NCBI GenBank assembly: GCA_963826115.1
Contig: CAWGVS010000012.1
Coordinates: 576,001-640,000 of the forward strand
Reading direction: 5' to 3'
DNA length: 64,000 nt
Origin: an uncultured Candidatus Rokubacteria bacterium
GTDB lineage: Bacteria > Methylomirabilota > Methylomirabilia > Rokubacteriales > DASRDR01
Below are positions 1-64,000 of this stretch, one piece after another; position 1 is the first letter of the stretch, and the number at the start of each line of letters is the position of its first letter. The notes below the pieces were generated by a model, which searched no databases, had not been told where the DNA came from, and saw nothing but the letters and a program-made list of their open reading frames with translations. The translations under genes and the position numbers were made by a program.

Positions 1-1
1 C

Positions 2-172
2 TGGGGCGGGGGGCTGCGGGGCGCGCTGCCGCTGGTCCTCGTGCTCAGCCTGCCGCTCGACTTCCCGGAGCGGCAGCGCATCCTCGATCTCACGGCGGGC
101 GTCGTGCTGTTCACGCTGCTCGTCCAGGGCACGACAGTCGGTCGTCTGATCCGTTCTCTCGAACCGACGTGA
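2..172 (+). CDS. Na+/H+ antiporter (CPA1 family), C-terminal end, partial at window edge
   Basis: Frame 2 reads WGGGLRGALPLVLVLSLP...GVVLFTLLVQGTT, matching the conserved CPA1 GLRGA and TLxVQG motifs; TGA at 170-172. Confidence 0.85.
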   Translation, partial: WGGGLRGALPLVLVLSLPLDFPERQRILDLTAGVVLFTLLVQGTTVGRLIRSLEPT

Positions 173-323
173 GACGACGAGTCGCGCTCTCCGCCGGGAT
201 CCGGGCGCCGGGAACGACTCGCCCTACCGGGACTCCGACAAGGACAGCGGGGGCGGCCTCCGGGCCCCGAATCTCTCACGCGCGAGCCGCGCCCAAAGGG
301 TGTACGGAACGGTGCGCACGCAG

Positions 324-1577
324 CTACGCTCCCGCTCGGCCACCGCGCTCGATGCGATCAGCCGCGCCACGCTGTTCATCCGGATGACGGGCCTGGTGGC
401 GAAGCACTGACTCCCGCTCGAGCCAGGTCGCCAGGGCCTCGCCGATGCGCCGGTGGCCCTCACGGTTCCAGTGCGAGTCGTGCGCGAACGTGAATCGCGC
501 GACGTCGGCCGCGGAGATCGTCCGCGCGCTATCGAAGCACGCCGCCCCCCGGGCCGCGCACGCGGCATGGAGGCCCGCCAGCGTCGGATCGGCCGGCCGC
601 GGCTCGCCGCTGTGGGCGACCAGGAGCGTGCGCAGGGGGATGCCGCGGGCGCCGGCCGCCCGCTCCATGGCGTCCACCAGGAAGAGGTGGTAGCGCAGAC
701 GGAAGCTGGGGCTCACGGCCAGGGCTCGCTGCAGGTCGTCCGGGTGCACGCGGGTGATCTCCCGAGCGGGATCGCTGGTGAGCCACTCCGGCGCCGCCGG
801 TTGCGCTCGCTGGACGGCCACCGCGGCCGAGGCCTTCGCCAGCCGGAAGCGCAGCCAATGGTAGAGGAGCGAGTGGTCCCGGAGCCACGCCTCCCACGGC
901 CACGGCTCGCGCGGCAGCGCGACCCGCCCCGCTCCACGGTAGCGCATGCGTCCGGTGGCATCGATCATCCGCCACATCGGCTCGATACGGACCGGGAGCC
1001 GGTCGGCGCCGAGCGTGAGACGATTCAGACTCAGCTCCGTGAGGTCGTTCTCGCTCGAGGCCAGCAGGATCAGGTCGGGCTGGAAGTCCAGCCCCTGCGT
1101 CAGAAGATAGACGTAGTGCTGATCGGTGCTCCAGCCCGGTACGGCCGCCACCAGCACCTCGACCGGTCCCACGCGCTCGCTGAGGAGTCGCTCGAGCCGA
1201 GCGCCGAAGGCTTCCTCCTGCTCGACACCCCACCCGAAGGCGAACGAGTCGCCGAGCAGCAGGATCCGTGCGGCGCCCGCGGGCCTCGATGGGTCACGGT
1301 CCGGACCGCGCATGCCGAGGGCGTTGACGGCGACGGTCACCGCGAAATCCTGGTCGACGTGTCGGACCCGAACTCCGGGGCGCAGGGTAAAGCCCAGCCG
1401 CCCGTCGGGACGGTAGGGGTTGAAGGCGAAGCGATCGTCGCGCGTCGTGGCGCGGCTCAGCGCCGGCACCCAGTGCAGCACGACCTCGAAGAGGCCCAGG
1501 GTGAGCGCGCACGATGCGACGACCAGCCCGAGGCGTCCCAGCCAGCCGCGCATCCACGCCCACCGCCCGGGGATCAC
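324..1577 (-). CDS. SGNH/GDSL hydrolase-family membrane-anchored protein
   Basis: N-terminal TM segment, LLLGDSFAFG (GDS block I), C-terminal DSHWN (DxH). Confidence 0.85.
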   Translation of the reverse strand: MIPGRWAWMRGWLGRLGLVVASCALTLGLFEVVLHWVPALSRATTRDDRFAFNPYRPDGRLGFTLRPGVRVRHVDQDFAVTVAVNALGMRGPDRDPSRPAGAARILLLGDSFAFGWGVEQEEAFGARLERLLSERVGPVEVLVAAVPGWSTDQHYVYLLTQGLDFQPDLILLASSENDLTELSLNRLTLGADRLPVRIEPMWRMIDATGRMRYRGAGRVALPREPWPWEAWLRDHSLLYHWLRFRLAKASAAVAVQRAQPAAPEWLTSDPAREITRVHPDDLQRALAVSPSFRLRYHLFLVDAMERAAGARGIPLRTLLVAHSGEPRPADPTLAGLHAACAARGAACFDSARTISAADVARFTFAHDSHWNREGHRRIGEALATWLERESVLRHQARHPDEQRGAADRIERGGRAGA

Positions 1578-1936
1578 GATCTACGAGCGGCCCCGGCGCG
1601 CCGCGGTGGGGCTTGGCGCTCGGCCCGGCACGCCATCTCGCCGGCCAGCCCGTCCTCCGGGTGAATGGAGACGTGCTCGATGGTGCCCCCCGCGGCGGGC
1701 GCCTTCTTCACGGTCGCGTCGACGTCGAGCATGACACGGAGTCGCCAATGCCGATCTCGGCGCGACCTATCTTACCGCCGGGGCCCGGCCTCGCATGCGC
1801 CCGGTGGCGCCGAGGGGCCGCCGTGGCCGTCCGGTCTTTGCGGCGCCATCCAGCCAGAAGCCCACGTCAGAGAAAAGAAATCGGGCGACGGTATCGCGCC
1901 CGTAGCAGCAAACGGAGCCTCGGGTAGGATGGAGTT

Positions 1937-2599
1937 GTGGATCCCGCCCTCCGATACCCTGCCGAATTCTACATCCCGCCGATCCTCGAGCTCATCGCCA
2001 TCATTCTCTTCGCCATTACGGGCGCGCTGAGCGCCGCGAGGCGCGGCTACGATTGGATCGGCGCCATGTCGATCGCCCTCGTCACCGGAGTCGGCGGCGG
2101 GCTCATGCGCGACATCCTCCTGAACGTTCGCCCGGTGTTCCTCGAGCATGAAGTGCACATCTGGGCGGTCCTCGCCGCCGTGCTCCTGAGCATCTTCCTG
2201 TTCCCGCTCGTTTCGCGAATGCGTTGGATCTTTCTCGGGGCCGACGCGCTCGGACTTGCGATGTATGCGGTGATCGGCACGCAGAAATCGCTGAATACCG
2301 GGCTGGGGATCTCCGCCGCCATCCTCATCGGCACGCTCAGCGCGATCGGCGGCGGGCTGATCCGGGACGTTCTCACCCGGGAGGAAGCGAGCCTGCTGAA
2401 GCCGGGGCAGTGGTACGCGGGGATTGCGCTCGGGGGAAGCGTGCTCTTCTGTCTCCTGAGCCGATTCTTGCACGTGCCCCCCGCCGTCGCCGGGACCCTC
2501 GTCGTTCTCGTCGCCTTCACGGCGAGAATTCTCGCGTACCGCTACGATCTTCAGACCCGGGCGGTCAGGCCCGTGGGATTCGATCCGCATCATTCCTGA
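1937..2599 (+). CDS. Trimeric intracellular cation channel (UPF0126/YadS-like) membrane protein
   Basis: Two internal repeats GVGGGLMRDILL and AIGGGLIRDVL, plus DALGL; hydrophobic. Confidence 0.9.
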   Translation: MDPALRYPAEFYIPPILELIAIILFAITGALSAARRGYDWIGAMSIALVTGVGGGLMRDILLNVRPVFLEHEVHIWAVLAAVLLSIFLFPLVSRMRWIFLGADALGLAMYAVIGTQKSLNTGLGISAAILIGTLSAIGGGLIRDVLTREEASLLKPGQWYAGIALGGSVLFCLLSRFLHVPPAVAGTLVVLVAFTARILAYRYDLQTRAVRPVGFDPHHS

Positions 2600-2788
2600 C
2601 CACCGCTGCCGGACCGGTCCCGCCCCGCATGCCCCGACCGGCAGACGGCGCGCGCCTCGGTCGACGTCGACACCCTCGAGTGGGCGGACCGCGAAGGCCG
2701 CCTCCGCGCCCAGAGATCCATCGGGACGCTTCGGTGCGCCTCGCCGGAGCGATGCGGCCCCCCAGGCCTGCCGGGCGGCTGCCCGGTA

Positions 2789-3427
2789 CTATGCGGTCCG
2801 GGGCCGGCCGGTTGGGTTGAGCGCTTTGAAGGCGAATGCCGCCGCGGTCCCTCCCAGCAGCTCCGCAGCGATGTAGAGCCATAGGGTGGACCACGGGAGC
2901 AGGCCCCGGATCGTGGCGCCGAAGGCGACGGCCGGGTTGAAGGCCGCTCCCGACACCTGGCCGACGGCAAATGCGCCAGCCAGGACCGTGAAGCCGATCG
3001 CGAGACCGAAGTAGGAATTCCCGGCTGTTGCGTCGGCCGTGGCCACGTTCAACACGACGTACACCAGCGCAAACGTGAAAATGAGCTCGGCCAGAAACAC
3101 CCCGACTACGGGGGCATGGAATGGAGTCACCGGCGCGCCCCGAAGGGCGAAGCCGACGATCCAGGCCGCGGCGGCGGCACCCAGCAGTTGCGCCCCGCAG
3201 TATGGCAGCACGTCCGAGGCCGGACACCGCCCCCGCAGGAACACCCCGAGCGTGACTGCCGGGTTGTAGTGGGCGCCCGAGATGTGGCCGCCCGCGTAGA
3301 TCATCGCCATCAGCACGGCCCCGATGGCCAGCGGCGCGATCACGCCCGGAGCCGCTGCGAGCCCCGTGCAGCCGATCGTCAACACGAGAAAGAACGTTCC
3401 GATGAATTCCACGGCGTACTGGCGCAT
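2789..3427 (-). CDS. Aquaporin (MIP family)
   Basis: Start MRQYAVEFIGTFFLV; SGAHYNPAVT and GAAFNPAV (two NPA boxes). Confidence 0.95.
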   Translation of the reverse strand: MRQYAVEFIGTFFLVLTIGCTGLAAAPGVIAPLAIGAVLMAMIYAGGHISGAHYNPAVTLGVFLRGRCPASDVLPYCGAQLLGAAAAAWIVGFALRGAPVTPFHAPVVGVFLAELIFTFALVYVVLNVATADATAGNSYFGLAIGFTVLAGAFAVGQVSGAAFNPAVAFGATIRGLLPWSTLWLYIAAELLGGTAAAFAFKALNPTGRPRTA

Positions 3428-3729
3428 GGCGCGTCCTTTCGTCCGGATTGTCGGACCTCGTCCGCGGCCAACCTCAACTAAGAAGCGGTGTATCGTGGCG
3501 CGGCCGACACCTTCAAGATCCCAGGTGGTGCGAAGCCTGCTTCCCGCCCCTTCCCCGATTCCGCCGTCAGCCCAGTGGGCGCATTCCCCAGGATGGCCGC
3601 ACTCTAGCGTGCGGCCGGCCGGCCCGACAAGGCTGGAGCGGGCCGGGGCGGCTCGGGGAGACGCAGGTGAGACCCGGCCCCTGCGCGCGGCCCGCCGCCT
3701 TCCTGGCTCTTCCGCGCGGAACGCAACGG

Positions 3730-5142
3730 CTACGTGGCTCGCGCCGGCCACACCGGCTCGTGGTAGCCGAGCGGCACCGAGGGCCGGGCCCAGCGCGGCG
3801 CCGTCTCGGAGAGGCGCACCACCGGACCGAGATGGTGCAGCCGACCGGCCGGCGTCTCGCTCGTCATCGACCAGCGCTCCAGCTCCGCGGGGGTGAATTC
3901 CTTCGGCACGTCCTTCAGCTCGGCCTCCGACACCTGACCGCGGCCGACGAGCCAGTGCCCAGTCTGCGCCAGGGAGATACGCACGAGCCAACTACCCCCC
4001 TCACGCACGCGGCGGGTGAGAGCCACCACCGCGCCGAACGCCATCAGATACCCAGTCAGATAGTCGATCGCCGACGCCGGATAGAACTGCGGGCCCGACG
4101 AGGGACCGGGAAAGAGTTCCCCCTGACGGCCGGCGATGCCACTGACCGCCTGCACGACCGTGTCGAAACCACGCCGCGCCGCCCACGGACCGGCATGGCC
4201 GAAAGCGCACAGCGTGACGAAGACAATCCCGGGTCGCAAGCGCGTCAGCGCCTCGGGCGAGAACCCGCGATCGCCGAGGGTGCCCGGCCGGTAGCCTTGG
4301 GAAAACACGTCGGCCTCGCGGACGAGCCCGCGTAGGGTCTCGATGTCTTTCGGCTCGCGCAGATCCAGATGGGCGCAGAGCTTTCCGTGGCCGGTATCGT
4401 ATTCCTGGTAGCCGAGATTCGGCAGGTGCGCACCCGTGATCTTCAGGACGTCGGCGCCGTGCTCGGCGAGGGTGCGCGCGCAGGTCGGCCCGGCGAGGAC
4501 CCGTGTCAAGTCGAGCACCCGGATCCCCGACAACGGCCGACCCGCGTCGGGGAGCTCTTCCGGCGGGCTGTCGCCGATCTTGACGACCTCCATCAGCGGC
4601 AACGAGGCGATGGCGGCGGCCTGCGGGTGCCGAGTCCATTCCCGCATGGTGCGCACCATGCCGCCCGCGCCCTTCGCGGCGATGATCGCCTCCTCGAGCG
4701 CGAGCGCATCCCACTTCGCCACTGCTTGGCGCACCGCCTCGCGGTCTTCCGGGACGCCCAGCACGCGGAGGGCGGCGGCACGATGGTTCGGGAAGTTGCA
4801 GTGGAGATAGCTCCAGCGCCCGTCCTTGGCCGGATAGAAACCCATCACCGTGTTGCGCTCGGTCGACACGGGCGCTCCGTCCAGCTTCATGTAGTGCCCG
4901 CTGCGGAGCGAGGCCGTCGCCTGGCGACTGTCGACCGCGACGTCCTGATGGCGCCCGGTGCGCAAGGCCCACAGATCGGAGACGGCGAGACCGAGCGCCG
5001 CCAGCGCGGCCGCCGCGGTCTCGCCAATGCGGAACGGCGTCGGCAGGATCGGATCGGCGCCACCAGTGATCTCGACCGCGCGAGCGCGATCCTCGCCCCA
5101 GCCGGCGACCGGCAAGATCGTGCGCAGGGCATCATTCGGCAT
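3730..5142 (-). CDS. CoA-transferase family III (CaiB/BaiF)
   Basis: PLSGIRVLDLTRVLAGPTCARTLAEHGADVLKI, ADVFSQGYRPG, RRGFDTVVQA. Confidence 0.92.
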   Translation of the reverse strand: MPNDALRTILPVAGWGEDRARAVEITGGADPILPTPFRIGETAAAALAALGLAVSDLWALRTGRHQDVAVDSRQATASLRSGHYMKLDGAPVSTERNTVMGFYPAKDGRWSYLHCNFPNHRAAALRVLGVPEDREAVRQAVAKWDALALEEAIIAAKGAGGMVRTMREWTRHPQAAAIASLPLMEVVKIGDSPPEELPDAGRPLSGIRVLDLTRVLAGPTCARTLAEHGADVLKITGAHLPNLGYQEYDTGHGKLCAHLDLREPKDIETLRGLVREADVFSQGYRPGTLGDRGFSPEALTRLRPGIVFVTLCAFGHAGPWAARRGFDTVVQAVSGIAGRQGELFPGPSSGPQFYPASAIDYLTGYLMAFGAVVALTRRVREGGSWLVRISLAQTGHWLVGRGQVSEAELKDVPKEFTPAELERWSMTSETPAGRLHHLGPVVRLSETAPRWARPSVPLGYHEPVWPARAT

Positions 5143-5386
5143 GGTGGGAACTCCCCCTCGTCGCGAGGTTGGCGCCTATTAACCCACATTTTCGATTGAG
5201 GGCCGAACGGACCCGGCGCGACTTCCCGCGAGGGGAAGCAGCCTCGGCCGCCGCCTCGGACCGGGACCGCCGGAGGACCAGCCCGCCCCAGGGGCGCCGT
5301 GCGACCAACGCATCGGAAAGCCCGGGCCGCACTTCAGCGTCGGCGGCGACCGGCAAGGAGGCCCGAAATGCGGAAGCTGCCGCGGG

Positions 5387-5557
5387 TGGTGCGCCGTGAA
5401 GAAATCGACCCTTCAACCGACTGATCAAGAGTCCCCGCAGGGGTCCACGCATCGCCACGCGTCAGGCCCCATCCGCCCGTCACACCGAGAACACGTCTTG
5501 CGTGTTCCCTCCCGTTCGTCGTCGTCCATCTCGGCGACTTGGCACCGTCGTGGAACC
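5387..5557 (-). repeat. att-like site 1: degenerate tRNA-Lys 3' fragment plus arm
   Basis: Core 5387-5431 with 5 mismatches to consensus; arm repeats TGGCACC (5540) and TGGAACC (5551), 109 bp from core end, 11-bp period; no terminator hairpin. Confidence 0.85.
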
Positions 5558-5581
5558 GGACTACGTGCCCCGCCGGGTCGG

Positions 5582-6679
5582 CTACTCCTCGAGGAGCACG
5601 CAGTCCCGGGGGTCGGCGCTGACGAAGACCTCCTCGCCCTCGGCCATCGGCTCCGATGCCGCCGAGCGCACGATGAGGCGCCGCCCGTCCCAGTCCACAT
5701 GGTATTGCGTGAAGTCGCCGTGGAACACGCGCTGCCGGATCCGGGCGGGCCACACGTTGACCGATCCGGGCGACGGCGCGCGCGCCAGGCGGAGGCGCAC
5801 GGTGCGGATGGCCACGAGCGCCTCGGCGCCGCTTCGGCGGTCGAGGGCGGTCCCGTGGAGGAGCGCGCCGCTCGGCGTCTCGATGACCACGAGCCCGTCC
5901 TGCTCGAGGTCGGGCCGCCGCCGGCCGCGGATGAGGTTCGCCGATCCGACGAAGTCGGCCACGAACGTGTTGCGCGGGCGGTCGTAGATCTCGGCCGGCG
6001 TCCCGACCTGCTCGATGGCCCCGTCCCGCATCACCACCACGCGGTCGGAGATGGCCAGCGCTTCCTCGAGGTCGTGGGTGACGTACACCGAGGTGATGCC
6101 GAGTCGGCGCTGGAGCTCCTTCAGCTCGACCCGCATCTCCGCGCGCAGCTTGGCGTCGAGGTTCGACAGCGGCTCGTCGAAGAGGAGCACCGCGGGGGAG
6201 AAGACGAAGGCGCGGGCGAGAGCCACGCGCTGCTGCTGGCCGCCGGAGAGCTTGGCGGCGCTACGGCGGCCGAGGTCACCCAGCTGGACCAGGTCGAGCG
6301 CCTCGCGCACCCGCGCCGTCACCTCCGCGTCCGGCCGCTTCCGCACCCGCAGGCCGTAGGCGACGTTGTCGAAGACGCTCATGTGCGGCCAGATGGCGTA
6401 CGACTGGAAGACCATCGAGAGTCCGCGGTCCTCGGCGGGAACGTTCACCCGCGCGGTGGACGAGAAGACCGGGCGACCGCCGATCCGGATCTCGCCCGAT
6501 GTCGGCCGCTCGAGGCCGGCGATCGCCCGCAGCGTCGTCGTCTTGCCGCAGCCCGAGGGGCCGAGCAGGGTCAGGTGCTCGCCCGCGCCGACGTCGAACG
6601 TCACCCCGCGCACCGCGACCACCGCGCCGTAGTGGACGGTCAGGTCGCGGACCTCGATCGATGCCTGGCGCGTGCTCAC
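5582..6679 (-). CDS. ABC transporter ATP-binding protein (Fe3+/polyamine class, TOBE domain)
   Basis: GPSGCGKTT Walker [30 protein letters not shown]; GTG start at 6679 overlaps the permease stop. Confidence 0.93.
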
Positions 6680-8376
6680 TCCGCTCCCGCCTGGACGGCT
6701 CGGCGCGCCGCCGCGAAGAGCACCGCCAGCGCGACGGCCACCGCCAGGGTCTGCAGCACGGCCAGCGCCGCGGTGAGCTCGGAGTGGGTGGAGAACCAGG
6801 ACTCGACGATGGCCGGCGTCAGGACCTTGGCCTTCGGTCCCATGAGCAGGATGGACGCGCCGAGCTCCCGCACGCTGGCGATGAAGAGCAGGAGCCACGC
6901 CGCGATCAGGCCCGGCCGGAGCAGCGGCATGGTGACGGTGCGCAGCCGGTAGCCCCAGCCCGCGCCGCACATCTGGGCGGACTCCTCGAGCGAGCGGTCG
7001 ATCTGGAGGATGACGCCCGCGATCGTCCGGAGCCCGAGCGGCAGGAACACGGTGAGGTATGCGATCAGGAGCAGCCACAGCGTGCCGTAGATGGGGATCG
7101 GGAAGACCAGCCACGCCCACAGCATCCCGAACGCAAAGACCAGGCGCGGCACCGCCTGCGGGAGCATCAGGAGGTACTCGATGGCGCCGGCGCCGGGCAG
7201 CCGCGAGCGATAGATCAGCCACGCGAGGAACCCCATCAGGGGGACGCCGATGCTCGCGGTGGCGACGCCGAGGAGGAGGCTGTTCCAGAGCGCGGACTGG
7301 ACCGCGTCGAGGGACAGGGCGGTCGCGTAGTTGGCCAGCGTGAAGTTGTCCCGGCGCGGCCAGAGCGTCGTCAGCCGCTGGAACGAGGCGTAGACGATCG
7401 TCAGCACGGGCAGGAACACGGCGACGACGAGGTACGCCACGCAGAGGGCGAAGAGCGGCCAGCGGAGGCCGCGGACGTCCAGAACGCGCGGGCGGAAGGC
7501 CTTGCCGGTGATGGTGGCGTAGGTGCCGCGGGTCACGATGCGGCGGTAGATCCGCACCATGGCGAACATCACGGCGAACAGCGCCACCCCCATGGCGGCC
7601 GCCGTCGGGAACCGCGGCGGGTACTGCGACACCATCTGGTACATCGCCGTGGTGACGACGTAGAAGCGGCTCGGGAGCCCCAGGACCAGCGCCGCCGAGA
7701 ACGAGCCCAGCATCTCGGCGAAGACGAAGATGGCGGCGCCCAGAACGCCGGGCAGGACCAGCGGCAGCGTGATCCGGAGCATGGTCCGCAGGCGCCCGGC
7801 GCCCAGCACCTGCGAGGCCTCCTCGAGCGCGGGGTCCATCGACTTCATCACGGCGGCGATCATCACGAAGGCCACCGAGCCCTCGAAGAGGGCCATCACC
7901 CACGCGATCCCCCAGGGCGTGTTGATGTCGATCAGGTGGCTCCGCCCCCCCAGCGCTCGCCAGAGCTGGTTCGCGAAGCCGCTGCTGGCCGAGCCGATGA
8001 GCGCCCACGCCAGAGCGCCCATGAGCGGGGTCACGTAGTAGGGCATGGCCATCAGCTGCTCGAGCGCGCCACGGCCGGGGACGTTCGCGCGCGAGAGAGT
8101 CCACGCCAGGGCGAATCCGGCGACCACCGCGAGGACGGTGGCCACGCTCGCCACCATCAGCGTGTTGCCGAAGATGTGGGCGTAGCGGCCGAGGCCCGTG
8201 AAGTTGTCGAGGCCGTACGCCTCCGGCGGGCGCGCCTGCGGGTCGCCCACGCTGAGCGAGGCCTGGATCAGATAGGCGATCGGGTAGAGAACCAGGGCGG
8301 CCGCGGCGCCGCTCACCACCAGGCTGACAAGGAGCGGGCCCGGCCGCCAGGACCGGGCCCGCCCCACGAGGTCCAC
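6676..8376 (-). CDS. ABC transporter permease (FbpB-like, two domains)
   Basis: Two EAA loops ([22 protein letters not shown]); 566 aa, hydrophobic. Confidence 0.92.
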
Positions 8377-8386
8377 GGCGCGGGGC

Positions 8387-9487
8387 TCAGAGCCCCATGA
8401 GTGCGTTCCACTCCTTCACGAACACGGGATGGCTCGCCACGTAGTCGTTCCAGTCCGACGGGAACAGGAGCTTGAAGTCGGCGAGCCGCTTGCCGGTGGG
8501 CATCGGCTCGGCGTCCGTCCGCAGCGACCCGTAGAGGAGGATCTTCTGGTTCTGGTAGACGGCCTGGCCGCGCTTGGACAGCGCCCAGTCCACGAAGAGC
8601 TTCGCCGCCTCCGGATGGGGCGCCCGGTTGACCACCCCGATGAAGAACGACGTCGCCGGGAGCCCGTCGGTCGGCGCCACGAACTCGATCTCCGCGCCCT
8701 TCTCCGAGAAGAGCGTGTAGCCGGCGTACTCCGCCAGCACGCACATGCGATCCTCGCCCTTCGACAGCCGGTCGAAGAGCTGGGCGCGCGCGTCGAACCC
8801 CTTCGGCCGCTGCTTGGCGAACTCCTGCCAGAACTCGGCGCCGTAGAGCTTCCTCAGCATGTACCACTGGGCGTGCTGCATGCCCGACGTGGCGAGCTTG
8901 GCGCTGATCCCGTCCTTGTAGGCCGGGTTGAGGATGTCCTTCCACCCCTTGGGCGCCTGGTCCGCGGTCATCTTGGTGCGGTTGTAGGCGATGCCGGCGA
9001 AGGTCACGCCGCCCCAGCCGTAATAGCCCGCCGGGCTCGACTGGTGCTCGGGCTTGTACGCCGCGTACTCCGGCGAGAGGTACTGCTCGTACCCGCCCTT
9101 CTTCTGGAAGTCCATCGCCGGCGAGATGTCGGAGACCTGCAGCACGTCGACGCCGAAGCGCCCGGCCGACCGTTCGGCCGTGATCTTCGCGTAGAGCGCG
9201 CCGGTCTGGAGGCGCACGTAGCTCGTCTTGATCTTCGGGAAGTCCTTCTTGAACCCGTCGAGCAGGGTCGCGATCCCGGCCTCGCCGTCGTGGCCGTAGT
9301 ACACGACCTCACCCTCCTGCTCGGCCTTGGCGACGTCGGCGCCGGTCTGGAAATCCAGTACCTTCGTGCTGCGCACCTGGGCGGAGGCGACCGGCGCGCG
9401 TCCCAGGATCGACGCTCCCGCGGCGGCGAGGGCTCCGGTCGCGAGGAAGCGGCGCCGGCTGACAGGGAGGTTGCCAGGCTCAGCCAT
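8387..9487 (-). CDS. ABC transporter substrate-binding protein, Tat-exported (Fe3+/thiamine-like class)
   Basis: GGAG RBS before MAEPGNLPVSRRRFL; AEQEGEVVYY; APHPEAAKLFVDWALS. Confidence 0.9.
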   Translation of the reverse strand: MAEPGNLPVSRRRFLATGALAAAGASILGRAPVASAQVRSTKVLDFQTGADVAKAEQEGEVVYYGHDGEAGIATLLDGFKKDFPKIKTSYVRLQTGALYAKITAERSAGRFGVDVLQVSDISPAMDFQKKGGYEQYLSPEYAAYKPEHQSSPAGYYGWGGVTFAGIAYNRTKMTADQAPKGWKDILNPAYKDGISAKLATSGMQHAQWYMLRKLYGAEFWQEFAKQRPKGFDARAQLFDRLSKGEDRMCVLAEYAGYTLFSEKGAEIEFVAPTDGLPATSFFIGVVNRAPHPEAAKLFVDWALSKRGQAVYQNQKILLYGSLRTDAEPMPTGKRLADFKLLFPSDWNDYVASHPVFVKEWNALMGL

Positions 9488-9982
9488 GGGATCTCCTCCA
9501 AGTTGAGGATGTCGAACGGCGGGTTGGTCACCCCGTCCCCCGACACTATCACCGGATCGCGGACCAGTGCCAGCCGTCGATGTCCATCCGCCCGGCCACG
9601 GACAAGCCGGCCTTGGCGAAGATGACGTCGTCCTAGTGGAGGTGCACCCACTTGCCCACCGCACCGCGGCGGACGGGCGCCTCGGGTCCAATGGCCGTCG
9701 CGGGACCCGGCTACCTGCCACCGGAGCAGCAGGAGGCACGCGCGATCGCATTTCCGGGGCACGCGAGATCGGCCCGCGTCAGCGGGACGGAGGCGGTGGA
9801 GACAACCGCCCGCCAGGTCGCGAGGGCGGGAAAGAGGGCGGCATCGATCATTAAGTCCTTCTTACCATTCTGGTGAGAACGTTTCCCTGGACTACAGAGT
9901 CTCGGGTGGACAGGATGCGGCAACGCCAGGGCCACCGGTCGCCGTCTCGACGGCCGGACGAGCCTCGCGGAGGAGGCGCTTC

Positions 9983-10124
9983 ATGCCACGCACCCTGCTC
10001 GACAAGGTGTGGGACGCCCACACGCTTCGGACGCCGCCGTCCGGTCAAACCCGGCTCCTTGCCGGACTCCACCTCATCCACGATGGTGACGTCGCCGCAA
10101 GCCGTCCAGGCGCTCAAGCGGTGA
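9983..10124 (+). pseudogene. leuC: N-terminal fragment of 3-isopropylmalate dehydratase large subunit, frameshifted
   Basis: GGAGG RBS; MPRTLLDKVWDAH...LHLIH, then VTSPQA in another frame, then stop. Confidence 0.8.
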
Positions 10125-10218
10125 CGGCGCCCAAACGGCTCGAGGGCGCGCTCCGGACCCCGCTCGAGTGGGTGGTCGACATGAAGCTCGTTCTCAGCTG
10201 TTTCCCCCGGGGAGGACA

Positions 10219-11364
10219 ATGACACTCACCATGCAAGACTCGCTGACGCTCGGATTCTTCATCCAGCCGGTTCACCCGCCGGGCCGCCCCTACGCGGACG
10301 TTCTCCGCGAGGATCGCGAAGCCGTCGTGCTCGCCGATCGACTCGGCTATCGCGAAGCCTTCATCGGCGAGCATCTCGTCGACGCGGCCGAGACGATCAC
10401 CTCGAGCCTCGCGTTCATTGCGAGCCTGGCCGATGCCTGCCCGTCGATCACCTTCGGTACCGGCGTGCTTCCGCTTGCCAACTACCATCCGGCGATGGCG
10501 GCGGCGCAGGTCGCCATGGTCGACCATCTGGTCCACGGCCGGCTCGTGCTCGGAGTGGGGCCCGGCGTTCGCCCCGACGCGGAGGCGATCGGAGACCTGG
10601 GCTCGGATCGCAACCGAAAGACCCAGGAGGCGCTCGAGCACATGTGCCGGATCTGGAGCGAAGCGCCACCGTACCGGATCGAAGGCGAGTTCTACCGGAC
10701 CACCACGGAGGGCTCGTTCGATCCGCAGATCGGGGTCGGCGGCGCAGTCCGCCCGCTGCAACGGCCGCATCCGCCGATCGCCATCACCTCGATCCGCCCC
10801 GACGGCCGCGGCCCGCACGCGGCGGGAGCTCGCGGCTGGACCGGGATCTCGGCCAGCTACGTCGGCGCGTACGTCGTCCGCGCCCACATCCGGAGCTACC
10901 TGGAGGGCCGGCGCTCGGCGGGCCTGTCAGCCGACGCCTCCGGCTGGCGTGTCGCGCGCAGTGTCTTCGTCGCCGATGAAGACCTCACGGCGCGTCGCTA
11001 CGCGCATCGCGAGGACGGCGCCCACGGCTTCTACTTCCACGTGATGAAGACCAAGCTCGCGAAGGCCGGCGCCCTGGACGTGATGCGCGACTTTCGCGAC
11101 CAGCCGGATTCCGAGCTCTCGACGCAGCGGCGCCTCGAGCGGCTCGTGATCGCGGGGACCCCGGAGAGCGTCGCGGACCAGATTCTCGAGTTCCGCAACG
11201 AAGTCGGCGCGTTCGGCACCTTGCTGTACACGGGACACGACTGGACCGATCCGGCGCTCGCCCGGCGCTCGATGGAGCTCATGGCGAACGACGTCTGGCC
11301 CCGGATCGATCGAGCCCTGCGTGAGACGACACCGCGAACGGGTGGAACGGGACGCCCTGATTGA
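10219..11364 (+). CDS. LLM-class flavin-dependent oxidoreductase
   Basis: GGAGGA RBS; ADRLGYREAFIGEH, GRLVLGVGPG, RPLQRPHPPIA, IAGTPESVADQI. Confidence 0.92.
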   Translation: MTLTMQDSLTLGFFIQPVHPPGRPYADVLREDREAVVLADRLGYREAFIGEHLVDAAETITSSLAFIASLADACPSITFGTGVLPLANYHPAMAAAQVAMVDHLVHGRLVLGVGPGVRPDAEAIGDLGSDRNRKTQEALEHMCRIWSEAPPYRIEGEFYRTTTEGSFDPQIGVGGAVRPLQRPHPPIAITSIRPDGRGPHAAGARGWTGISASYVGAYVVRAHIRSYLEGRRSAGLSADASGWRVARSVFVADEDLTARRYAHREDGAHGFYFHVMKTKLAKAGALDVMRDFRDQPDSELSTQRRLERLVIAGTPESVADQILEFRNEVGAFGTLLYTGHDWTDPALARRSMELMANDVWPRIDRALRETTPRTGGTGRPD

Positions 11365-11438
11365 GGGACATCCACATGTCGCCAAGCGCAATGCCGGCAA
11401 GCCGGCGCATCGTTCAGATATGCCCGTCGTGGTAGGAG

Positions 11439-12238
11439 GTGATACGCCCAATGCGTCGAGGGTGGATCGGAAATGCGTTCGCCGACGGCGTCGAGCTCTC
11501 GCGGTTGCGCGCGCTGGAGGGAGTCTGGGACGAGAACACGTGCGCGGTTCTAGGTGAGCGAGTGATGGTGCAGCGCGGCTGGCGCTGCCTCGAATTGGGC
11601 GCCGGAGCCGGGTCGATCGCGCGCTGGCTGGCCGACCGGGTCGGGCCCTCGGGGTCGGTGGTTGCCGCCGATCTGAACTGCAGGTTCCTGGTCGACATGC
11701 CCAGCAACGTCGAGGTTCGCGCTCTGGACGCCGCCGACGCGGAGTTCGGCCGCGAAGCCTACGACCTTGTCCACCATCGCTCGGTGCTCTCGTACGTCTC
11801 GAGCCGAGAGCAGGTGCTTGGCCGCCTGGTGGAGAGCCTGCGGCCGGGCGGGTGGCTGGTGAGCGAGGAGCCGGACTTCCAGTACCGAGTCGTCGCGGGT
11901 GATTCGCACGATCGTCTTCTGGCGCGGTTCTTCGAGGCGCTACGTCAGATTCTTGCCGCAGCGGGCACCGACTTCTCTTTTGCGCCTCGCCTCGCGATTC
12001 TGCTCCGGGGTCTCGGTCTGCACGACGTGGATCAGCTCGCCCGGAGCCACGCGGTACAGGGCGGCAGCCCGATGTCCGAAGTGATCTGGCGAGCGGTGGA
12101 ACCGCTCCGGTCGCAGCTGCTGCACGTCGCGGGCTTCACGGACGATGAGGTTGACCGCAGCACGCGCTGCTTCGGAGCCGCGCCGCGTCGTGGATCGATC
12201 CGTCGGTCATATCCGCGTTCGGTCGGCGGCCGGCTTGA
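11439..12238 (+). pseudogene. Class I SAM-dependent methyltransferase with apparent C-terminal frameshift
   Basis: CLELGAGAGSIARWLADRVGPSGSVVAADL and LRPGGWLVSEEPD; a natural-looking end (WIDPSVISAFGRRPA*) lies in another frame after ~12160; start uncertain. Confidence 0.7.
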
Positions 12239-12493
12239 GGCCACCGCCGAGTCGATCCGCGGGATGACGGCATCCATTGACGACTTCTGTGCGGACATCC
12301 CCAGGCGGATCCGAGGGTGGAGCATGTCCGCGGCGTCGGCGGCTCGCCCATTCACCGGGGCAGCCGGAGACAGCAGCGCCATGGCTGTCCACTGCCCCAC
12401 CCGCGGGTCGTCACGCACCCGGAGTCGATGTTGAGGGCGCGCTCGACGATCTCTCGGGTCCGGTCGGCAAAAATGGATTAGAGTGTCCGGAGC

Positions 12494-13705
12494 ATGGCAT
12501 CGCCCCCGTCGCCGTTCGCGGGAACTCCGCATCCGGGGCAGCCGGACTTCTCCCTGGTCCTGGGCGGGCCTCTCTTCCAGCTTCTGCGTCGGGCGCACAT
12601 GACCGACGATGCGCTGGCGCTGATGCGCCGGCGCGTGGTCGTCATCTCGCTGTTCGCGTGGGTGCCCCTGCTGGTGCTCTCGGCTCTCGATGGGCGGGCG
12701 TGGGGCGGAGGCGTGGCCGTGCCCTTCCTGCGGGACTGGGACACTCACGCGCGCTTTCTGGTGGCGCTGCCGCTGCTCGTCGTGGCGGAGCTGGTGGTGC
12801 ACCAGCGGATGCGTCTCGTGGTGAAGCAGTTTCTGGAGCGCAACCTGATTCCCCCGAGCGCCCTGGGCCGGTTCGACGCCGCCATCCAATCGGCGTTTCG
12901 CCTGCGCAACTCGGTGCTGGCCGAAGTGCTGCTGATCGCCTTCGTGGGCCTCGTCGGGGTCTCGCTCTTCTGGCGGCAGTACGTCGTGCTCACCACGGCC
13001 ACGTGGTACGCGACCCCGACGGCCGCCGGCATGACCCTCTCGCGCACCGGGGTGTGGTATGCGTACGTGAGCCTGGCGCTCTTCCAGTTCCTGCTCATGC
13101 GCTGGTACTTCCGGATCGTCATCTGGGCGCGCTTCCTCTGGCACGTGTCACGCATCGAGCTGAGCCTGATTCCCACGCATCCGGACCGGGTGGGCGGTCT
13201 CGGATTCCTTGCGAACACGGTCTACGCCTTCGTCCCCCTGGCGGTGGCCCACGGCGCATTGCTGGCCGGGGTGATCGCCAACCGCATCTTCTACCTCGAC
13301 GCCCGGCTGCTCGACTTCAAGGTCGAGGTCGCGGTCGTCCTGGCGTTCATGCTGTGCCTGGTATTCGGTCCACTCGTGGTGTTCGCGGTTCAGCTCGCTC
13401 AGGCGAAGCGCACGGGAAGCCGCGAGTACGGCACGCTCGCGGAGCGGTATGTCCGCGAGTTCGATGCCAAGTGGCTGCGCGGCGGAGCCCCCGCCGACGA
13501 GCCCCTGGTGGGGAGCGCCGACATCCAGTCCCTCGCCGATCTGGCGAATAGCGTCGAGGTCGTGCGGACGATGCGCGTGATGCCCGTGACGAAGGAGGCG
13601 GTCCTCTATCTCGCCGCCGCGACGCTCGCGCCGGTCGTGCCGCTCGCGCTCACGATGATGTCGCTGGAGGAGCTGCTGAAGACGCTGCTCGGCACCCTGT
13701 TCTAG
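12494..13705 (+). CDS. Conserved hypothetical multi-pass membrane protein
   Basis: 403 aa, several TM segments, THPDRVGGLGFL and SADIQSLADL motifs; GC3-rich codon usage. Confidence 0.8.
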   Translation: MASPPSPFAGTPHPGQPDFSLVLGGPLFQLLRRAHMTDDALALMRRRVVVISLFAWVPLLVLSALDGRAWGGGVAVPFLRDWDTHARFLVALPLLVVAELVVHQRMRLVVKQFLERNLIPPSALGRFDAAIQSAFRLRNSVLAEVLLIAFVGLVGVSLFWRQYVVLTTATWYATPTAAGMTLSRTGVWYAYVSLALFQFLLMRWYFRIVIWARFLWHVSRIELSLIPTHPDRVGGLGFLANTVYAFVPLAVAHGALLAGVIANRIFYLDARLLDFKVEVAVVLAFMLCLVFGPLVVFAVQLAQAKRTGSREYGTLAERYVREFDAKWLRGGAPADEPLVGSADIQSLADLANSVEVVRTMRVMPVTKEAVLYLAAATLAPVVPLALTMMSLEELLKTLLGTLF

Positions 13706-13913
13706 GGGCCGCTCGGTGCATCGAGGGCCACGCCGGACACGCGCTCGAGGACCGGTAAGGGAACCCCGGCGGGCCGGAGACCGGTCCAGGCGCCGGATCG
13801 GACCATCGGTCGCTCTCAGCCCTTAGCGCTTCGCTCGAACCAGGCCGGCCGGTACCATGCCGGCGCGGTTGTTTCGTGCACCGGGACGAACAGCGGAACC
13901 GAGCAAGCAATCT

Positions 13914-13973
13914 ACCGACTGATGTGTTCGCCTGCGTGTGGTGAAGTTCGGCGGAGTTTGGCACCGGTGCGTC
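13914..13973 (-). repeat. Truncated att-like site: distal part of type-A arm with a trace of the core
   Basis: ACCGACTGAT (core-like) fused to GTTCGCCTGCGTGTGGTGAAGTTCGGCGGAGTTTGGCACCGGTGCGTCA, which matches the end of the type-A arm. Confidence 0.8.
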
Positions 13974-14145
13974 AAGCCGTAGCGGCCGTCGCCGAGCCGC
14001 ACCGGGCCCTCCGACCACCGGCAACCGTGTAGAGTCGCTCGACGGCGGCCAGCGCCAGCCGATACTTGCCGACGGCCGGGATCCGGCACGCGCACGGCCG
14101 GGTCGGGATATCACTCGCTCGGCTGCCACGCTGGTCCGGACTCCT

Positions 14146-15906
14146 TCATCGGCCGCCGCCGCCGCCCCCGCCTCCCCCTCCGCCCGACGACCCGCCACCA
14201 CCTCTCCCACTCGACGAGCCGGGCGGGCTCGAGGACGACGCGATCTGCGAGCTCAGGCTGCCGCCGACGGCTCGAGTCAGATTGCCGAGATTCGAGGCCC
14301 CGTTGCCCCGGTACCAGGCGATGCCGGCGGTGGCGGCCGCGACGGCGGCCGCCCCGGCGGCGGCCGTGAACTTCGTCGTCCAGGCGTCCTCGACCTCGAG
14401 CGCCACCGCGTACGGGAGCAGCGTTTCGTAGCGCTTGGCGTCCAGCGCCGGCGGAGCGCCCGGCCCGGGCAGCCGCTCGAGCTCGTCCCGCTCGGCCACG
14501 CTCAAATAGAGCTTCAGCCCCTCGACCTGGTCGAGCAGCGCCCGGCCCTCCGTCGTCGGCGCGCGCACGAGGCGGCTGAACTGGCTGATCGTCGCCACCA
14601 TCGCGACGAGCACCGCCACGATCGCCACGATGCCCGCCCCGTCCGAGAGAAAGAACGCGAGGACCGCGGTCCCCACCGCGATCAGGAGCGCAACCGTCAC
14701 GCTCCCGGCGTTGCGCCGAAAGTAGCGCGGCTGGAGCGCCTTCTCGAGTGCGCCGGTGTGCGCCCGCTGCGCGCCGGAAATCGTGGCGGCGTTGGCCTTC
14801 TTGAGCTCGATGCGCGTCGCGCCGCCAGGGAACAGGCTGTCGAGGAGCTTCCGCTGGCCGGGGTCCGTCGGCGGGTTCGACTTGGCGCCGGTCCGCTCCA
14901 GCCCCCAGCCATCGCTGAGCCAACCATCCTCGTGGTGGATGCGGAGGTGCCCCGCCACCGCCATCGCCAGCACGTCGGCCGAGAAGCAGCGCGTGTCGTA
15001 TCCCATCCGGCGCACGAAGCGCAGCCCCGCCGGCGCGTATCCGTCGGGCGGCTCGTACCGCGGGATGATCACGCCCTGCCGGGGATCTCGGCCGACGAGG
15101 CGCCAGCGCCACACGCAGAAGGCCAGGAGCCCCACGAGGCCCGCCAGCGCGACGAGCACGCCGCGGTTGTCGGCCAGCAGCCACCAGAGACGCTGGCCCC
15201 GGCCGGGTTCCGGAACGAGTCCCTTCGGAAAGCTGAGGACGATCGTGAGCCCTGCGTTGGGTGCCAGTGGCGCGGTCAAGCGCCAGCGCGCCAGCCCGGC
15301 CTCGGGCACGTCGGCCGCGTACGCCCGTTCCTGCGCGCCCTGCGGTCCGGTGTAGCCCTCGGCGCGCAGCTCCCCGACCGGCACCGGAGTGGGAAGGCGC
15401 ACGGTGACGCTGCCCTGGTCGATCGGGAAGATCCAGTCGGTGCCGATCGCGTTCCAGTAGAGCTCGTCGTGATCCGAGAAGAAGCCGAGCTGGCGCGTCG
15501 TGCGATAGCGCAGCGTGAACGCGTACTCGGCGGGCACGCGCAGGAAGTCGTCGTTGCCGGTGTTGATCCGGATGCCGTTGGCCACGGACTCGGTGAAGTG
15601 CGGCTCCGGCTGGCCATTGCGCCGCACGTCCAGCAGCTCGAACCCGACGACGACCTGGTTGCCGTATCGATCCCGGTAGCGGGTCGGGAAGTCGCGATAG
15701 ATGCCGCGGCGGATCCGGCTCCCCTCGGCCCGCACGGTGATCCGCTCGGTCACGTCCAGGCTGCCGTCGGCCTTGACCTCGACGGCGATGTCGTAGGCGC
15801 GGATGCGCTCCTGGGCCGACGCCGGGAGCGCCGCCAGCACGCTCGCCCACCCCAGCAGGAGACCGCCGACGAGGCCCCGGGGGATCGCGCGCGCTCGGTA
15901 TCTCAT
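14146..15906 (-). CDS. DUF2207 domain membrane protein
   Basis: ADGSLDVTERI, RRGIYRDFP, DELYWNAIG, LLPYAVAL, Gly-rich GGGGGGGR tail. Confidence 0.92.
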   Translation of the reverse strand: MRYRARAIPRGLVGGLLLGWASVLAALPASAQERIRAYDIAVEVKADGSLDVTERITVRAEGSRIRRGIYRDFPTRYRDRYGNQVVVGFELLDVRRNGQPEPHFTESVANGIRINTGNDDFLRVPAEYAFTLRYRTTRQLGFFSDHDELYWNAIGTDWIFPIDQGSVTVRLPTPVPVGELRAEGYTGPQGAQERAYAADVPEAGLARWRLTAPLAPNAGLTIVLSFPKGLVPEPGRGQRLWWLLADNRGVLVALAGLVGLLAFCVWRWRLVGRDPRQGVIIPRYEPPDGYAPAGLRFVRRMGYDTRCFSADVLAMAVAGHLRIHHEDGWLSDGWGLERTGAKSNPPTDPGQRKLLDSLFPGGATRIELKKANAATISGAQRAHTGALEKALQPRYFRRNAGSVTVALLIAVGTAVLAFFLSDGAGIVAIVAVLVAMVATISQFSRLVRAPTTEGRALLDQVEGLKLYLSVAERDELERLPGPGAPPALDAKRYETLLPYAVALEVEDAWTTKFTAAAGAAAVAAATAGIAWYRGNGASNLGNLTRAVGGSLSSQIASSSSPPGSSSGRGGGGSSGGGGGGGGGGGR

Positions 15907-16454
15907 CGAGAGAACCCCACCGGCACGACCTGACGCTCCTCTTCGCTGGCCTGGAAGAGCTCGGCCGGGCCGAATCCGAACGTGCGGGCCACCAGGAGAT
16001 CCGGAATGCGCTGGATGCCGTTGTGATAGTCGCGCACCGACCCGTTGTAGAACCGGCGGGCGTACTGCAGGTGGTCCTCGATCTCGACGAGATCGCGCTG
16101 GAGCTGGAGGAACGTCTCGTTCGCCTTGAGGTTGGGATACGCCTCCTGCAGCACGATGATCCCGGCCAGCGCCTGCTGCAGGGCCGACTCCACCTCGCCC
16201 AGCCGGGACGGGCTCCGGAGGGCCGCCGCCTGCGTCCGCAGCTCGGTGACCCGCTCGAGCGCGCCGCGCTCGTGGGCCGCGTACCCGGTGACGGTGGCCA
16301 CGAGATCGGGCACCAGGTCGTGGCGGCGCTTGAGCTGCACGTCGATGTCGGCCCAGGCCGACCGCACCTGGTTGCGCAGCCGCACGAGTCGGTTGAACAC
16401 GAACACGGCCCAGGCCAGGATCGCCAGACCGACCAGGAGCCAGACGACGGTCAC
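15903..16454 (-). CDS. LemA family protein
   Basis: FNRLVRLRNQVRSAWADIDVQLKRRHDLVP, EAYPNLKANETF, ARRFYNGSV; adjacent to DUF2207 as is usual. Confidence 0.93.
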   Translation of the reverse strand: MTVVWLLVGLAILAWAVFVFNRLVRLRNQVRSAWADIDVQLKRRHDLVPDLVATVTGYAAHERGALERVTELRTQAAALRSPSRLGEVESALQQALAGIIVLQEAYPNLKANETFLQLQRDLVEIEDHLQYARRFYNGSVRDYHNGIQRIPDLLVARTFGFGPAELFQASEEERQVVPVGFSR

Positions 16455-16518
16455 CGGCCCACCGTGGCGCCGGACGGAGAACGGGCCCATGCGTCCATGC
16501 TTCGCTTCCCGCCGTAAT

Positions 16519-16740
16519 CTATTGACGGCGCGACCGGAATGCAAACGCCGATCGGCGCGGGCGAGGGTCGTCGCGGGTCACCGCGTACAGGACGGCGTGG
16601 AGGCCGAAGACATCCACGTCGCGCTCGTAGCGCAGGCCGAGCTTCTCCAGCACGTGGCGCGACCGCGCGTGCTCAGGGCGGGTCCCGCCGACGACCCGGG
16701 ACAGCCCCACCTCGTCGAAGCCGTAGTCGCCGTCGGCCAC
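16519..16740 (-). pseudogene. C-terminal fragment of RimJ/RimL-type GNAT acetyltransferase
   Basis: YGFDEVGLSRVVGGTRPEHARSRHVLEKLGLRYE; no N-terminal half upstream. Confidence 0.7.
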
Positions 16741-16876
16741 GGCCGTGAGCGCGGAGAGGCGCGCGACGGTCGAGCCGTCACCGGCAGCAGCGGCGGCGCC
16801 GGTCGCGCCGGCCCCATTGCGGCGTGAAGCGCTTCCTGGGGGCGGCGGTAGCGGCAGGGAAAGGGACCGCGCCGGG

Positions 16877-17707
16877 TTACTTCAGGACCACGGCGGTGAT
16901 CTCGTCGTCGACGCGCCAAGTCCCGCCCTGGTTGACGAGGATGGCCTCGCCGGTGAGCTTCAGCACGCTCGATTCGCCGTCGAACAGGATTACCGCGGCC
17001 TTCCCGTTGCTCCAGCCCTTGGTGATCCTCACCGATTGCGTGGGGTGCTCCTTCGCCAGGTAGTCCATGTACGCCGCGCCCCTCCCTCCTTTGATGGCCC
17101 TGGCCTGGATCTCGCGGACGTCGTCCGACAGCACGGTCCGCAACGCCTTGGCGTCGCGTTTCACGAGCGCGGCGTGATAGTCGAGGTAGGCTTGGCCGGG
17201 CGCACCGCCGGCCGGCGGAAGCGGGGGGCCGTGGTCGTCGGACAGCACCGCCACGTCGAGGGCAATGTCGAAGGCGCGATTCGTGTCGGTACCCGTGAGC
17301 TTGCCCGCGAGGCGGCCCTTCGCGAGCTTGACCGTCGTGGCGATCCCCATGTTGCCGCCGCAATAGCCACAGCCGTTGCCCGAGGCAAAGTGGAAGGAGT
17401 AGCCCTGGTAGTCGCCGTCGGGGTGGAACTCGAAGTAGACCACGCCCGTGTCGTTGTCCTCGACGCGCCGCGCGATCGCCCGGCGGCGATCGTAGTAGGC
17501 GTGGAGGGCGTCCCGGTCTATCTCCGCGAGGGTGACGGCGACGACGATCACGTCGCTCTTGTCCAGTATCGACTTGCCGCGGAAGGCGAGCGCGCTCTTG
17601 ATCTCCATCCCCAGACCCCGACTCTTGAACGACCCCGAGACCGTGTCCGCGGCCGCCGCGGATCCCACCCACGCCGCCAGCGTCGCCGCAAGCAGAAGCG
17701 TCTTCAT
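16877..17707 (-). CDS. Secreted hypothetical protein
   Basis: Signal peptide MKTLLLAATLAAWVGSAAAA; CGYC motif; clean codon usage. Confidence 0.8.
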   Translation of the reverse strand: MKTLLLAATLAAWVGSAAAADTVSGSFKSRGLGMEIKSALAFRGKSILDKSDVIVVAVTLAEIDRDALHAYYDRRRAIARRVEDNDTGVVYFEFHPDGDYQGYSFHFASGNGCGYCGGNMGIATTVKLAKGRLAGKLTGTDTNRAFDIALDVAVLSDDHGPPLPPAGGAPGQAYLDYHAALVKRDAKALRTVLSDDVREIQARAIKGGRGAAYMDYLAKEHPTQSVRITKGWSNGKAAVILFDGESSVLKLTGEAILVNQGGTWRVDDEITAVVLK

Positions 17708-17798
17708 TGTGGCCCCCCCCTTTGGATGACCAGACATCCTACTGCGACAGCATCAGCGCGGCTACGACGGCGAGAAGCGGCACGCGCGGCTTGCCGGG

Positions 17799-18021
17799 AA
17801 GAACGAATCGGGGGGCGTCGCCGCCCCCGATCGAGGCCCCCGCCGCGAAGTAGTGCGCCGGGAAGGAATCGAACCTTCAACCTACTGATTAAGAGTCCAC
17901 GCTGGAGGCCACGCACCGCACGCCATCGGCAGCTATCTGCACGTCAGATCAAGGAAGCGCCCTGAGACGACCTGTTCCCGCCTCACGGTGCCCTCGCGTG
18001 AGTTGGAACCAGCCTGGAACC
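17799..18021 (-). repeat. att-like site 2: terminator hairpin, 15-bp insert, tRNA-Lys 3' fragment, type-B arm
   Basis: Hairpin 17799-17835; core 17851-17895 (3 mismatches); TGGAACC at 18004 and 18015, 109 bp from core. Confidence 0.92.
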
Positions 18022-18162
18022 AGGACCGCCCCGCGATGGGGGCGCGCGCAGCGGCCACTGCCTGGCGGTGTCCATTGACGGCAGGGAGGGCGGCTGGTGA
18101 TAGTCTCACATGCTCGAAGACCGTGGCGTCACGCCACGAAGTCCCCCCCCAGAGGCCGGTTG

Positions 18163-19716
18163 ATGCTCGACATCGCCGATGCCCGGGCTGGCGCACGCCT
18201 GCTCCGGCGACTCCCCCCGTTTCTGAAGAGGCCCATCACGGCGGAGGAGGCGCGAGCGACGCTGCGCGATCGCCTCGAACACCGTGACGCGGATTTCCTC
18301 ACGCTCGCGCGCCGGTTGATCTTCGGCCACACGGTCAGTCCCTACCGCGCCCTTCTCCGCATGGCCGGCTGCGAGTACGGAGACCTCGAGCGACTCGTCA
18401 AGATCGGCGGTCCGGAAAGCGCGCTCGCCACCCTCGCCGGCCAAGGGGTCTACCTGACCGTGGACGAGTTCAAGGGGCGGCGACCTGTGGTCCGCGGGAG
18501 CACGCACCTCCTTCCCGACCCTCGCGCATTCACGAATCCCCTGTGCGCGCCCGACGTGCCAGGCCGCAGCAGCGGGAGCCGCGGCGCCGCCACACCCGTC
18601 CTCGTCGCGCTCGACTACATTCGCGACTGCGGCGTCGATACCCGTCTCACACTTGATGCCCGCGGTGGCGGAGACTGGCTGAAGGCGTACTGGGGCGTGC
18701 CGGGCGCGTCGGCGACAGTCGTGGTCCTTCGCCTGAGCGCCTTCGGAGCCCCTGTCGTGCGCTGGTTCTCACAGATCGATCCCTGGGCACGCGGGCTCGA
18801 CGCCCGCTACGGATGGAGCGTGACGGGCCTCCGGTGGGGCAGCATCCTCGCCGGCCGTCCTATTGCCGCTCCCGAGTTCGTCAGCGTGGACGACCCGCGC
18901 CCCATCGTCCGATGGATGGCCGACGTACGGAGATCGGGGCGGACTCCATTCCTCCAGACGTTTCCAACCTCGGCGGTGCGACTCTGTCAGGCCGCGCTCG
19001 CCGCCGGCGCCGACATTACGGGCGCGAAGATGATCATGGGGGGGGAGCCGACCACCCGCGCGCGGCTCGCGACCATTCGGCAGGCCGGCGTGGACGCCGT
19101 CCCGCGGTACTCCAGCATCGAGTGCGGGCCGATCGGGCACGGATGCCTCAACCCCGAGGCGCCCGATGACATCCATCTCCTCCATGATCTCCACGCGGTC
19201 GTGCAGCATACCGGCACCGATCTCCTCGTCTCGTCCCTGCGGATGACGGCACCCCTCGTGCTCTTCAACGTCTCCCTCGGCGACCGCGCCACCCTTCGAC
19301 GGCGTGACTGCGACTGTCCGATGGAACGGCTGGGCTGGGACACGCACCTCCAGGGCATCCACAGCGTGGAGAAGCTGACGGCGGCCGGGATGACCTTCCT
19401 GGATTCCGACTTGGTCCGGGTGCTCGAGGAGGTCCTCCCCGCTCGCTTCGGTGGCGGGCCGGCCGACTATCAACTGGTCGAGGGTGAGGACGCCGGCGGC
19501 CGATCGACACTCCGGTTGCTCGTCCATCCACGGCTCGGCGAGGTGCCCAGCGAAGCCGTGGCCGAGGTCTTTCTCTCGGCCGTCGGTCCGGGCGCGGGGG
19601 TCGAGCGCGTGATGGGGCTCGCCTGGCGCCAAGGCCGCATCCTTCGCGTGGAACGGCGCGCACCCCTCGTCTCGACGACCGGCAAGATCCTGCACCTGCG
19701 TGCCGGAGCACAATGA
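18163..19716 (+). CDS. Phenylacetate-CoA ligase/CapK-like adenylate-forming protein
   Basis: RSSGSRG P-loop, MGGEP, RYSSIECGPIG, NVSLGDRA, C-terminal TGKILHL. Confidence 0.8.
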   Translation: MLDIADARAGARLLRRLPPFLKRPITAEEARATLRDRLEHRDADFLTLARRLIFGHTVSPYRALLRMAGCEYGDLERLVKIGGPESALATLAGQGVYLTVDEFKGRRPVVRGSTHLLPDPRAFTNPLCAPDVPGRSSGSRGAATPVLVALDYIRDCGVDTRLTLDARGGGDWLKAYWGVPGASATVVVLRLSAFGAPVVRWFSQIDPWARGLDARYGWSVTGLRWGSILAGRPIAAPEFVSVDDPRPIVRWMADVRRSGRTPFLQTFPTSAVRLCQAALAAGADITGAKMIMGGEPTTRARLATIRQAGVDAVPRYSSIECGPIGHGCLNPEAPDDIHLLHDLHAVVQHTGTDLLVSSLRMTAPLVLFNVSLGDRATLRRRDCDCPMERLGWDTHLQGIHSVEKLTAAGMTFLDSDLVRVLEEVLPARFGGGPADYQLVEGEDAGGRSTLRLLVHPRLGEVPSEAVAEVFLSAVGPGAGVERVMGLAWRQGRILRVERRAPLVSTTGKILHLRAGAQ

Positions 19717-19822
19717 CCCTTCTCCTCGCGCCGCCGTTCCGTCCCCCGCCCCTCGGGAGGGCCGCCGGCACCCCGCCAAGGGCTCGGCCCGCCGTCGAGA
19801 TTGGCGAGCCCCTGTGCGTTGA

Positions 19823-21718
19823 TCACGGGGTCACCGTCGCTCGCCGGTGTCTAGCCGGGTGGCGGAACAGAACGTCCCAGAGCTGCACGCCCAGCACCAT
19901 CAGCAGGAGTCGGGCGTGGAGGGTCCTCCCCGCTCGGATGTCCGTGACCAGGCCCTGGACGACCGCGGGCTCGAAGTAGCCGGCCGCCTTGACGCTCGCC
20001 GGCGACAGGAGGTCGTCCGCGAACGCCGGTAGCGGACCGCGGAGCCATGCCTCGATCGGCGCCATCAGCGGACGCTTCCGCCGCCACAGGATGTCGCGCG
20101 GCAGCACGCCTTCCAGGGCGCGCCGCAGGACGTACTTCTCGCGCAGGCCGCGCAGCTTCAGTGAGAGCGGAATCCGGGCGCACAGCTCGACGAGCTCGTG
20201 GTCCAGGAACGGAACCCGCGCTTCGAGACCGTATGCCATGCTCGCGGCGTCGAGCGTGTGGTTGATGTATGCGGGCAGGCGCAGGGTCATGTCGAGCTGC
20301 TGGAGCTGGACGAAAGGGTCTTGCCCGGAAGGCCCCACTGGCTGCTGGCCGCCATCGATTCCATCGGCCCCGAGCTCGTGCCGGATGTCGGCCGAGAAGA
20401 CTGCCTCTCTCCGCTCGCCGCCCAGTGGGCCAACGAGCCGGGCGTAGCGGGCGGGCCCCATCGAGCGCGGCCCGAGCAGGAGCCGGCGGGCGAACGACCG
20501 CCGGGCTGGGCCCAGCGGCGCGAGCAGGACCGCGCGTTGGAGCGGGACCGGCAGCGTCGCGAGCGGCCGGAAGAGGCGGTCGATCAGGAACCAGAGATAG
20601 CCGCCGAGCGCCTCGTCCGCGCCCTCGCCGGTGAGGACCACCTTGACGCGCCGGGCCGCCGCCTCCGACAGGAGCAGCCGGAGGAGACCGAGCAGCCCCC
20701 CCGCGGGTGTCTCCGTGTGCCAGAGCGCCTCGGGGTACCGCTCGAAAGCACGGCGGTCGCAGGGGACGCGCTCGTTGGGGAGCTCGTACCCCGGGATGCG
20801 GTCGAGCGTCCGTTGACCGCGCGTCTCGTCGAACGCGGCATCGTCGAAGGCAAGCGTGAACGTGGGAAGCGGCCCGACGAGCTTCCGGGCGAGGCTCACC
20901 ACGGCGCTCGAATCGACCCCACCGCTCAGCCAGGCGCCGACCGGTACGTCGGCGCGAAGGTGGAGACGCACGGTCTCCTCGAGCTTCTCCCGGAGGCGCT
21001 CGGCCCACACACGGGCGCCAATGTGGTCCTCGCAGACGGCGACGTCGCCGTACCGCCAGTATCGGCGCAAGGTGACGTGTCCCCCCTCGTAGAGCAACCA
21101 CTGGCCCGCCTCCAGGCGGCGGACGGAACGGAGCAGGGTCCGCGGGTCCAGCACGAAACCGAAGGCGAAGAGTTCGTCCAGGGCGCGCACGTCCAGTTCC
21201 CTCGCCACCCCACCGGCGGCGAGGATGGCTTTGATCTCCGAGCCGAAGTAGAGCCCCTCGACCGTCAGGGCATAGTGAAGCGGCTTGATTCCCAGGCGAT
21301 CGCGGACGAGCCACAGGCGTCGGCGTGCGCTGTCCCAGAGCGCGAAGGCGAACATTCCGCGCAAGCGTCTGACGCTCTCGAGCCCGAGCTCCTCGTACAG
21401 ATGGACGAGAACCTCGACGTCCGAGGTCGAACGGAAACGGTGCCCCCTGGCAGTCAACTCAGCACGGAGCTCCGCATGGTTGTAGATCTCGCCGTTGCAG
21501 ACCACGGTCACGGTCCCGTCCTCGTTCCCCATGGGTTGGTCCCCGGTCACGAGGTCGATGACGGCCAGGCGCTGAATGCCCAAGCTCACACCCGGGCCGA
21601 CGTGGAAGCCCTCCCCGTCGGGCCCGCGATGGCGGAGCGTCGCGGCCATGGAGTCGACGAGGACGGCATCGCCCGGGCGTTCTCGATCCGCCCATGCAAC
21701 CCCCGTGATGCCGCACAT
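19823..21718 (-). CDS. asnB: Asparagine synthase (glutamine-hydrolysing) family amidotransferase
   Basis: N-terminal MCGITG, HRGPDG, NGEIYNH, RDRLGIKPL, LSGGVDSS, TGEGADE, EARVPFLD. Confidence 0.93.
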   Translation of the reverse strand: MCGITGVAWADRERPGDAVLVDSMAATLRHRGPDGEGFHVGPGVSLGIQRLAVIDLVTGDQPMGNEDGTVTVVCNGEIYNHAELRAELTARGHRFRSTSDVEVLVHLYEELGLESVRRLRGMFAFALWDSARRRLWLVRDRLGIKPLHYALTVEGLYFGSEIKAILAAGGVARELDVRALDELFAFGFVLDPRTLLRSVRRLEAGQWLLYEGGHVTLRRYWRYGDVAVCEDHIGARVWAERLREKLEETVRLHLRADVPVGAWLSGGVDSSAVVSLARKLVGPLPTFTLAFDDAAFDETRGQRTLDRIPGYELPNERVPCDRRAFERYPEALWHTETPAGGLLGLLRLLLSEAAARRVKVVLTGEGADEALGGYLWFLIDRLFRPLATLPVPLQRAVLLAPLGPARRSFARRLLLGPRSMGPARYARLVGPLGGERREAVFSADIRHELGADGIDGGQQPVGPSGQDPFVQLQQLDMTLRLPAYINHTLDAASMAYGLEARVPFLDHELVELCARIPLSLKLRGLREKYVLRRALEGVLPRDILWRRKRPLMAPIEAWLRGPLPAFADDLLSPASVKAAGYFEPAVVQGLVTDIRAGRTLHARLLLMVLGVQLWDVLFRHPARHRRATVTP

Positions 21719-22018
21719 GGCGCCCGCTCCTCTCCCCCGACCCGTCGAGACGTCAGCGGGTCTGCCGGTATCCCTCGCGCCCGACGCTGGCGGTGGAGCG
21801 CTCGACCGAGAACTCGGGCGGTCCGGTCCTTGCCAGCTCCGACGCCGGTGGCGCGACGGATCGACCCCGGTGCTGCTGGACCCGCTGAGTTGCTCGAGCG
21901 CTTGCCGGCCCTCATGCCATAGCTCGAGCAGCCGGTCCCGGGCGCCCGGCGCGCAGCCCGACGATAGCGCACCCCACGGCGCGGGACGAGGGGCCGTGGA
22001 CGACCGATCATCTCCAAG

Positions 22019-22227
22019 AAAAACGAATCGGGGGCGTTGCCGCCCCCCGATCAAGTGGTGAGCCGTGAAGGAATCGAACCTTCAACCTACTGATTAAGAG
22101 TCGGTTCGGGGCCCGAACTCCTACGCACTCAGGAGGAGCTAAGGCCACGACTTTTCTACGCGGCAGCGTGACGGATGTTCGCCTGCGTGGGGCGGAGTTC
22201 GCTTGAGTTTGGCACTGGTATGTCACC
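22019..22227 (-). repeat. att-like site 3: terminator, perfect tRNA-Lys 3' fragment, type-A arm
   Basis: Core 22056-22100 equals consensus; arm ends TGGCAC(22210)-n5-TGTCAC. Confidence 0.95.
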
Positions 22228-22450
22228 GAGATTCGAGAGCTCCCACAGACCGAGCCACGGCCCATCGGGCCGCCTGGGACCTCGCGTCCTCGGACGCCTT
22301 CCCAGCGCCCTCGCGAACCTGCCGTCCTTCACATTCGTCCTGGGCCCATGTGGCGACATCGTCACCTAGCCGTCTGCCCGCCGATTGACGACGCATTTCG
22401 CGTCGAGAACAATGGGGCGGTCGTCCGCCGGCTCGGGTGCGGGGAGGCGC

Positions 22451-22515
22451 GTGCGAGACCAGGCGCCGGGGTCATCGTCGGTGGCGGTATCGCCGACTGC
22501 AGCATCGTCTACCAC
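22451..22515 (+). pseudogene. Tiny N-terminal remnant of a GcvT/FAD-dependent oxidoreductase
   Basis: GGGGAGG RBS, GTG start VRDQA, then after a frameshift VIVGGGIADCSIVYH (degenerate GxGxxG). Confidence 0.55.
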
Positions 22516-22586
22516 GAGAGCGCGATGGGCCCGTTCAGAAATGCGCCAGTGTATGGCCTTTCCTTCGGGCTCACTCGGGAGGTGAG

Positions 22587-23582
22587 TTGCGTAAGACTCG
22601 ACGCCGGCAGTTTCTGATCGAGGCGGGCGCGCTCCTGGCGGCGCCGCTTCCGGGGTTCGCCCAGCAACCAGCCGCGACGGTCCCGCGAATTGGGTTCCTG
22701 GGAGTGGCCACGCCGGCGGCGTGGGCGACCCGCGTCGATGCGCTTCAAGCGGGATTTCGCGACCTGGGCTACATCGATGGCAAGAACCTCGTCATCGAGT
22801 ATCGCTTTGCGCAAGGTCGGTACGATCGTCTTCCCGAGCTCGCGGCCGAGCTCGTTCGCCTCAATGTCAAAGTCATCGTGACACACTCGTCACTGGGTGC
22901 CGTCGCCGCGAAGCAGGCAACCGCAGCGAATCCGATTCCCGTCGTCATGACGAATGTCGGCGATGCCGTGGGGTTTGGCCTCGTTGCGAGCCTCGCGCGC
23001 CCTGGCGGCAACATTACCGGCGACACATTCTTCACTTCCGAGATCGCGGCGAAGCGACTCGAGCTGCTGAAGGATGCGGTTCCGAACGTACGCCGCGTGG
23101 CCATCCTGGCAAATCCGGACACCCTCGTAACGGCGCCCGCCATCCAAGCCATGGAAGTCGTGGCCAAGGCGCTGAAGGTGGCGCTGCAGCGCTTCGACGT
23201 GCGGGATCCCGCTGCCCTGGACGCCGCGTTCAGCTCAATGGCGCGGGACAATCTTGACGGGCTCACCGTGATCGAGGACGTCAAGCTCATCAGCAGCTTC
23301 AAGAGAATTGCGGAGGTTGCGATCAAGCTCCGCCTCCCGTCGATTGGCTTTGTCGACTATGCCGACGCCGGAGGACTCTTCGGCTACGGCGCGGATTTTC
23401 TCGCCTTGTATCGCCGCGTCGCGGTCTTCGTGGACAAGGTCCTCAAAGGCACCAAGCCCGCGGATATCCCGATAGAGCGAGCCACCAAGTTCGAATTCGT
23501 AGTCAACCTGAAGACGGCCAAGGCACTTGGCCTCACCATTGCGCCGGTAATCCGATTGCGCGCGGAACGAATCATTGAATGA
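22587..23582 (+). CDS. ABC transporter substrate-binding protein (PF04392-type), orphan
   Basis: GGAGGTG RBS with TTG start; RRQFL, GLVASLARPGGNITG, KRLELLK, KPADIPIERATKFEFVVNLKTAKALG. Confidence 0.9.
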   Translation: MRKTRRRQFLIEAGALLAAPLPGFAQQPAATVPRIGFLGVATPAAWATRVDALQAGFRDLGYIDGKNLVIEYRFAQGRYDRLPELAAELVRLNVKVIVTHSSLGAVAAKQATAANPIPVVMTNVGDAVGFGLVASLARPGGNITGDTFFTSEIAAKRLELLKDAVPNVRRVAILANPDTLVTAPAIQAMEVVAKALKVALQRFDVRDPAALDAAFSSMARDNLDGLTVIEDVKLISSFKRIAEVAIKLRLPSIGFVDYADAGGLFGYGADFLALYRRVAVFVDKVLKGTKPADIPIERATKFEFVVNLKTAKALGLTIAPVIRLRAERIIE

Positions 23583-23699
23583 CCAGGCGCGGCGCGGTTC
23601 TTGGTACGTCGACCGACCCTCAGCTGAAGAAAAGGCCGAGCGACCCGACAATGGCGACCTAGCGTCCATCGCCAATCGCGCTCGGAATGCAGAAGCGAG

Positions 23700-23870
23700 T
23701 GGTGAGCCGTGAAGGAATCGAACCTTCGACCTACTGATTGAGAGACCGCCGGCGGACGTGAGCCACGCCAGTCCAGACCAACGGAGACCAAGTCTTTCAC
23801 GGGCTTCACCCGCCCTCTTCTGGGTCTGGTTGGGCGGGCACGGCGCAGGTTCTCGGACAATTCTCGGACA
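23700..23870 (-). repeat. att-like site 4: tRNA-Lys 3' fragment, type-D arm
   Basis: Core 23700-23744 (2 mismatches); TTCTCGGACA repeated at 23850 and 23861; no terminator hairpin. Confidence 0.9.
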
Positions 23871-23924
23871 GAGACCCACTGGCCGGACCCCGCTCCTCAC
23901 GCCTCCGGACCGAACCTGGCGTCC

Positions 23925-25316
23925 GTGACCTGGCGCGAGCGAGCCTACTGGGCGCTTCGAAGGCTCGACGGGACCCTGGCCACCGGGATCCTCCAGGAAC
24001 TGCGCGATGCGGAGCGCTGGCGTCCCGCCCGACTTCGCGACTACCAGGAGGGACGGCTCCGCGCGCTGCTCCTGCACGCCTTCGAGCACGTGCCGTACTA
24101 CCGGACCCCGCTCCTCGAGGCCGGGGTCGTGGCGCCGGGTCCCCCGGCCACCGTCGACCTCACGAACTTCGCCCGCTTGCCGCCGCTGGACCGGTCGATC
24201 CTGCGGCAGCAAGCGGTGCCGCTCCAAGACCGTCGGATGCCCGCGGGTCGGCACGGCTCGACCTGGGTCCTGACCGGCGGCACCACCGGCGAGCCGATCC
24301 GCGTGCTGCGGGACCACCGGGCCTACGAGCACGCCACGGCGGTGACCCATTGGTTCGACGAGTGGACCGGCCACCGGGTGGGGGAGCGGACGGTGCTCGT
24401 CTGGTTCAACCGGCTGAGCCGGCGGCCCCGCTGGGACGATCGGCTGCGTCGCCGGGTTGCGGCGTGGCTCCGGAACGAGATCACCCTCGGGAGTGACGTG
24501 CTGTCGACCGCCACCCTGGACGAGCACCTGGAGCGGATCGACCGGTTCCGGCCCACCCGCATCGTTGGATACCCCGGACCCCTGTGGGAGCTGGCGCGGC
24601 GCGCGGAGGCCACCGGGCGGGTCGTCGCCGCCCCGGCGACGATCCTGGTCTCGGCGGAGCGGCTGTTTCCCGACATGCGTGCCACGATCGAGCGGGCGTT
24701 CCGCGCCCCCGTGTTCGACCGGTACGGCACCGACGAGCTGGGCGGAGTGGCCTGCGAGTGCGCCGAGCACCGGGGTCTGCACGTGGCGGCCCTCAGCCAC
24801 TGGGTCGAGATCCTGCGGCCCGACGGAAGCCCCGCGGCGCCGGCGGAGATTGGGGAGATCGTCGTCACGTCGTTCGCGAACCAGGCCATGCCGCTGATCC
24901 GGTACCGGATCGGCGACCTCGGCGTCCTCGCGCCGGCGAGCGAGCCCTGTCCCTGTGGGCGCCCGTTCCCGAGGCTCCTGGAGATCGCGGGGCGCGTGAC
25001 GGATCCGTTCGTCCGCGCCGACGGCACGCTGGTCCACGGGCTGTACCTGCGCAACATCTACCGGACCGTGCCCTGGATCGCGCGCTTTCAGGTGATCCAG
25101 GAGACGGTGACCCGCGTACGGGTACGCCTCGTGGACGCCGAGCGCGCGCCCACGCCGCTCCTCACCCGCCGAGACGACCTCGCGCGGATCGCGACGCACA
25201 TCCGCGCGGGCATGGGACCGGAGTGCGACGTCACGTTCGATCTCGTGGACGAGATCCCGCTCGCCCCCTCGGGCAAGCATCGGACCACGCTGTCCCTCGT
25301 GCCGCGCCCGGGCTGA
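23925..25316 (+). CDS. Phenylacetate-CoA ligase family (CapK-like) protein
   Basis: TGGTTGEP, FDRYGTDE, MPLIRYRIGD, CPCGRPFP, GRVTD, PSGKHR. Confidence 0.9.
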   Translation: MTWRERAYWALRRLDGTLATGILQELRDAERWRPARLRDYQEGRLRALLLHAFEHVPYYRTPLLEAGVVAPGPPATVDLTNFARLPPLDRSILRQQAVPLQDRRMPAGRHGSTWVLTGGTTGEPIRVLRDHRAYEHATAVTHWFDEWTGHRVGERTVLVWFNRLSRRPRWDDRLRRRVAAWLRNEITLGSDVLSTATLDEHLERIDRFRPTRIVGYPGPLWELARRAEATGRVVAAPATILVSAERLFPDMRATIERAFRAPVFDRYGTDELGGVACECAEHRGLHVAALSHWVEILRPDGSPAAPAEIGEIVVTSFANQAMPLIRYRIGDLGVLAPASEPCPCGRPFPRLLEIAGRVTDPFVRADGTLVHGLYLRNIYRTVPWIARFQVIQETVTRVRVRLVDAERAPTPLLTRRDDLARIATHIRAGMGPECDVTFDLVDEIPLAPSGKHRTTLSLVPRPG

Positions 25317-25330
25317 GCGCCGCGCCGCGC

Positions 25331-26569
25331 CTAACCGCCTGAGGCGCACTCCGCGTAGAGGCGGCCGACGGCGTCGACGACGCGCTCAGCGGTGAACCGG
25401 CGGACGAACGCGTCCCGAGCCCCGCGGGCGAGCGTCTTGCGGAGCGCAGGGTCTCCGATCAGCCGCGCGAGCGCGGCGCCGAGCGCGGCGGCGTTGCCCG
25501 GCGCCACCAGAAGCCCGCTTCGGCCATCCTCGACGTCCTCCGGGATCCCGTCGCAGCCCGACGCCACGACGGGGATCTCGGCCTGGAGCGCCTCGATCAG
25601 CGACAGGGATCCGCTGCTCTCTCGAAGGGATGGCAGGACGAAGATGTCCGCAGCCCGGAGATAGGGCCCGGGGTCTGGCACGAAGCCGGTGATCGACACG
25701 GCCGCGTCGAGACCGAGCCGCGTGGTGAGGCGTCGATGGGGGTCGAGCAGCGGTCCCCCGCCGACCAGGCAGGCGGAGAAGGGCACGCCACGGGTGCGAA
25801 GGCCCGCGAGGGCCCGGAGGAGCACGTCGACACCCTTGCGGCCGTCGTGGCGCGATACCGCCACGATCAACGGGGCGCCGGTCGCGGGCGGGAGCCGAAG
25901 TGGCTCGTGCGAGGCGCCGGACGCCGTGGCGGTCCCGAATGCGGATTCGACCGTGTACGGCATCAGCCGGCACCGAGTCCCCAGACCGTACGAGTCCTCG
26001 AGAAGCCGGCGCACGGACTCGTAGTTCACGAGCAGCACGTCCGCATTCGCGTAGCCCTGTCGTTCGATGCGGTCCACGACGCGCCGGGACCAGGCGTGCA
26101 GCACTCGGTGCCGGACGCGAACCCCCCACCGGTACCCGGTCGCGACGCCCTCCACCGTCCCGTGGGTCTCGTACGCGTACGTCGCGTACGCGCTCACCAC
26201 GGCGGTCGCCCGGACGCCGTGTTTCCGGAGTCGACGGGCAGCCGTGACCCCGGCGGGCCCCCACAGGCCGAACGCATGGATCACCGCGCTCGTGAGTCCA
26301 CGCGATCGGACGAAGCGCTCGACGCCGCGGGCCAGCGTGGAGACGTGCCCGGGCGCCATCCAGGCGCGGTCCGGCCAGAGCCGGCACGCCTGGCGGTGGA
26401 GCGTGCCGAAATCGGTCTCGAGCCGTTCCGCGCGCGGCATGACCGAGAAGACATGGGGCGCGAACCCCGCGGCGATGGCGGCGCGCCCGTAGGCGCGGAC
26501 GTACGCCCCGTGGCCGCCGATGGACACGAACGGATCCTTGCCCGCCACCAGGAGCACTGGCGTCCCCAC
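25331..26569 (-). CDS. Glycosyltransferase family 4
   Basis: SRHDGRKGVD, ADIFVLPSLRESSGSLSLIEAL, PVVASGCDGIPE. Confidence 0.9.
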   Translation of the reverse strand: MGTPVLLVAGKDPFVSIGGHGAYVRAYGRAAIAAGFAPHVFSVMPRAERLETDFGTLHRQACRLWPDRAWMAPGHVSTLARGVERFVRSRGLTSAVIHAFGLWGPAGVTAARRLRKHGVRATAVVSAYATYAYETHGTVEGVATGYRWGVRVRHRVLHAWSRRVVDRIERQGYANADVLLVNYESVRRLLEDSYGLGTRCRLMPYTVESAFGTATASGASHEPLRLPPATGAPLIVAVSRHDGRKGVDVLLRALAGLRTRGVPFSACLVGGGPLLDPHRRLTTRLGLDAAVSITGFVPDPGPYLRAADIFVLPSLRESSGSLSLIEALQAEIPVVASGCDGIPEDVEDGRSGLLVAPGNAAALGAALARLIGDPALRKTLARGARDAFVRRFTAERVVDAVGRLYAECASGG

Positions 26570-26575
26570 GCCGAC

Positions 26576-26920
26576 CTACTCCAGGCGGTCCGGCAAGCGC
26601 GGATCGGCGAGATCGCGTAGGCCGTCGCCAACGAGGTTCAGGCCCCACACCGTGGCGCTGGTCACCAGGCCGGCACCCGCGCGACCCAGGGTGCCCGCTC
26701 GCGCGCGGCGACCCCGGCGACCACCATGCCGCCCCACGACGGGGCCTCGGGCGACGCGCCGACGCCGAGGAAGGCCCGCGTGGCCCCCGCCACGATCGCC
26801 TGCGCGACGCTCACACTGCACAGCACCACGAAGGTCGGCAGGATTTCCGACGCTACGTGACGCAGAACGATGCGCAGATCGGAGCGCCCGGTGGCGCGCG
26901 CGGGCTTGGACACCTTCCAT
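26576..26920 (-). pseudogene. Degenerate C-terminal fragment of DppC-type ABC permease
   Basis: ARATGRSDLRIVLRHV...FLGVG...PSWGGMV and GLNLVGDGLRDLADPRL in different frames. Confidence 0.8.
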
Positions 26921-26950
26921 TCTGGGCGCGGGTTGGGTCTCCTGCGGCCC

Positions 26951-28120
26951 TCACGCGGCGACGCGCGCCCGCGAGGGAAGCTGGTAGAGCTTCGTGACGT
27001 TCTCGCTCGTGATCTTCCGGCGGACGCGCTCCGGCAGTCCGCCCAGGTTCTTCTCGAGGTGGCGCCGCGAGTCGGGCCAGAGGCAGTCCGGATGCGGGTA
27101 GTCGGCGCCCCAGATGATGTTGTCCTCCCCCACGATGGGGATCGCGGGCTCGAGATACTGATCCTGCTGGTACGTGGTGAATCCCTGGCGCCGGAAGTAG
27201 TCGCTCGGCTTCAGGGAAAATCCGAGCGATCGGCCGCGATCCTCGTACTCGGTGTCGAGGCGATCGAACACGTAAGGGATCCAGGTCACGCCGGCCTCGC
27301 CGAGGACGAAGTTGAAGGCCGGATAGCGCTCGCAGGCGCCCGAGGCGATCAGGGAGACGAGCACCTCCATCCCGTCGAGCTGGAACAGGCTCGCCCGCAC
27401 GAGGCGCCAGGTCACCGCGTATTCCTTCTCCATCTGCGGCGTGTCGGGCGCCCGCAGTCCCTTGAAGCCGCTGGAGTGGAACGAGATCGGGAACCGGCAC
27501 TCCTGGGCGGCCTCCCAGAGGGGATCCCAGCCGCGGTGATAGAGGGGCACGCTCAGGCGCTTGAACGCGAGATCCCCGCCCCGGAGCCCGAGCTTGGCGC
27601 AGCGCCGCGACTCGGCGGCGGCCAGGGCGGGATCGGTGTTGGGAATGATGGCGAGGGGAAAGATCCGGTCGGGATCGCTGCGCTTGGCAAAGTCCGCGGC
27701 CCAGTCGTTGTAGATCTGGTTGGTCCAGGCGCGCAGGTCCGCGTCCTCGATCAGCTCGTTGATCATGAGGCAGCCGTAGATAATCTCAGCGTCGACGCCG
27801 TCGCGATCGAGATCGGCGAGCCGGAGGGCCGGGGTGGTCGGCCGGGGCTGGGCGCCGGGGCGATAGTCCCAGGTGAAGCCGACCGCCTTCATCTCGTCGA
27901 TGTGGCCGAAGACGCCGGGCTCGTACTTCAAGAACCGCGGCCCCACCCCGTTCCACATGCCCTGGTCGCGCCCCTCCACGAGCCAGTGGCAGCCGTCCTC
28001 CCGTTCCTCCACGCGCGGCGCGAGGAGCTGCCACTTGGCCGGCGCCTGGGACGACCAGAGATCGGGCGGGCAGTAGGTGAGGTCGATGTGGTTGTCGCCG
28101 GAGATCAGTCGCTCGTGCAT
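26951..28120 (-). CDS. Amidohydrolase family 2 protein
   Basis: ISGDNHID, LDRDGVDAEIIY, YNDWAADF, GEAGVTWIP, IWGADYPHPD. Confidence 0.92.
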   Translation of the reverse strand: MHERLISGDNHIDLTYCPPDLWSSQAPAKWQLLAPRVEEREDGCHWLVEGRDQGMWNGVGPRFLKYEPGVFGHIDEMKAVGFTWDYRPGAQPRPTTPALRLADLDRDGVDAEIIYGCLMINELIEDADLRAWTNQIYNDWAADFAKRSDPDRIFPLAIIPNTDPALAAAESRRCAKLGLRGGDLAFKRLSVPLYHRGWDPLWEAAQECRFPISFHSSGFKGLRAPDTPQMEKEYAVTWRLVRASLFQLDGMEVLVSLIASGACERYPAFNFVLGEAGVTWIPYVFDRLDTEYEDRGRSLGFSLKPSDYFRRQGFTTYQQDQYLEPAIPIVGEDNIIWGADYPHPDCLWPDSRRHLEKNLGGLPERVRRKITSENVTKLYQLPSRARVAA

Positions 28121-28182
28121 GGGAGCCTCCTATCCCGCTCAGACCGTGTGGCGTCGGTCGCGCGCGTTCCACGGGCGTCGTT

Positions 28183-31100
28183 TCAGCCGATCCCGTCGAG
28201 GGCAGCCTCCGCCTTCTTCAGCCAGAAGTCCATGCCCATCTCGCGATACATCGCTGTCGCGGTCGTCCGGTGCTTCCGCGCCTTCCCATGGTCTCGGCCG
28301 GCAAGCATCCCGAGTCCGAAGTAACAATGGGCCACGAGCGGGCGCATGCCGAGCTCCTCGGCGAGGGCGAGTGATTCCTGGTAGTGCTTCTCGGCGATCT
28401 CGACCTCAGGGGGATCGCAATGCGCGTGAATGTCGCCGAGGAGCCGGAGCGCCCATGCCTCGTGGCCGCGCTCTTTCCGGTCGCGCGTGAGGGCGAGAGC
28501 CTGCCTGGCGATTGACAGCGCCTCCTCGGGGTGACCGGCGAGCAGGTGTGCCTCGCCGAGAAAGGCGGTGAAGAGCGCGCGATGAACCAAGGGGGCCTTT
28601 GACCCAGGCTCCAGTAGTGGGAGCGCTTCGTCGCCTCGCCCGTCCAGTGCGTACGCGTACCCCAGGGCGGCGAGGAGCGCAGGCAGCTGGGACTCGATCT
28701 GCCACGCCTGGCACGTCGCGACGCCGCGCTCGAGCAGGGGGATGGCCTGCTGAACGTCTCCCCGGCGCACGCGCACATAGCCTGAGCTGAATAGCGAGAT
28801 CGCGACGCTGAATGGATGAGCGGCCAATTCCGCAATCCGGATGCCTTCGTCCCCGACAGCGAGCGCCTCGGTGAACTCACCACGCTCGGTGTGACACCAG
28901 GCTAGCCAGTTGCAGCAGGAGACCGATGGCGAGTACGGCTGACCGAAGCGCTCGGAGAGCCGATCGCCGTGGAGCGCCTGTAAATTGCCTCTGAGCAGGG
29001 CCATGGCTTCGGGATATTGACCCAGAACTCGAAGCGCATGGCCTAGAAAGGCAGTTGTCACGATCTGAAGGCCGAAGTCACTGACTTCGCGGGCGATGGT
29101 CAGGGCCTGTCGACCCGATTCCACGGCACGGTCGGGCTGGCCGTATCGGAGGAAAGAGTTGGTCAGGTGGGCAGAGACCCAGCCCAGCCGCCGCCGGTCG
29201 TCAATAACCCGAGCGAGGGCGTCGGCTTCGCGCAGGATGCCGAAGACCTGCGAGGTCTCGGCCAATGACCAGAGCGCGTTGCGCAGATCGAGCCGCACGT
29301 CGATGGCCTGTTCGATTGTCTTCTGGTTCTCGGGGACATGCGCGAGGGTGCTGCGCGCCTGCTCGAGGCGCCTCACTGCCTCACGATACGCGGAGCGGGC
29401 GAGCGCCTTGGCGCCCGCCTGGTGGAGATAGATGACCGCCTTCTCCCACACCTCTCCGCGAAGGGCGTGGTCGGCGAGGCGCTCGACTTGCTCTGCCAGG
29501 CGTTCTGGATAGAGCCGCTCGATGGCCTCGACGATCCGGGCGTGGAGGCCACGCCGCCGGTCGGAGAGCACGCCATCGTACGCCACGTCGCGCGTGAGGC
29601 TGTGCTTGAAGGTATACTCGACGTCAGGCGTGAGGCGTGTCTCGTAAAGCAGCTCGGCGCCCTGCAGAGCGGCGAGACCGTCACGCAGGGCGTCCTCGGG
29701 GAGCTCGATGAGCGCCTGCAGGAGCGCGAGCGGCGCGTCCTTCCCGATCACCGAGGCTGCCTCGAGCAGGCGTCGTGTCTCCGCGGGTAGTCGGTCGATA
29801 CGCGCGGCCAGGACGGCCTGGACTGTCGCCGGCACCTCGATCGCGTCGATCGGCCGGGCCAACCGATGCGCTCCCCGCTCGCCCACGAGCGCGCCGGTCT
29901 CGGCCAGTGTATGGACCGTCTCCTCCAGGAAGAATGGATTCCCTTCGGTGCGCTCGATCAGGAGTGCCTTGAGTCGCTGCAGCCCGGGATCATGGCCCAG
30001 GAGCGAATCGAGAAGCGCCTGGGCGCTCTCCGGCGGCAGCGAGTCGAGTCGGAGCTGACTGTAGGCCGCCTTGTTGCCCCAGACGTGCTGATACTCGGGA
30101 CGATAGTCGATCAGAAGGCATAACCGCGCGGTCGGAAGGCTCTCGACGAGGCCATCGAGGAGCGCCTGCGTCTCGGAATCCACCCACTGGAGGTCCTCGA
30201 GCACGAGAAGCAGGGGCTGAGCCTGAGCCTCCCGGAACTCGAGCCGCTTGACCGCCTCGAAGGTGCGTTGACGCCGCTGGGAGGGATCGAGGGCTTGCCA
30301 AGGCTTGTCGTCCACGGGCACGTCGAGCAACGCCAGCAGCGCGGATAGGCTGGGGCCGAGGGCCGGGTCGAGCGCGAGGAGCCGTCCGGTCACCTTCTCT
30401 CGAATCGTCGGCGGATCGTCGCGGTCCTCAATGCGGAAGTACGCCTTGAGGAACTCGATCACGGGCAGATATGGAGTCGCCTGGCCGTAGGAGAGTGCGG
30501 TCGCGTGCAGGACCAGCCAGCCCTGACCGCGATGCGCCTGCATGACCTCCCAGACGAGGCGGGACTTGCCGACGCCGGGTTCCCCGATGATGGCCACAAC
30601 CTGGCCGTGACCGGACGCGGCCCGTTCCAGGGCGCGGCGGAGCAGTTCCAGCTCCAGATCCCGACCAACGAGCGGTGTCATGGGACCGCGTGGCGCCAGG
30701 CCGGCGCGCTCGAACCCCTCGAGCCAGTAGCCCTCTGAGTCGCTGGAGTTGAGCGGCACCAGCTCGAACCGTCGCTCGAGCATCCGTGCGGCGGCGGTGC
30801 TCACCGTGATGGCGCCCGGCTCGGCGGCGGCGATCAGCGTCTCGAGCGCTGCGTACGCCTGGGACGTGGCCGCGACGTCGATCAGCATGCCCTCTCCCGT
30901 GTGCCCGACGAGACCCCGCGTCGCGTGAATCGCGATCCGCGTGCCGACATCCTGGGACGTGGCGCGTCGCGCGCGCTCGGCGGCCTTGCGCATCGCGATC
31001 GCGGCATGGGCCGCTCGCCTCGGAGCGTCCTCGACCGACTCGAGCCCGAACGCCGCCACCACGCTCAGCGGCCCCAATCCCTCGACGCGGCCGCCGAAGC

Positions 31101-32280
31101 TCTCCGCCTTTTCGGCGAGGATCTCGAGGACGCGTGTGCCCTCGGGCCCAACCTCACCGTCCGCGGGCGCGACGAGAGTGGCCCGCAGGAACGCGAGCTG
31201 GCGACGCTCCCAGACCGGCGCGCCCCGGACCAGACCAGCCCGTGGCGGCAGCGTCAGCTCGGACGTCGAGCCGGGTACCGGCGGTTGCGAGCGGGCTGAC
31301 GCTGCCTCGCTCCGCCTGAGCTCGAGCTTCTCGATGCGATACCGGAGCGTGCCGCGAGGGATCTGGAGGCGGACCGCCGCCCGCGCGATGTTCCAGTCCG
31401 TCTCGCGGAGCGCTTCGAGAAGGTGCTCCCGTTCGGCCGTGCCCATCGCGTCCCTGAAGGGCATCGGCTCACGCTCGCCGGGAGCGGTCACCCCATGTCC
31501 GGGCGTCACCGGCAGCCCCAGGGTGTTGGCGGTGATGAGCCGTGTCTCGCTGAGGAGAGCGACGCGCTCCATCAGGTTCGACAGCTCCCGCACATTGCCC
31601 GGCCAGGTATAGGCGAGGAGCGCGTCGCGAGCGTCGGCGGTGAGGGTCTTCGACCCGAGGCCGTAGTCAGCGCACGCTCGCCCGAGGAAGTGCTCAGCCA
31701 GGAGGAGGATGTCCGACGCCCGCTCGGCGAGCGAGGGGAGCCGCACGGTGACGACGGCGAGCCGGTGATAGAGGTCCTCGCGGAATCGGCGGGCGCGGAC
31801 CGCGTCACCGAGGTCCTCGCTGGTCGCGGCGACGAGCGCGACGTCGGCTGGCTCGCTCTGTGTGCTACCGAGCCGGCGCACCGCCTGGTCCTCGAGGACC
31901 TTCAGGAACTTCGCCTGGACTCGCTCGGGCAGCAGGCCCACCTCGTCCAGGAAGAGCGTGCCGCCGTGCGCCGTCTGGAAGAGACCCGCTTTGGGCTGGC
32001 GCGCATCGGTGAAGGCCCCGCGCTCGAAACCGAACAGCTCCGCCTCGAGCAAGGTCTCGGGGATCGCGGCGCAGTTGACCTCGACGAGCGGGCCGGTCGC
32101 CCGCGGGCCGGCCCGGTGAAGGGCGCGCACCAGGAGCCCCTTGCCCGTGCCCGTCTCCCCCAGGATCAGGAGCGTGGGCAGACGGCGTCCCGCACCCCCG
32201 TGCGCGAGTACCCGCCCGACCGTGTCTCGGACGGCCTGGATCGCCGGACTCTCCCCGAGCACCTCGGCCAGGGGCGTCAC
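28183..32280 (-). CDS. Sigma54-interaction AAA+/HTH fused to degenerate cyclase, AAA ATPase and TPR domains
   Basis: GETGTGK, ELFGFERGAFTDA, FREDLYHRL, WPGNVREL, Fis-type HTH, second P-loop GEPGVGKSRL, TEGNPFFLEE, TPR tail. Confidence 0.9.
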   Translation of the reverse strand: MTPLAEVLGESPAIQAVRDTVGRVLAHGGAGRRLPTLLILGETGTGKGLLVRALHRAGPRATGPLVEVNCAAIPETLLEAELFGFERGAFTDARQPKAGLFQTAHGGTLFLDEVGLLPERVQAKFLKVLEDQAVRRLGSTQSEPADVALVAATSEDLGDAVRARRFREDLYHRLAVVTVRLPSLAERASDILLLAEHFLGRACADYGLGSKTLTADARDALLAYTWPGNVRELSNLMERVALLSETRLITANTLGLPVTPGHGVTAPGEREPMPFRDAMGTAEREHLLEALRETDWNIARAAVRLQIPRGTLRYRIEKLELRRSEAASARSQPPVPGSTSELTLPPRAGLVRGAPVWERRQLAFLRATLVAPADGEVGPEGTRVLEILAEKAESFGGRVEGLGPLSVVAAFGLESVEDAPRRAAHAAIAMRKAAERARRATSQDVGTRIAIHATRGLVGHTGEGMLIDVAATSQAYAALETLIAAAEPGAITVSTAAARMLERRFELVPLNSSDSEGYWLEGFERAGLAPRGPMTPLVGRDLELELLRRALERAASGHGQVVAIIGEPGVGKSRLVWEVMQAHRGQGWLVLHATALSYGQATPYLPVIEFLKAYFRIEDRDDPPTIREKVTGRLLALDPALGPSLSALLALLDVPVDDKPWQALDPSQRRQRTFEAVKRLEFREAQAQPLLLVLEDLQWVDSETQALLDGLVESLPTARLCLLIDYRPEYQHVWGNKAAYSQLRLDSLPPESAQALLDSLLGHDPGLQRLKALLIERTEGNPFFLEETVHTLAETGALVGERGAHRLARPIDAIEVPATVQAVLAARIDRLPAETRRLLEAASVIGKDAPLALLQALIELPEDALRDGLAALQGAELLYETRLTPDVEYTFKHSLTRDVAYDGVLSDRRRGLHARIVEAIERLYPERLAEQVERLADHALRGEVWEKAVIYLHQAGAKALARSAYREAVRRLEQARSTLAHVPENQKTIEQAIDVRLDLRNALWSLAETSQVFGILREADALARVIDDRRRLGWVSAHLTNSFLRYGQPDRAVESGRQALTIAREVSDFGLQIVTTAFLGHALRVLGQYPEAMALLRGNLQALHGDRLSERFGQPYSPSVSCCNWLAWCHTERGEFTEALAVGDEGIRIAELAAHPFSVAISLFSSGYVRVRRGDVQQAIPLLERGVATCQAWQIESQLPALLAALGYAYALDGRGDEALPLLEPGSKAPLVHRALFTAFLGEAHLLAGHPEEALSIARQALALTRDRKERGHEAWALRLLGDIHAHCDPPEVEIAEKHYQESLALAEELGMRPLVAHCYFGLGMLAGRDHGKARKHRTTATAMYREMGMDFWLKKAEAALDGIG

Positions 32281-32290
32281 GGCGGCTATT

Positions 32291-32506
32291 CTACGCCGGC
32301 GCCACGGATCCGGGCGCCGTGCGGAGGAGGCGGTGGCCGAGTGCGAGCAGGATGGAGCCGAGCCAGACCCGTGTCAGGCGGCGCGGCGGCCGGGCGTCGC
32401 GGAGGAGCGCCCGTCGCGCGACGAAAGCGCAAGCCTCCGCCATTCGCTCTTCGGCTAGCAGCAGATGCGCGTCGGTCCAGGAATCGCCCGTCCGGTACGT
32501 TCTCAT
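32291..32506 (-). CDS. Small hypothetical protein
   Basis: GGAGG RBS before MRTYRTGDSW; ends [16 protein letters not shown]; lies directly upstream of the regulator gene. Confidence 0.45.
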   Translation of the reverse strand: MRTYRTGDSWTDAHLLLAEERMAEACAFVARRALLRDARPPRRLTRVWLGSILLALGHRLLRTAPGSVAPA

Positions 32507-32740
32507 CTGGGCCTCCGTGTCCGGCGTCTCTAGATGTCCACCGGCTCTTGACGGCCCATAGAGCAACGCGGATGCCAGCGACACATCTTTCGTAGATACG
32601 GTCATTTAGAGCCGACACTGCGGCTCACGCCGTAGGTTCGCCAGTGGCGAAGGCGAAGATCCGCCACCGGCGCCAGCTCTCGGAGCGGCCAGTTCCTACC
32701 AGTCAGGCGCGCGGCGCCACGACCCGGCCGGCGGCGCCGC

Positions 32741-34126
32741 CTACGGGTTGGTCGGCCAGACCGGCTGGTGGCTGCCGAGCGGCACGGTGGGGCGGGCCCA
32801 GTAGGGCGGCGTCTCCGACAGCTCGAGGGCCGGCTTGAGATGTCGGAGCCGGCCGAAGGGCGTGTCCGTCTCGACGCAGAGCTCCGCGGGATCGCCGGTC
32901 CCGCTCGCCTGGGCCGGGTCGCAGGTCGCGCCGAGGCGGACGAACCACATCCCGCTCCGGCAGAGCGAGGCGCGCACGTGATAGCTGCCGCCTTCGCGCG
33001 CGCGTCGGCCGAGCGCCACGAGCGTGCCCAGCGCCGCCAGGTACCCGGTCGTGAAGTCGCAGGCGGCGACCGGCATCCGTTCCGGTCGGTCGGGCCGGCC
33101 CTGGGCCGCCGCGATGCCGGTGACTGTCTGGGCGAGCTGCTCCCAGCCCGGGCGTGCCTCCCAGGGGCCCGCGTGGCCGTAGCAGTTGATCGAAACGTAG
33201 ATCAGGCCGGGCCGCAGGGCCGCGAGCTCGTCGGGGCCGAAGCCGCGCCGCGCGAGCGAGCCGGCTCGGTAGCCCTGCGCGAAGACGTCGGTGTGGCGGA
33301 CCAGCTCGCGCAGCCGCGTCGCGTCGTCGGGCTGGTCGAGATCGAGGAAGGCCGAGAGCTTGCCGTGGTTCGTGTCCATCACGAAGGCGTCCGGGTTGGG
33401 CAGCCAGGGGGACGCGATGTAGAGCACGTCGGCGCCGTGCTCGGCCAGCGTCCGGGCGTGTGACGGTCCCGCGAGGATTCGCGTCAGGTCGAGCACCCGC
33501 ACGCCGGACAGCGGTCGCTCTCCGGCCGGCAATGGCTCCGGCGCGGACTCGCCCAGCTTGACGATCTCGACCCGCGGTCGATCGGCGAGCGCGCGGCCCT
33601 GGGGGTGCGCGGCCCACTCCTCGGCGGTGCGCACCATCGCGCCGCACTGACCGGCCTGGGCGAGCGTGTCTTCCAGCGCCTCGCCGTCCCAGCCCGCCAC
33701 CGCGGCCGCGACGGACTCGCGCGCGCGTGCGCAGCCGAGCACCCGCATCGTGCCGTAGGCGAGGTTCGACAGGGCGCCGTGCACGTGCACCCAGCGGCCG
33801 TCGCGGCAGCGGTAGAAATCCACCAGCGGGTTGCCCGTGGCAGGCCCGACCGGGCCCGGCCCGCCGTCGAGCCTGAGATAGTCCCGGCTGTGCAGCGACG
33901 CCGCGGCCCGCCGGACGTCGACGCGCACCCGCTGGGGCCGGCCGCCGCGGAGTTCCCAGAGGTCCGACACCGCCACGCCGCAGGCGGCCAGCGCCACCGC
34001 CGCCGCCTCGCCGACCGGGAAGCGGTAGCCGAGGACCGGGTCACGTCCGTCGATCGTCGCCTGCACACCCTGTGAAGGCTTCAGGCCGACCTCGCCCAGC
34101 AGATCGTGGACTCGAGCGTCGATCAT
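32741..34126 (-). CDS. CoA-transferase family III (CaiB/BaiF), paralog of 3730-5142
   Basis: PLSGVRVLDLTRILAGPSHARTLAEHGADVL; C-terminus WARPTVPLGSHQPVWP resembles the first copy. Confidence 0.92.
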   Translation of the reverse strand: MIDARVHDLLGEVGLKPSQGVQATIDGRDPVLGYRFPVGEAAAVALAACGVAVSDLWELRGGRPQRVRVDVRRAAASLHSRDYLRLDGGPGPVGPATGNPLVDFYRCRDGRWVHVHGALSNLAYGTMRVLGCARARESVAAAVAGWDGEALEDTLAQAGQCGAMVRTAEEWAAHPQGRALADRPRVEIVKLGESAPEPLPAGERPLSGVRVLDLTRILAGPSHARTLAEHGADVLYIASPWLPNPDAFVMDTNHGKLSAFLDLDQPDDATRLRELVRHTDVFAQGYRAGSLARRGFGPDELAALRPGLIYVSINCYGHAGPWEARPGWEQLAQTVTGIAAAQGRPDRPERMPVAACDFTTGYLAALGTLVALGRRAREGGSYHVRASLCRSGMWFVRLGATCDPAQASGTGDPAELCVETDTPFGRLRHLKPALELSETPPYWARPTVPLGSHQPVWPTNP

Positions 34127-34237
34127 CTCTGCCTCCGCGCGACTCTGGGTCAGTACGTGACCGAGGCGCCCCCCATGGGACCCGACCGAGAAGGGGCTTT
34201 ATGTAAACTACCCTCTGAGCTGCAACTGGTGGACCGG

Positions 34238-34445
34238 AAACACGAATCGGGGGGCGTCGCCGCCCCCGATCGAGTGGTGAGCCGTGAAGGGATCGAACCT
34301 TCAATCTACTGACTAAGAGGTGGTTCCGTGACCGAACTCCTACGCACTCAGGAGAGCTAAGACGACGAATCTTCTGCGCGGCCGCGTGATGGATGTTCGC
34401 CTGCATGTGGTGGAGTTCGGTGGAGCTTGGCACTGGCATGTCACC
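34238..34445 (-). repeat. att-like site 5: terminator, tRNA-Lys 3' fragment, type-A arm
   Basis: Core 34275-34319 (3 mismatches); TGGCAC at 34428, 109 bp from core. Confidence 0.95.
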
Positions 34446-34613
34446 GGAGATTCGTTATCAGCCAGACTTTAGACATGAAATCCTGCGTCTTTGGTACTTG
34501 CCCGAGGCTGGCGCCACTCGGGTCCCACTGCCAGCCCACGGTGCTCGAGTTGTGAACGACGACACAGATCGGCCGCGGCATCATACGGATCGACCTACTC
34601 AGGTCGTCCACAC

Positions 34614-35597
34614 CTACACTCGTCGTGCTGTCTTCTTCCTTGGCCGAGTGGGGTGCGGCGCGTTTGCGCCTTCGACTCCCTGCTCTCGACGATACTGCCC
34701 CGGGGAGATCCCCATGACCCGTCGGAATACCTTGCCAAAGGCACTGTCGGATTCGTATCCGACCGCGGCGGCAATCGCCGCGAGCTTCGCCGCACGGCTC
34801 TCCCGCATCATGCTCGCGGCCCGCACCATCCGCCACTGCGTGAGGTGCTCAAGGGGCGTTTCCCCGACGAGCGCCCGGAATCGTGCGGCGAACGCCGAGC
34901 GAGACATCGATACCCTGTGCGCCAGGGTCGGCACGGTCCACCCGTGTCCGGGCTGAAGATGTATGAGTCGCAAGGCCTCGCCCATCTGCTCGTCGCCGAG
35001 CGCCCGAAGCCAGCTCGGGCTCCCGCTCAACACCGACGACTGAATGCGGCTGCGCATGGCTTGAACGAAGAGCACCTCGGCCAGCCGATCCACGATCGCG
35101 GCGGATCCGGGCAGGTCCTGCACGGTCTCGGCCGCGATGAACTGCAACGTGGACTGGAACCACGGCGTCGAGTGCGGCCCGGAGGCGGGCAGATGGAGGA
35201 TCGGCGGGAGGTGCTTGACGAGAAGGTCGCTCTCCGGTGACGCGAACGTGAAGCACCCGGCGACGACCGACGTCGGGGCGCCGGGACCCCCGTACCGGAT
35301 GAGCCGCGACTGTTGAAAGGCCTCGGGCGTCGTGACCTCCCGCACGGAGCGGACACGGATCCCGGGGTTATTTCGGAGTGAATAAGTTCGGGGGGCCGGC
35401 AGGAAGACAAAGTCACCCCCGACAAGCGGGGTGAGCGGGAGCTCGTCCACCCCAAGCACGCAGGCGCCGCGGGTCACGATGAGGCAGATGCCTTTGCCGG
35501 CGGGGAACTCGAGGCCGAACGGCGCGGTCAGCTCGATCCGGCCGTAGAGGTGCCCCTGCGTCCGGAGCAGCGCCATGATCTCAGCGAGAACATCCAT
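34614..35597 (-). CDS. AraC-family transcriptional regulator (cupin_6 N-terminus)
   Basis: MDVLAEIM, WTVPTLAHRVSMSRSAFAARF, VGYESDSAFGKVFRR; divergent from the SDR operon. Confidence 0.93.
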   Translation of the reverse strand: MDVLAEIMALLRTQGHLYGRIELTAPFGLEFPAGKGICLIVTRGACVLGVDELPLTPLVGGDFVFLPAPRTYSLRNNPGIRVRSVREVTTPEAFQQSRLIRYGGPGAPTSVVAGCFTFASPESDLLVKHLPPILHLPASGPHSTPWFQSTLQFIAAETVQDLPGSAAIVDRLAEVLFVQAMRSRIQSSVLSGSPSWLRALGDEQMGEALRLIHLQPGHGWTVPTLAHRVSMSRSAFAARFRALVGETPLEHLTQWRMVRAASMMRESRAAKLAAIAAAVGYESDSAFGKVFRRVMGISPGQYRREQGVEGANAPHPTRPRKKTARRV

Positions 35598-35793
35598 CTT
35601 TCACCCGTCGATCTGGCGTATTGGACCAATAATAGCGCCTTCTAGACATGAATCGTCCATCGCGCATGGCGTAATCTGCCATCGATGAGACGCAGCATAG
35701 ACCGTGACACGCGCGAGGTCCATCCTTCGCCGACAGGCGACGGGGCGGCCGAGCCGACGGTCGGCGAAGCGCCCCGACAACCAGGAGGTCCGG

Positions 35794-36123
35794 ATGTCCA
35801 TGCATCTGCCACGGCCGATCGAGGTCTATTTCTCACCAGGCACGGCCCACGACACGGACGCCCTTGCCACATGCTTTGACGTGAACGCCACGGTCCGGGA
35901 TGAAGGCCGTACGTTCGAGGGTTTGGCTGCCATCACGGCGTGGAGGACCGAGACAAAGAAGCGATATCGCTACACGGTCGAGCCAGTCGAGGCAGTTCAG
36001 CGGGACGGCCAGACCGTCGTCACGGCGAGAGTCTCCGGTGACTTCCCCGGCAGCCCGGTCACTCTGACGTTCATCTTCAGGCTCGAGCGCGACCGCATCA
36101 CATCGCTGGAGATCCGGTCATGA
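35794..36123 (+). CDS. SnoaL-like/NTF2-family protein
   Basis: AGGAGG RBS; [34 protein letters not shown]. Confidence 0.88.
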
Positions 36124-36902
36124 GCGACCATCTCGAGCTGGATGGCCGCCGGGCGCTTGTGACTGGCGGCACCCAGGGGATCGGTCACGCGGTGGCGACG
36201 CGGCTACGCGAGGCCGGGGCGACGGTGCTCACGACCGCCCGCGCCCGGCACGATGACTCGTCCCCGGAAGATCGGTTCGTGGCGGCGGACCTGAGCACCG
36301 CCGACGGCTGCGCCACCGTCGCGGACGCCGTCCGGCAGCGGCTCGGCGGCATCGACATCATCGTCCATGTCGTTGGCGGCTCTTCGGCGCCTGGAGGCGG
36401 ATTCGCGGTCCTGAACGATGCCGAGTGGCAGCGCGCGCTCGATCTCAACCTCTTTCCGGCAGTCCGGCTCGACCGCGCGCTCCTGCCGGCGATGGTGCGC
36501 CAGGGCGCGGGCGTGATCGTCCATGTCACATCGATTCAACGGCAGTTGCCGCTGCCCGACGCCACCCTGGCCTATGCCGCGGCGAAGGCGGCGCTCGCCA
36601 ACTACAGCAAGGGCCTGTCAAAGGAGGTGGCCGCGAAAGGCATCCGCGTAGTCCGCGTCTCCCCGGGCTGGGTGGAAACCGACGCGGCCGTTGGCCTGGT
36701 CAAGAAGTTGGCGGCGAGCCAGGGGACGGACTACGAGGGGGCCCGTCAGGCGCTGATGGCGTCCCTCGGCGGGATCCCGATCGGGCGGCCAGCAAAGCCG
36801 TGGGAGGTCGCCGATCTCATCGCGTTCCTCGTGTCTCCCCGCGCCGCCGCGATCACCGGCACGGAGTACGTGATCGACGGGGGGACAGTACCGACCGCAT
36901 GA
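36120..36902 (+). CDS. Short-chain dehydrogenase/reductase
   Basis: [29 protein letters not shown]. Confidence 0.95.
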
Positions 36903-36925
36903 GGGTGCCGGCCTGAGATGAGGCC

Positions 36926-37131
36926 AAACGAATCGGGGGCGTCGCCGCCCCCCGATCGAGTGGTGAGCCGTGAAGGAATCGAACCTTCAATCTACTGATC
37001 AAGAGTCCCGACCGGGCCCTATCTGAGCCGACCGTAGAGGATCCATCCCCGCAAGATTTCGGCGTTGAGCCGTCGGACGAGAGCGTTCCAGTGCGTCCTG
37101 ATGCGGGTGCGTTGGTAGCCGGTCGGTAGCC
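36926..37131 (-). repeat. att-like site 6: terminator, tRNA-Lys 3' fragment, type-C arm
   Basis: Core 36961-37005 (2 mismatches); TGGTAGCC (37113) and CGGTAGCC (37124); extra core trace AACCTACTGATT at 37157-37168. Confidence 0.92.
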
Positions 37132-37445
37132 AACAACGGGCGCACGTAGGCGCCCGAACCTACTGATTGGCGATCCGTATCAGGATCATCCTGGCATACA
37201 AGTACGACACCCTCTCTTCAAGGCGGTTCGCGTCTGCATCCGAGCCCAAGGCGCTGCTGGCGATGTCGGATGTCAGCCGGCAGCCGCGCCTCGAGGAGTT
37301 GCCAAGCTACACACGAAAGCGCGCCGCCCGGCGGGATCTCTGGCAATCATGCTCAGCCGCATCCACGCTCGGGCTACAATGCGTTCGCCTGGGGGAGCTT
37401 CATGAGGGCCACTCGCATAGAGGCGGGCACGGCTTGGCCCGTCGA

Positions 37446-39119
37446 ATGATGACGGAGCGCCAGGGCTCCCTGGGCATCGGTTACCCGAGTCAGTCCTCGC
37501 GCCGGGGGTTTCTCCGTCTCTTCGGTTTGGCGGCGGGCGGGGCGGGCCTGGCCGCGTGGCAACCCGAGCCGGCCGCCGCCCAGCAGGGGTCCGCCGGGCC
37601 GCGAGCCGGCGGTGAACTGGTGGTGGCCACTTGGGACGAGCCGATCTCTCTCGACCCGGCCAACACTGCCGCAGCGGGTCTGAACCCGGTCAAACTGATC
37701 TTCGACCCGCTGGTCGTCCAGAGTGGAGACTTCACGCCCTACCCCGGAGTGGCGGAGTCATGGGAGGTGTCCGCGGATGGTAGGGCGTACACCTTCCGGT
37801 TGAAGAGGGACGTCAAGTTCCATGACGGCGCGCCTCTCGACGCCCACGCGGTCAAGTTCAGCCTGGACCGCGCTACCGGTCCCCAGGCAAAGGCGAACTT
37901 CACGATTTCGCTCGCTAGTGTCTACCAGACCACCGAGGTGATCGACGGTCTGACTGCGCGGGTCGTTCTGAAGCAACCGTATGCGGCGTTCTTCCATGCG
38001 CTGGCGGAGGGGTACTACTCGATCGTCTCACCCGATGCGGCGCGGAAGCACGCGATGGAGTTCGATCGTAACCCGGTCGGGAGCGGGCCGTACATCTTTC
38101 AAGAGTGGCTCTCAAAGAGTCATGTCACCCTCAAGAGAAACCCTGACTACGCTTGGGGGTCGATCCTCTTCAAGCACCAGGGGCCGGCGTACCCTGACCG
38201 GCTCACGTTCCGTCTGGTTCCGGAGAGCTCGACCCGTCTGGCCACGATCGAGACCGGCGAGGTCCACGTCGCGCAGGAGATCCCGCCGGAGGAGGTCGAA
38301 CGCCTCAAGAGGCATGCGGGGCTCCAGGTGTTGAGCCGGATCGCTCCCGGCACCTGCGCGCAGCTCATGCTCAACACCACTCAGCCGCCGGTGGACGACA
38401 TCAGGGTCCGCCAGGCCCTGGAGTACGCCGTCGACCAGGACGAGCTGTGCAAGGTGCTCTTCCGGGGTGCCCTCACCCCTGCCCGCACGCCGCTGGCGCC
38501 GGGCACCTTGGGCTACGAGGACAACCTCACCAGGTTCTATCGCACCGACCACGCGAAATCCCGTGCCCTGCTGGAAGCGGCCGGCTGGCGGCTCGGTAAC
38601 GACGGCATCCGCACCAGGCAGGGCCACCGCCTCGAGTTGTCGATCAACATCGTCAGCGCCAGCATCCAGACGCTTCCGATCAAGGTGGCCGAGGTGGTGC
38701 AAGCTCAGCTTCGCGAGGTGGGTATCTTCCTGGTCATCAAGCAGACCGACACCGCCGCCTTGTTCGCGATCCTGAGGGCGGGGAGCCAGCAGATGGTGCT
38801 CGGCTGGCGCGCCGGCTCGGACCCGGACGTCCTGCGCCCGCTCTTTCACTCCAGCTTCTTCGGAAAGTCTCCGGTCGCGCGGATCCGCTTCAAACACGAG
38901 CGGCTCGATCGGTTGCTGGAGCAAGGCACGCTCGAGCTCGACCGCACCAGGCGCCAGGCGATCTACAAAGAGGTTCAGGAGATCGCCCTCCAGAACGCCC
39001 TGGTCGTGCCGCTCTGGAACCGCCACGCCTTCGTAGCGGCGCGATCCGAGGTCCGAGATCTCGGCCTCGACCCGCGGGGAGACGTCAGCCTGTACGACGC
39101 CTGGCTCCCGAGGGGGTGA
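37446..39119 (+). CDS. ABC peptide/nickel transporter substrate-binding protein (family 5), Tat-exported
   Basis: SRRGFLRL, GGELVV, AESWEVSADGRAYTFRLKRDVKFHDG, PVGSGPY; start approximate. Confidence 0.92.
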   Translation: MMTERQGSLGIGYPSQSSRRGFLRLFGLAAGGAGLAAWQPEPAAAQQGSAGPRAGGELVVATWDEPISLDPANTAAAGLNPVKLIFDPLVVQSGDFTPYPGVAESWEVSADGRAYTFRLKRDVKFHDGAPLDAHAVKFSLDRATGPQAKANFTISLASVYQTTEVIDGLTARVVLKQPYAAFFHALAEGYYSIVSPDAARKHAMEFDRNPVGSGPYIFQEWLSKSHVTLKRNPDYAWGSILFKHQGPAYPDRLTFRLVPESSTRLATIETGEVHVAQEIPPEEVERLKRHAGLQVLSRIAPGTCAQLMLNTTQPPVDDIRVRQALEYAVDQDELCKVLFRGALTPARTPLAPGTLGYEDNLTRFYRTDHAKSRALLEAAGWRLGNDGIRTRQGHRLELSINIVSASIQTLPIKVAEVVQAQLREVGIFLVIKQTDTAALFAILRAGSQQMVLGWRAGSDPDVLRPLFHSSFFGKSPVARIRFKHERLDRLLEQGTLELDRTRRQAIYKEVQEIALQNALVVPLWNRHAFVAARSEVRDLGLDPRGDVSLYDAWLPRG

Positions 39120-39270
39120 GCGTCCGCGAGGTTCTAGCGTCGAGTCGAGCGCCTCGTGGAGACACACGGCGAGCATCACGAGGCTGCCAGTCGACGAGAT
39201 TCCAACCGACACGAGCCGATGTGGCCCCCTTGGCGCTCTCCAACGACCGGCGATCGCGTCCGCTCGCGCC

Positions 39271-39597
39271 TTACGCAAGTGTCGCGAAGGCGCAGAGTCG
39301 CGCCTCCGTGACCGCGAGCATCCAGCCTTGCAGACTGACGGTGCGACCTTCTTCAAAATCGTCCCGCGTCCGAAGTCGCACGAATTCGCGGAGCTGTATC
39401 CGGCCCAGAGCCCGCAACCTTGCCGTGTCCTCACGCGAGCAGATCAGATCCAGGAGGACCCTCTCGTCTACCTCCTCGGGAACGCTCCGCAGGGACTCGG
39501 CGCCAACAACCCCGGCGCTCTCCCTTTCCTCGAGGAGGCTCAGGAATCTCGCCGCGAGACTTCTGCGGCTCTGCCCTTCAACCCATTCTGCCCACAC
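39271..39597 (-). CDS. Small hypothetical partner of the GMC oxidoreductase, N-terminus possibly frameshifted
   Basis: DDFEEGRTVSLQGWMLAVTEARLCA; an RRRF Tat-like start appears upstream in another frame near 39677. Confidence 0.55.
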   Translation of the reverse strand: MWAEWVEGQSRRSLAARFLSLLEERESAGVVGAESLRSVPEEVDERVLLDLICSREDTARLRALGRIQLREFVRLRTRDDFEEGRTVSLQGWMLAVTEARLCAFATLA

Positions 39598-39673
39598 GGG
39601 CCACGTCAGTTCCGGCAGTCCGCAGCTCAGGGTCGTCTCGGGAATCGGCGGCGCTGGTCGCGGATCTGCGTCC

Positions 39674-41266
39674 TCACTTCATAAGACCTGTTATGCGGTC
39701 GGCCAGCCGCAGTGCAAGGGCAACGATCGTGAGTGTCGGAGTCCCCGAGCCACTCGTCGGGAAAACGGAGCTTCCGGCGACGAAGAGATTCCGCATCCCG
39801 TGGACTCGGCAATGTCGGTCCACGACGCCTTGCTCGGGGTCGTCGTGCATGCGCGTAGTTCCCATGTGATGCCAAGATCCGAGCGTCTCGGCGGGCCACG
39901 TGGCCTCGTTGTCGTCCAACAATACTTCCACCCGGCCGAGTCCGGCACGGCCGAGTTCCCTCCCGATAACTTCCAGGGCTTGCCTTGCGCTCAGCTTGTC
40001 GATCGCGCTCAGCCGCCAGTGCACCGCAACCCGCCGCTGCCCTAGCCGGTCACGCTCCATGCCTAGCGTCACCCGGCTCTCGGGATTTGGGGCCGGATCG
40101 ATCCTCGTGATCAGGTTGATGCGGTCGACGGGCGCCGCCTGCCGACCGCGCGCCCACCAGTAGGCCGCCACCGTCACGTCGTCGAGGTCGCGGATGACGT
40201 TCCCGACGTGCTTCCCGAAGCTGTCCGGCACTTCCCCTTGGCGAAGCTTTCCCAAGAGGTACTTGATGGACGCGACCCCCCTGGAGCTCGACGCCCTGAC
40301 GTATGATTCATCGTATCCCGGGTCGAGTCTCACCTGCACATCGACGACTCTCAAGCGACGCTGGGCGGGCGGCGACAGGGCTAGAGATCCCCTGATGCTC
40401 GTGTTGGCCACGACATGAAATCGGTAGAACTGCGGCATCAAAGAGTCAGCCGGGCGAAAGAGGCCACCGACGAAGGTGGGGTGATCAGCGAAAAACCTCC
40501 CGACGAGATCGTTGCCGTTGCCGAGACCGGTCGGTTGGATCCGATTCGACAGGAGGAGCAGACGGGCGTTCTCGATGCCACCGGCCGCCAGCACGAACAC
40601 CTTCGCCGCCACCAAGAAGCTGGTGCCCGTGAGACAGGCCACGCGGAGATGGGTGACGGTCCTCGCGGTCTCTTCGGTTTCGATTTCGGTCACGTTGGCA
40701 TTGAGGTACGTCGTGACGTTCTCCGCTCGGACAACCTCGTCCCGGTAGGTCTCGCCGAATCTCTTGAGCGGGTCGGGCGCTTCCTGCGTGACCGCCGTGA
40801 TCACGGCGTCTGCGTTCACTGACAGCGGTGCGTATCGATCGAGCGTCTGCCAATAGCTCGCCTCCCAGTGGGAGGAGCTGAGCTGACAGATGGATCGGGC
40901 GCGCTCGTAGAAGGGTTCCAGCTCGGCCTTGCGGAACGGCCACCCACTGTGGGGAATCCAGTCGCGGGCCTCGAAGTCGAGATCAGTAAGCGGTCGGCAT
41001 GCGCCATACCAGTGGTTCGTCGTCCCCCCGAAACAACGCAAGCGCGCCGTCCGGAGGGGGAGGGACGGAAGTCCGGTACTCTTGCCATCGGCGAGCGACT
41101 GGGTGTCTTCGTCGGGTCTGAATCCGCCGCTCTCCAGAAGACACACGCGAAACGGCCGACCGGCGAACTCGCGGGTCAGCGTAATCCCAGCCGCGCCGGC
41201 GCCGATGACGCAGACGTCCGTCTGAACGGTGGACCTGTCCGGTACGGAGCGGGCGTCAACGACCAC
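39674..41266 (-). CDS. GMC family FAD oxidoreductase
   Basis: DVCVIGAGAAG, GGTTNHW, LAAGGIENARLLL, HHMGTTRM, SSVFPTSG..PTLTIVALA. Confidence 0.95.
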   Translation of the reverse strand: MVVDARSVPDRSTVQTDVCVIGAGAAGITLTREFAGRPFRVCLLESGGFRPDEDTQSLADGKSTGLPSLPLRTARLRCFGGTTNHWYGACRPLTDLDFEARDWIPHSGWPFRKAELEPFYERARSICQLSSSHWEASYWQTLDRYAPLSVNADAVITAVTQEAPDPLKRFGETYRDEVVRAENVTTYLNANVTEIETEETARTVTHLRVACLTGTSFLVAAKVFVLAAGGIENARLLLLSNRIQPTGLGNGNDLVGRFFADHPTFVGGLFRPADSLMPQFYRFHVVANTSIRGSLALSPPAQRRLRVVDVQVRLDPGYDESYVRASSSRGVASIKYLLGKLRQGEVPDSFGKHVGNVIRDLDDVTVAAYWWARGRQAAPVDRINLITRIDPAPNPESRVTLGMERDRLGQRRVAVHWRLSAIDKLSARQALEVIGRELGRAGLGRVEVLLDDNEATWPAETLGSWHHMGTTRMHDDPEQGVVDRHCRVHGMRNLFVAGSSVFPTSGSGTPTLTIVALALRLADRITGLMK

Positions 41267-41285
41267 TGGGCCGTCGCTCCGTCAC

Positions 41286-42212
41286 TCAGCGAGGCTCTAG
41301 CGTCGGGTCGAGCGCCTCGCGAAGGCCGTCTCCCAGGGCGTTGATCGAGAGCACCGTCAGCAGGATCATCACTCCGGGAAACGTCGAGACCCACCAGCCG
41401 CTGCGCAGGTACTCCCGGCCGCTGCTCACCATGGCACCCCACTCCGGCGTGGGCGGCTGAACGCCCAAACCGAGGAACGAGAGGCCCGCGGCGACCAGGA
41501 TCGCCGCCGCGACACCGAGCGTCGCGATCGCGATCACCGGAGTCAACGCGTTCGGAAGCACGTGGACCAACATCACTCGCGCATCGCGCCCGCCGGTTGC
41601 GCGGGCCGCTTCCACGTGGAGGCTGCTCTTGGCAGAGAGCACGCTCGCCCGTACAACCCGCGTGTAGTGCGGAACGTACGAGATGCCCACGGCAACCATC
41701 ACGCTTGTCAGACCAGGCCCGAGTATGGCGATCACGGCCAACGCGAGGAGAATGCCGGGAAAGGCGAGCAGCACGTCCATCACACGCATGATGAGCATGT
41801 CACGCCATCCGCCGTGGAACCCGGCCAGCACCCCGAGGACGAGCCCACATGTCAACGAGATCCCGACTGACATGAGCCCGATCCGGAGGGAGAGTCGGGC
41901 GCCGTAGAGTACACGACTGAAGACATCACGGCCGAGGTGGTCACTGCCGAAGATCTGCTGCGCGCTCGGTGGTTCCAGGACCCTCGCCGAGTCGATCTTG
42001 ATGGGATCGCGGGGCGCGACCAGCGGCGCCAGAGTCGCCAAGACCGCGACAAGGCTCAGGACCGCGCCACTCGCGAGCGCGACCCGGTCCCGTCGGAGGC
42101 GCCGAAGAGCCTCCAGCCAGGGGCCCCGGGGCGCCCGCGGCGCTCGGCAACAGAGGGCCGCCGCGGCCGGGCCTGCGGGCGCAGGCCATCCGGCACGACC
42201 TCGCTCACTCAT
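41286..42212 (-). CDS. ABC peptide transporter permease (DppC-like)
   Basis: FGSDHLGRDVFSRVLYGARLSL, EAARATG, LSFLGLGVQPPTPEWG, GDGLREALDP. Confidence 0.93.
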   Translation of the reverse strand: MSERGRAGWPAPAGPAAAALCCRAPRAPRGPWLEALRRLRRDRVALASGAVLSLVAVLATLAPLVAPRDPIKIDSARVLEPPSAQQIFGSDHLGRDVFSRVLYGARLSLRIGLMSVGISLTCGLVLGVLAGFHGGWRDMLIMRVMDVLLAFPGILLALAVIAILGPGLTSVMVAVGISYVPHYTRVVRASVLSAKSSLHVEAARATGGRDARVMLVHVLPNALTPVIAIATLGVAAAILVAAGLSFLGLGVQPPTPEWGAMVSSGREYLRSGWWVSTFPGVMILLTVLSINALGDGLREALDPTLEPR

Positions 42213-43128
42213 GTCGCATCCGCGGATCCAGCGCAGCGCAGAGGACGTCGACGGCGAGGTTGACCAGGACGTACGTCGCACCCGAAATGAGAACGAAGCC
42301 CTGCACGACGGGGACGTCTCGATTCAGGATCGCCTCCACGGCGAGCCGGCCCAAGCCCTGTCGGGCGAACACGTTCTCGACGATGACGCTGCCGCCGAGC
42401 AGCGCGCCAAACTGCAGTCCGACGATCGTGACGACCGGGATCAGCGCGTTCCTCAGGGCGTGCCGTACCAAGAGGACCCGATCCGACAGGCCCTTGGCGC
42501 GGGCCGTCGTGATGTACGGCTGGGCGAGCGCCTCGCGGGTCTTGGCCCGCGTCACCAGACTGATGACCGCCATCGCCTGGATGCCCAACGTGAAGGCAGG
42601 GAGGATCAGACGCTCCGGGCCACCCTGACCCGTGGCTGGAAGCCAGCCCAGCCACAACGAGAACACGAAGATCAGAAGCAACCCCAGCCAGAAGGACGGC
42701 ATCGAAACACCGACGAGCGAGAACGCAAGACTCGCTCGGTCGAGCCAGGTGCCGCGATGGTTGGCGGTCAGCATCCCGAGCGACAGCCCGAGCACGATCG
42801 CCAGACCAAGGCCCGTGATGGTGAGCTGAATCGTGCTCGGGGCCTGTTGAAGGAGTTCGTCGAAGACGGGACGGTTCGAGCGTACCGACCGGCCGAGGTC
42901 CCCGCGGATCAGGTTGCCCAGGAAGCGCACGTACTGAACGACGATGGGGTCATCCAGACCAAGCCGGGCGCGCAGCTCGGCGATGCGCTCGGGACGGTCC
43001 CCGGAGTCCCCGAGCATGACCAGAACCGGATCGCCGGGCAGCAGATGCAGCACGGCGAACGTGAGGATCGATACACCCAACACGACGGGAATCGCGGCGA
43101 GCAAACGGTGCCCCACATACCGCAGCAC
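42205..43128 (-). CDS. ABC peptide transporter permease (DppB-like)
   Basis: LLPGDP, LGLDDP, RGDLGRS, SMPSFWLG, TARAKGL, RHALRNALIP. Confidence 0.93.
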   Translation of the reverse strand: MLRYVGHRLLAAIPVVLGVSILTFAVLHLLPGDPVLVMLGDSGDRPERIAELRARLGLDDPIVVQYVRFLGNLIRGDLGRSVRSNRPVFDELLQQAPSTIQLTITGLGLAIVLGLSLGMLTANHRGTWLDRASLAFSLVGVSMPSFWLGLLLIFVFSLWLGWLPATGQGGPERLILPAFTLGIQAMAVISLVTRAKTREALAQPYITTARAKGLSDRVLLVRHALRNALIPVVTIVGLQFGALLGGSVIVENVFARQGLGRLAVEAILNRDVPVVQGFVLISGATYVLVNLAVDVLCAALDPRMRHE

Positions 43129-43461
43129 GGGGCTACAGTAGCCCACCGGGGCGGGCGCGGCAAAGCCACAGCTCTCACTGGTCCCACTGGGCGGCGCGAC
43201 GACGTCCCCCCCAAGGCGTGGTCACGCTTCAGAAGGCCCTGAGCACTCACGCTGCGGCGGGCGGGCGCTGGCCGTTGCGGGCGTGACCTAGCCGTTACGG
43301 TGTAGACCCGTCCTCGCCGCCGCCCACCCGGATCGCTGCTCCCGCGGCTCTGACCGAACCCATCGCGCCGGCACCCATACCTGGTTGACCTGGAGGCGAC
43401 GTGTGTCGCACGATGCGCGCGTTGGGCGACCCCGGCCGAACACGCGGGCGACGGAGATCCC

Positions 43462-45168
43462 ATGGCGACGAACCCCTGGAGCTACACGAGTGGCACGAGC
43501 GACGTCCCCCTGCTCGGCCTCACCATCGGCGACATGTTCGACGAGACGGTGGCCCGGTACCCGGACAACGAGGCGCTCGTCTCCTGCCACCAGGAACTCC
43601 GATATACGTATCGCCAGCTCCAGGCCGAGGTCGACCGCTGCGCCCGCGCGCTCATCGCCCTCGGAGTGGACAAGGGCCAGCGGGTAGGAATCTGGGCGCC
43701 CAACTGCGCCGAGTGGGCCATCACCCAGTTCGCGACGTCGAAGCTCGGCGCCATCCTCGTGAACATCAATCCGAGCTACCGGCTCAACGAAGTCCAGTAC
43801 GCGCTGAAGCAATCCGGCTGCGCCTGGCTCGTCACCGCGCCGCACTTCAAGGCCTCGGACTACACGGCGATGCTCCACGAGCTCGCGCCGGAGCTGGCAA
43901 GCAGCCAGCCCGGCTCTCTCGAGGCGGCTCGCTTCCCACACTTGCGCGGCGTGGTGCGGCTCGGCGCCGAGCCGGCGCCGGGGATGCTGGGCTGGAGCTC
44001 GCTGCTGGCGATGGCCGAGCGGGTCGGCGCCGACGAGCTGGCCCGCCGTCAGCGCCAGCAGGAGTTCGACGACCCCATCAACATCCAGTTCACGAGCGGA
44101 ACCACCGGCTATCCCAAGGGCGCCACGCTGAGCCACCACAACATCCTCAACAACGGCTTCTTCACCACCGAGCTGCTCCGCTTCACCGACCGCGACCGGC
44201 TCCTGATTCCCGTACCGCTCTACCACTGCTTCGGCATGGTCATGGGCAACCTGGGCTGCATGTCCCACGGCGCGACCATGATCTATCCAAACGACGGCTT
44301 CGACCCGCTGGCCGTCCTAGAGGCCGCCCAGGCCGAGCGCGCCAGCGCGCTCTACGGCGTGCCGACCATGTTCATCGCCGAGCTGAACCATCCCGACTTC
44401 GCGAAATACGACCTCTCCTCGCTGCGCACTGGCATCATGGCCGGCTCCCCCTGTCCGGTGGAAGTCATGAAGCAAGTGCAGGCGCGGATGCACATGCGCG
44501 ACGTGGCCTGCGCCTACGGCATGACGGAGACCAGCCCGGTGAGCACGCAGACGCGCATCGGGGCGCCGCTGGCCAAGCAGGTCGGCACGGTCGGCCAAGT
44601 GCACCCCCACGTGCAGATCAAGATCGTGGACCCGCAGACCGGCCAGGTGGTGCGGGTCGGCGAGCGCGGCGAGCTGTGCACGCGCGGCTACAGCGTGATG
44701 CTGGGCTACTGGGACAACGACGAGGCCACCCGGGCCGCGGTCGACGGCGCCCGCTGGATGCACACCGGCGACCTGGCCACGATGGACGAAGAGGGCTACC
44801 TCAACATCGTGGGACGGATCAAGGACATGATCATCCGCGGCGGCGAGAACGTGTACCCGCGCGAGATCGAGGAGTTCCTCTATGGCCACCCCAAGGTCCA
44901 GGACGTCCAGGTCATCGGCGTGCCCGACGAGAAGTACGGCGAGGAGATCATGGCCTGGGTGAAACTGCGCGAGGACCAGACCGCCACCGTCGAGGAGATC
45001 CGCGACTACTGCCGCGGCAAGATCGCCCACTACAAGGTCCCGCGCTACGTCCGCTTCGTGGACGCCTTTCCCATGACGGTCACCGGCAAGATCCAGAAGT
45101 TCGTGATGCGCGAGGAGAGCGTGACGCTGCTGGGTCTGGAGAAGGCCGCCGCCATCAGGATGGCCTAG
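43462..45168 (+). CDS. AMP-dependent fatty-acyl-CoA synthetase
   Basis: [59 protein letters not shown]. Confidence 0.95.
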
Positions 45169-45274
45169 AGGTTTCTCCCTCCCACCGCCCGAGCGTGCGC
45201 ATCAGCGCCACCGCGTTCGAGGTGCGCCCCCGCTGACGCGTAGGTGGCAAGACGCATCGCTTCCGGCCGCTCTT

Positions 45275-45484
45275 CTATCGTGGGGGGGACGGCCGGGCTA
45301 TCTCGTCGATGGCGCCGGCGTCCCGGTGACGTGCCTCGGGCAAGTGGATGTCCCAGCAGCGCACGCTGCAGAACCTGAGTTTCAGCCGTCCGGAGTTACA
45401 GGTCGACACTGAGCATCGATAGAACTTCGTCCCCATCAGGATCGGCGTCTTGCACACGGAGCACACTCCGAACTGTGTCGGCAT
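45275..45484 (-). CDS. Small Cys/His-rich zinc-finger protein (69 aa)
   Basis: GGAGG-rich RBS; CSVC...YRCSVSTCN...FCSVRCWDIH...RHRD. Confidence 0.75.
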   Translation of the reverse strand: MPTQFGVCSVCKTPILMGTKFYRCSVSTCNSGRLKLRFCSVRCWDIHLPEARHRDAGAIDEIARPSPPR

Positions 45485-45551
45485 CCTCGCCCCTCCCTCT
45501 CACTTGAGGAGCATCTCACGATTCCGCTTCGCCGGGTCCCCGAGGCCCAAG

Positions 45552-45756
45552 AAGACGAATCGGGGGGCGGCGCCGCCCCCGTCGAGTGGTGAGCCGTGAA
45601 GGAATCGAACCTTCAACCTGCTGATTGAGAGCTGGTTGCGGGCCCGAACTCCTCCGCACACAGGAGAGCCAAGACCACGAATCTTCTGCGCGGCCGCGTG
45701 ATGGATGTTCGCCCGGGTGCGGTGGAGTTCGGTGGAGTTTGGCACTGGCATGTCAC
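45552..45756 (-). repeat. att-like site 7: terminator, tRNA-Lys 3' fragment, type-A arm
   Basis: Core 45587-45631 (2 mismatches); TGGCAC at 45740, 109 bp from core. Confidence 0.95.
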
Positions 45757-46133
45757 GGCGATTCTGCTGCCACGCACCGAGCCCCAGCGCCCACGTGCCC
45801 GCCTGACCTGACCCCAAGTTCGGCGCCCAGTTGAGAGCTCGATCAGGCCAACGCGCCGATTCGGGGCGAGTCATCATGGGGCGCCAGCTTCGCCGCCACC
45901 TTGTCGCCGTCGTATTGCGAATGACATGACGCTCCGGCCGCGGCCAGCTCCTCCAGGACCTCATGCCGGCGGCGGCCGGTTCGGATCCGCGTCGCGGTCA
46001 CTTCACGGCGACGGCCAGAAGCGGTCGAGGCTGCATCCGCTCCGGCCAAGCGCGGAGGTGGTCGCTGGGCCCGGTGGAAGCGCACGCAGACGCAGAGCGC
46101 GGCGAGGGCAGCCGATCAGCCGCGCGTGACGGA

Positions 46134-47594
46134 CTAGCGTCGGAAGACAAGGATCCCGTCTTGCTCGCTGAGGAGGGTGTAGCCCTTGTCGGGGAGGCGG
46201 GCGATCTCGTCCTCGAAGGAAGGCCCGGCCGGCCAGCGGTCGAGCCTGCGGTCGAGGATCACGTACTCCGCCCGGATCATCGGACCGGGCCCGAGGTCCG
46301 GGAAGAGATAGATGAACTCGCGATGCGTGAGATGAGGCAGGATGACGTGTTGCGTGGCGACCGCCGCCTCGCGTGGAAGGGCCTCGACGGTGGCGGCAAG
46401 CCTGCCGAGGTGAGGGGTCATCCGGTACTGGCGGAGGTGCCACGACTCGGGCTTCGCATGGAAGAAGAGCGACGCCGCCAGCAGCACGGCCGCCAGCCCA
46501 CGGTGTCCGGCGAAGCGATCACGGGCCACGCTGGACGGCGCGACCAAACGAGCCGCTCCTCCCAGGGCCGCATAGAAGACGACCGGCACCAGCTCCAGCA
46601 CGTAGTGGGACCCGATGGAGCTCTGCTGGGGCGTCGTCGACAGGAGGTTCTGGGCCAGGAAAGGGAGCGCCAGGAGCAAGCGCGCGGGCGCCAGGATCGG
46701 CAGGAAGGCGACAGGCCCGAAGAGGTGCACGAGGTAGACCAGCTTCCTGGCGACTAGCCACGATCCGCTGCCCAGCTGGTACCGGTCGTAGTACATGTAG
46801 CCCTGGGTGTTGAAGGCCGGGATTACCCAGAGGAAGCCCGCCGCCAGCCACACGGCGAAGCCCGCGCTCAGCGCGATACCGAGGGACCGCTGCCGGCCGG
46901 TCACGACGAGGTAGAGCCCCACGGCGATCCCTGCGGCCGGCATGTTCTCCTTGCAGAGCCCGGCCAGCACGAGGAAGGTCACCATCGGTCCCCATCGTCT
47001 GCGCTCCATGAAATGGAAGGCGAGCAGCAGGAGCACCGGCACGAACGCCGTGGGGTGGTAGTCGGTCCGGTTCGCGTTGCGAAGCGGCCGATAGAGTAGG
47101 TACAGGAGCGGGAAGAGGGGACCCAACACACTGCCGGGAAAGCTCGCGCGTGCCAGCCAGTAGAGCGGTACGGCGCCGAGCGCCAGGACGAGCCCCTGGG
47201 CCACCAGCGGGATCAGCGGCGAGGGAACGACCTGATAGAAGGGAACAAGGACGAGCTGGAGCGGGTCGAAGTGGTCGCCAAGGAGAATGGTATCGCCCTT
47301 GAGCGACGAGAAGAGCAGGCGCCCGTGGGTGGTGTTCCAGAGGGCCTGGTCGAAGATGCCGAGATCGAAGCCCGTCTGAAAGGTCCGGTGGCGGCGGACG
47401 GCGACGGTGATCAGCACGCTCGCCGCCAGCGCGATCAGCCCGTAGAGGGCGACGGGCGTGACCGCCAGCCAGTCGCCGAGAGTCCCGAGGAGTCGCGTGC
47501 CGGCGAGCGGGCCGGGATTCCGGTCACGCGCGAGCCGACGCCTCAGCCCGAGAAGGCAAAGGAAGCCCGTGACCCACCCGCCCAGGGTCGCCAC
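46134..47594 (-). CDS. DUF2079 membrane protein (GT-C-like); N-terminus may be frameshifted upstream
   Basis: FDLGIFDQALWN, LGDHFDP, LALGAVPLY, LCKE, HYVLELVP. Confidence 0.85.
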   Translation of the reverse strand: MATLGGWVTGFLCLLGLRRRLARDRNPGPLAGTRLLGTLGDWLAVTPVALYGLIALAASVLITVAVRRHRTFQTGFDLGIFDQALWNTTHGRLLFSSLKGDTILLGDHFDPLQLVLVPFYQVVPSPLIPLVAQGLVLALGAVPLYWLARASFPGSVLGPLFPLLYLLYRPLRNANRTDYHPTAFVPVLLLLAFHFMERRRWGPMVTFLVLAGLCKENMPAAGIAVGLYLVVTGRQRSLGIALSAGFAVWLAAGFLWVIPAFNTQGYMYYDRYQLGSGSWLVARKLVYLVHLFGPVAFLPILAPARLLLALPFLAQNLLSTTPQQSSIGSHYVLELVPVVFYAALGGAARLVAPSSVARDRFAGHRGLAAVLLAASLFFHAKPESWHLRQYRMTPHLGRLAATVEALPREAAVATQHVILPHLTHREFIYLFPDLGPGPMIRAEYVILDRRLDRWPAGPSFEDEIARLPDKGYTLLSEQDGILVFRR

Positions 47595-47947
47595 GTCGAC
47601 CGTGATGCGCGGGCCCCGGTAGACGAAGCCGCCGCTCAGGAAGAGGAGCGCCAGGCCAGCGAGGTACCCGTTCAGGAGCCAGTCGAAGGTGCGAGAAGCG
47701 AGCGTGCGCGCAGGGAGCGGCGCCTCACGACGCGTAGGCAGTCGCCTCCTTCAGAGGATCCTCGGTGGCTTGCCTGGGCCCATCTCCGGCTTCCCGAGGA
47801 CGCCACCCGATGATGCGCCCCAATCGGGCGAGCGTCCCACGGGAATCCTCGGGGTCGGGGTGCCCCCTGTCAAGTTACTCGCCCTCCCGCCAGGCTGGAA
47901 CCGCGGACCCGCCGCACCGGACGATTGGGCCGCAACTGCTCGCCCGG

Positions 47948-48156
47948 AAAAACGAATCGGGGGGCGTCGCCGCCCCCCGATCGAGTGGTGAGCCGTGAAG
48001 AAATCGAACCTTCAACCTACTGATTAAGAGTCCCAGCCGGCCGCGACGCACCACACGCGATCCACAGCCATCAGCACGTCGGATCAGGAAAGGATCATGA
48101 GGTGACCTGCTCATACCCCGCTATGTCTCGCGGTGAGTTGGAACCGCTCTGGAACC
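47948..48156 (-). repeat. att-like site 8: terminator, tRNA-Lys 3' fragment, type-B arm
   Basis: Core 47986-48030 (1 mismatch); TGGAACC at 48139 and 48150; arm related to that at 17896-18021. Confidence 0.95.
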
Positions 48157-48362
48157 ATGCCCGCCTGTTCCTGGACGAGCGGCGTCGACCACCGGGACCG
48201 CAGGGATCTAGTTCGGTGGGGCGGGACGGACATCAGGGCGAAGGGGGGCTCGACCCGTCGTAGCCGCTCATCGTCCGGCCGAATGGCGACGGGACGAGTC
48301 CCTCCGATGAAGAGCTGTTGTGAGACATTAGCCTCACGTCTGCTGGGCTATGGTGATGCGAT

Positions 48363-49145
48363 GTGAGGAATAGCGACCGTGAACGAGACATAGCACGGCT
48401 TCGTGAGGCGATTGAGCGCCTGCATTCGCCACGGCTGCAGATGGCGCTGATCGTGGCACTGGCAGGAGCGGCCGGCTTCTTCGCCTCGTTTGCGTTGCTC
48501 CATCTCGGGGTCAAGTTCCTGTGGCTCCGATATCCGCTTGCCGTCGCAACCGCATACCTGACGTTCCTGCTGCTCCTCTGGTGCTGGCTGCGCCTGAAGA
48601 GGGACGATCTGCTCGAGAGTCTCGACGTTCCCGGCTCTGGCCCGGGCTCACACTTTCCGGGCGGAGACGCCACCCCAGAGAATGTCTGGCGGGCTGGAGG
48701 TGGTCGTTCGGGAGGCGGCGGGGCATCTGCCTCGTTTGGCGAGGGTCTGGGAACGGTGGACTCTTCCCCAGGCGCGAGTTCGCCACTGTCTGGAGAGAGT
48801 TCCACCACCCCGGAGGGTCCCGACTTGCCCGATGCCGAGAATCTGGCCGGGATCGCGGCTCTCGTGGCGTTGGCGGCGGCTGCGTGGGTTGCTGTCTGGA
48901 TGACGCTGGCCGCGCCGGCGTTTCTCGCGGAGCTCTTGCTGGATACAGCGCTCGCCGCCGGCTTGTATCGCCGGCTCCGTGCTGTCGAGGAAGGTCGCTG
49001 GCTTCGAACAGCCATGCGCCAGACCGTGTGGCCGTTCGTCTGTGTGGCGTTGGCATTCGCACTCGCTGGAGCCCTGATGCAAACCTACATGCCGAGCGCC
49101 CACTCGATCGGTGAGGTCATCCGCCGCGTCATCGAGAACCGGTAA
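48363..49145 (+). CDS. Hypothetical membrane protein, the only gene in a 1.28-kb module
   Basis: TM segments, GGGRSGGGGASASF linker, APAFLAELLLD. Confidence 0.75.
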   Translation: MRNSDRERDIARLREAIERLHSPRLQMALIVALAGAAGFFASFALLHLGVKFLWLRYPLAVATAYLTFLLLLWCWLRLKRDDLLESLDVPGSGPGSHFPGGDATPENVWRAGGGRSGGGGASASFGEGLGTVDSSPGASSPLSGESSTTPEGPDLPDAENLAGIAALVALAAAAWVAVWMTLAAPAFLAELLLDTALAAGLYRRLRAVEEGRWLRTAMRQTVWPFVCVALAFALAGALMQTYMPSAHSIGEVIRRVIENR

Positions 49146-49225
49146 GGGGACGCCACCACGCCGGATACTTGCGGCCGAGCTCGGCCAGTACTGGCAAGCG
49201 CTGGGATGGGTGGCAAGGATCTCGG

Positions 49226-49434
49226 AAAAACGAATCGGGGGGCGTTGCCGCCCCCCGGTCGAGTGGTGAGCCGTGAAGGAATCGAACCTTCAACCTACTG
49301 ATTAAGAGGTGGTCGCGGACCCGAACTCCTCCGCACTCAGACGATCTAAGCGTACGTATTTCCTGCGAAGCCGCCTAACCGATGTTCGCCTGCGTGTGCT
49401 GGAGTTCGGTGGAGTTTGGCACTGGCATGTCACC
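49226..49434 (-). repeat. att-like site 9: terminator, perfect tRNA-Lys 3' fragment, type-A arm
   Basis: Core 49264-49308; TGGCAC at 49417, 109 bp from core. Confidence 0.95.
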
Positions 49435-49789
49435 GAAGATTCCACCACCGGGCGGCCTGGGGCCATGCCGGCCTGCTCCAAGACATCGGCCCCTCCGACT
49501 GGGAGTTCAGTCTGGCCACGCGCCGATTCAGGGTGAGCTTCCACGGGACCAGCGCCGCATCCGCCCCGTCCAGCCAGAAGATCACGCCAATCCCCCGGCG
49601 GGACTTGCCAGCGCCGAGGCGGCGTCGCTCGAGGGCCGGGTGGCGGGCGGGCCAGCCCGTGCGTCGTCTCCGCTCGGCCCGGCTCAAGGGATTCCGGGCC
49701 TTCCCGCGCCGACCTCCGGCCGTCCTTGCCGCTCCCGCCGGTGCCGCGCTATGGTTCCCGCGGCGGCCGAGGGGCGGGCCGGGGTGACA

Positions 49790-49861
49790 TTCCTCGCGGC
49801 GATCATGTTCGTGGACACGGTCCGGTCCACCGAGCGCGTCACCGCGATTGGGGATGCAAGG
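49790..49861 (+). pseudogene. Remnant of class III adenylate/guanylate cyclase
   Basis: FLAAIMFVDTVRSTERVTAIGDAR resembles the LAT(I/V)LFTDIVGSTE..A.LGD motif. Confidence 0.55.
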
Positions 49862-49960
49862 TCAAACCCGCATACTGGAACTCAGGGACGATCCGGTCCA
49901 ACAGCAACGGTGGTGTAGCGGGCTTGACGTCGTCGGCCTCGGTGGTTAGAGATAACCGTC

Positions 49961-50611
49961 ATGATCACGGGCCCCATCATCGCGGAGACTGCGGCGCTGG
50001 TCGGAGACCCGGCGAGGGCGACGATGATGTCGGCGCTGCTCGATGGCCGGGCCCTCACCGCGAGCGAGCTCGCCCTGGCGGCGCGGATCACACCGCCAAC
50101 CGCCAGCGCCCATCTCGCGAAGCTGACAGCGGCGGGCTTGCTCTCGGTCGCCCGGAGTGGGCGGCATCGCTATTTCCGGCTGGCCTCGCCGAAGGTCGTG
50201 GAGATGATCGAGGGGATCGTCGCCGTCGCCCTCGAGAAACGGCCGCGATACCCCCCGCTATCCGATGAGGCCCGCGCGCTGAATGCAGCCCGCATCTGCT
50301 ACGACCACCTGGCGGGCCGTCTCAGCGTCGATCTCACCGATGTCTTCGTCGCCCGCAAGTACGTCGCGCTCGAAGACGAAGGACCTTTGGCCTTCCGGAA
50401 TATCACCGCTGTCGTGGACAAGTCGGCACGCTGGTCGAGGTGCTCGCGGGTGGCACGGCCTTTGGAGGCCGAATTCAATGATCGTGACGAACGTACATGG
50501 AATCGGTTGGGGTACGCCCCGATCAAATCATGGTGTTGCACTACGAGCCTGTTGCGAGGTAGTCGCAGTGAGTATCCGGGCGGTCATGTCAGACGCCGGC
50601 TGGACGGTTAG
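49961..50611 (+). pseudogene. ArsR-family transcriptional regulator, 3'-truncated
   Basis: ALVGDPARATMMSALLDGRALTASELA, GRHRYFRLA, ARICYDHLAGRL; resemblance ends near 50385 and the tail looks random. Confidence 0.75.
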
Positions 50612-51609
50612 CACGGCGCTTCGAACGTGGCGCACTGCGCGCACACGGAGTCGATGAGGTCGCGCATCGACTGGGAGCGTTCGATCTCGGGGCGATCGAG
50701 GTACCAGCCGATCAGCGCCATACCACGGATGAGCAGGAACATGGGGAGCAGTGCCCAAGCCTCGCCGGGCATCCCACGGGTGGAGCGATACCCAGCCAGG
50801 AAGGCGCGCTCGGCGGCAGCAAAGTGCGGCGTAGACCGATAGCGATAGAGCGCGACCGCCGCCTCGTATTGGTGCCAGCCGAATCCGGCGTCGTCGAAGT
50901 CGATCACGATCAGGCGCTCACCTTCGACCAGGACATTCCAGGGATGCAGGTCCGCGTGGATCAGGCTGTAGGTAGCGGGATACTGCCCGTAGCGCTCTAA
51001 CGCGCCGCGGATGCGCCCGCGCGTATCGAGCAGCAGCCGGCGCTCGGCGCTGGACAGGGTGGGGTGCGTCCAGAATGGACCCCAGAACGGCGCGTCGCCC
51101 ATCAAGCCATCGGCGTCGAAAGAGTGCCGGGCAAACGTCGCCGGCGGTTGCCAGCCGCTCGACTGATTGTGGATCGACGCCGCGATGACGCCAAGCTGGC
51201 TGAAGTAGCCTTCGAGCGTGAAGCCATCGTTGGTGTGCTCCAAGATGCCGGCAAGCAGCTCGCCCTCGATCCATCGCGCCATCCCGGCATGGCGGTGTTC
51301 CCCGGTGCCAGGGACGAACACTGACAGGTAGTCACGCCCATCGCGGGTGGCCACGGGCTCCGGCACGATGATGCCCGCCCCTGCCAGCGCGCGGGTCCAC
51401 GTGCGTTCCGAGTTCAGCTCGTCAAGCGTGTGATAGCGCGGGCGGTGCAATCGCAGCACGTACGAGGCGCCGTCATGCAGGTCCGTGACGCGAAAGGTGA
51501 CGTTTTCGGACAACGAGATGAGCGCGATCTCCCCCGGTTCGATTGGGAACTGCTTGAGGACGTCCAGCGCGACCGGCGAGTATGCCGCCCCGGCCGCCGC
51601 CCTATCCAT
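50608..51609 (-). CDS. Phosphotransferase (APH/homoserine kinase type II-like)
   Basis: SENVTFRV, YVLRLHRP, LIHADLHPWNVL, IDFDDAGFGW. Confidence 0.9.
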   Translation of the reverse strand: MDRAAAGAAYSPVALDVLKQFPIEPGEIALISLSENVTFRVTDLHDGASYVLRLHRPRYHTLDELNSERTWTRALAGAGIIVPEPVATRDGRDYLSVFVPGTGEHRHAGMARWIEGELLAGILEHTNDGFTLEGYFSQLGVIAASIHNQSSGWQPPATFARHSFDADGLMGDAPFWGPFWTHPTLSSAERRLLLDTRGRIRGALERYGQYPATYSLIHADLHPWNVLVEGERLIVIDFDDAGFGWHQYEAAVALYRYRSTPHFAAAERAFLAGYRSTRGMPGEAWALLPMFLLIRGMALIGWYLDRPEIERSQSMRDLIDSVCAQCATFEAPC

Positions 51610-52885
51610 GGATCTCGGCGAGCGTGGCGTCGAAGGCATCGAGAAACGCCTCCGCATGCTCCTGAGCGAACACCAGCGGCGGACGAATCTTCACCACGTT
51701 GGCGAAGGCGCCAGCGTTGCCGGTGAGGAACCCCTTGTCCTTGAGGCGATTGACGACCTCGATCGCCATATCCTGATCGGGTGTCTTGCTGTCCTGGTCC
51801 GCTACCATCTCGATGCCGATGAAGAGCCCGTGACCACGAACGTCGCCGATCGCCGCACAGCGTGCCTTACGCTCGACGAGCGCCTGTTTCAGCGCGGCGC
51901 CGACCGTGGCGGCGTTCTCGCGCAGCTTCTGCCGTTCGATCTCGTCCAGCACCGCCATCCCAACCGCCGCCTGCAGCGGGCTCGATGCGAAGGTGTTGAA
52001 GTAGCGTGTCGCGGCACGATATCTGTCGATCAGCGACCTGCTGGCAGCGGTGGCCGCTAGAGGCAGGCCGTTGCCCATGGGTTTGCCGGTGACGACGATA
52101 TCCGGCGTGAACCCGGTGACCTCGTACCCCCACCAGCATCCGGTGCGGCAGTAGCCGGCCTGCACCTCGTCGGCAATCACCAGTCCGCCAGCCGCGCGCA
52201 CTATCTCCGCCGCCCGCGCCATGAAGCCGTGCGGTACGTCGGGCAGGCCCTCGTTGGCAAAGATCGAGCAGACGATCAGGCCGGCAAAGCCCACGCCCTC
52301 CGCTTCGAAGCTGCGAATGGTCCCTTGCAGCCGGTCGAGATGCGCATCGGCGAGTTCGGACTCGCTCGCGCCCGGCACGAGCGGGCGAAACAGCTCGGGG
52401 AAGGAGATGGCGCGCACGTCGCTGCCCGCGGGCTGATCGAGTGGCGCCCGGTTCAACCTGGCGACCGCCTCGCTGTTGCCGTGATACGTGGCGTTGGTGC
52501 AGACAATGCCGCGCTTGCCGGTGGCAAGCCGCGCCATGCGCAGGGCGACCTCGACGGCCTCGGTTCCAGAACAGCTGAACACCACGCTCTCGATCGGGGC
52601 GGTGTGGAGGCTCGTGAGGCGTTCGGCAAACTCGACGATGCCCTCGTGCAGATAGCGGCTGTGGACGTTGAGCGTGCCCTGCTGGCGGACCATGGCCTCG
52701 ACGACGTGCGGATTGGCGTGACCCACGCAGGGCACGTTGTTGTACATGTCCACGTAGCGCCTGCCGTCGACATCAAACAAGTAGATGCCATCGCCGCGGA
52801 CGATGTGCAGTGGCTTCGTGTAGAAGAGCCGCGCGCCGGCGCCTAGCGCCTGCTCACGGCGTGTGACGAGCTCGCTGTAGGACAT
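51602..52885 (-). CDS. Class-III PLP-dependent aminotransferase/phospho-lyase
   Basis: YVDMYNNVPCVGH, IADEVQAGYCRTG, PDIVVTGKPMGNG, YFNTF, DVRGHGLFIG. Confidence 0.92.
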   Translation of the reverse strand: MSYSELVTRREQALGAGARLFYTKPLHIVRGDGIYLFDVDGRRYVDMYNNVPCVGHANPHVVEAMVRQQGTLNVHSRYLHEGIVEFAERLTSLHTAPIESVVFSCSGTEAVEVALRMARLATGKRGIVCTNATYHGNSEAVARLNRAPLDQPAGSDVRAISFPELFRPLVPGASESELADAHLDRLQGTIRSFEAEGVGFAGLIVCSIFANEGLPDVPHGFMARAAEIVRAAGGLVIADEVQAGYCRTGCWWGYEVTGFTPDIVVTGKPMGNGLPLAATAASRSLIDRYRAATRYFNTFASSPLQAAVGMAVLDEIERQKLRENAATVGAALKQALVERKARCAAIGDVRGHGLFIGIEMVADQDSKTPDQDMAIEVVNRLKDKGFLTGNAGAFANVVKIRPPLVFAQEHAEAFLDAFDATLAEIHG

Positions 52886-53412
52886 CGGTCACCTCCCATT
52901 CCCTCCGGCGGTCTGACAGTTCATGTAGCGTGCTCTACTGCACAATAATGGACTTCTGCGAGAGAGGCGCTCCCGCGAAAAGACACCGGCACAACTCCGC
53001 CGGCAGTAAGCCTGCCGGCGGAGCGGGGGGTTGAGGCAAGCTGCCTGGGAGCCATAGTGATGGATGTGCGGAGTGTCCTCCGACCGCGAGCCGCTACTCC
53101 ACCTTCTCAGTGCCCTGCATCGCCGGACGGCTAGGGTCCACGATGTAGCGGATGCGTGGAAGCGTCAGGTCGCACACCGTGGCGGTGGCCGCGACGGGAT
53201 ACACCGGCTCCAATCCCCTGCCATCCACGCCTCCGCCGCGAAGGCGTCCAATTGCGGGCGGACCCGGTCGGCGCGGCAGAAGGTGTATTCCGGGTCCACC
53301 TGCACCAACCGCGGCCGCTCCTGCCTATCGGCGTGCACCCGAGCGAGATGCATGTTCGCGGTGTATTGCACGTCCCCACCGGAGATTGCCTGCGGGTCGA
53401 GCGCATAGGAAC

Positions 53413-53703
53413 AAGCGGGTGTTGAAGAGTGCCGGACTCCCGCTCCACTTTTCCCCCCATGGGCTTCGGCACACCTTCGCCTCGTTGCTGCTCCAGCAGG
53501 GCGAAAGCCCGGCCTATGTCCAGCGGCAGCTGGGCCACGCCTCGATTCAGCTCACGGTGGACACCTACGGGCGCTGGCTCCCGATGGGCAACCAGGCGGC
53601 CGTGGACCGACTGGACGAGCCAACTGGTAGCAAAATGGTAGCAAAAACAGAATCGGGGGATCCCGGTGTCCCGGAACCCCCCGATTTGAATGGTGAGCCG
53701 TGA
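53413..53703 (+). pseudogene. Tyrosine integrase C-terminal remnant
   Basis: HGLRHTFASLLL (HxLRH box), RQLGHASIQLTVDTYGRW (LGH plus catalytic Tyr); upstream frame is not integrase-like; the stop codon falls inside the tRNA-derived core. Confidence 0.92.
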
Positions 53704-53861
53704 AGGAATCGAACCTTCAACCTACTGATTAAGAGGTGGTTCCGGGGCCGAACTCCTCCGCACTGAGGAGAGCTAGAACCACGAATCTTCTGCGCGGCCG
53801 CGTGATGGATGTGCGCCTGCGTGTGGTGGAGTTCGGTGGAGTTTGGCACTGGCATGTCACC
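53625..53861 (-). repeat. att-like site 10: arm repeats, hairpin, perfect tRNA-Lys 3' fragment, type-A arm (arms on both sides)
   Basis: TGGTAGCAAAA x2 at 53625-53646; hairpin AATCGGGGG...CCCCCGATT; core 53691-53735; TGGCAC at 53844. Confidence 0.95.
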
Positions 53862-53959
53862 GCGGATTCGAGCCTCCCAAGAGGAAACGACCGGCGGCTC
53901 CGCCGGCTGGTCGCGAAGGTCCTCCATACGATCGAGGCGCGCCCTCTCCCAAGAATTTG

Positions 53960-53985
53960 TCTCTCTCTCTCTCTCTCCCTCTCTC
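53960..53985. repeat. (CT)n low-complexity tract
   Basis: TCTCTCTCTCTCTCTCTCCCTCTCTC, intergenic. Confidence 0.8.
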
Positions 53986-54036
53986 AGAACCGACGGCCCG
54001 CCAGAGTAGCGTCCCGTCGACCCGCAGGGTACCACG

Positions 54037-54621
54037 CTAGAACGGCCCGGGCCTTCCCAGCATCCCCCGAAGGAGGTCGGCTTGGCCGATGTGCTCGTAG
54101 TTGTGGGTGAGCGGGAGGTACACGAGACAGTAGCCTCGGGTCATCCCGGCCCACAACTCCTGGATACGTGAGGCCAGCGGGCCGGCAAGCATCCCCTCGT
54201 CGACGATGGCCCGCCCGAGTTCCTTCGGGCTAATCACGGTGTCCAGGGTGTCTGGCGTCAGCACGCCCACGACCGCAGCGGTCCGCTCCCCCACGGCCGC
54301 CCAGTAGGCCTGAAGCGCGCCCAGGTCGATCGTCTCGCAGAGCTGGTCGACCTCGGCCATAGTCATGCCCTCACCCATGTCGCGTCGCGCGACCTTGAGC
54401 CGCCTGGCCCAGGTGGCGTCGAGAACCTGCGGTCCAGTCGCAACCAGCAGGTTCACGGCGGTGTCCTCCGCGCGAGCCATGTGCCAGAGAAGCCACGCCA
54501 GGGGGTTGGTGGCGGGATGGACGTGTCCGCGGACCTGCTCGTCGGTCAGCCCTTCCGTCAGTCCATCGACCCGCGTGTGCATGCGGACGTGGCGCGCGAG
54601 GAACATCTGGGTCGCCTCCAT
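54037..54621 (-). CDS. DinB/YfiT-like protein
   Basis: GGAGG RBS; NPLAWLLWHMARAED, THNYEHIGQ. Confidence 0.88.
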   Translation of the reverse strand: MEATQMFLARHVRMHTRVDGLTEGLTDEQVRGHVHPATNPLAWLLWHMARAEDTAVNLLVATGPQVLDATWARRLKVARRDMGEGMTMAEVDQLCETIDLGALQAYWAAVGERTAAVVGVLTPDTLDTVISPKELGRAIVDEGMLAGPLASRIQELWAGMTRGYCLVYLPLTHNYEHIGQADLLRGMLGRPGPF

Positions 54622-54711
54622 GACTCGACCTCCTGGGGCAACGGCTTGATCCACCTGCCACCCCCGCTACGAAGCATCGGTTTGCCTCATCAGCCCTGGA
54701 CACCAGAGAAC

Positions 54712-57700
54712 TCAGCCCGCCTGCCCGAGTGCCGCCTCAGCCTTCTCCAGCCAGAAGCCCATGTCCATCTCGCGGTACATGGTCATTGCGGTGGTGAGGT
54801 GCTCGCGGGCTCTCGCTCGATCGCCTGTCTGGAGGTAGTGCTTGCCAAGGCCGAGGTGGCAGTGGGCCAGCTCCGGACGCATCGACAGCTCCGTCGCGAG
54901 GTCAAGCAGTCGACCCCAATCCAAGAGCGCCTCCTCGCTCGGAGGCTGTTTCCCCTGGAGGGCGAGCGCTTCGGCGCGAAGCCGGCCGAGGGGCACGTGG
55001 TAGGCGCGCGCGCCGTCCATCGTCGCGAGCGCGAGTCCTCGCGCGGCTGTCGCCTCCGCTTCCTGAAGGAGGCCGGCGGCCAGATACGCGCCTGCCAGCA
55101 TGACCCCGTACCGGGTCGTAATCTTCACCTGCGGCCCGAGCGTGTCACCCATGCGCTCCAGCGCACGCCTCAGTGCGCTCATGCCCTCATCGCGCTGGCT
55201 CAGCAAGAGGTGGGACAATCCGAGCCCCAGTCCGTTAGGACCTCTGGACCTCTCGCTGGCAAGCCCGTGCTCGAACGCGCGCGCGGCGGCTTGGATGTGG
55301 CCCCGCATCAGGAGGACGTAGCCGGCGTGCGCCCCGGCGAGCCCCTGGCTCGGCGGGTGGCGCAGCTCGCTCGCGATGCGCTGGGCCTCGCCCGCCGCGG
55401 CGAGGGCGGGACCGAACTCGCCGAGCGCCGCGTACGCCTCGGCCTCCCAGGCGCGAATGCTCGCTCGGATGGGAAGCACCAGCCCGGCAACTTCCGCGTC
55501 AACCGGCACCGTCGTGAACAGGCTCACGCCGGCGTCGAACTCCTGGATGGCATCATGGAAGCGTCCGCGGGCGAGGGAGGCGGCCCCCACGAGGAACTGC
55601 GCATAGCTCCGCGTCCGGAGGTCATCGGGAGCCGCCAGCGCAAATGCCTCCCGCGCCCGCTCGATCGCCTCCTCCAGATGGCCCGGTCCCGACCACAGCA
55701 TCCACAGACCCTGGGCCTCTTTTACGCGGATCTGGGCGAGCCGCTCGCGGTCATTCAGCGCCCGCGCCAGCGCGTCGGCTTGGACCATCAGCTTTTTGTA
55801 CCCTTCGAACTTCTCCTCGAATTGACTGGATTCGTGGCGCGCGGTCAGGAGCTCGAGATAGGCATCCAGTTTCAGTGTCAGGTCAGCATCGTCGCCCTGT
55901 TGGTCCAGGGCGCGGATCGCGGTCTCGTAGAAGCCGACGCCGCTCTCGTATCGCGCTTCCGCGATGGCCCGTCGCCCGGCGAGATGGAGATACTGCGCGG
56001 CGCGGGCCCACTCCTCGCCCTTCAGCGCATGGTGGGCGAGGCGCTCCGCGTACAGCGAGAGGCGGCCGTGGCCCGCGTGCTCCATGGCGGCCAGGACTCG
56101 CGCGTGCAGGGCGCGCCGCCGGTCGTGGAGCAGGCTTCCGTAGGCCACCTCGTGGGTCAGCGCGTGCTTGAACGTGTACACCGGCTCGGGGAACACGCTC
56201 GTCTCGTACAGGAACTCGGCGGCCTGGAGGTGCGCCAGTCCGCGCCGAAGGTCCTCCTCGCGCATCTCGGCGACCGCCTGAAGCACGGCCTCGGGCACGT
56301 CCTTCCCGATGACCGCGGCGGTCTGGAGGAGTCGCTTCTCCTCTGGCGGCAGTCGGTCGATCCGCGCGGCCAGCACGGCCTGCACCGTAGCCGGCACCTG
56401 GATGGCGGTGGTGGGTCCGCCCAATCGGTAGGCGCCTCGGCCGCCGACGAGTGCGCCCGTCTCGACCAGGGTGCGGGCGCTCTCCTCCAGGAAGAACGGA
56501 TTCCCCTCGGTGCGCTCAATCAGGAGTCGAGTCAGCGGCTGAAGGCTCGGTTCGTCCCCGAGCAGCGCCCGAAGGAGCTCCGCGGCACTCTCCGGGGGCA
56601 GGGAGTCCAGGCGGAGTTGCGTGTAGTAGGTCTTGCGGCCCCAGCGGTGCTCGTACTCCGGGCGGTAGTTCACGAGGAGCATCAGCCGCGTCGCCGGGAG
56701 GCTCTCGACCAGGCCGTCCAGGAGCCCTTGCGTCTCGTCGTCGATCCAATGGAGGTCTTCGAAGACGACAAGGACCGGCCGATCCTGGGCCTCCCGCAGG
56801 AGAAGCCGTTTGAGCCCGTCCAGTGTGCGCTGCCGACGCTGGGGTGCGTCGAGCGTCCGCCAGGCGGCCTCCTCGACCGGCACCTCCAGGAGCGAGAGGA
56901 GGGACGGCAACAGCGGCTCCAGCGCGCGGTCCAGCGTCAGGATCTTCCCCGTCACCTTCTCCTGTATCCTCCGGGGTTCATCCAGAACCTCGACCTGGAA
57001 GTAGCCCTTGAGGAGGTCGATGACCGGCAGGTAGGGAGTCGCCTTCCCGTAGGAGCTGGACCCCGCCTCCACGATGAGCCACCCGTGGGTCCGGTGGGAG
57101 TGCGTCACCTCCCAGACCAGTCGCGACTTCCCGACGCCTGGCTCCCCGACGAGGGCGACCACCTGACCGGATCCCGCAGCCGCTCGACCGATGGCCTGGC
57201 GCACCTGTTCCAGCTCCGCCGTCCGGCCGATGAACCGGGTGAGGCCGCGGGCCGCCGCCACGTGCAGCCTCGAGCGAAGTGGCCCGGCTCCTGTCATCTC
57301 ATAGAGGTCGACCGGCGCGCTCAGGCCCTTGACCGGCACCGGGCCGAGCGGCGTGACCGCGATGAACCCTTCCGCGAGACGGAGCACGTCAGCGGTCAGA
57401 AGGGTCGTGTCGGGCTTGGCCAGCTGCTCCAGGCGCGCGGCCAGGTGCGTCGTCTGACCGACCGCCGTGTAGTCCATCCGCAGATCGCTGCCGATGGCGC
57501 GCACGACCACCTCGCCCGAGTTCAGGCCGATGCGGACCTGGATCACGACACCGTGACGCCGCCGTACCTCCTCGGCATCGCGACGAATCGCCGCCTGCAT
57601 GGCGAGGGCGGCGTAACACGCCCGCACGGCGTGGTCCTCGTGGGCCACCGGCGCCCCGAAAAGCGCCATGATGCCGTCGCCCATCACCTGGTTCACCGTC

Positions 57701-58089
57701 CCCTCGTACCGGTGGACGGCTTCCATCATCCGCTCGAGCACCGGATCCAGGAGCTTCCGCGCGTCCTCGGGGTCCCGGTCGGCCAATAGCTCCATCGAGC
57801 CCTTGAGGTCCGCGAAGAGGACCGTTACCTGCTTGCGTTCGCCCTCGAGGGCGCTCTTCGAGGTGAGGATCTTCTCAGCGAGGTGCTTGGGGGTGTACGT
57901 CTCGGGTGAGACGTACCGGGTGTGTGTCGAGACCGGCCCCGTAACAGCGTGAGCGCATTCCGAGCAGAACTTGGCCTCCGGAGAGACCTGGGTGCCGCAG
58001 TTCGGGCACGTCCGCTCGAGCGGAGCGGCGCATTCCTCACAGAACTTTGCCTGGGAGCGATTGTCATGCTGGCACCGGGGACACTGCAT
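54712..58089 (-). CDS. Double zinc ribbon, adenylate/guanylate cyclase, AAA ATPase and TPR protein
   Basis: MQCPRC..CEEC..CPNC..CSEC, ERKQVTVLFADLKGS, GDGIMALFGAP, GEPGVGKSRL, TPR tail. Confidence 0.95.
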   Translation of the reverse strand: MQCPRCQHDNRSQAKFCEECAAPLERTCPNCGTQVSPEAKFCSECAHAVTGPVSTHTRYVSPETYTPKHLAEKILTSKSALEGERKQVTVLFADLKGSMELLADRDPEDARKLLDPVLERMMEAVHRYEGTVNQVMGDGIMALFGAPVAHEDHAVRACYAALAMQAAIRRDAEEVRRRHGVVIQVRIGLNSGEVVVRAIGSDLRMDYTAVGQTTHLAARLEQLAKPDTTLLTADVLRLAEGFIAVTPLGPVPVKGLSAPVDLYEMTGAGPLRSRLHVAAARGLTRFIGRTAELEQVRQAIGRAAAGSGQVVALVGEPGVGKSRLVWEVTHSHRTHGWLIVEAGSSSYGKATPYLPVIDLLKGYFQVEVLDEPRRIQEKVTGKILTLDRALEPLLPSLLSLLEVPVEEAAWRTLDAPQRRQRTLDGLKRLLLREAQDRPVLVVFEDLHWIDDETQGLLDGLVESLPATRLMLLVNYRPEYEHRWGRKTYYTQLRLDSLPPESAAELLRALLGDEPSLQPLTRLLIERTEGNPFFLEESARTLVETGALVGGRGAYRLGGPTTAIQVPATVQAVLAARIDRLPPEEKRLLQTAAVIGKDVPEAVLQAVAEMREEDLRRGLAHLQAAEFLYETSVFPEPVYTFKHALTHEVAYGSLLHDRRRALHARVLAAMEHAGHGRLSLYAERLAHHALKGEEWARAAQYLHLAGRRAIAEARYESGVGFYETAIRALDQQGDDADLTLKLDAYLELLTARHESSQFEEKFEGYKKLMVQADALARALNDRERLAQIRVKEAQGLWMLWSGPGHLEEAIERAREAFALAAPDDLRTRSYAQFLVGAASLARGRFHDAIQEFDAGVSLFTTVPVDAEVAGLVLPIRASIRAWEAEAYAALGEFGPALAAAGEAQRIASELRHPPSQGLAGAHAGYVLLMRGHIQAAARAFEHGLASERSRGPNGLGLGLSHLLLSQRDEGMSALRRALERMGDTLGPQVKITTRYGVMLAGAYLAAGLLQEAEATAARGLALATMDGARAYHVPLGRLRAEALALQGKQPPSEEALLDWGRLLDLATELSMRPELAHCHLGLGKHYLQTGDRARAREHLTTAMTMYREMDMGFWLEKAEAALGQAG

Positions 58090-58292
58090 ACCGGGCCCCT
58101 CTCCCTTGGCGGAGCGCGGCCAGCGTAGCACGGCCAAGCCACAGGCCACCCTGCCCCCAGTCTGCACGACGGTCCGTCCACCAGTCGCCTGGCGCCGACG
58201 AGTGCCACAAATCTCGTGAGACTTCACACTTAGTCGGGGGCCCGATACCTCGCGATCCTAGAGCGGCCAAAGAACCGCGCTACTGGTCAGGA

Positions 58293-58530
58293 TGGTAGCG
58301 GGATGGTCGCAAAGACAGGATCAGGGGGCGCCGGTTACCCGGCAACCCCCTGATTTTGATGGTGAGCCGTGAAGGAATCGAACCTTCAACCTACTGATTA
58401 AGAGGTGGTCGCGGACCCGAACTCCTACGCACTCAGGAGCGCTAAGGCTACGAATCTTCTGCGTAGCCGCGTGATGGATGTGCGCCTGCGTGTGGTGGAG
58501 TTCGGTGGAGTTTGGCACTGGCGTGTCACC
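58293..58530 (-). repeat. att-like site 11: arm repeats, hairpin, perfect tRNA-Lys 3' fragment, type-A arm (arms on both sides)
   Basis: TGGTAGC (58293) and TGGTCGC (58304); hairpin ATCAGGGGG...CCCCCTGAT; core 58360-58404; TGGCAC at 58513. Confidence 0.95.
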
Positions 58531-58625
58531 GACGCTCCGGATGTGACGGGGCCCGGGCGCGAGGAGCCCCGGCCTCGCCGACTGCGACGGCGGCTGGCTC
58601 GAGGGCGAGGCCCAGGAGCGACGTC

Positions 58626-58692
58626 AAGCGCCGTGAGGCGACCTGTTCTCGTCTCACGGTGCCTTCGCGTGAATTGGAGCCGGCCTGGAACC
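58626..58692 (-). repeat. Orphan distal half of a type-B arm, core deleted
   Basis: AAGCGCCGTGAGGCGACCTGTTCTCGTCTCACGGTGCCTTCGCGTGAATTGGAGCCGGCCTGGAACC aligns with ~17955-18021. Confidence 0.85.
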
Positions 58693-58988
58693 AGAATCCG
58701 ACGCCATACGCCTTCCCGGGGACATCGCCACCCGACGGAAGCAGCCCGCGCTCCGTGGGGCTCGGTCACGGCGCTGGGTGGCCACAGATCCAACGCCCTG
58801 AGACGGAGCGAGCCGTCTGCCACCTCGAGGACTCGCATGCCGCGCCCTCACCGGCCGGGCCGCCCGCCTGGCAGTGCGGGGCGACCAGCAGAAGTGCGTC
58901 CGGTCGTCAGCAAGCTTTCCCCTTCTGTGGGCGCCGTGCCACCATGGCCCATGGGTGGTTCCGCTCCTCATCCAGCATTGGAGGTCCT

Positions 58989-59519
58989 ATGGCTGCGATT
59001 CTTCGAGGGCGATCGATGCGGACGGCGTTACCCGTCTCCGTTCGGATCAGCACGCCGGACATCGAGATCTTCGATCTCGGCAGGACAGTCGATCGGGTCG
59101 CCCTGCAAAAGGGCACTCACCGTCTCATCGTCGGACGGCTCATGGGCGGGTGCTGTTGGAGCTTGCTGCGGGCACGCCTCAAAGATGGATTCGTCGTCGG
59201 GATCGAGGTCGAGCGGTGCAAGGACTCGGCGCCCGTCGACAAGCGGATCGCCGGTGTCCTGCAGCGCGCGGTACGCACGCTCGCTCGGCGAGCGCATCGC
59301 GGCGCTCAACCGGTCCCGATCCGGGAATTCCTGAACCCCACCGCGATGAAGCGGATCGCGTCGAATCTCGTGGTCGAGCACTGCTTCGAGGTCTGTATCA
59401 CCACGATAGGCGCACCCGAACCACGGGAGAAGTGCTACCTCTGCTGTGCCACCATCTGGTTCATCGAGACCGGCGGCCCCAGACCGAAACGGATCACCCG
59501 GTGGTGCCTTCCGTTCTAA
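58989..59519 (+). CDS. Hypothetical protein (176 aa)
   Basis: GGAGG RBS before ATG 58989; open frame to TAA within TCTAAC; no family recognised. Confidence 0.55.
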   Translation: MAAILRGRSMRTALPVSVRISTPDIEIFDLGRTVDRVALQKGTHRLIVGRLMGGCCWSLLRARLKDGFVVGIEVERCKDSAPVDKRIAGVLQRAVRTLARRAHRGAQPVPIREFLNPTAMKRIASNLVVEHCFEVCITTIGAPEPREKCYLCCATIWFIETGGPRPKRITRWCLPF

Positions 59520-59676
59520 CGTCCGCTGCGGATATGCGTCGCGTGGGGACGCGGTCGGCATCGCTCAGCCGAGGTTCGAGAACACCTTCGGGACGTCGTC
59601 ATCCTGCTCGAGCGCATCCACGAATTTCGGGATCAAGGTCGAGTCTGGCGCGAATCATTACGCGATCGTCGGGACT

Positions 59677-59814
59677 ATCGCGATCTCCACCGTCATGCCG
59701 ATCGGAACGAACCACTGTGTGGAGACAAGGGAAGAGACGGTCATTCAGCTCCACGGGATCGGTCCGTGGGACGTCACGTACGTCAATCCGGAGGACGATC
59801 CGCGGAAGCGATAG
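59677..59814 (+). pseudogene. C-terminal fragment of a cupin-domain protein
   Basis: MPIGTNH...EETVIQLHGIGPWDVTYVNPEDDPRKR*; no N-terminal part. Confidence 0.65.
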
Positions 59815-59839
59815 CGCGCGGGGGCCTTGGCGTCGCTTG

Positions 59840-59899
59840 GGCCAACTTCGCGGTGCAACCAAAGGCGCTTCGCGCCGCGGCTGACGGCAAGCGTTGATG
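59840..59899 (+). mobile_element. Integron attC-like site (60 bp)
   Basis: GGCCAAC-n6-GTGCAACC-AAAGGCGCTTCGCGCCGC-GGCTGAC-n7-GTTGATG: R''/L''/central hairpin/L'/R' with one extra base in L''. Confidence 0.7.
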
Positions 59900-59917
59900 T
59901 GACTCCCGTCCGTCTAG

Positions 59918-60058
59918 AACGTGCTGGGGGTGCCGCTCGCGGCGGGGATCCTCTATCCGGTGCTGGGTCCCCTGCTGAGCCCGATGGTCGCGAGCGCCGC
60001 GATGACGTTCAGCTCGGTCTCGGTGATCGCCAACGCGCTCCGCCTCCGCCGCGCGCGG
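59918..60058 (+). pseudogene. C-terminal remnant of heavy-metal P1B-type ATPase (CopA-like)
   Basis: [14 protein letters not shown]...[27 protein letters not shown]. Confidence 0.85.
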
Positions 60059-60279
60059 CCCTCTCAGCCGAGGGCGGGGTTCTGCCAGGCTTCTCCCGAC
60101 TGGCGCGTCCGGCCGGGATCGGCTAGAGTCCCGCCGTCCCGGCGAGACCTTGGCCGGGTCAACGGGCGCGTTCGAGCGGCACTCCTGAGCGAGTAACGAG
60201 GGTCCGGCCAGGGCGCCGGCCCTCGATCGGTCATATAGAGACCTCCAAAAAGGCCTGTGCCCCCAGGTGGGAGGTGCAT

Positions 60280-61294
60280 ATGATCCCGTCGAGCCTCGGC
60301 CGTTACACCCGCCGCGACTTCCTCAGAACCAGCGCCCTGGCCGTGACCGGCCTCGGGCTCGCCGCTCGACCGGCCTGGGCCGAGCCGCCGCCCGAGGTGC
60401 GGACGCTCAAGCTCAGCAAGGAGCCCTACGCCTGCCTCGCGCCCCAGTACGTGGTCGATGAGTTCCTGGCGGCCGAGGGCTTCGCGCGGCGTGCAGCGCG
60501 TGGACGTTGGCGAGGGGTCGACGTTCAAGCTCATCGTCAAGGGCGAGCTCGACTTCATGCTCGATACGTCCTGCTCGATCGTCACCAATATCGACGCCGG
60601 TGAGCCTGTCGTCACGCTCGCCGGGCTTCACGGCGGGTGCTTCGAGCTGTTTGGGACCGACCGGGTCCGCTCGATCCGTGACCTCAAGGGGAAGACGGTC
60701 GGCCTCCTGTCGGAGGATGCCCCGGAACGCATCCTGGTCTCGGCGATGGCCGCCTACGTGGGGCTCGACCCCCGGCGGGACATCAAGTGGGCGGCTCATC
60801 CCTTCGAGGAGACGAAGCGGCTCCTGGCCGAGGGCAAGCTGGACGCCTACATGGCCTTCCCTCCGGAGCCGCAGGAGCTCAGGGCGAAGCGGATCGGTCG
60901 GGTCATCGTCAACACGACGACGGATCGGCCCTGGTCGGAGCATTTCTGCTGCATGGCGGTCGGGAGCCGCGAGTTCGTCGGGAAGTATCCCGTGGCCACG
61001 AAGCGCTTCCTGCGCGCGATCCTCAAGGCAACCGATCTCTGCGCCCGCGAGCCCGACCGGGTCGCCCGCTACCTCGTCGACAAGGGCTATACGACGAATC
61101 TCGAGTACACCAACCAGACCCTCCGGAATGTCACATACACGAAGTGGCGGACGGACAGCCCCGAGGCGACGCTCCGCTTCTACGCGCTGCGGCTCCGCGA
61201 CGTCGGCATGATCAAGGCGACCCCGCAGAAGATCCTCGCCCAGGGCACCGACTGGCGCTTCCTCAACGAGCTGAAGAAGGAGATGAAGGGATGA
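60280..61294 (+). CDS. NitT/TauT (NMT1-like) ABC substrate-binding protein, frameshift near 60485
   Basis: Tat RRDFL and PPPEVRTL..ACLAPQYV in one frame; GLHGGCFELF, DRPWSEHFCC, GTDWRFLNELKKEMKG in another. Confidence 0.85.
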
Positions 61295-62285
61295 TTCGCC
61301 GGCGTCAGTTCCTGAAGGCGGTCGCGGCCGGCTCCACGGGATTCGTGCCGCTCGCGCCGCGGCTCACGGTGGCCGGGCCGCCGCCTGAGACGACCACGGT
61401 GAGGCTGTTGCAAATTGCTAGTGCTTGTCAGGGACCGCTGCACGCAGCCGAAGAGCTCTTGCTGGCCGACGGATTCACCCATGTGGAGTACGTCAAGACA
61501 GAGTTGGCCTCCGTCTTCAAACCCCTGGCCTCTGGCGAAGCGCACTTTGCCCTGTATTTCGGCGCCGACCTAGTCAGGCAGATCGACGCCGGCGACCCGA
61601 TCGTGACGGTGGCGGGTCTCCATGTCGGGTGCTTCGAGCTCTTTGGCGGCCCCGGCGTCCGGACTGTCAGAGACCTGAAGGGCAAGACGGTCTCCACACC
61701 AGGGCTAGAAAGCCCCCAACAGAAGTACATCGCCAGCATGGCGGCATACGTGGGAGTGGACCCGCAAAAAGACATCAACTGGGTGGCCCATGGCTCGGCG
61801 GAAGCCGCCCAACTCCTCGCGGCCGGGAAAATTGATGCTCTGATGGGGTTCGCGGAGCTCGCGCAGGAACTTCGAGCCAAGAAGATCGGCCACGTTGTGG
61901 TCAACAGCACCATCGACCGGCCGTGGTCGCAATACTTCTGCTGCATGGTGGTTGGAAATCGAGAGTTCGTCCAGAGGTCCCCGGTCGCCACGAAACGCAC
62001 AGTGCGGGCCATCTTGAAGGCGAATTCCATCTGCTCGTTAGAGCCAGACCGGATCGCGCGGCTCCTCGTAGCCAAGGGCGTCGCAACCAGCTACGACTAC
62101 ACCCTCCAGACGATCAAAGAGCTTCCTTACGCGCGGTGGCGTGAGTACCAGCCCGAAGACACGATACGTTTTTACGCTCTTCGCCTCCATGAGGCGGGCA
62201 TGGTCAAGTCGAGCCCGCAGAAAATCATCACCCAGGGGACCGACTGGCGGTCCTCAACGAGCTGAAGAAGGAGCTGAAGGCGTAG
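61291..62285 (+). CDS. Second NitT/TauT-type ABC substrate-binding protein, 1-nt frameshift near 62250
   Basis: MIRRRQFL, PPPETTTVRL, GLHVGCFELF, DRPWSQYFCC; GTDWR followed by LNELKKELKA* in a shifted frame. Confidence 0.88.
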
Positions 62286-62334
62286 GGGAAAACGAGCTGA
62301 ATCGGAAACTGAAAGGCTAGGGGAAGGAAGGTTC

Positions 62335-62985
62335 GTGACAGCTGAAACCCGCACGTCGGACCCTCGCCGTGATCATCGGAGATGGCCAGTTTGCCCCCGC
62401 GTTGCCGCGGTGGCTGCCCTCGTGCTGCTCCTATGGCCGGCCCCTGGTAGTGCCCACCAGGCGAAGGAAGGCGGCCGACTCGCGAAGATCGGCCCGGCAC
62501 CGGAGTTCACGTTGACCACGACGGAGGGCGGTCGCCTGTCGCTCGGCGACCTGCGCGGCAAGGTGGTCGCGGTCACCTTCATCTATGCCACGTGCACGGA
62601 CACCTGTCCGCTCCTCACCGACAAGATGGTTGGGATGCAGAAGCGGCTCGGTCGTGACTTCGGTCCGAAAGTCCGGTTCGTGTCGATCACGGTGGATCCC
62701 GAGCGCGACACGCCCCAGATCCTCGCGCAGTACGCGCGGAACCACAGTGTCGACCCGGTGGGTTGGGCCTTCCTCACCGGCACACCGAGTGAGATCCGAG
62801 ACGTCGGACGACGGTATGGAATCTATGCCAAGAAGACCGACCGGGGCGATGTCGACCATACTGTCCTGACCTCGATCGTCGACCAGCACGGGATTCTCCG
62901 CGTCCAGTACCTCGGCATTCGCTTCGACCCCGAGGAATTCCTGCGGGACGTCCGGAGCCTCCTGCGCGAAGCGAAGGCTCCATGA
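62335..62985 (+). CDS. SCO family protein
   Basis: APEFTL, FIYATCTDTCP (CxxxC), SITVDPERDT, VDH. Confidence 0.93.
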   Translation: MTAETRTSDPRRDHRRWPVCPRVAAVAALVLLLWPAPGSAHQAKEGGRLAKIGPAPEFTLTTTEGGRLSLGDLRGKVVAVTFIYATCTDTCPLLTDKMVGMQKRLGRDFGPKVRFVSITVDPERDTPQILAQYARNHSVDPVGWAFLTGTPSEIRDVGRRYGIYAKKTDRGDVDHTVLTSIVDQHGILRVQYLGIRFDPEEFLRDVRSLLREAKAP

Positions 62986-64000
62986 TCCGCTGGCTCCCCC
63001 GGCTGGTTGCCCGCCTGCCACTGAGCGTCCACGGGAAGCTCCTGTTCGCCTTCCTGGCGATCGTCGGCCTGCTGATCGCGGTCGGCGCGGTGGGCCTCCA
63101 GGTGCTGAGCGGCGTGAACCGGCGCGCCGAGGACATGGTCAAGCTTCAGCGCAAGATCGCCGCCTACCGGCAGCTCCAGCACGACACGACGAGCCAGCTC
63201 TACGGCGTGTCCTCGGCCCTCCTCGTTCCCGACGACCGGACCCTCGAGGCGACGCTCCGCCAGCTGAACCAGTTCGGGTACGATCTCGACCGGCTCGCCT
63301 TCGTCGCCCAGGACGAGGTCGAGCTCTTCGGGCGCGTGCGCGAGGACTACGAGGAGTTCATCAAGATCGTCACCCAGGTGATCGAGCTGATCCGGGCCGG
63401 GAAGGGGCCGGCCGGCCGCGAGCTCCAGCTGAGCCGGGCCGGCCCTCTGGCCGACCGCCTCGAGCGGCTGACGAACGAGCTGGTGAACAAGGCCGAGGCG
63501 GACATGGTGGCCAGCATCGAGGCCAGCCAGGACGCTTACGTGACGTCCCAGCGGGTGGTCGTCGGGTTCGCGGTTGGAAGCATCTTGCTTGCGCTGGTCC
63601 TCGGCTACGGCATCTCGTGGTCCGTCATCGGGCCGGTGCAGCAGATGGACGTCCGGCTCCGCGAGATCGCCGGGGGCGACTTCGCCAAGCGCGTGGAGAT
63701 CTCGAACCGGGACGAGCTGGGCGCGCTGGCGGCGAACCTGAACCGGATGAGCGACGAGCTGGGCCGTGCTCTACCGCCAGCTCGCGGCGGCCAACCAGCA
63801 CAAGTCCGAGTTCCTGGCCAACATGTCCCACGAGCTCCGGACGCCGCTCAACGCGATCATCGGCTTCTCCGAGGTCCTCCACGAGCGGATGTTCGGCGAG
63901 CTCAACGAGAAGCAGGCCGAGTACATCCAGGACATCCTCGCCTCCGGCCGCCATCTGCTCTCGCTGATCAACGACATCCTGGATCTCTCGAAGGTGGAGG
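62982..64000 (+). CDS. HAMP-domain sensor histidine kinase, partial, frameshift near 63767
   Basis: [43 protein letters not shown]; H-box [24 protein letters not shown] in a shifted frame. Confidence 0.88.

Follow-up and report, generated by a model that had tools for sequence, protein, structure and literature searches.

Half-tRNA and hairpin junctions in an array of integrase-less cassettes behind tRNA-Lys(CTT)

CIMEs (cis-mobilizable elements), which derive by decay from ICEs or IMEs such as those of streptococci, are flanked by att sites, carry no integration or transfer genes, and form tandems at a gene's 3' end, the target being restored by each insertion. Their mobilisation by a functional neighbour has been proposed (PMC5704250, in the excerpts used here). 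In Dehalococcoides, multiple tandem islands are found within 100 kb downstream of ssrA, bounded by the direct repeat of this gene; 16 of 31 possess an integration module, the authors suggest that the rest are cis-mobilizable, and the 3' end of the integrase gene overlaps the att site (excerpts of PMC3146451). The tRNA islands collected with Islander combine an intact tDNA with displaced 3' fragments in the same orientation, the site being centred on the anticodon and the gene restored. An integrase is required in each member of a tandem array, and 125 tandems of at least two islands, 4 of them of at least three, were reported among 3919 islands (excerpts of PMC4383910). The same text mentions that the integrase genes of Mx8 and SSV extend across attP.

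We report here on a stretch of 64,000 nucleotides (the window) from an uncultivated, high-GC soil lineage, in which a first-pass annotation had seen repeated one-armed sites, which it likened to those of an integron. Integron arrays are made of small integrase-less units inserted serially at one regenerated site, with hybrid junctions. A literature search, limited to search listings, returned neither a paper on arrays of this sort in the lineage nor a description of an attP that includes a terminator, which does not prove absence from print.

The array and its junctions

The window makes up the greater part of an accretion array located behind tRNA-Lys(CTT). The intact gene lies on the minus strand at window-equivalent positions 71501-71576, 7.5 kb past the window, and the array covers 66-88 kb in 13 intervals of 1.0-12.5 kb each. 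Contig C12 contains 14 cores in a single orientation with the intact tRNA at one end, so that intact tDNA and displaced 3' fragments share replicon and orientation, as Islander demands. With a 30-nt pattern of the tRNA core, 10 matches at no more than 3 mismatches were obtained in the window, all on the plus strand, when 0 were expected from shuffles. The block of identity starts exactly at the anticodon loop at all sites, and ends at the T-run. Metabolic and regulatory genes in mixed orientation fill the intervals, AraC, ArsR and sigma-54 activator genes sitting within cassettes. The genome (G000) is assembled in 12 contigs (6.24 Mb, 5.3% contamination by marker genes), and its backbone is syntenic on either side of the array. 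No far-end site was found beside the backbone gene C12:560313-561239 in G000, G002, G005, G008, G010 or G011.

Each unit consists, in this order, of a P arm (130-180 bp; family A, B or other), cargo, a predicted intrinsic-terminator hairpin and a tRNA copy running from the anticodon loop to CCA. Units are small integrase-less cassettes of 1-10 kb with ordinary metabolic or regulatory cargo. Given this order, each junction of the array is a hybrid, its hairpin and tRNA half coming from one cassette and its P arm from the next. Hairpin types and P-arm types combine freely: the commonest hairpin, H1, is paired with three P-arm families, P1 (12), P2 (7) and P3 (4), and along the array H1 returns after two sites with another hairpin, H2.

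All junctions of the window lie on the minus strand. The leftmost, at 5387..5431, is a weak tRNA-Lys 3' half (5 mismatches) without H1, and the cassette beginning there is common to G008_C30 (95.9% identity). The site at 17799..17895 is atypical, as about 15 extra bases separate its H1 hairpin (17799-17835) from the variant acceptor end of its tRNA 3' half (17851-17895), likewise a variant; beyond it, arm B extends to about 18030. The regular order of H1, tRNA 3' half and P arm A is found at 22019..22235 (tRNA half 22056-22100), 34238..34455 (34275-34319, with the arm at 34320-34455), 45552..45764 (45587-45631) and 49226..49442 (49264-49308). Arm B takes the place of arm A at 47948..48165 (tRNA half 47986-48030), a site with a left flank of the long class, conserved from about 47926. 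At 36926..37005, H1 and the tRNA half (36961-37005) form the right end of an AraC/SnoaL/SDR cassette also present in G001 and G003, the left end of which is the core of the 34238 site. The tRNA half at 23700..23744 has 2 mismatches, an unrelated left flank and a P arm of its own (family P3). At least two intervals are fusions in which a core was lost. An orphan fragment of P arm A at 13920..13974, with no core adjoining, is the mark of a lost junction, that is, of fused cassettes; an orphan fragment of arm B lies at 58626..58706.

Hairpins beside the tRNA half

The first-pass annotation had listed seven sites with the same GC hairpin directly 3' of the tRNA-Lys(CTT) half, and alignment and BLAST bear this out for all seven. 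An ungapped search with the 38-nt hairpin string it quoted, at no more than 3 mismatches, recovers two of them (47948 exactly, 49226 with 2 mismatches); in the remaining five, the G and C runs differ by 1-nt indels, and alignment and BLAST plainly show one and the same element. A profile of hairpin and core gave 14 hits in the whole genome, all in the array (E from 8.5e-10 to 2e-30), the next best hit having E = 0.076, and no H1 hairpin was found in the rest of the 6.24-Mb genome. Three further copies lie past the window, at window-equivalent positions 64743, 65745 and 71463, and the last sits behind the intact tRNA. Over the array and the similar arrays of five congeneric genomes, H1 is present at 31 of 62 half-tRNA sites, more than any other of the hairpin families, of which there are at least five. 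At 50 of these 62 sites, a hairpin with 8 bp or more starts no more than 10 nt from CCA, compared to 414 of 3000 random 55-mers. This criterion was used in place of the folding energy of the whole 55 nt, which discriminates poorly at 70% GC (32 of the 62 sites fall under the 5th percentile of controls).

The described order on the tRNA strand, CCA, GC stem-loop and T-rich run, is also correct: CCA is followed by 3-5 nt, a stem of about 12 bp capped by a GCGA or GCAA loop, and a U-rich tail, with folding energies of -19 to -28 kcal/mol. Behind the intact tRNA this tail counts six U (U6), and at 47948, 49226 and 22019 five (U5); it is eroded at 34238, 36926 and 45552. With a GC-rich stem-loop and a U run on the transcribed strand, H1 is a predicted intrinsic terminator. 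It is a plain perfect stem beside the tRNA half.

The sites at 53625 and 58293, singled out earlier as two-armed, do differ from H1 sites by a longer hairpin (H2), GGTAGCA direct repeats and integrase C-terminal codons. The junction at 53625..53870 (minus strand) is composed of GGTAGCA direct repeats, the H2 hairpin, a tRNA 3' half (53691-53735) and P arm A. The one at 58293..58531 (minus strand) has degenerate GGTAGC repeats with 26 integrase C-terminal codons, then H2, a tRNA 3' half (58360-58404) and P arm A. An open frame on the plus strand (53152..53703) holds the C-terminal fragment of a tyrosine integrase (PF00589 at 53404-53568) and continues across both the GGTAGCA repeats and the hairpin to enter the tRNA core; aligned to a full-length relative, the fragment amounts to 107 aa (53413-53733). 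A full-length integrase, with a frame of 431 aa, converges on tRNA-Lys(CTT) in genome G021. Arm repeats, then a hairpin, lie between the two, and the integrase frame extends through both into the tRNA. H2 junctions keep 19-107 integrase codons plus arm repeats. They are, judged by sequence, demonstrably decayed autonomous elements, and part of the array would hence be ordinary decay.

That H1 sites have no arm on the hairpin side proved true in part. Neither direct repeats nor integrase codons were detectable at the H1 sites tested, and at most H1 sites conservation ends at 35-45 nt. However, 34238, 47948 and 49226 share 20-35 nt past the T-run with sites of other genomes, as do about one third of H1 sites. 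This counts weakly against the first-pass annotation's reading, for which it had named a second conserved arm beyond the hairpin as a refutation, pointing to ordinary decayed two-armed islands. The lengths at which conservation breaks off fall into two narrow classes, 35-45 nt and 60-73 nt. The shared 20-35 nt resembled a diverged integrase 3' end by eye, a likeness that tblastn rejected: the integrase C-terminus gave nothing significant against the 400-nt left flanks of 11 H1 sites, compared to 1e-4 to 3e-51 for 5 of 5 H2 sites.

The sequence behind the intact tRNA-Lys(CTT) of this genome contains the same hairpin, the outcome that the first-pass annotation had proposed as a check of its view that H1 is the host tRNA's own terminator. 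The view is also favoured by the array-distal half-site of G014, located 72 nt from a backbone gene and bearing an H1-like hairpin; spacer and hairpin recur before the orthologous gene in G012, and H1 may on this ground be a copy of the native terminator. On the other hand, at the orthologous backbone position the hairpins of G004 and G013 are of other kinds, and in congeners the type behind the intact tRNA varies with the cassette next to it: G003 has H2 there, while G002 and G014 have a different one, accompanied by GTCCGAGTT repeats. We suggest that H1 is probably a copy of the native tRNA-Lys terminator of the genus.

Shared cassettes and the missing integrase

Whole cassettes are common to several species at 93-97% identity, compared to 85-88.5% for the backbone, with breakpoints 0-14 nt from tRNA cores. 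Segment 34275-36965 of the window is found in G001_C22 (96.1%) and in G003 (95.2%), and 523799-525394 of G003 matches G014_C7 from core to core (96.1%). Since the tRNA-proximal end of the 34275-36965 cassette is H1 in three species, and its left neighbour differs in each, H1 is cassette-borne and not simply a fixed host flank. On its distal side, this cassette meets H1, H2 or another hairpin across the three genomes. A long target-site duplication of the CRISPR or casposon kind, with fill-in of the tRNA half and terminator, would explain the sharp boundaries; it was rejected on account of this difference between proximal and distal hairpins and of the reappearance of H1 beyond two H2 sites. 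Across species, the junction repeats have 84-97% identity. In public data, 20 of 22 runs contain part of the stretch, the best run holding 0.40 of its words. Contigs from four runs over 44001-64000 were 150-730 nt long and none spanned a junction; a loose end at 48032 enters the tRNA 5' half and may be the intact locus itself (93% alike there). The runs weigh neither for nor against excision.

No complete integrase was found in any of the 13 intervals. Among 50 open reading frames scanned, the sole integrase hit is the 53413-53733 fragment, which is also the only one of the 10 PF00589 matches of the genome to lie in the array. The 40 kb that follow the array are free of PF00589 matches, and the nearest one is at C12:690923. 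No full integrase was present at the 62 half-tRNA sites of the six genomes, the tRNA-proximal cassettes of G000 and G003 included, and tblastn of the full-length relative against 589,638 bases of array contigs returned fragments only. As candidate helpers, G000 encodes five full-length tyrosine recombinases, Xer-like or unrelated to the fragment, and a single serine recombinase on another contig. In 21 genomes searched, P arm A was never found outside arrays or beside a full integrase; it occurs inside arrays in 4 of the 21.

We consider serial accretion of integrase-less cassettes at tRNA-Lys(CTT), by an integrase since absent from the arrays, to be the best explanation, with a probability slightly above even. 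A tyrosine integrase of the family of the 53413-53733 fragment would carry out strand exchange within the anticodon loop. From then on, the gene would work with the 3' half and terminator brought in by the cassette, while the previous copy of the tRNA half would be displaced downstream and the rebuilt gene left open to a new hit. Every insertion would restore gene and stop signal, making the site reusable. A transient element with an integrase may have moved the cassettes, in trans or in cis, along the lines of the CIME model; mobilisation of this kind has indirect evidence in the cassettes that species share at 93-97% with core-to-core ends. Homologous recombination between conserved junctions may contribute to the shuffling. 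Repeated insertion with restoration of tRNA and terminator, the earlier idea, is consistent with both the array and these shared cassettes, and the annotation's model as a whole is partly supported. Against serial accretion speak the lack of a working integrase in this genome and of any P arm A copy outside arrays or beside a full integrase in the 21 genomes; the decay of the H2-type junctions and the fusion of at least two intervals; the 5.3% marker contamination; and homologous recombination between junction repeats, which gives the same breakpoints. Moreover, neither circular forms nor empty sites nor excision joints were observed, the public-run contigs being only short.

The stricter model, with H1 as host terminator B' and a P arm-core-B' site sufficient for recombination with the tRNA, as in attC x attI, draws on the hairpin behind the intact tRNA, on the backbone spacers of G014 and G012, on the pairing of H1 with P1 (12), P2 (7) and P3 (4) cassettes, on the presence of integrase codons beside H2 and not beside H1, and on the end of conservation at 35-45 nt in most H1 sites. 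It is possible, yet doubtful, as the hairpins at the orthologous place are of other kinds in G004 and G013, the hairpin type behind the intact tRNA of congeners varies (G003, G002, G014), the long H1 class shares 20-35 nt more, no integrase was found beside the tRNA or within arrays, and mixed gene orientation and own regulators are unlike integron cassettes. Likewise, we would entertain only tentatively a tRNA-anchored, integron-like platform, where cassettes would need no more in cis than one P arm and a copy of the target's 3' side, made up of tRNA half and native terminator, would be inserted serially by an integrase acting in trans, with the whole target rebuilt each time, and would circulate between species as free units. 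Another reading is that each island brought an integrase beside its hairpin and that separate deletions removed these enzymes, nothing having moved without its own. It is favoured by the 19-107 integrase codons and arm repeats kept at H2 junctions and by orphan arms and truncated hairpins, which show ongoing deletion, and is in line with a published model of tandem-element decay (excerpts of PMC5704250). For the whole array we find this unlikely: independent deletions should leave scattered ends, whereas H1 sites (31 of 62) show two narrow classes, the 62 sites hold no full integrase, and two or three species have integrase-less cassettes in common, at 93-97% and with the same boundaries.

An old site-specific insertion followed by present-day spread through homologous recombination between junctions of 85-260 bp after DNA uptake would dispense with an integrase, none of which was found, and would exploit junction repeats 84-97% identical across species; with breakpoints inside identical cores, both kinds of exchange are indistinguishable there. 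Cores are just 45 bp long, however, insertion as opposed to replacement requires a circular intermediate, and the return from H2 to H1 and the free combination of hairpins and arms fit insertion unit by unit, so that we give this reading rather little weight. Mis-joined repeats or collapsed strains are a concern in a metagenome-derived assembly of 12 contigs with 5.3% marker contamination, the junction repeats being of a size that confuses short-read assemblers. An artefact is nevertheless most improbable, for five further assemblies of the genus contain comparable arrays, in which the order of shared cassettes differs, and the backbone is syntenic on both sides of the array.

If the cassettes of the preferred accretion model truly move without their own integrase, there would be a second route, besides integrons, for stacking small gene packets, with a self-renewing site built on a tRNA gene and a tyrosine integrase of phage or island type. 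An element could then carry the terminator of its target as well as the tRNA half, so that tRNA expression and the insulation of inserted genes would be restored at each step. Junctions of half-tRNA and hairpin are moreover a simple search handle for integrase-less cassettes, which current island finders discard since they require an integrase in each island. Should decay and homologous shuffling alone be at work, the array would still be an unusually long and clean record of serial insertions.

Comparison with known systems

Serial insertion of small integrase-less units and hybrid junctions are shared with integrons. The analogy with attC x attI otherwise fails on defining points: no resident IntI-type integrase was found and none adjoins the site, and in place of mostly promoterless single-gene cassettes in one orientation behind a common promoter, the cassettes here are multi-gene, lie in both orientations and contain their own regulators. 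The junctions are attP-like double-strand sites of 220-260 bp on a tRNA half.

The G021 integrase frame and the frame of the window fragment both run into the tRNA, as described for Mx8 and SSV in the excerpts of PMC4383910. Like the Islander islands of that text, the array has an intact tDNA, displaced 3' fragments, a site probably centred on the anticodon and a gene that insertion would restore; crossover in Islander islands is at the anticodon loop or the T-loop, and here the block of identity begins at the former. The array lacks an integrase in each island and would fail the integrase filter in every interval. With the Dehalococcoides islands, as far as the excerpts of PMC3146451 describe them, it has in common tandem islands behind one small-RNA gene, bounded by its repeat. 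The latter depend on a serine recombinase and a 20-bp ssrA repeat, and about half of them keep the integrase, whereas here the enzyme is of the tyrosine family, the repeat is a 45-nt tRNA half plus a predicted terminator of about 40 nt, and no full integrase remains; those excerpts, unlike the present case, mention no terminator carried along.

The closest known kind is CIME-like accretion. As in the CIMEs of the PMC5704250 excerpts, units are flanked by att sites, contain no integration or transfer genes and lie in tandem at a 3' end that each insertion would restore. Compared with the CIMEs described there, the array is distinguished by its 13 intervals (62 sites in six genomes) with no functional element left, by units of only 1-10 kb, half of which show no trace of a former integrase, and by the predicted terminator that every unit bears directly behind CCA.

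Half-sites, hairpins and cassettes

A 30-nt tRNA-fragment pattern, allowing at most 3 mismatches, gave 10 matches in the window where none is expected by chance, all on the + strand (17866, 22071, 23715, 34290, 36976, 45602, 48001, 49279, 53706 and 58375). On the − strand, each corresponds to the 3′ half of a tRNA-Lys(CTT), from the anticodon loop through CCA (the core). ARAGORN found no intact tRNA-Lys within the window; the sole tRNA-Lys(CTT) of the whole assembly (6.24 Mb, 12 contigs) sits 7.5 kb past the window end, at C12 c647501-647576, or 71501-71576 when the window numbering is run on (window-equivalent). Further fragments lie at 64792 and 65795, between the window end and this gene, and a weak one at 5402. 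A tRNA-Ser(CGA) gene (475-567) lies within a stretch non-syntenic with the related genome G003.

The first-pass annotation had pointed to a GC hairpin, here H1, beside seven cores (17799, 22019, 34238, 36926, 45552, 47948 and 49226). It directly adjoins the CCA end at all seven, as it does in further copies at 64743, at 65745 and behind the intact tRNA. An ungapped match to the originally described hairpin with at most 3 mismatches is found at 47948 and 49226 only, the remaining copies differing from it by 1-base indels in G and C runs. A hairpin plus core profile had 14 matches in the genome (E from 2e-30 to 8.5e-10), all inside the array, the next best in the whole genome having E = 0.076, so that H1 is no dispersed repeat. 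Its tRNA-strand fold is a roughly 12-bp stem closed by a GCGA or GCAA loop; the U-rich tail after the stem is best preserved next to the intact tRNA (U6), and some displaced copies have partly eroded tails. No arm is visible on the H1 side, in agreement with the annotation. In six genomes, 13 contig stretches yielded 62 half-tRNA sites with at most 9 mismatches against a 45-nt core. At 50 of them a hairpin of at least 8 bp begins at most 10 nt from CCA; of 3000 random 55-mers drawn from these contigs, 414 pass this criterion. By hairpin family, the 62 comprise 31 H1, 10 H2, 10 H3 and 2 H4 sites, and 9 unclustered ones. The hairpin beside the core is real, and far beyond chance.

Conserved arms sit right of the cores. 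Arm A (133 bp, with a sharp end, containing GGTGGAGTT twice in direct and once in inverted orientation) is found beside cores 22071, 34290, 45602, 49279, 53706, 58375 and 65795, and arm B beside 17866, 48001 and 64792. Core-less, orphan arm fragments at 13920 and 58626 indicate that some junctions were lost, and so does an orphan hairpin at window-equivalent 68932-69006 (L001 4932-5006), which has ACTCGGACA direct repeats but lacks an adjacent tRNA core. Its arm type is the one found behind the intact tRNA of G002 and of G014, and a 97-aa HerA_C fragment adjoins the hairpin.

The 13 core-to-core intervals, or cassettes, measure 1.0 to 12.5 kb and carry ordinary genes: asparagine synthase, ABC substrate-binding proteins, a peptide ABC system, glycosyltransferase, amidohydrolase, CoA-transferase, AraC and ArsR regulators, SDR, GMC and BBE oxidases, acyl-CoA synthetase, DUF2079, an APH-type kinase, aminotransferase and DinB. 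Two large STAND-type regulators occupy separate cassettes (28183-32280 and 54712-58227). Both contain AAA_16 and TPR domains; one is a sigma-54 activator, and the other additionally has a zinc ribbon and an adenylate cyclase domain. The two have 1.1 kb in common at 71% DNA identity (29537-30607 versus 56099-57169), and additional paralogs are found elsewhere in the genome. NMT1-like substrate-binding genes at 60458-62280 form a tandem duplicate (60908-61289 versus 61900-62280, 73% identity); a SCO1/SenC gene comes next. Two tiny cassettes of 1.28 and 1.0 kb, at 48031-49225 and window-equivalent 64822-65744, both have arm B, and neither contains a clear gene: Pfam gave nothing for one of them and, for the other, a weak hit to DUF4410 slightly under the cut-off.

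Arrays in related genomes and the origin of H1

Comparative claims rest on the assemblies G000-G021, G000 being the window's own genome. A 141-nt query (flank, hairpin and tRNA) had matches in 36 of 41 related genomes, with 19, 21 and 18 copies in the congeners G003, G008 and G014; the array is a genus trait. The G003 backbone is syntenic with that of the window's genome up to window-equivalent −16267, and again from 75096, so that the variable region extends well left of the first recognisable half-site. The intervening 117 kb in G003, versus about 88 kb here, is mostly different DNA.

The annotation had also raised the possibility that H1 is the host tRNA's own terminator. Directly 3′ of the intact tRNA-Lys(CTT) of this genome the same hairpin is indeed found, as it is in G005 and G011. 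In G003 this place is taken by H2 with repeats, in G002 and G014 by a third hairpin type with GTCCGAGTT repeats, and in G007 by an H3-like hairpin; such variation among congeners indicates that the tRNA-adjacent unit brings the terminator. Hairpin type and opposite arm combine freely at junctions, as expected if every junction brings together the end of a cassette and the beginning of its neighbour. Considered by cassette, H1 pairs with three arm families (P1 12, P2 7, P3 4), and H2 with P1 and P5 only. The decisive case is the cassette at 34275-36965 (AraC, SnoaL, SDR), also present in G001_C22 (96.1%) and G003 (95.2%). In all three genomes it begins exactly at the core and has H1 at its end, while its left neighbour ends in H1, H4 (G001) or H2 (G003). 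We concluded that H1 travels with the cassette. Evidence that H1 resembles the native terminator comes from G014 and G012. The array-distal half-site of G014 carries an H1-like hairpin and is separated by 72 nt from the backbone ortholog of C12:560313-561239, a gene whose protein is 86-91% identical among congeners. Ahead of this ortholog in G012 the spacer is the same, and an H1-like hairpin is present in decayed form. Other hairpins occupy the position in G013 and G004, and no recognisable one was found there in G000, G002, G005, G008, G010 or G011. As a putative terminator H1 is cassette-borne, and the chances that it was copied from the native one appear about even. The G014 half-site (G014_C20 63853-63897) continues into the first bases of the anticodon stem's 5′ strand (GAGTCAGTT); instead of a displaced 3′ half, it may be what is left of an old, once complete tRNA-Lys copy.

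Integrase remnants and integrase-less cassettes

A six-frame search for the tyrosine-recombinase family gave 10 matches in the genome, a single one of them in the array, a C-terminal piece at 53404-53568; the sole serine recombinase is on a different contig. At 53625 and 58293 the hairpin is H2, longer than H1 and preceded by GGTAGCA direct repeats within the last codons of an integrase frame. H2 junctions retain 19 to 107 integrase codons, and are decayed autonomous elements. Full-length relatives exist elsewhere. One is present in G021, from another family of the same order, as a 431-aa frame convergent on an intact tRNA-Lys(CTT), its 3′ end containing the same repeats, with a hairpin of other sequence and the tRNA behind them. 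Both this frame (L042 1411-2706) and that of the window (53152-53703) lack a stop ahead of the attachment site and continue through arm repeats and hairpin into the tRNA gene. Integration or excision would therefore change the C-terminal tail, as the Islander paper reports for Mx8 and SSV (PMC4383910). The integrase tail of the window and G021 also occurs, with GCTACCA repeats, in public records labelled Rokubacteria/Methylomirabilota, Nitrospirota, Acidobacteriota and others, with a convergent tRNA at most 400 nt away at 27 of 46 loci. Together with a GC content of 70%, these labels suggest that the window's organism comes from an uncultivated, high-GC lineage of this kind. Two more integrase fragments, of related families, C12:792242-792760 (with an in-frame TAG and an end resembling a translated tRNA fragment) and C12:690755-691156, suggest other decayed tRNA islands.

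H1 cassettes might likewise be elements that have lost their integrase. Decay does occur in the arrays: the G003 copy of the 34275-36965 cassette has its right hairpin cut and its core gone, and the 8.6-kb interval 36976-45602 is a fusion, since its part 43338-45227 corresponds to an entire cassette of G008_C30. Yet no integrase codons were found beside H1 at any of 11 junctions tested, and conservation on the H1 side ends in two narrow classes, 35-45 nt (hairpin plus T-run) and 60-73 nt from CCA, where independent deletions should scatter; the longer class has an extra 20-35 nt. No complete integrase (PF00589) was found in the G003 array, on G008 C3, C4 and C30 or on G014 C7, C2 and C20; with the G021 integrase as tblastn query, the 589,638 bases of array contigs yielded fragments only (that of the window's genome, a 212-aa piece in G008_C69 and short tails). 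Integrase-less cassettes with identical boundaries are shared by two or three species at 93-97% identity, versus 85-88.5% for the backbone. Examples are G003 523799-525394 and a G014_C7 cassette (core to core, 96.1%), window 5386-9578 and a G008_C30 stretch (95.9%), and G008_C3 38727-44032 and a G014_C7 stretch (94.0%). These cassettes were thus exchanged after, or without, integrase loss.

Probable serial insertion and known systems

Array anatomy and shared cassettes support in outline the model first put forward, in which a cassette end restores tRNA and terminator and insertion is serial; its recombination mechanism and its parallel with integrons (attC x attI) are hypothetical. In the mechanism judged most likely, a tyrosine integrase of the family of the 53413-53733 fragment would exchange strands in the anticodon loop, and insertion at the regenerated tRNA would make the array grow from the tRNA end. 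The enzyme would come from a transient element, acting either in trans or in cis, and homologous recombination between junctions may add some shuffling. Neither an empty site nor an active integrase was seen in the genomes and arrays examined, nor was a circular form, public runs yielding short contigs only. A limited literature search found no publication on such arrays in this lineage, or on terminators carried within attP.

We class the array as CIME-like accretion at a tRNA gene, mobilisation in cis being that of the cis-mobilizable element (CIME) model as outlined in PMC5704250. The closest published array, in the literature consulted, is that of the Dehalococcoides ssrA islands, of which 16 of 31 are described as having an integration module, the others being suggested by the authors to be cis-mobilizable (PMC3146451). 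Islander, by its published account, demands an integrase in each tandem member, and its 3919 islands include only 4 tandems with three or more members (PMC4383910).
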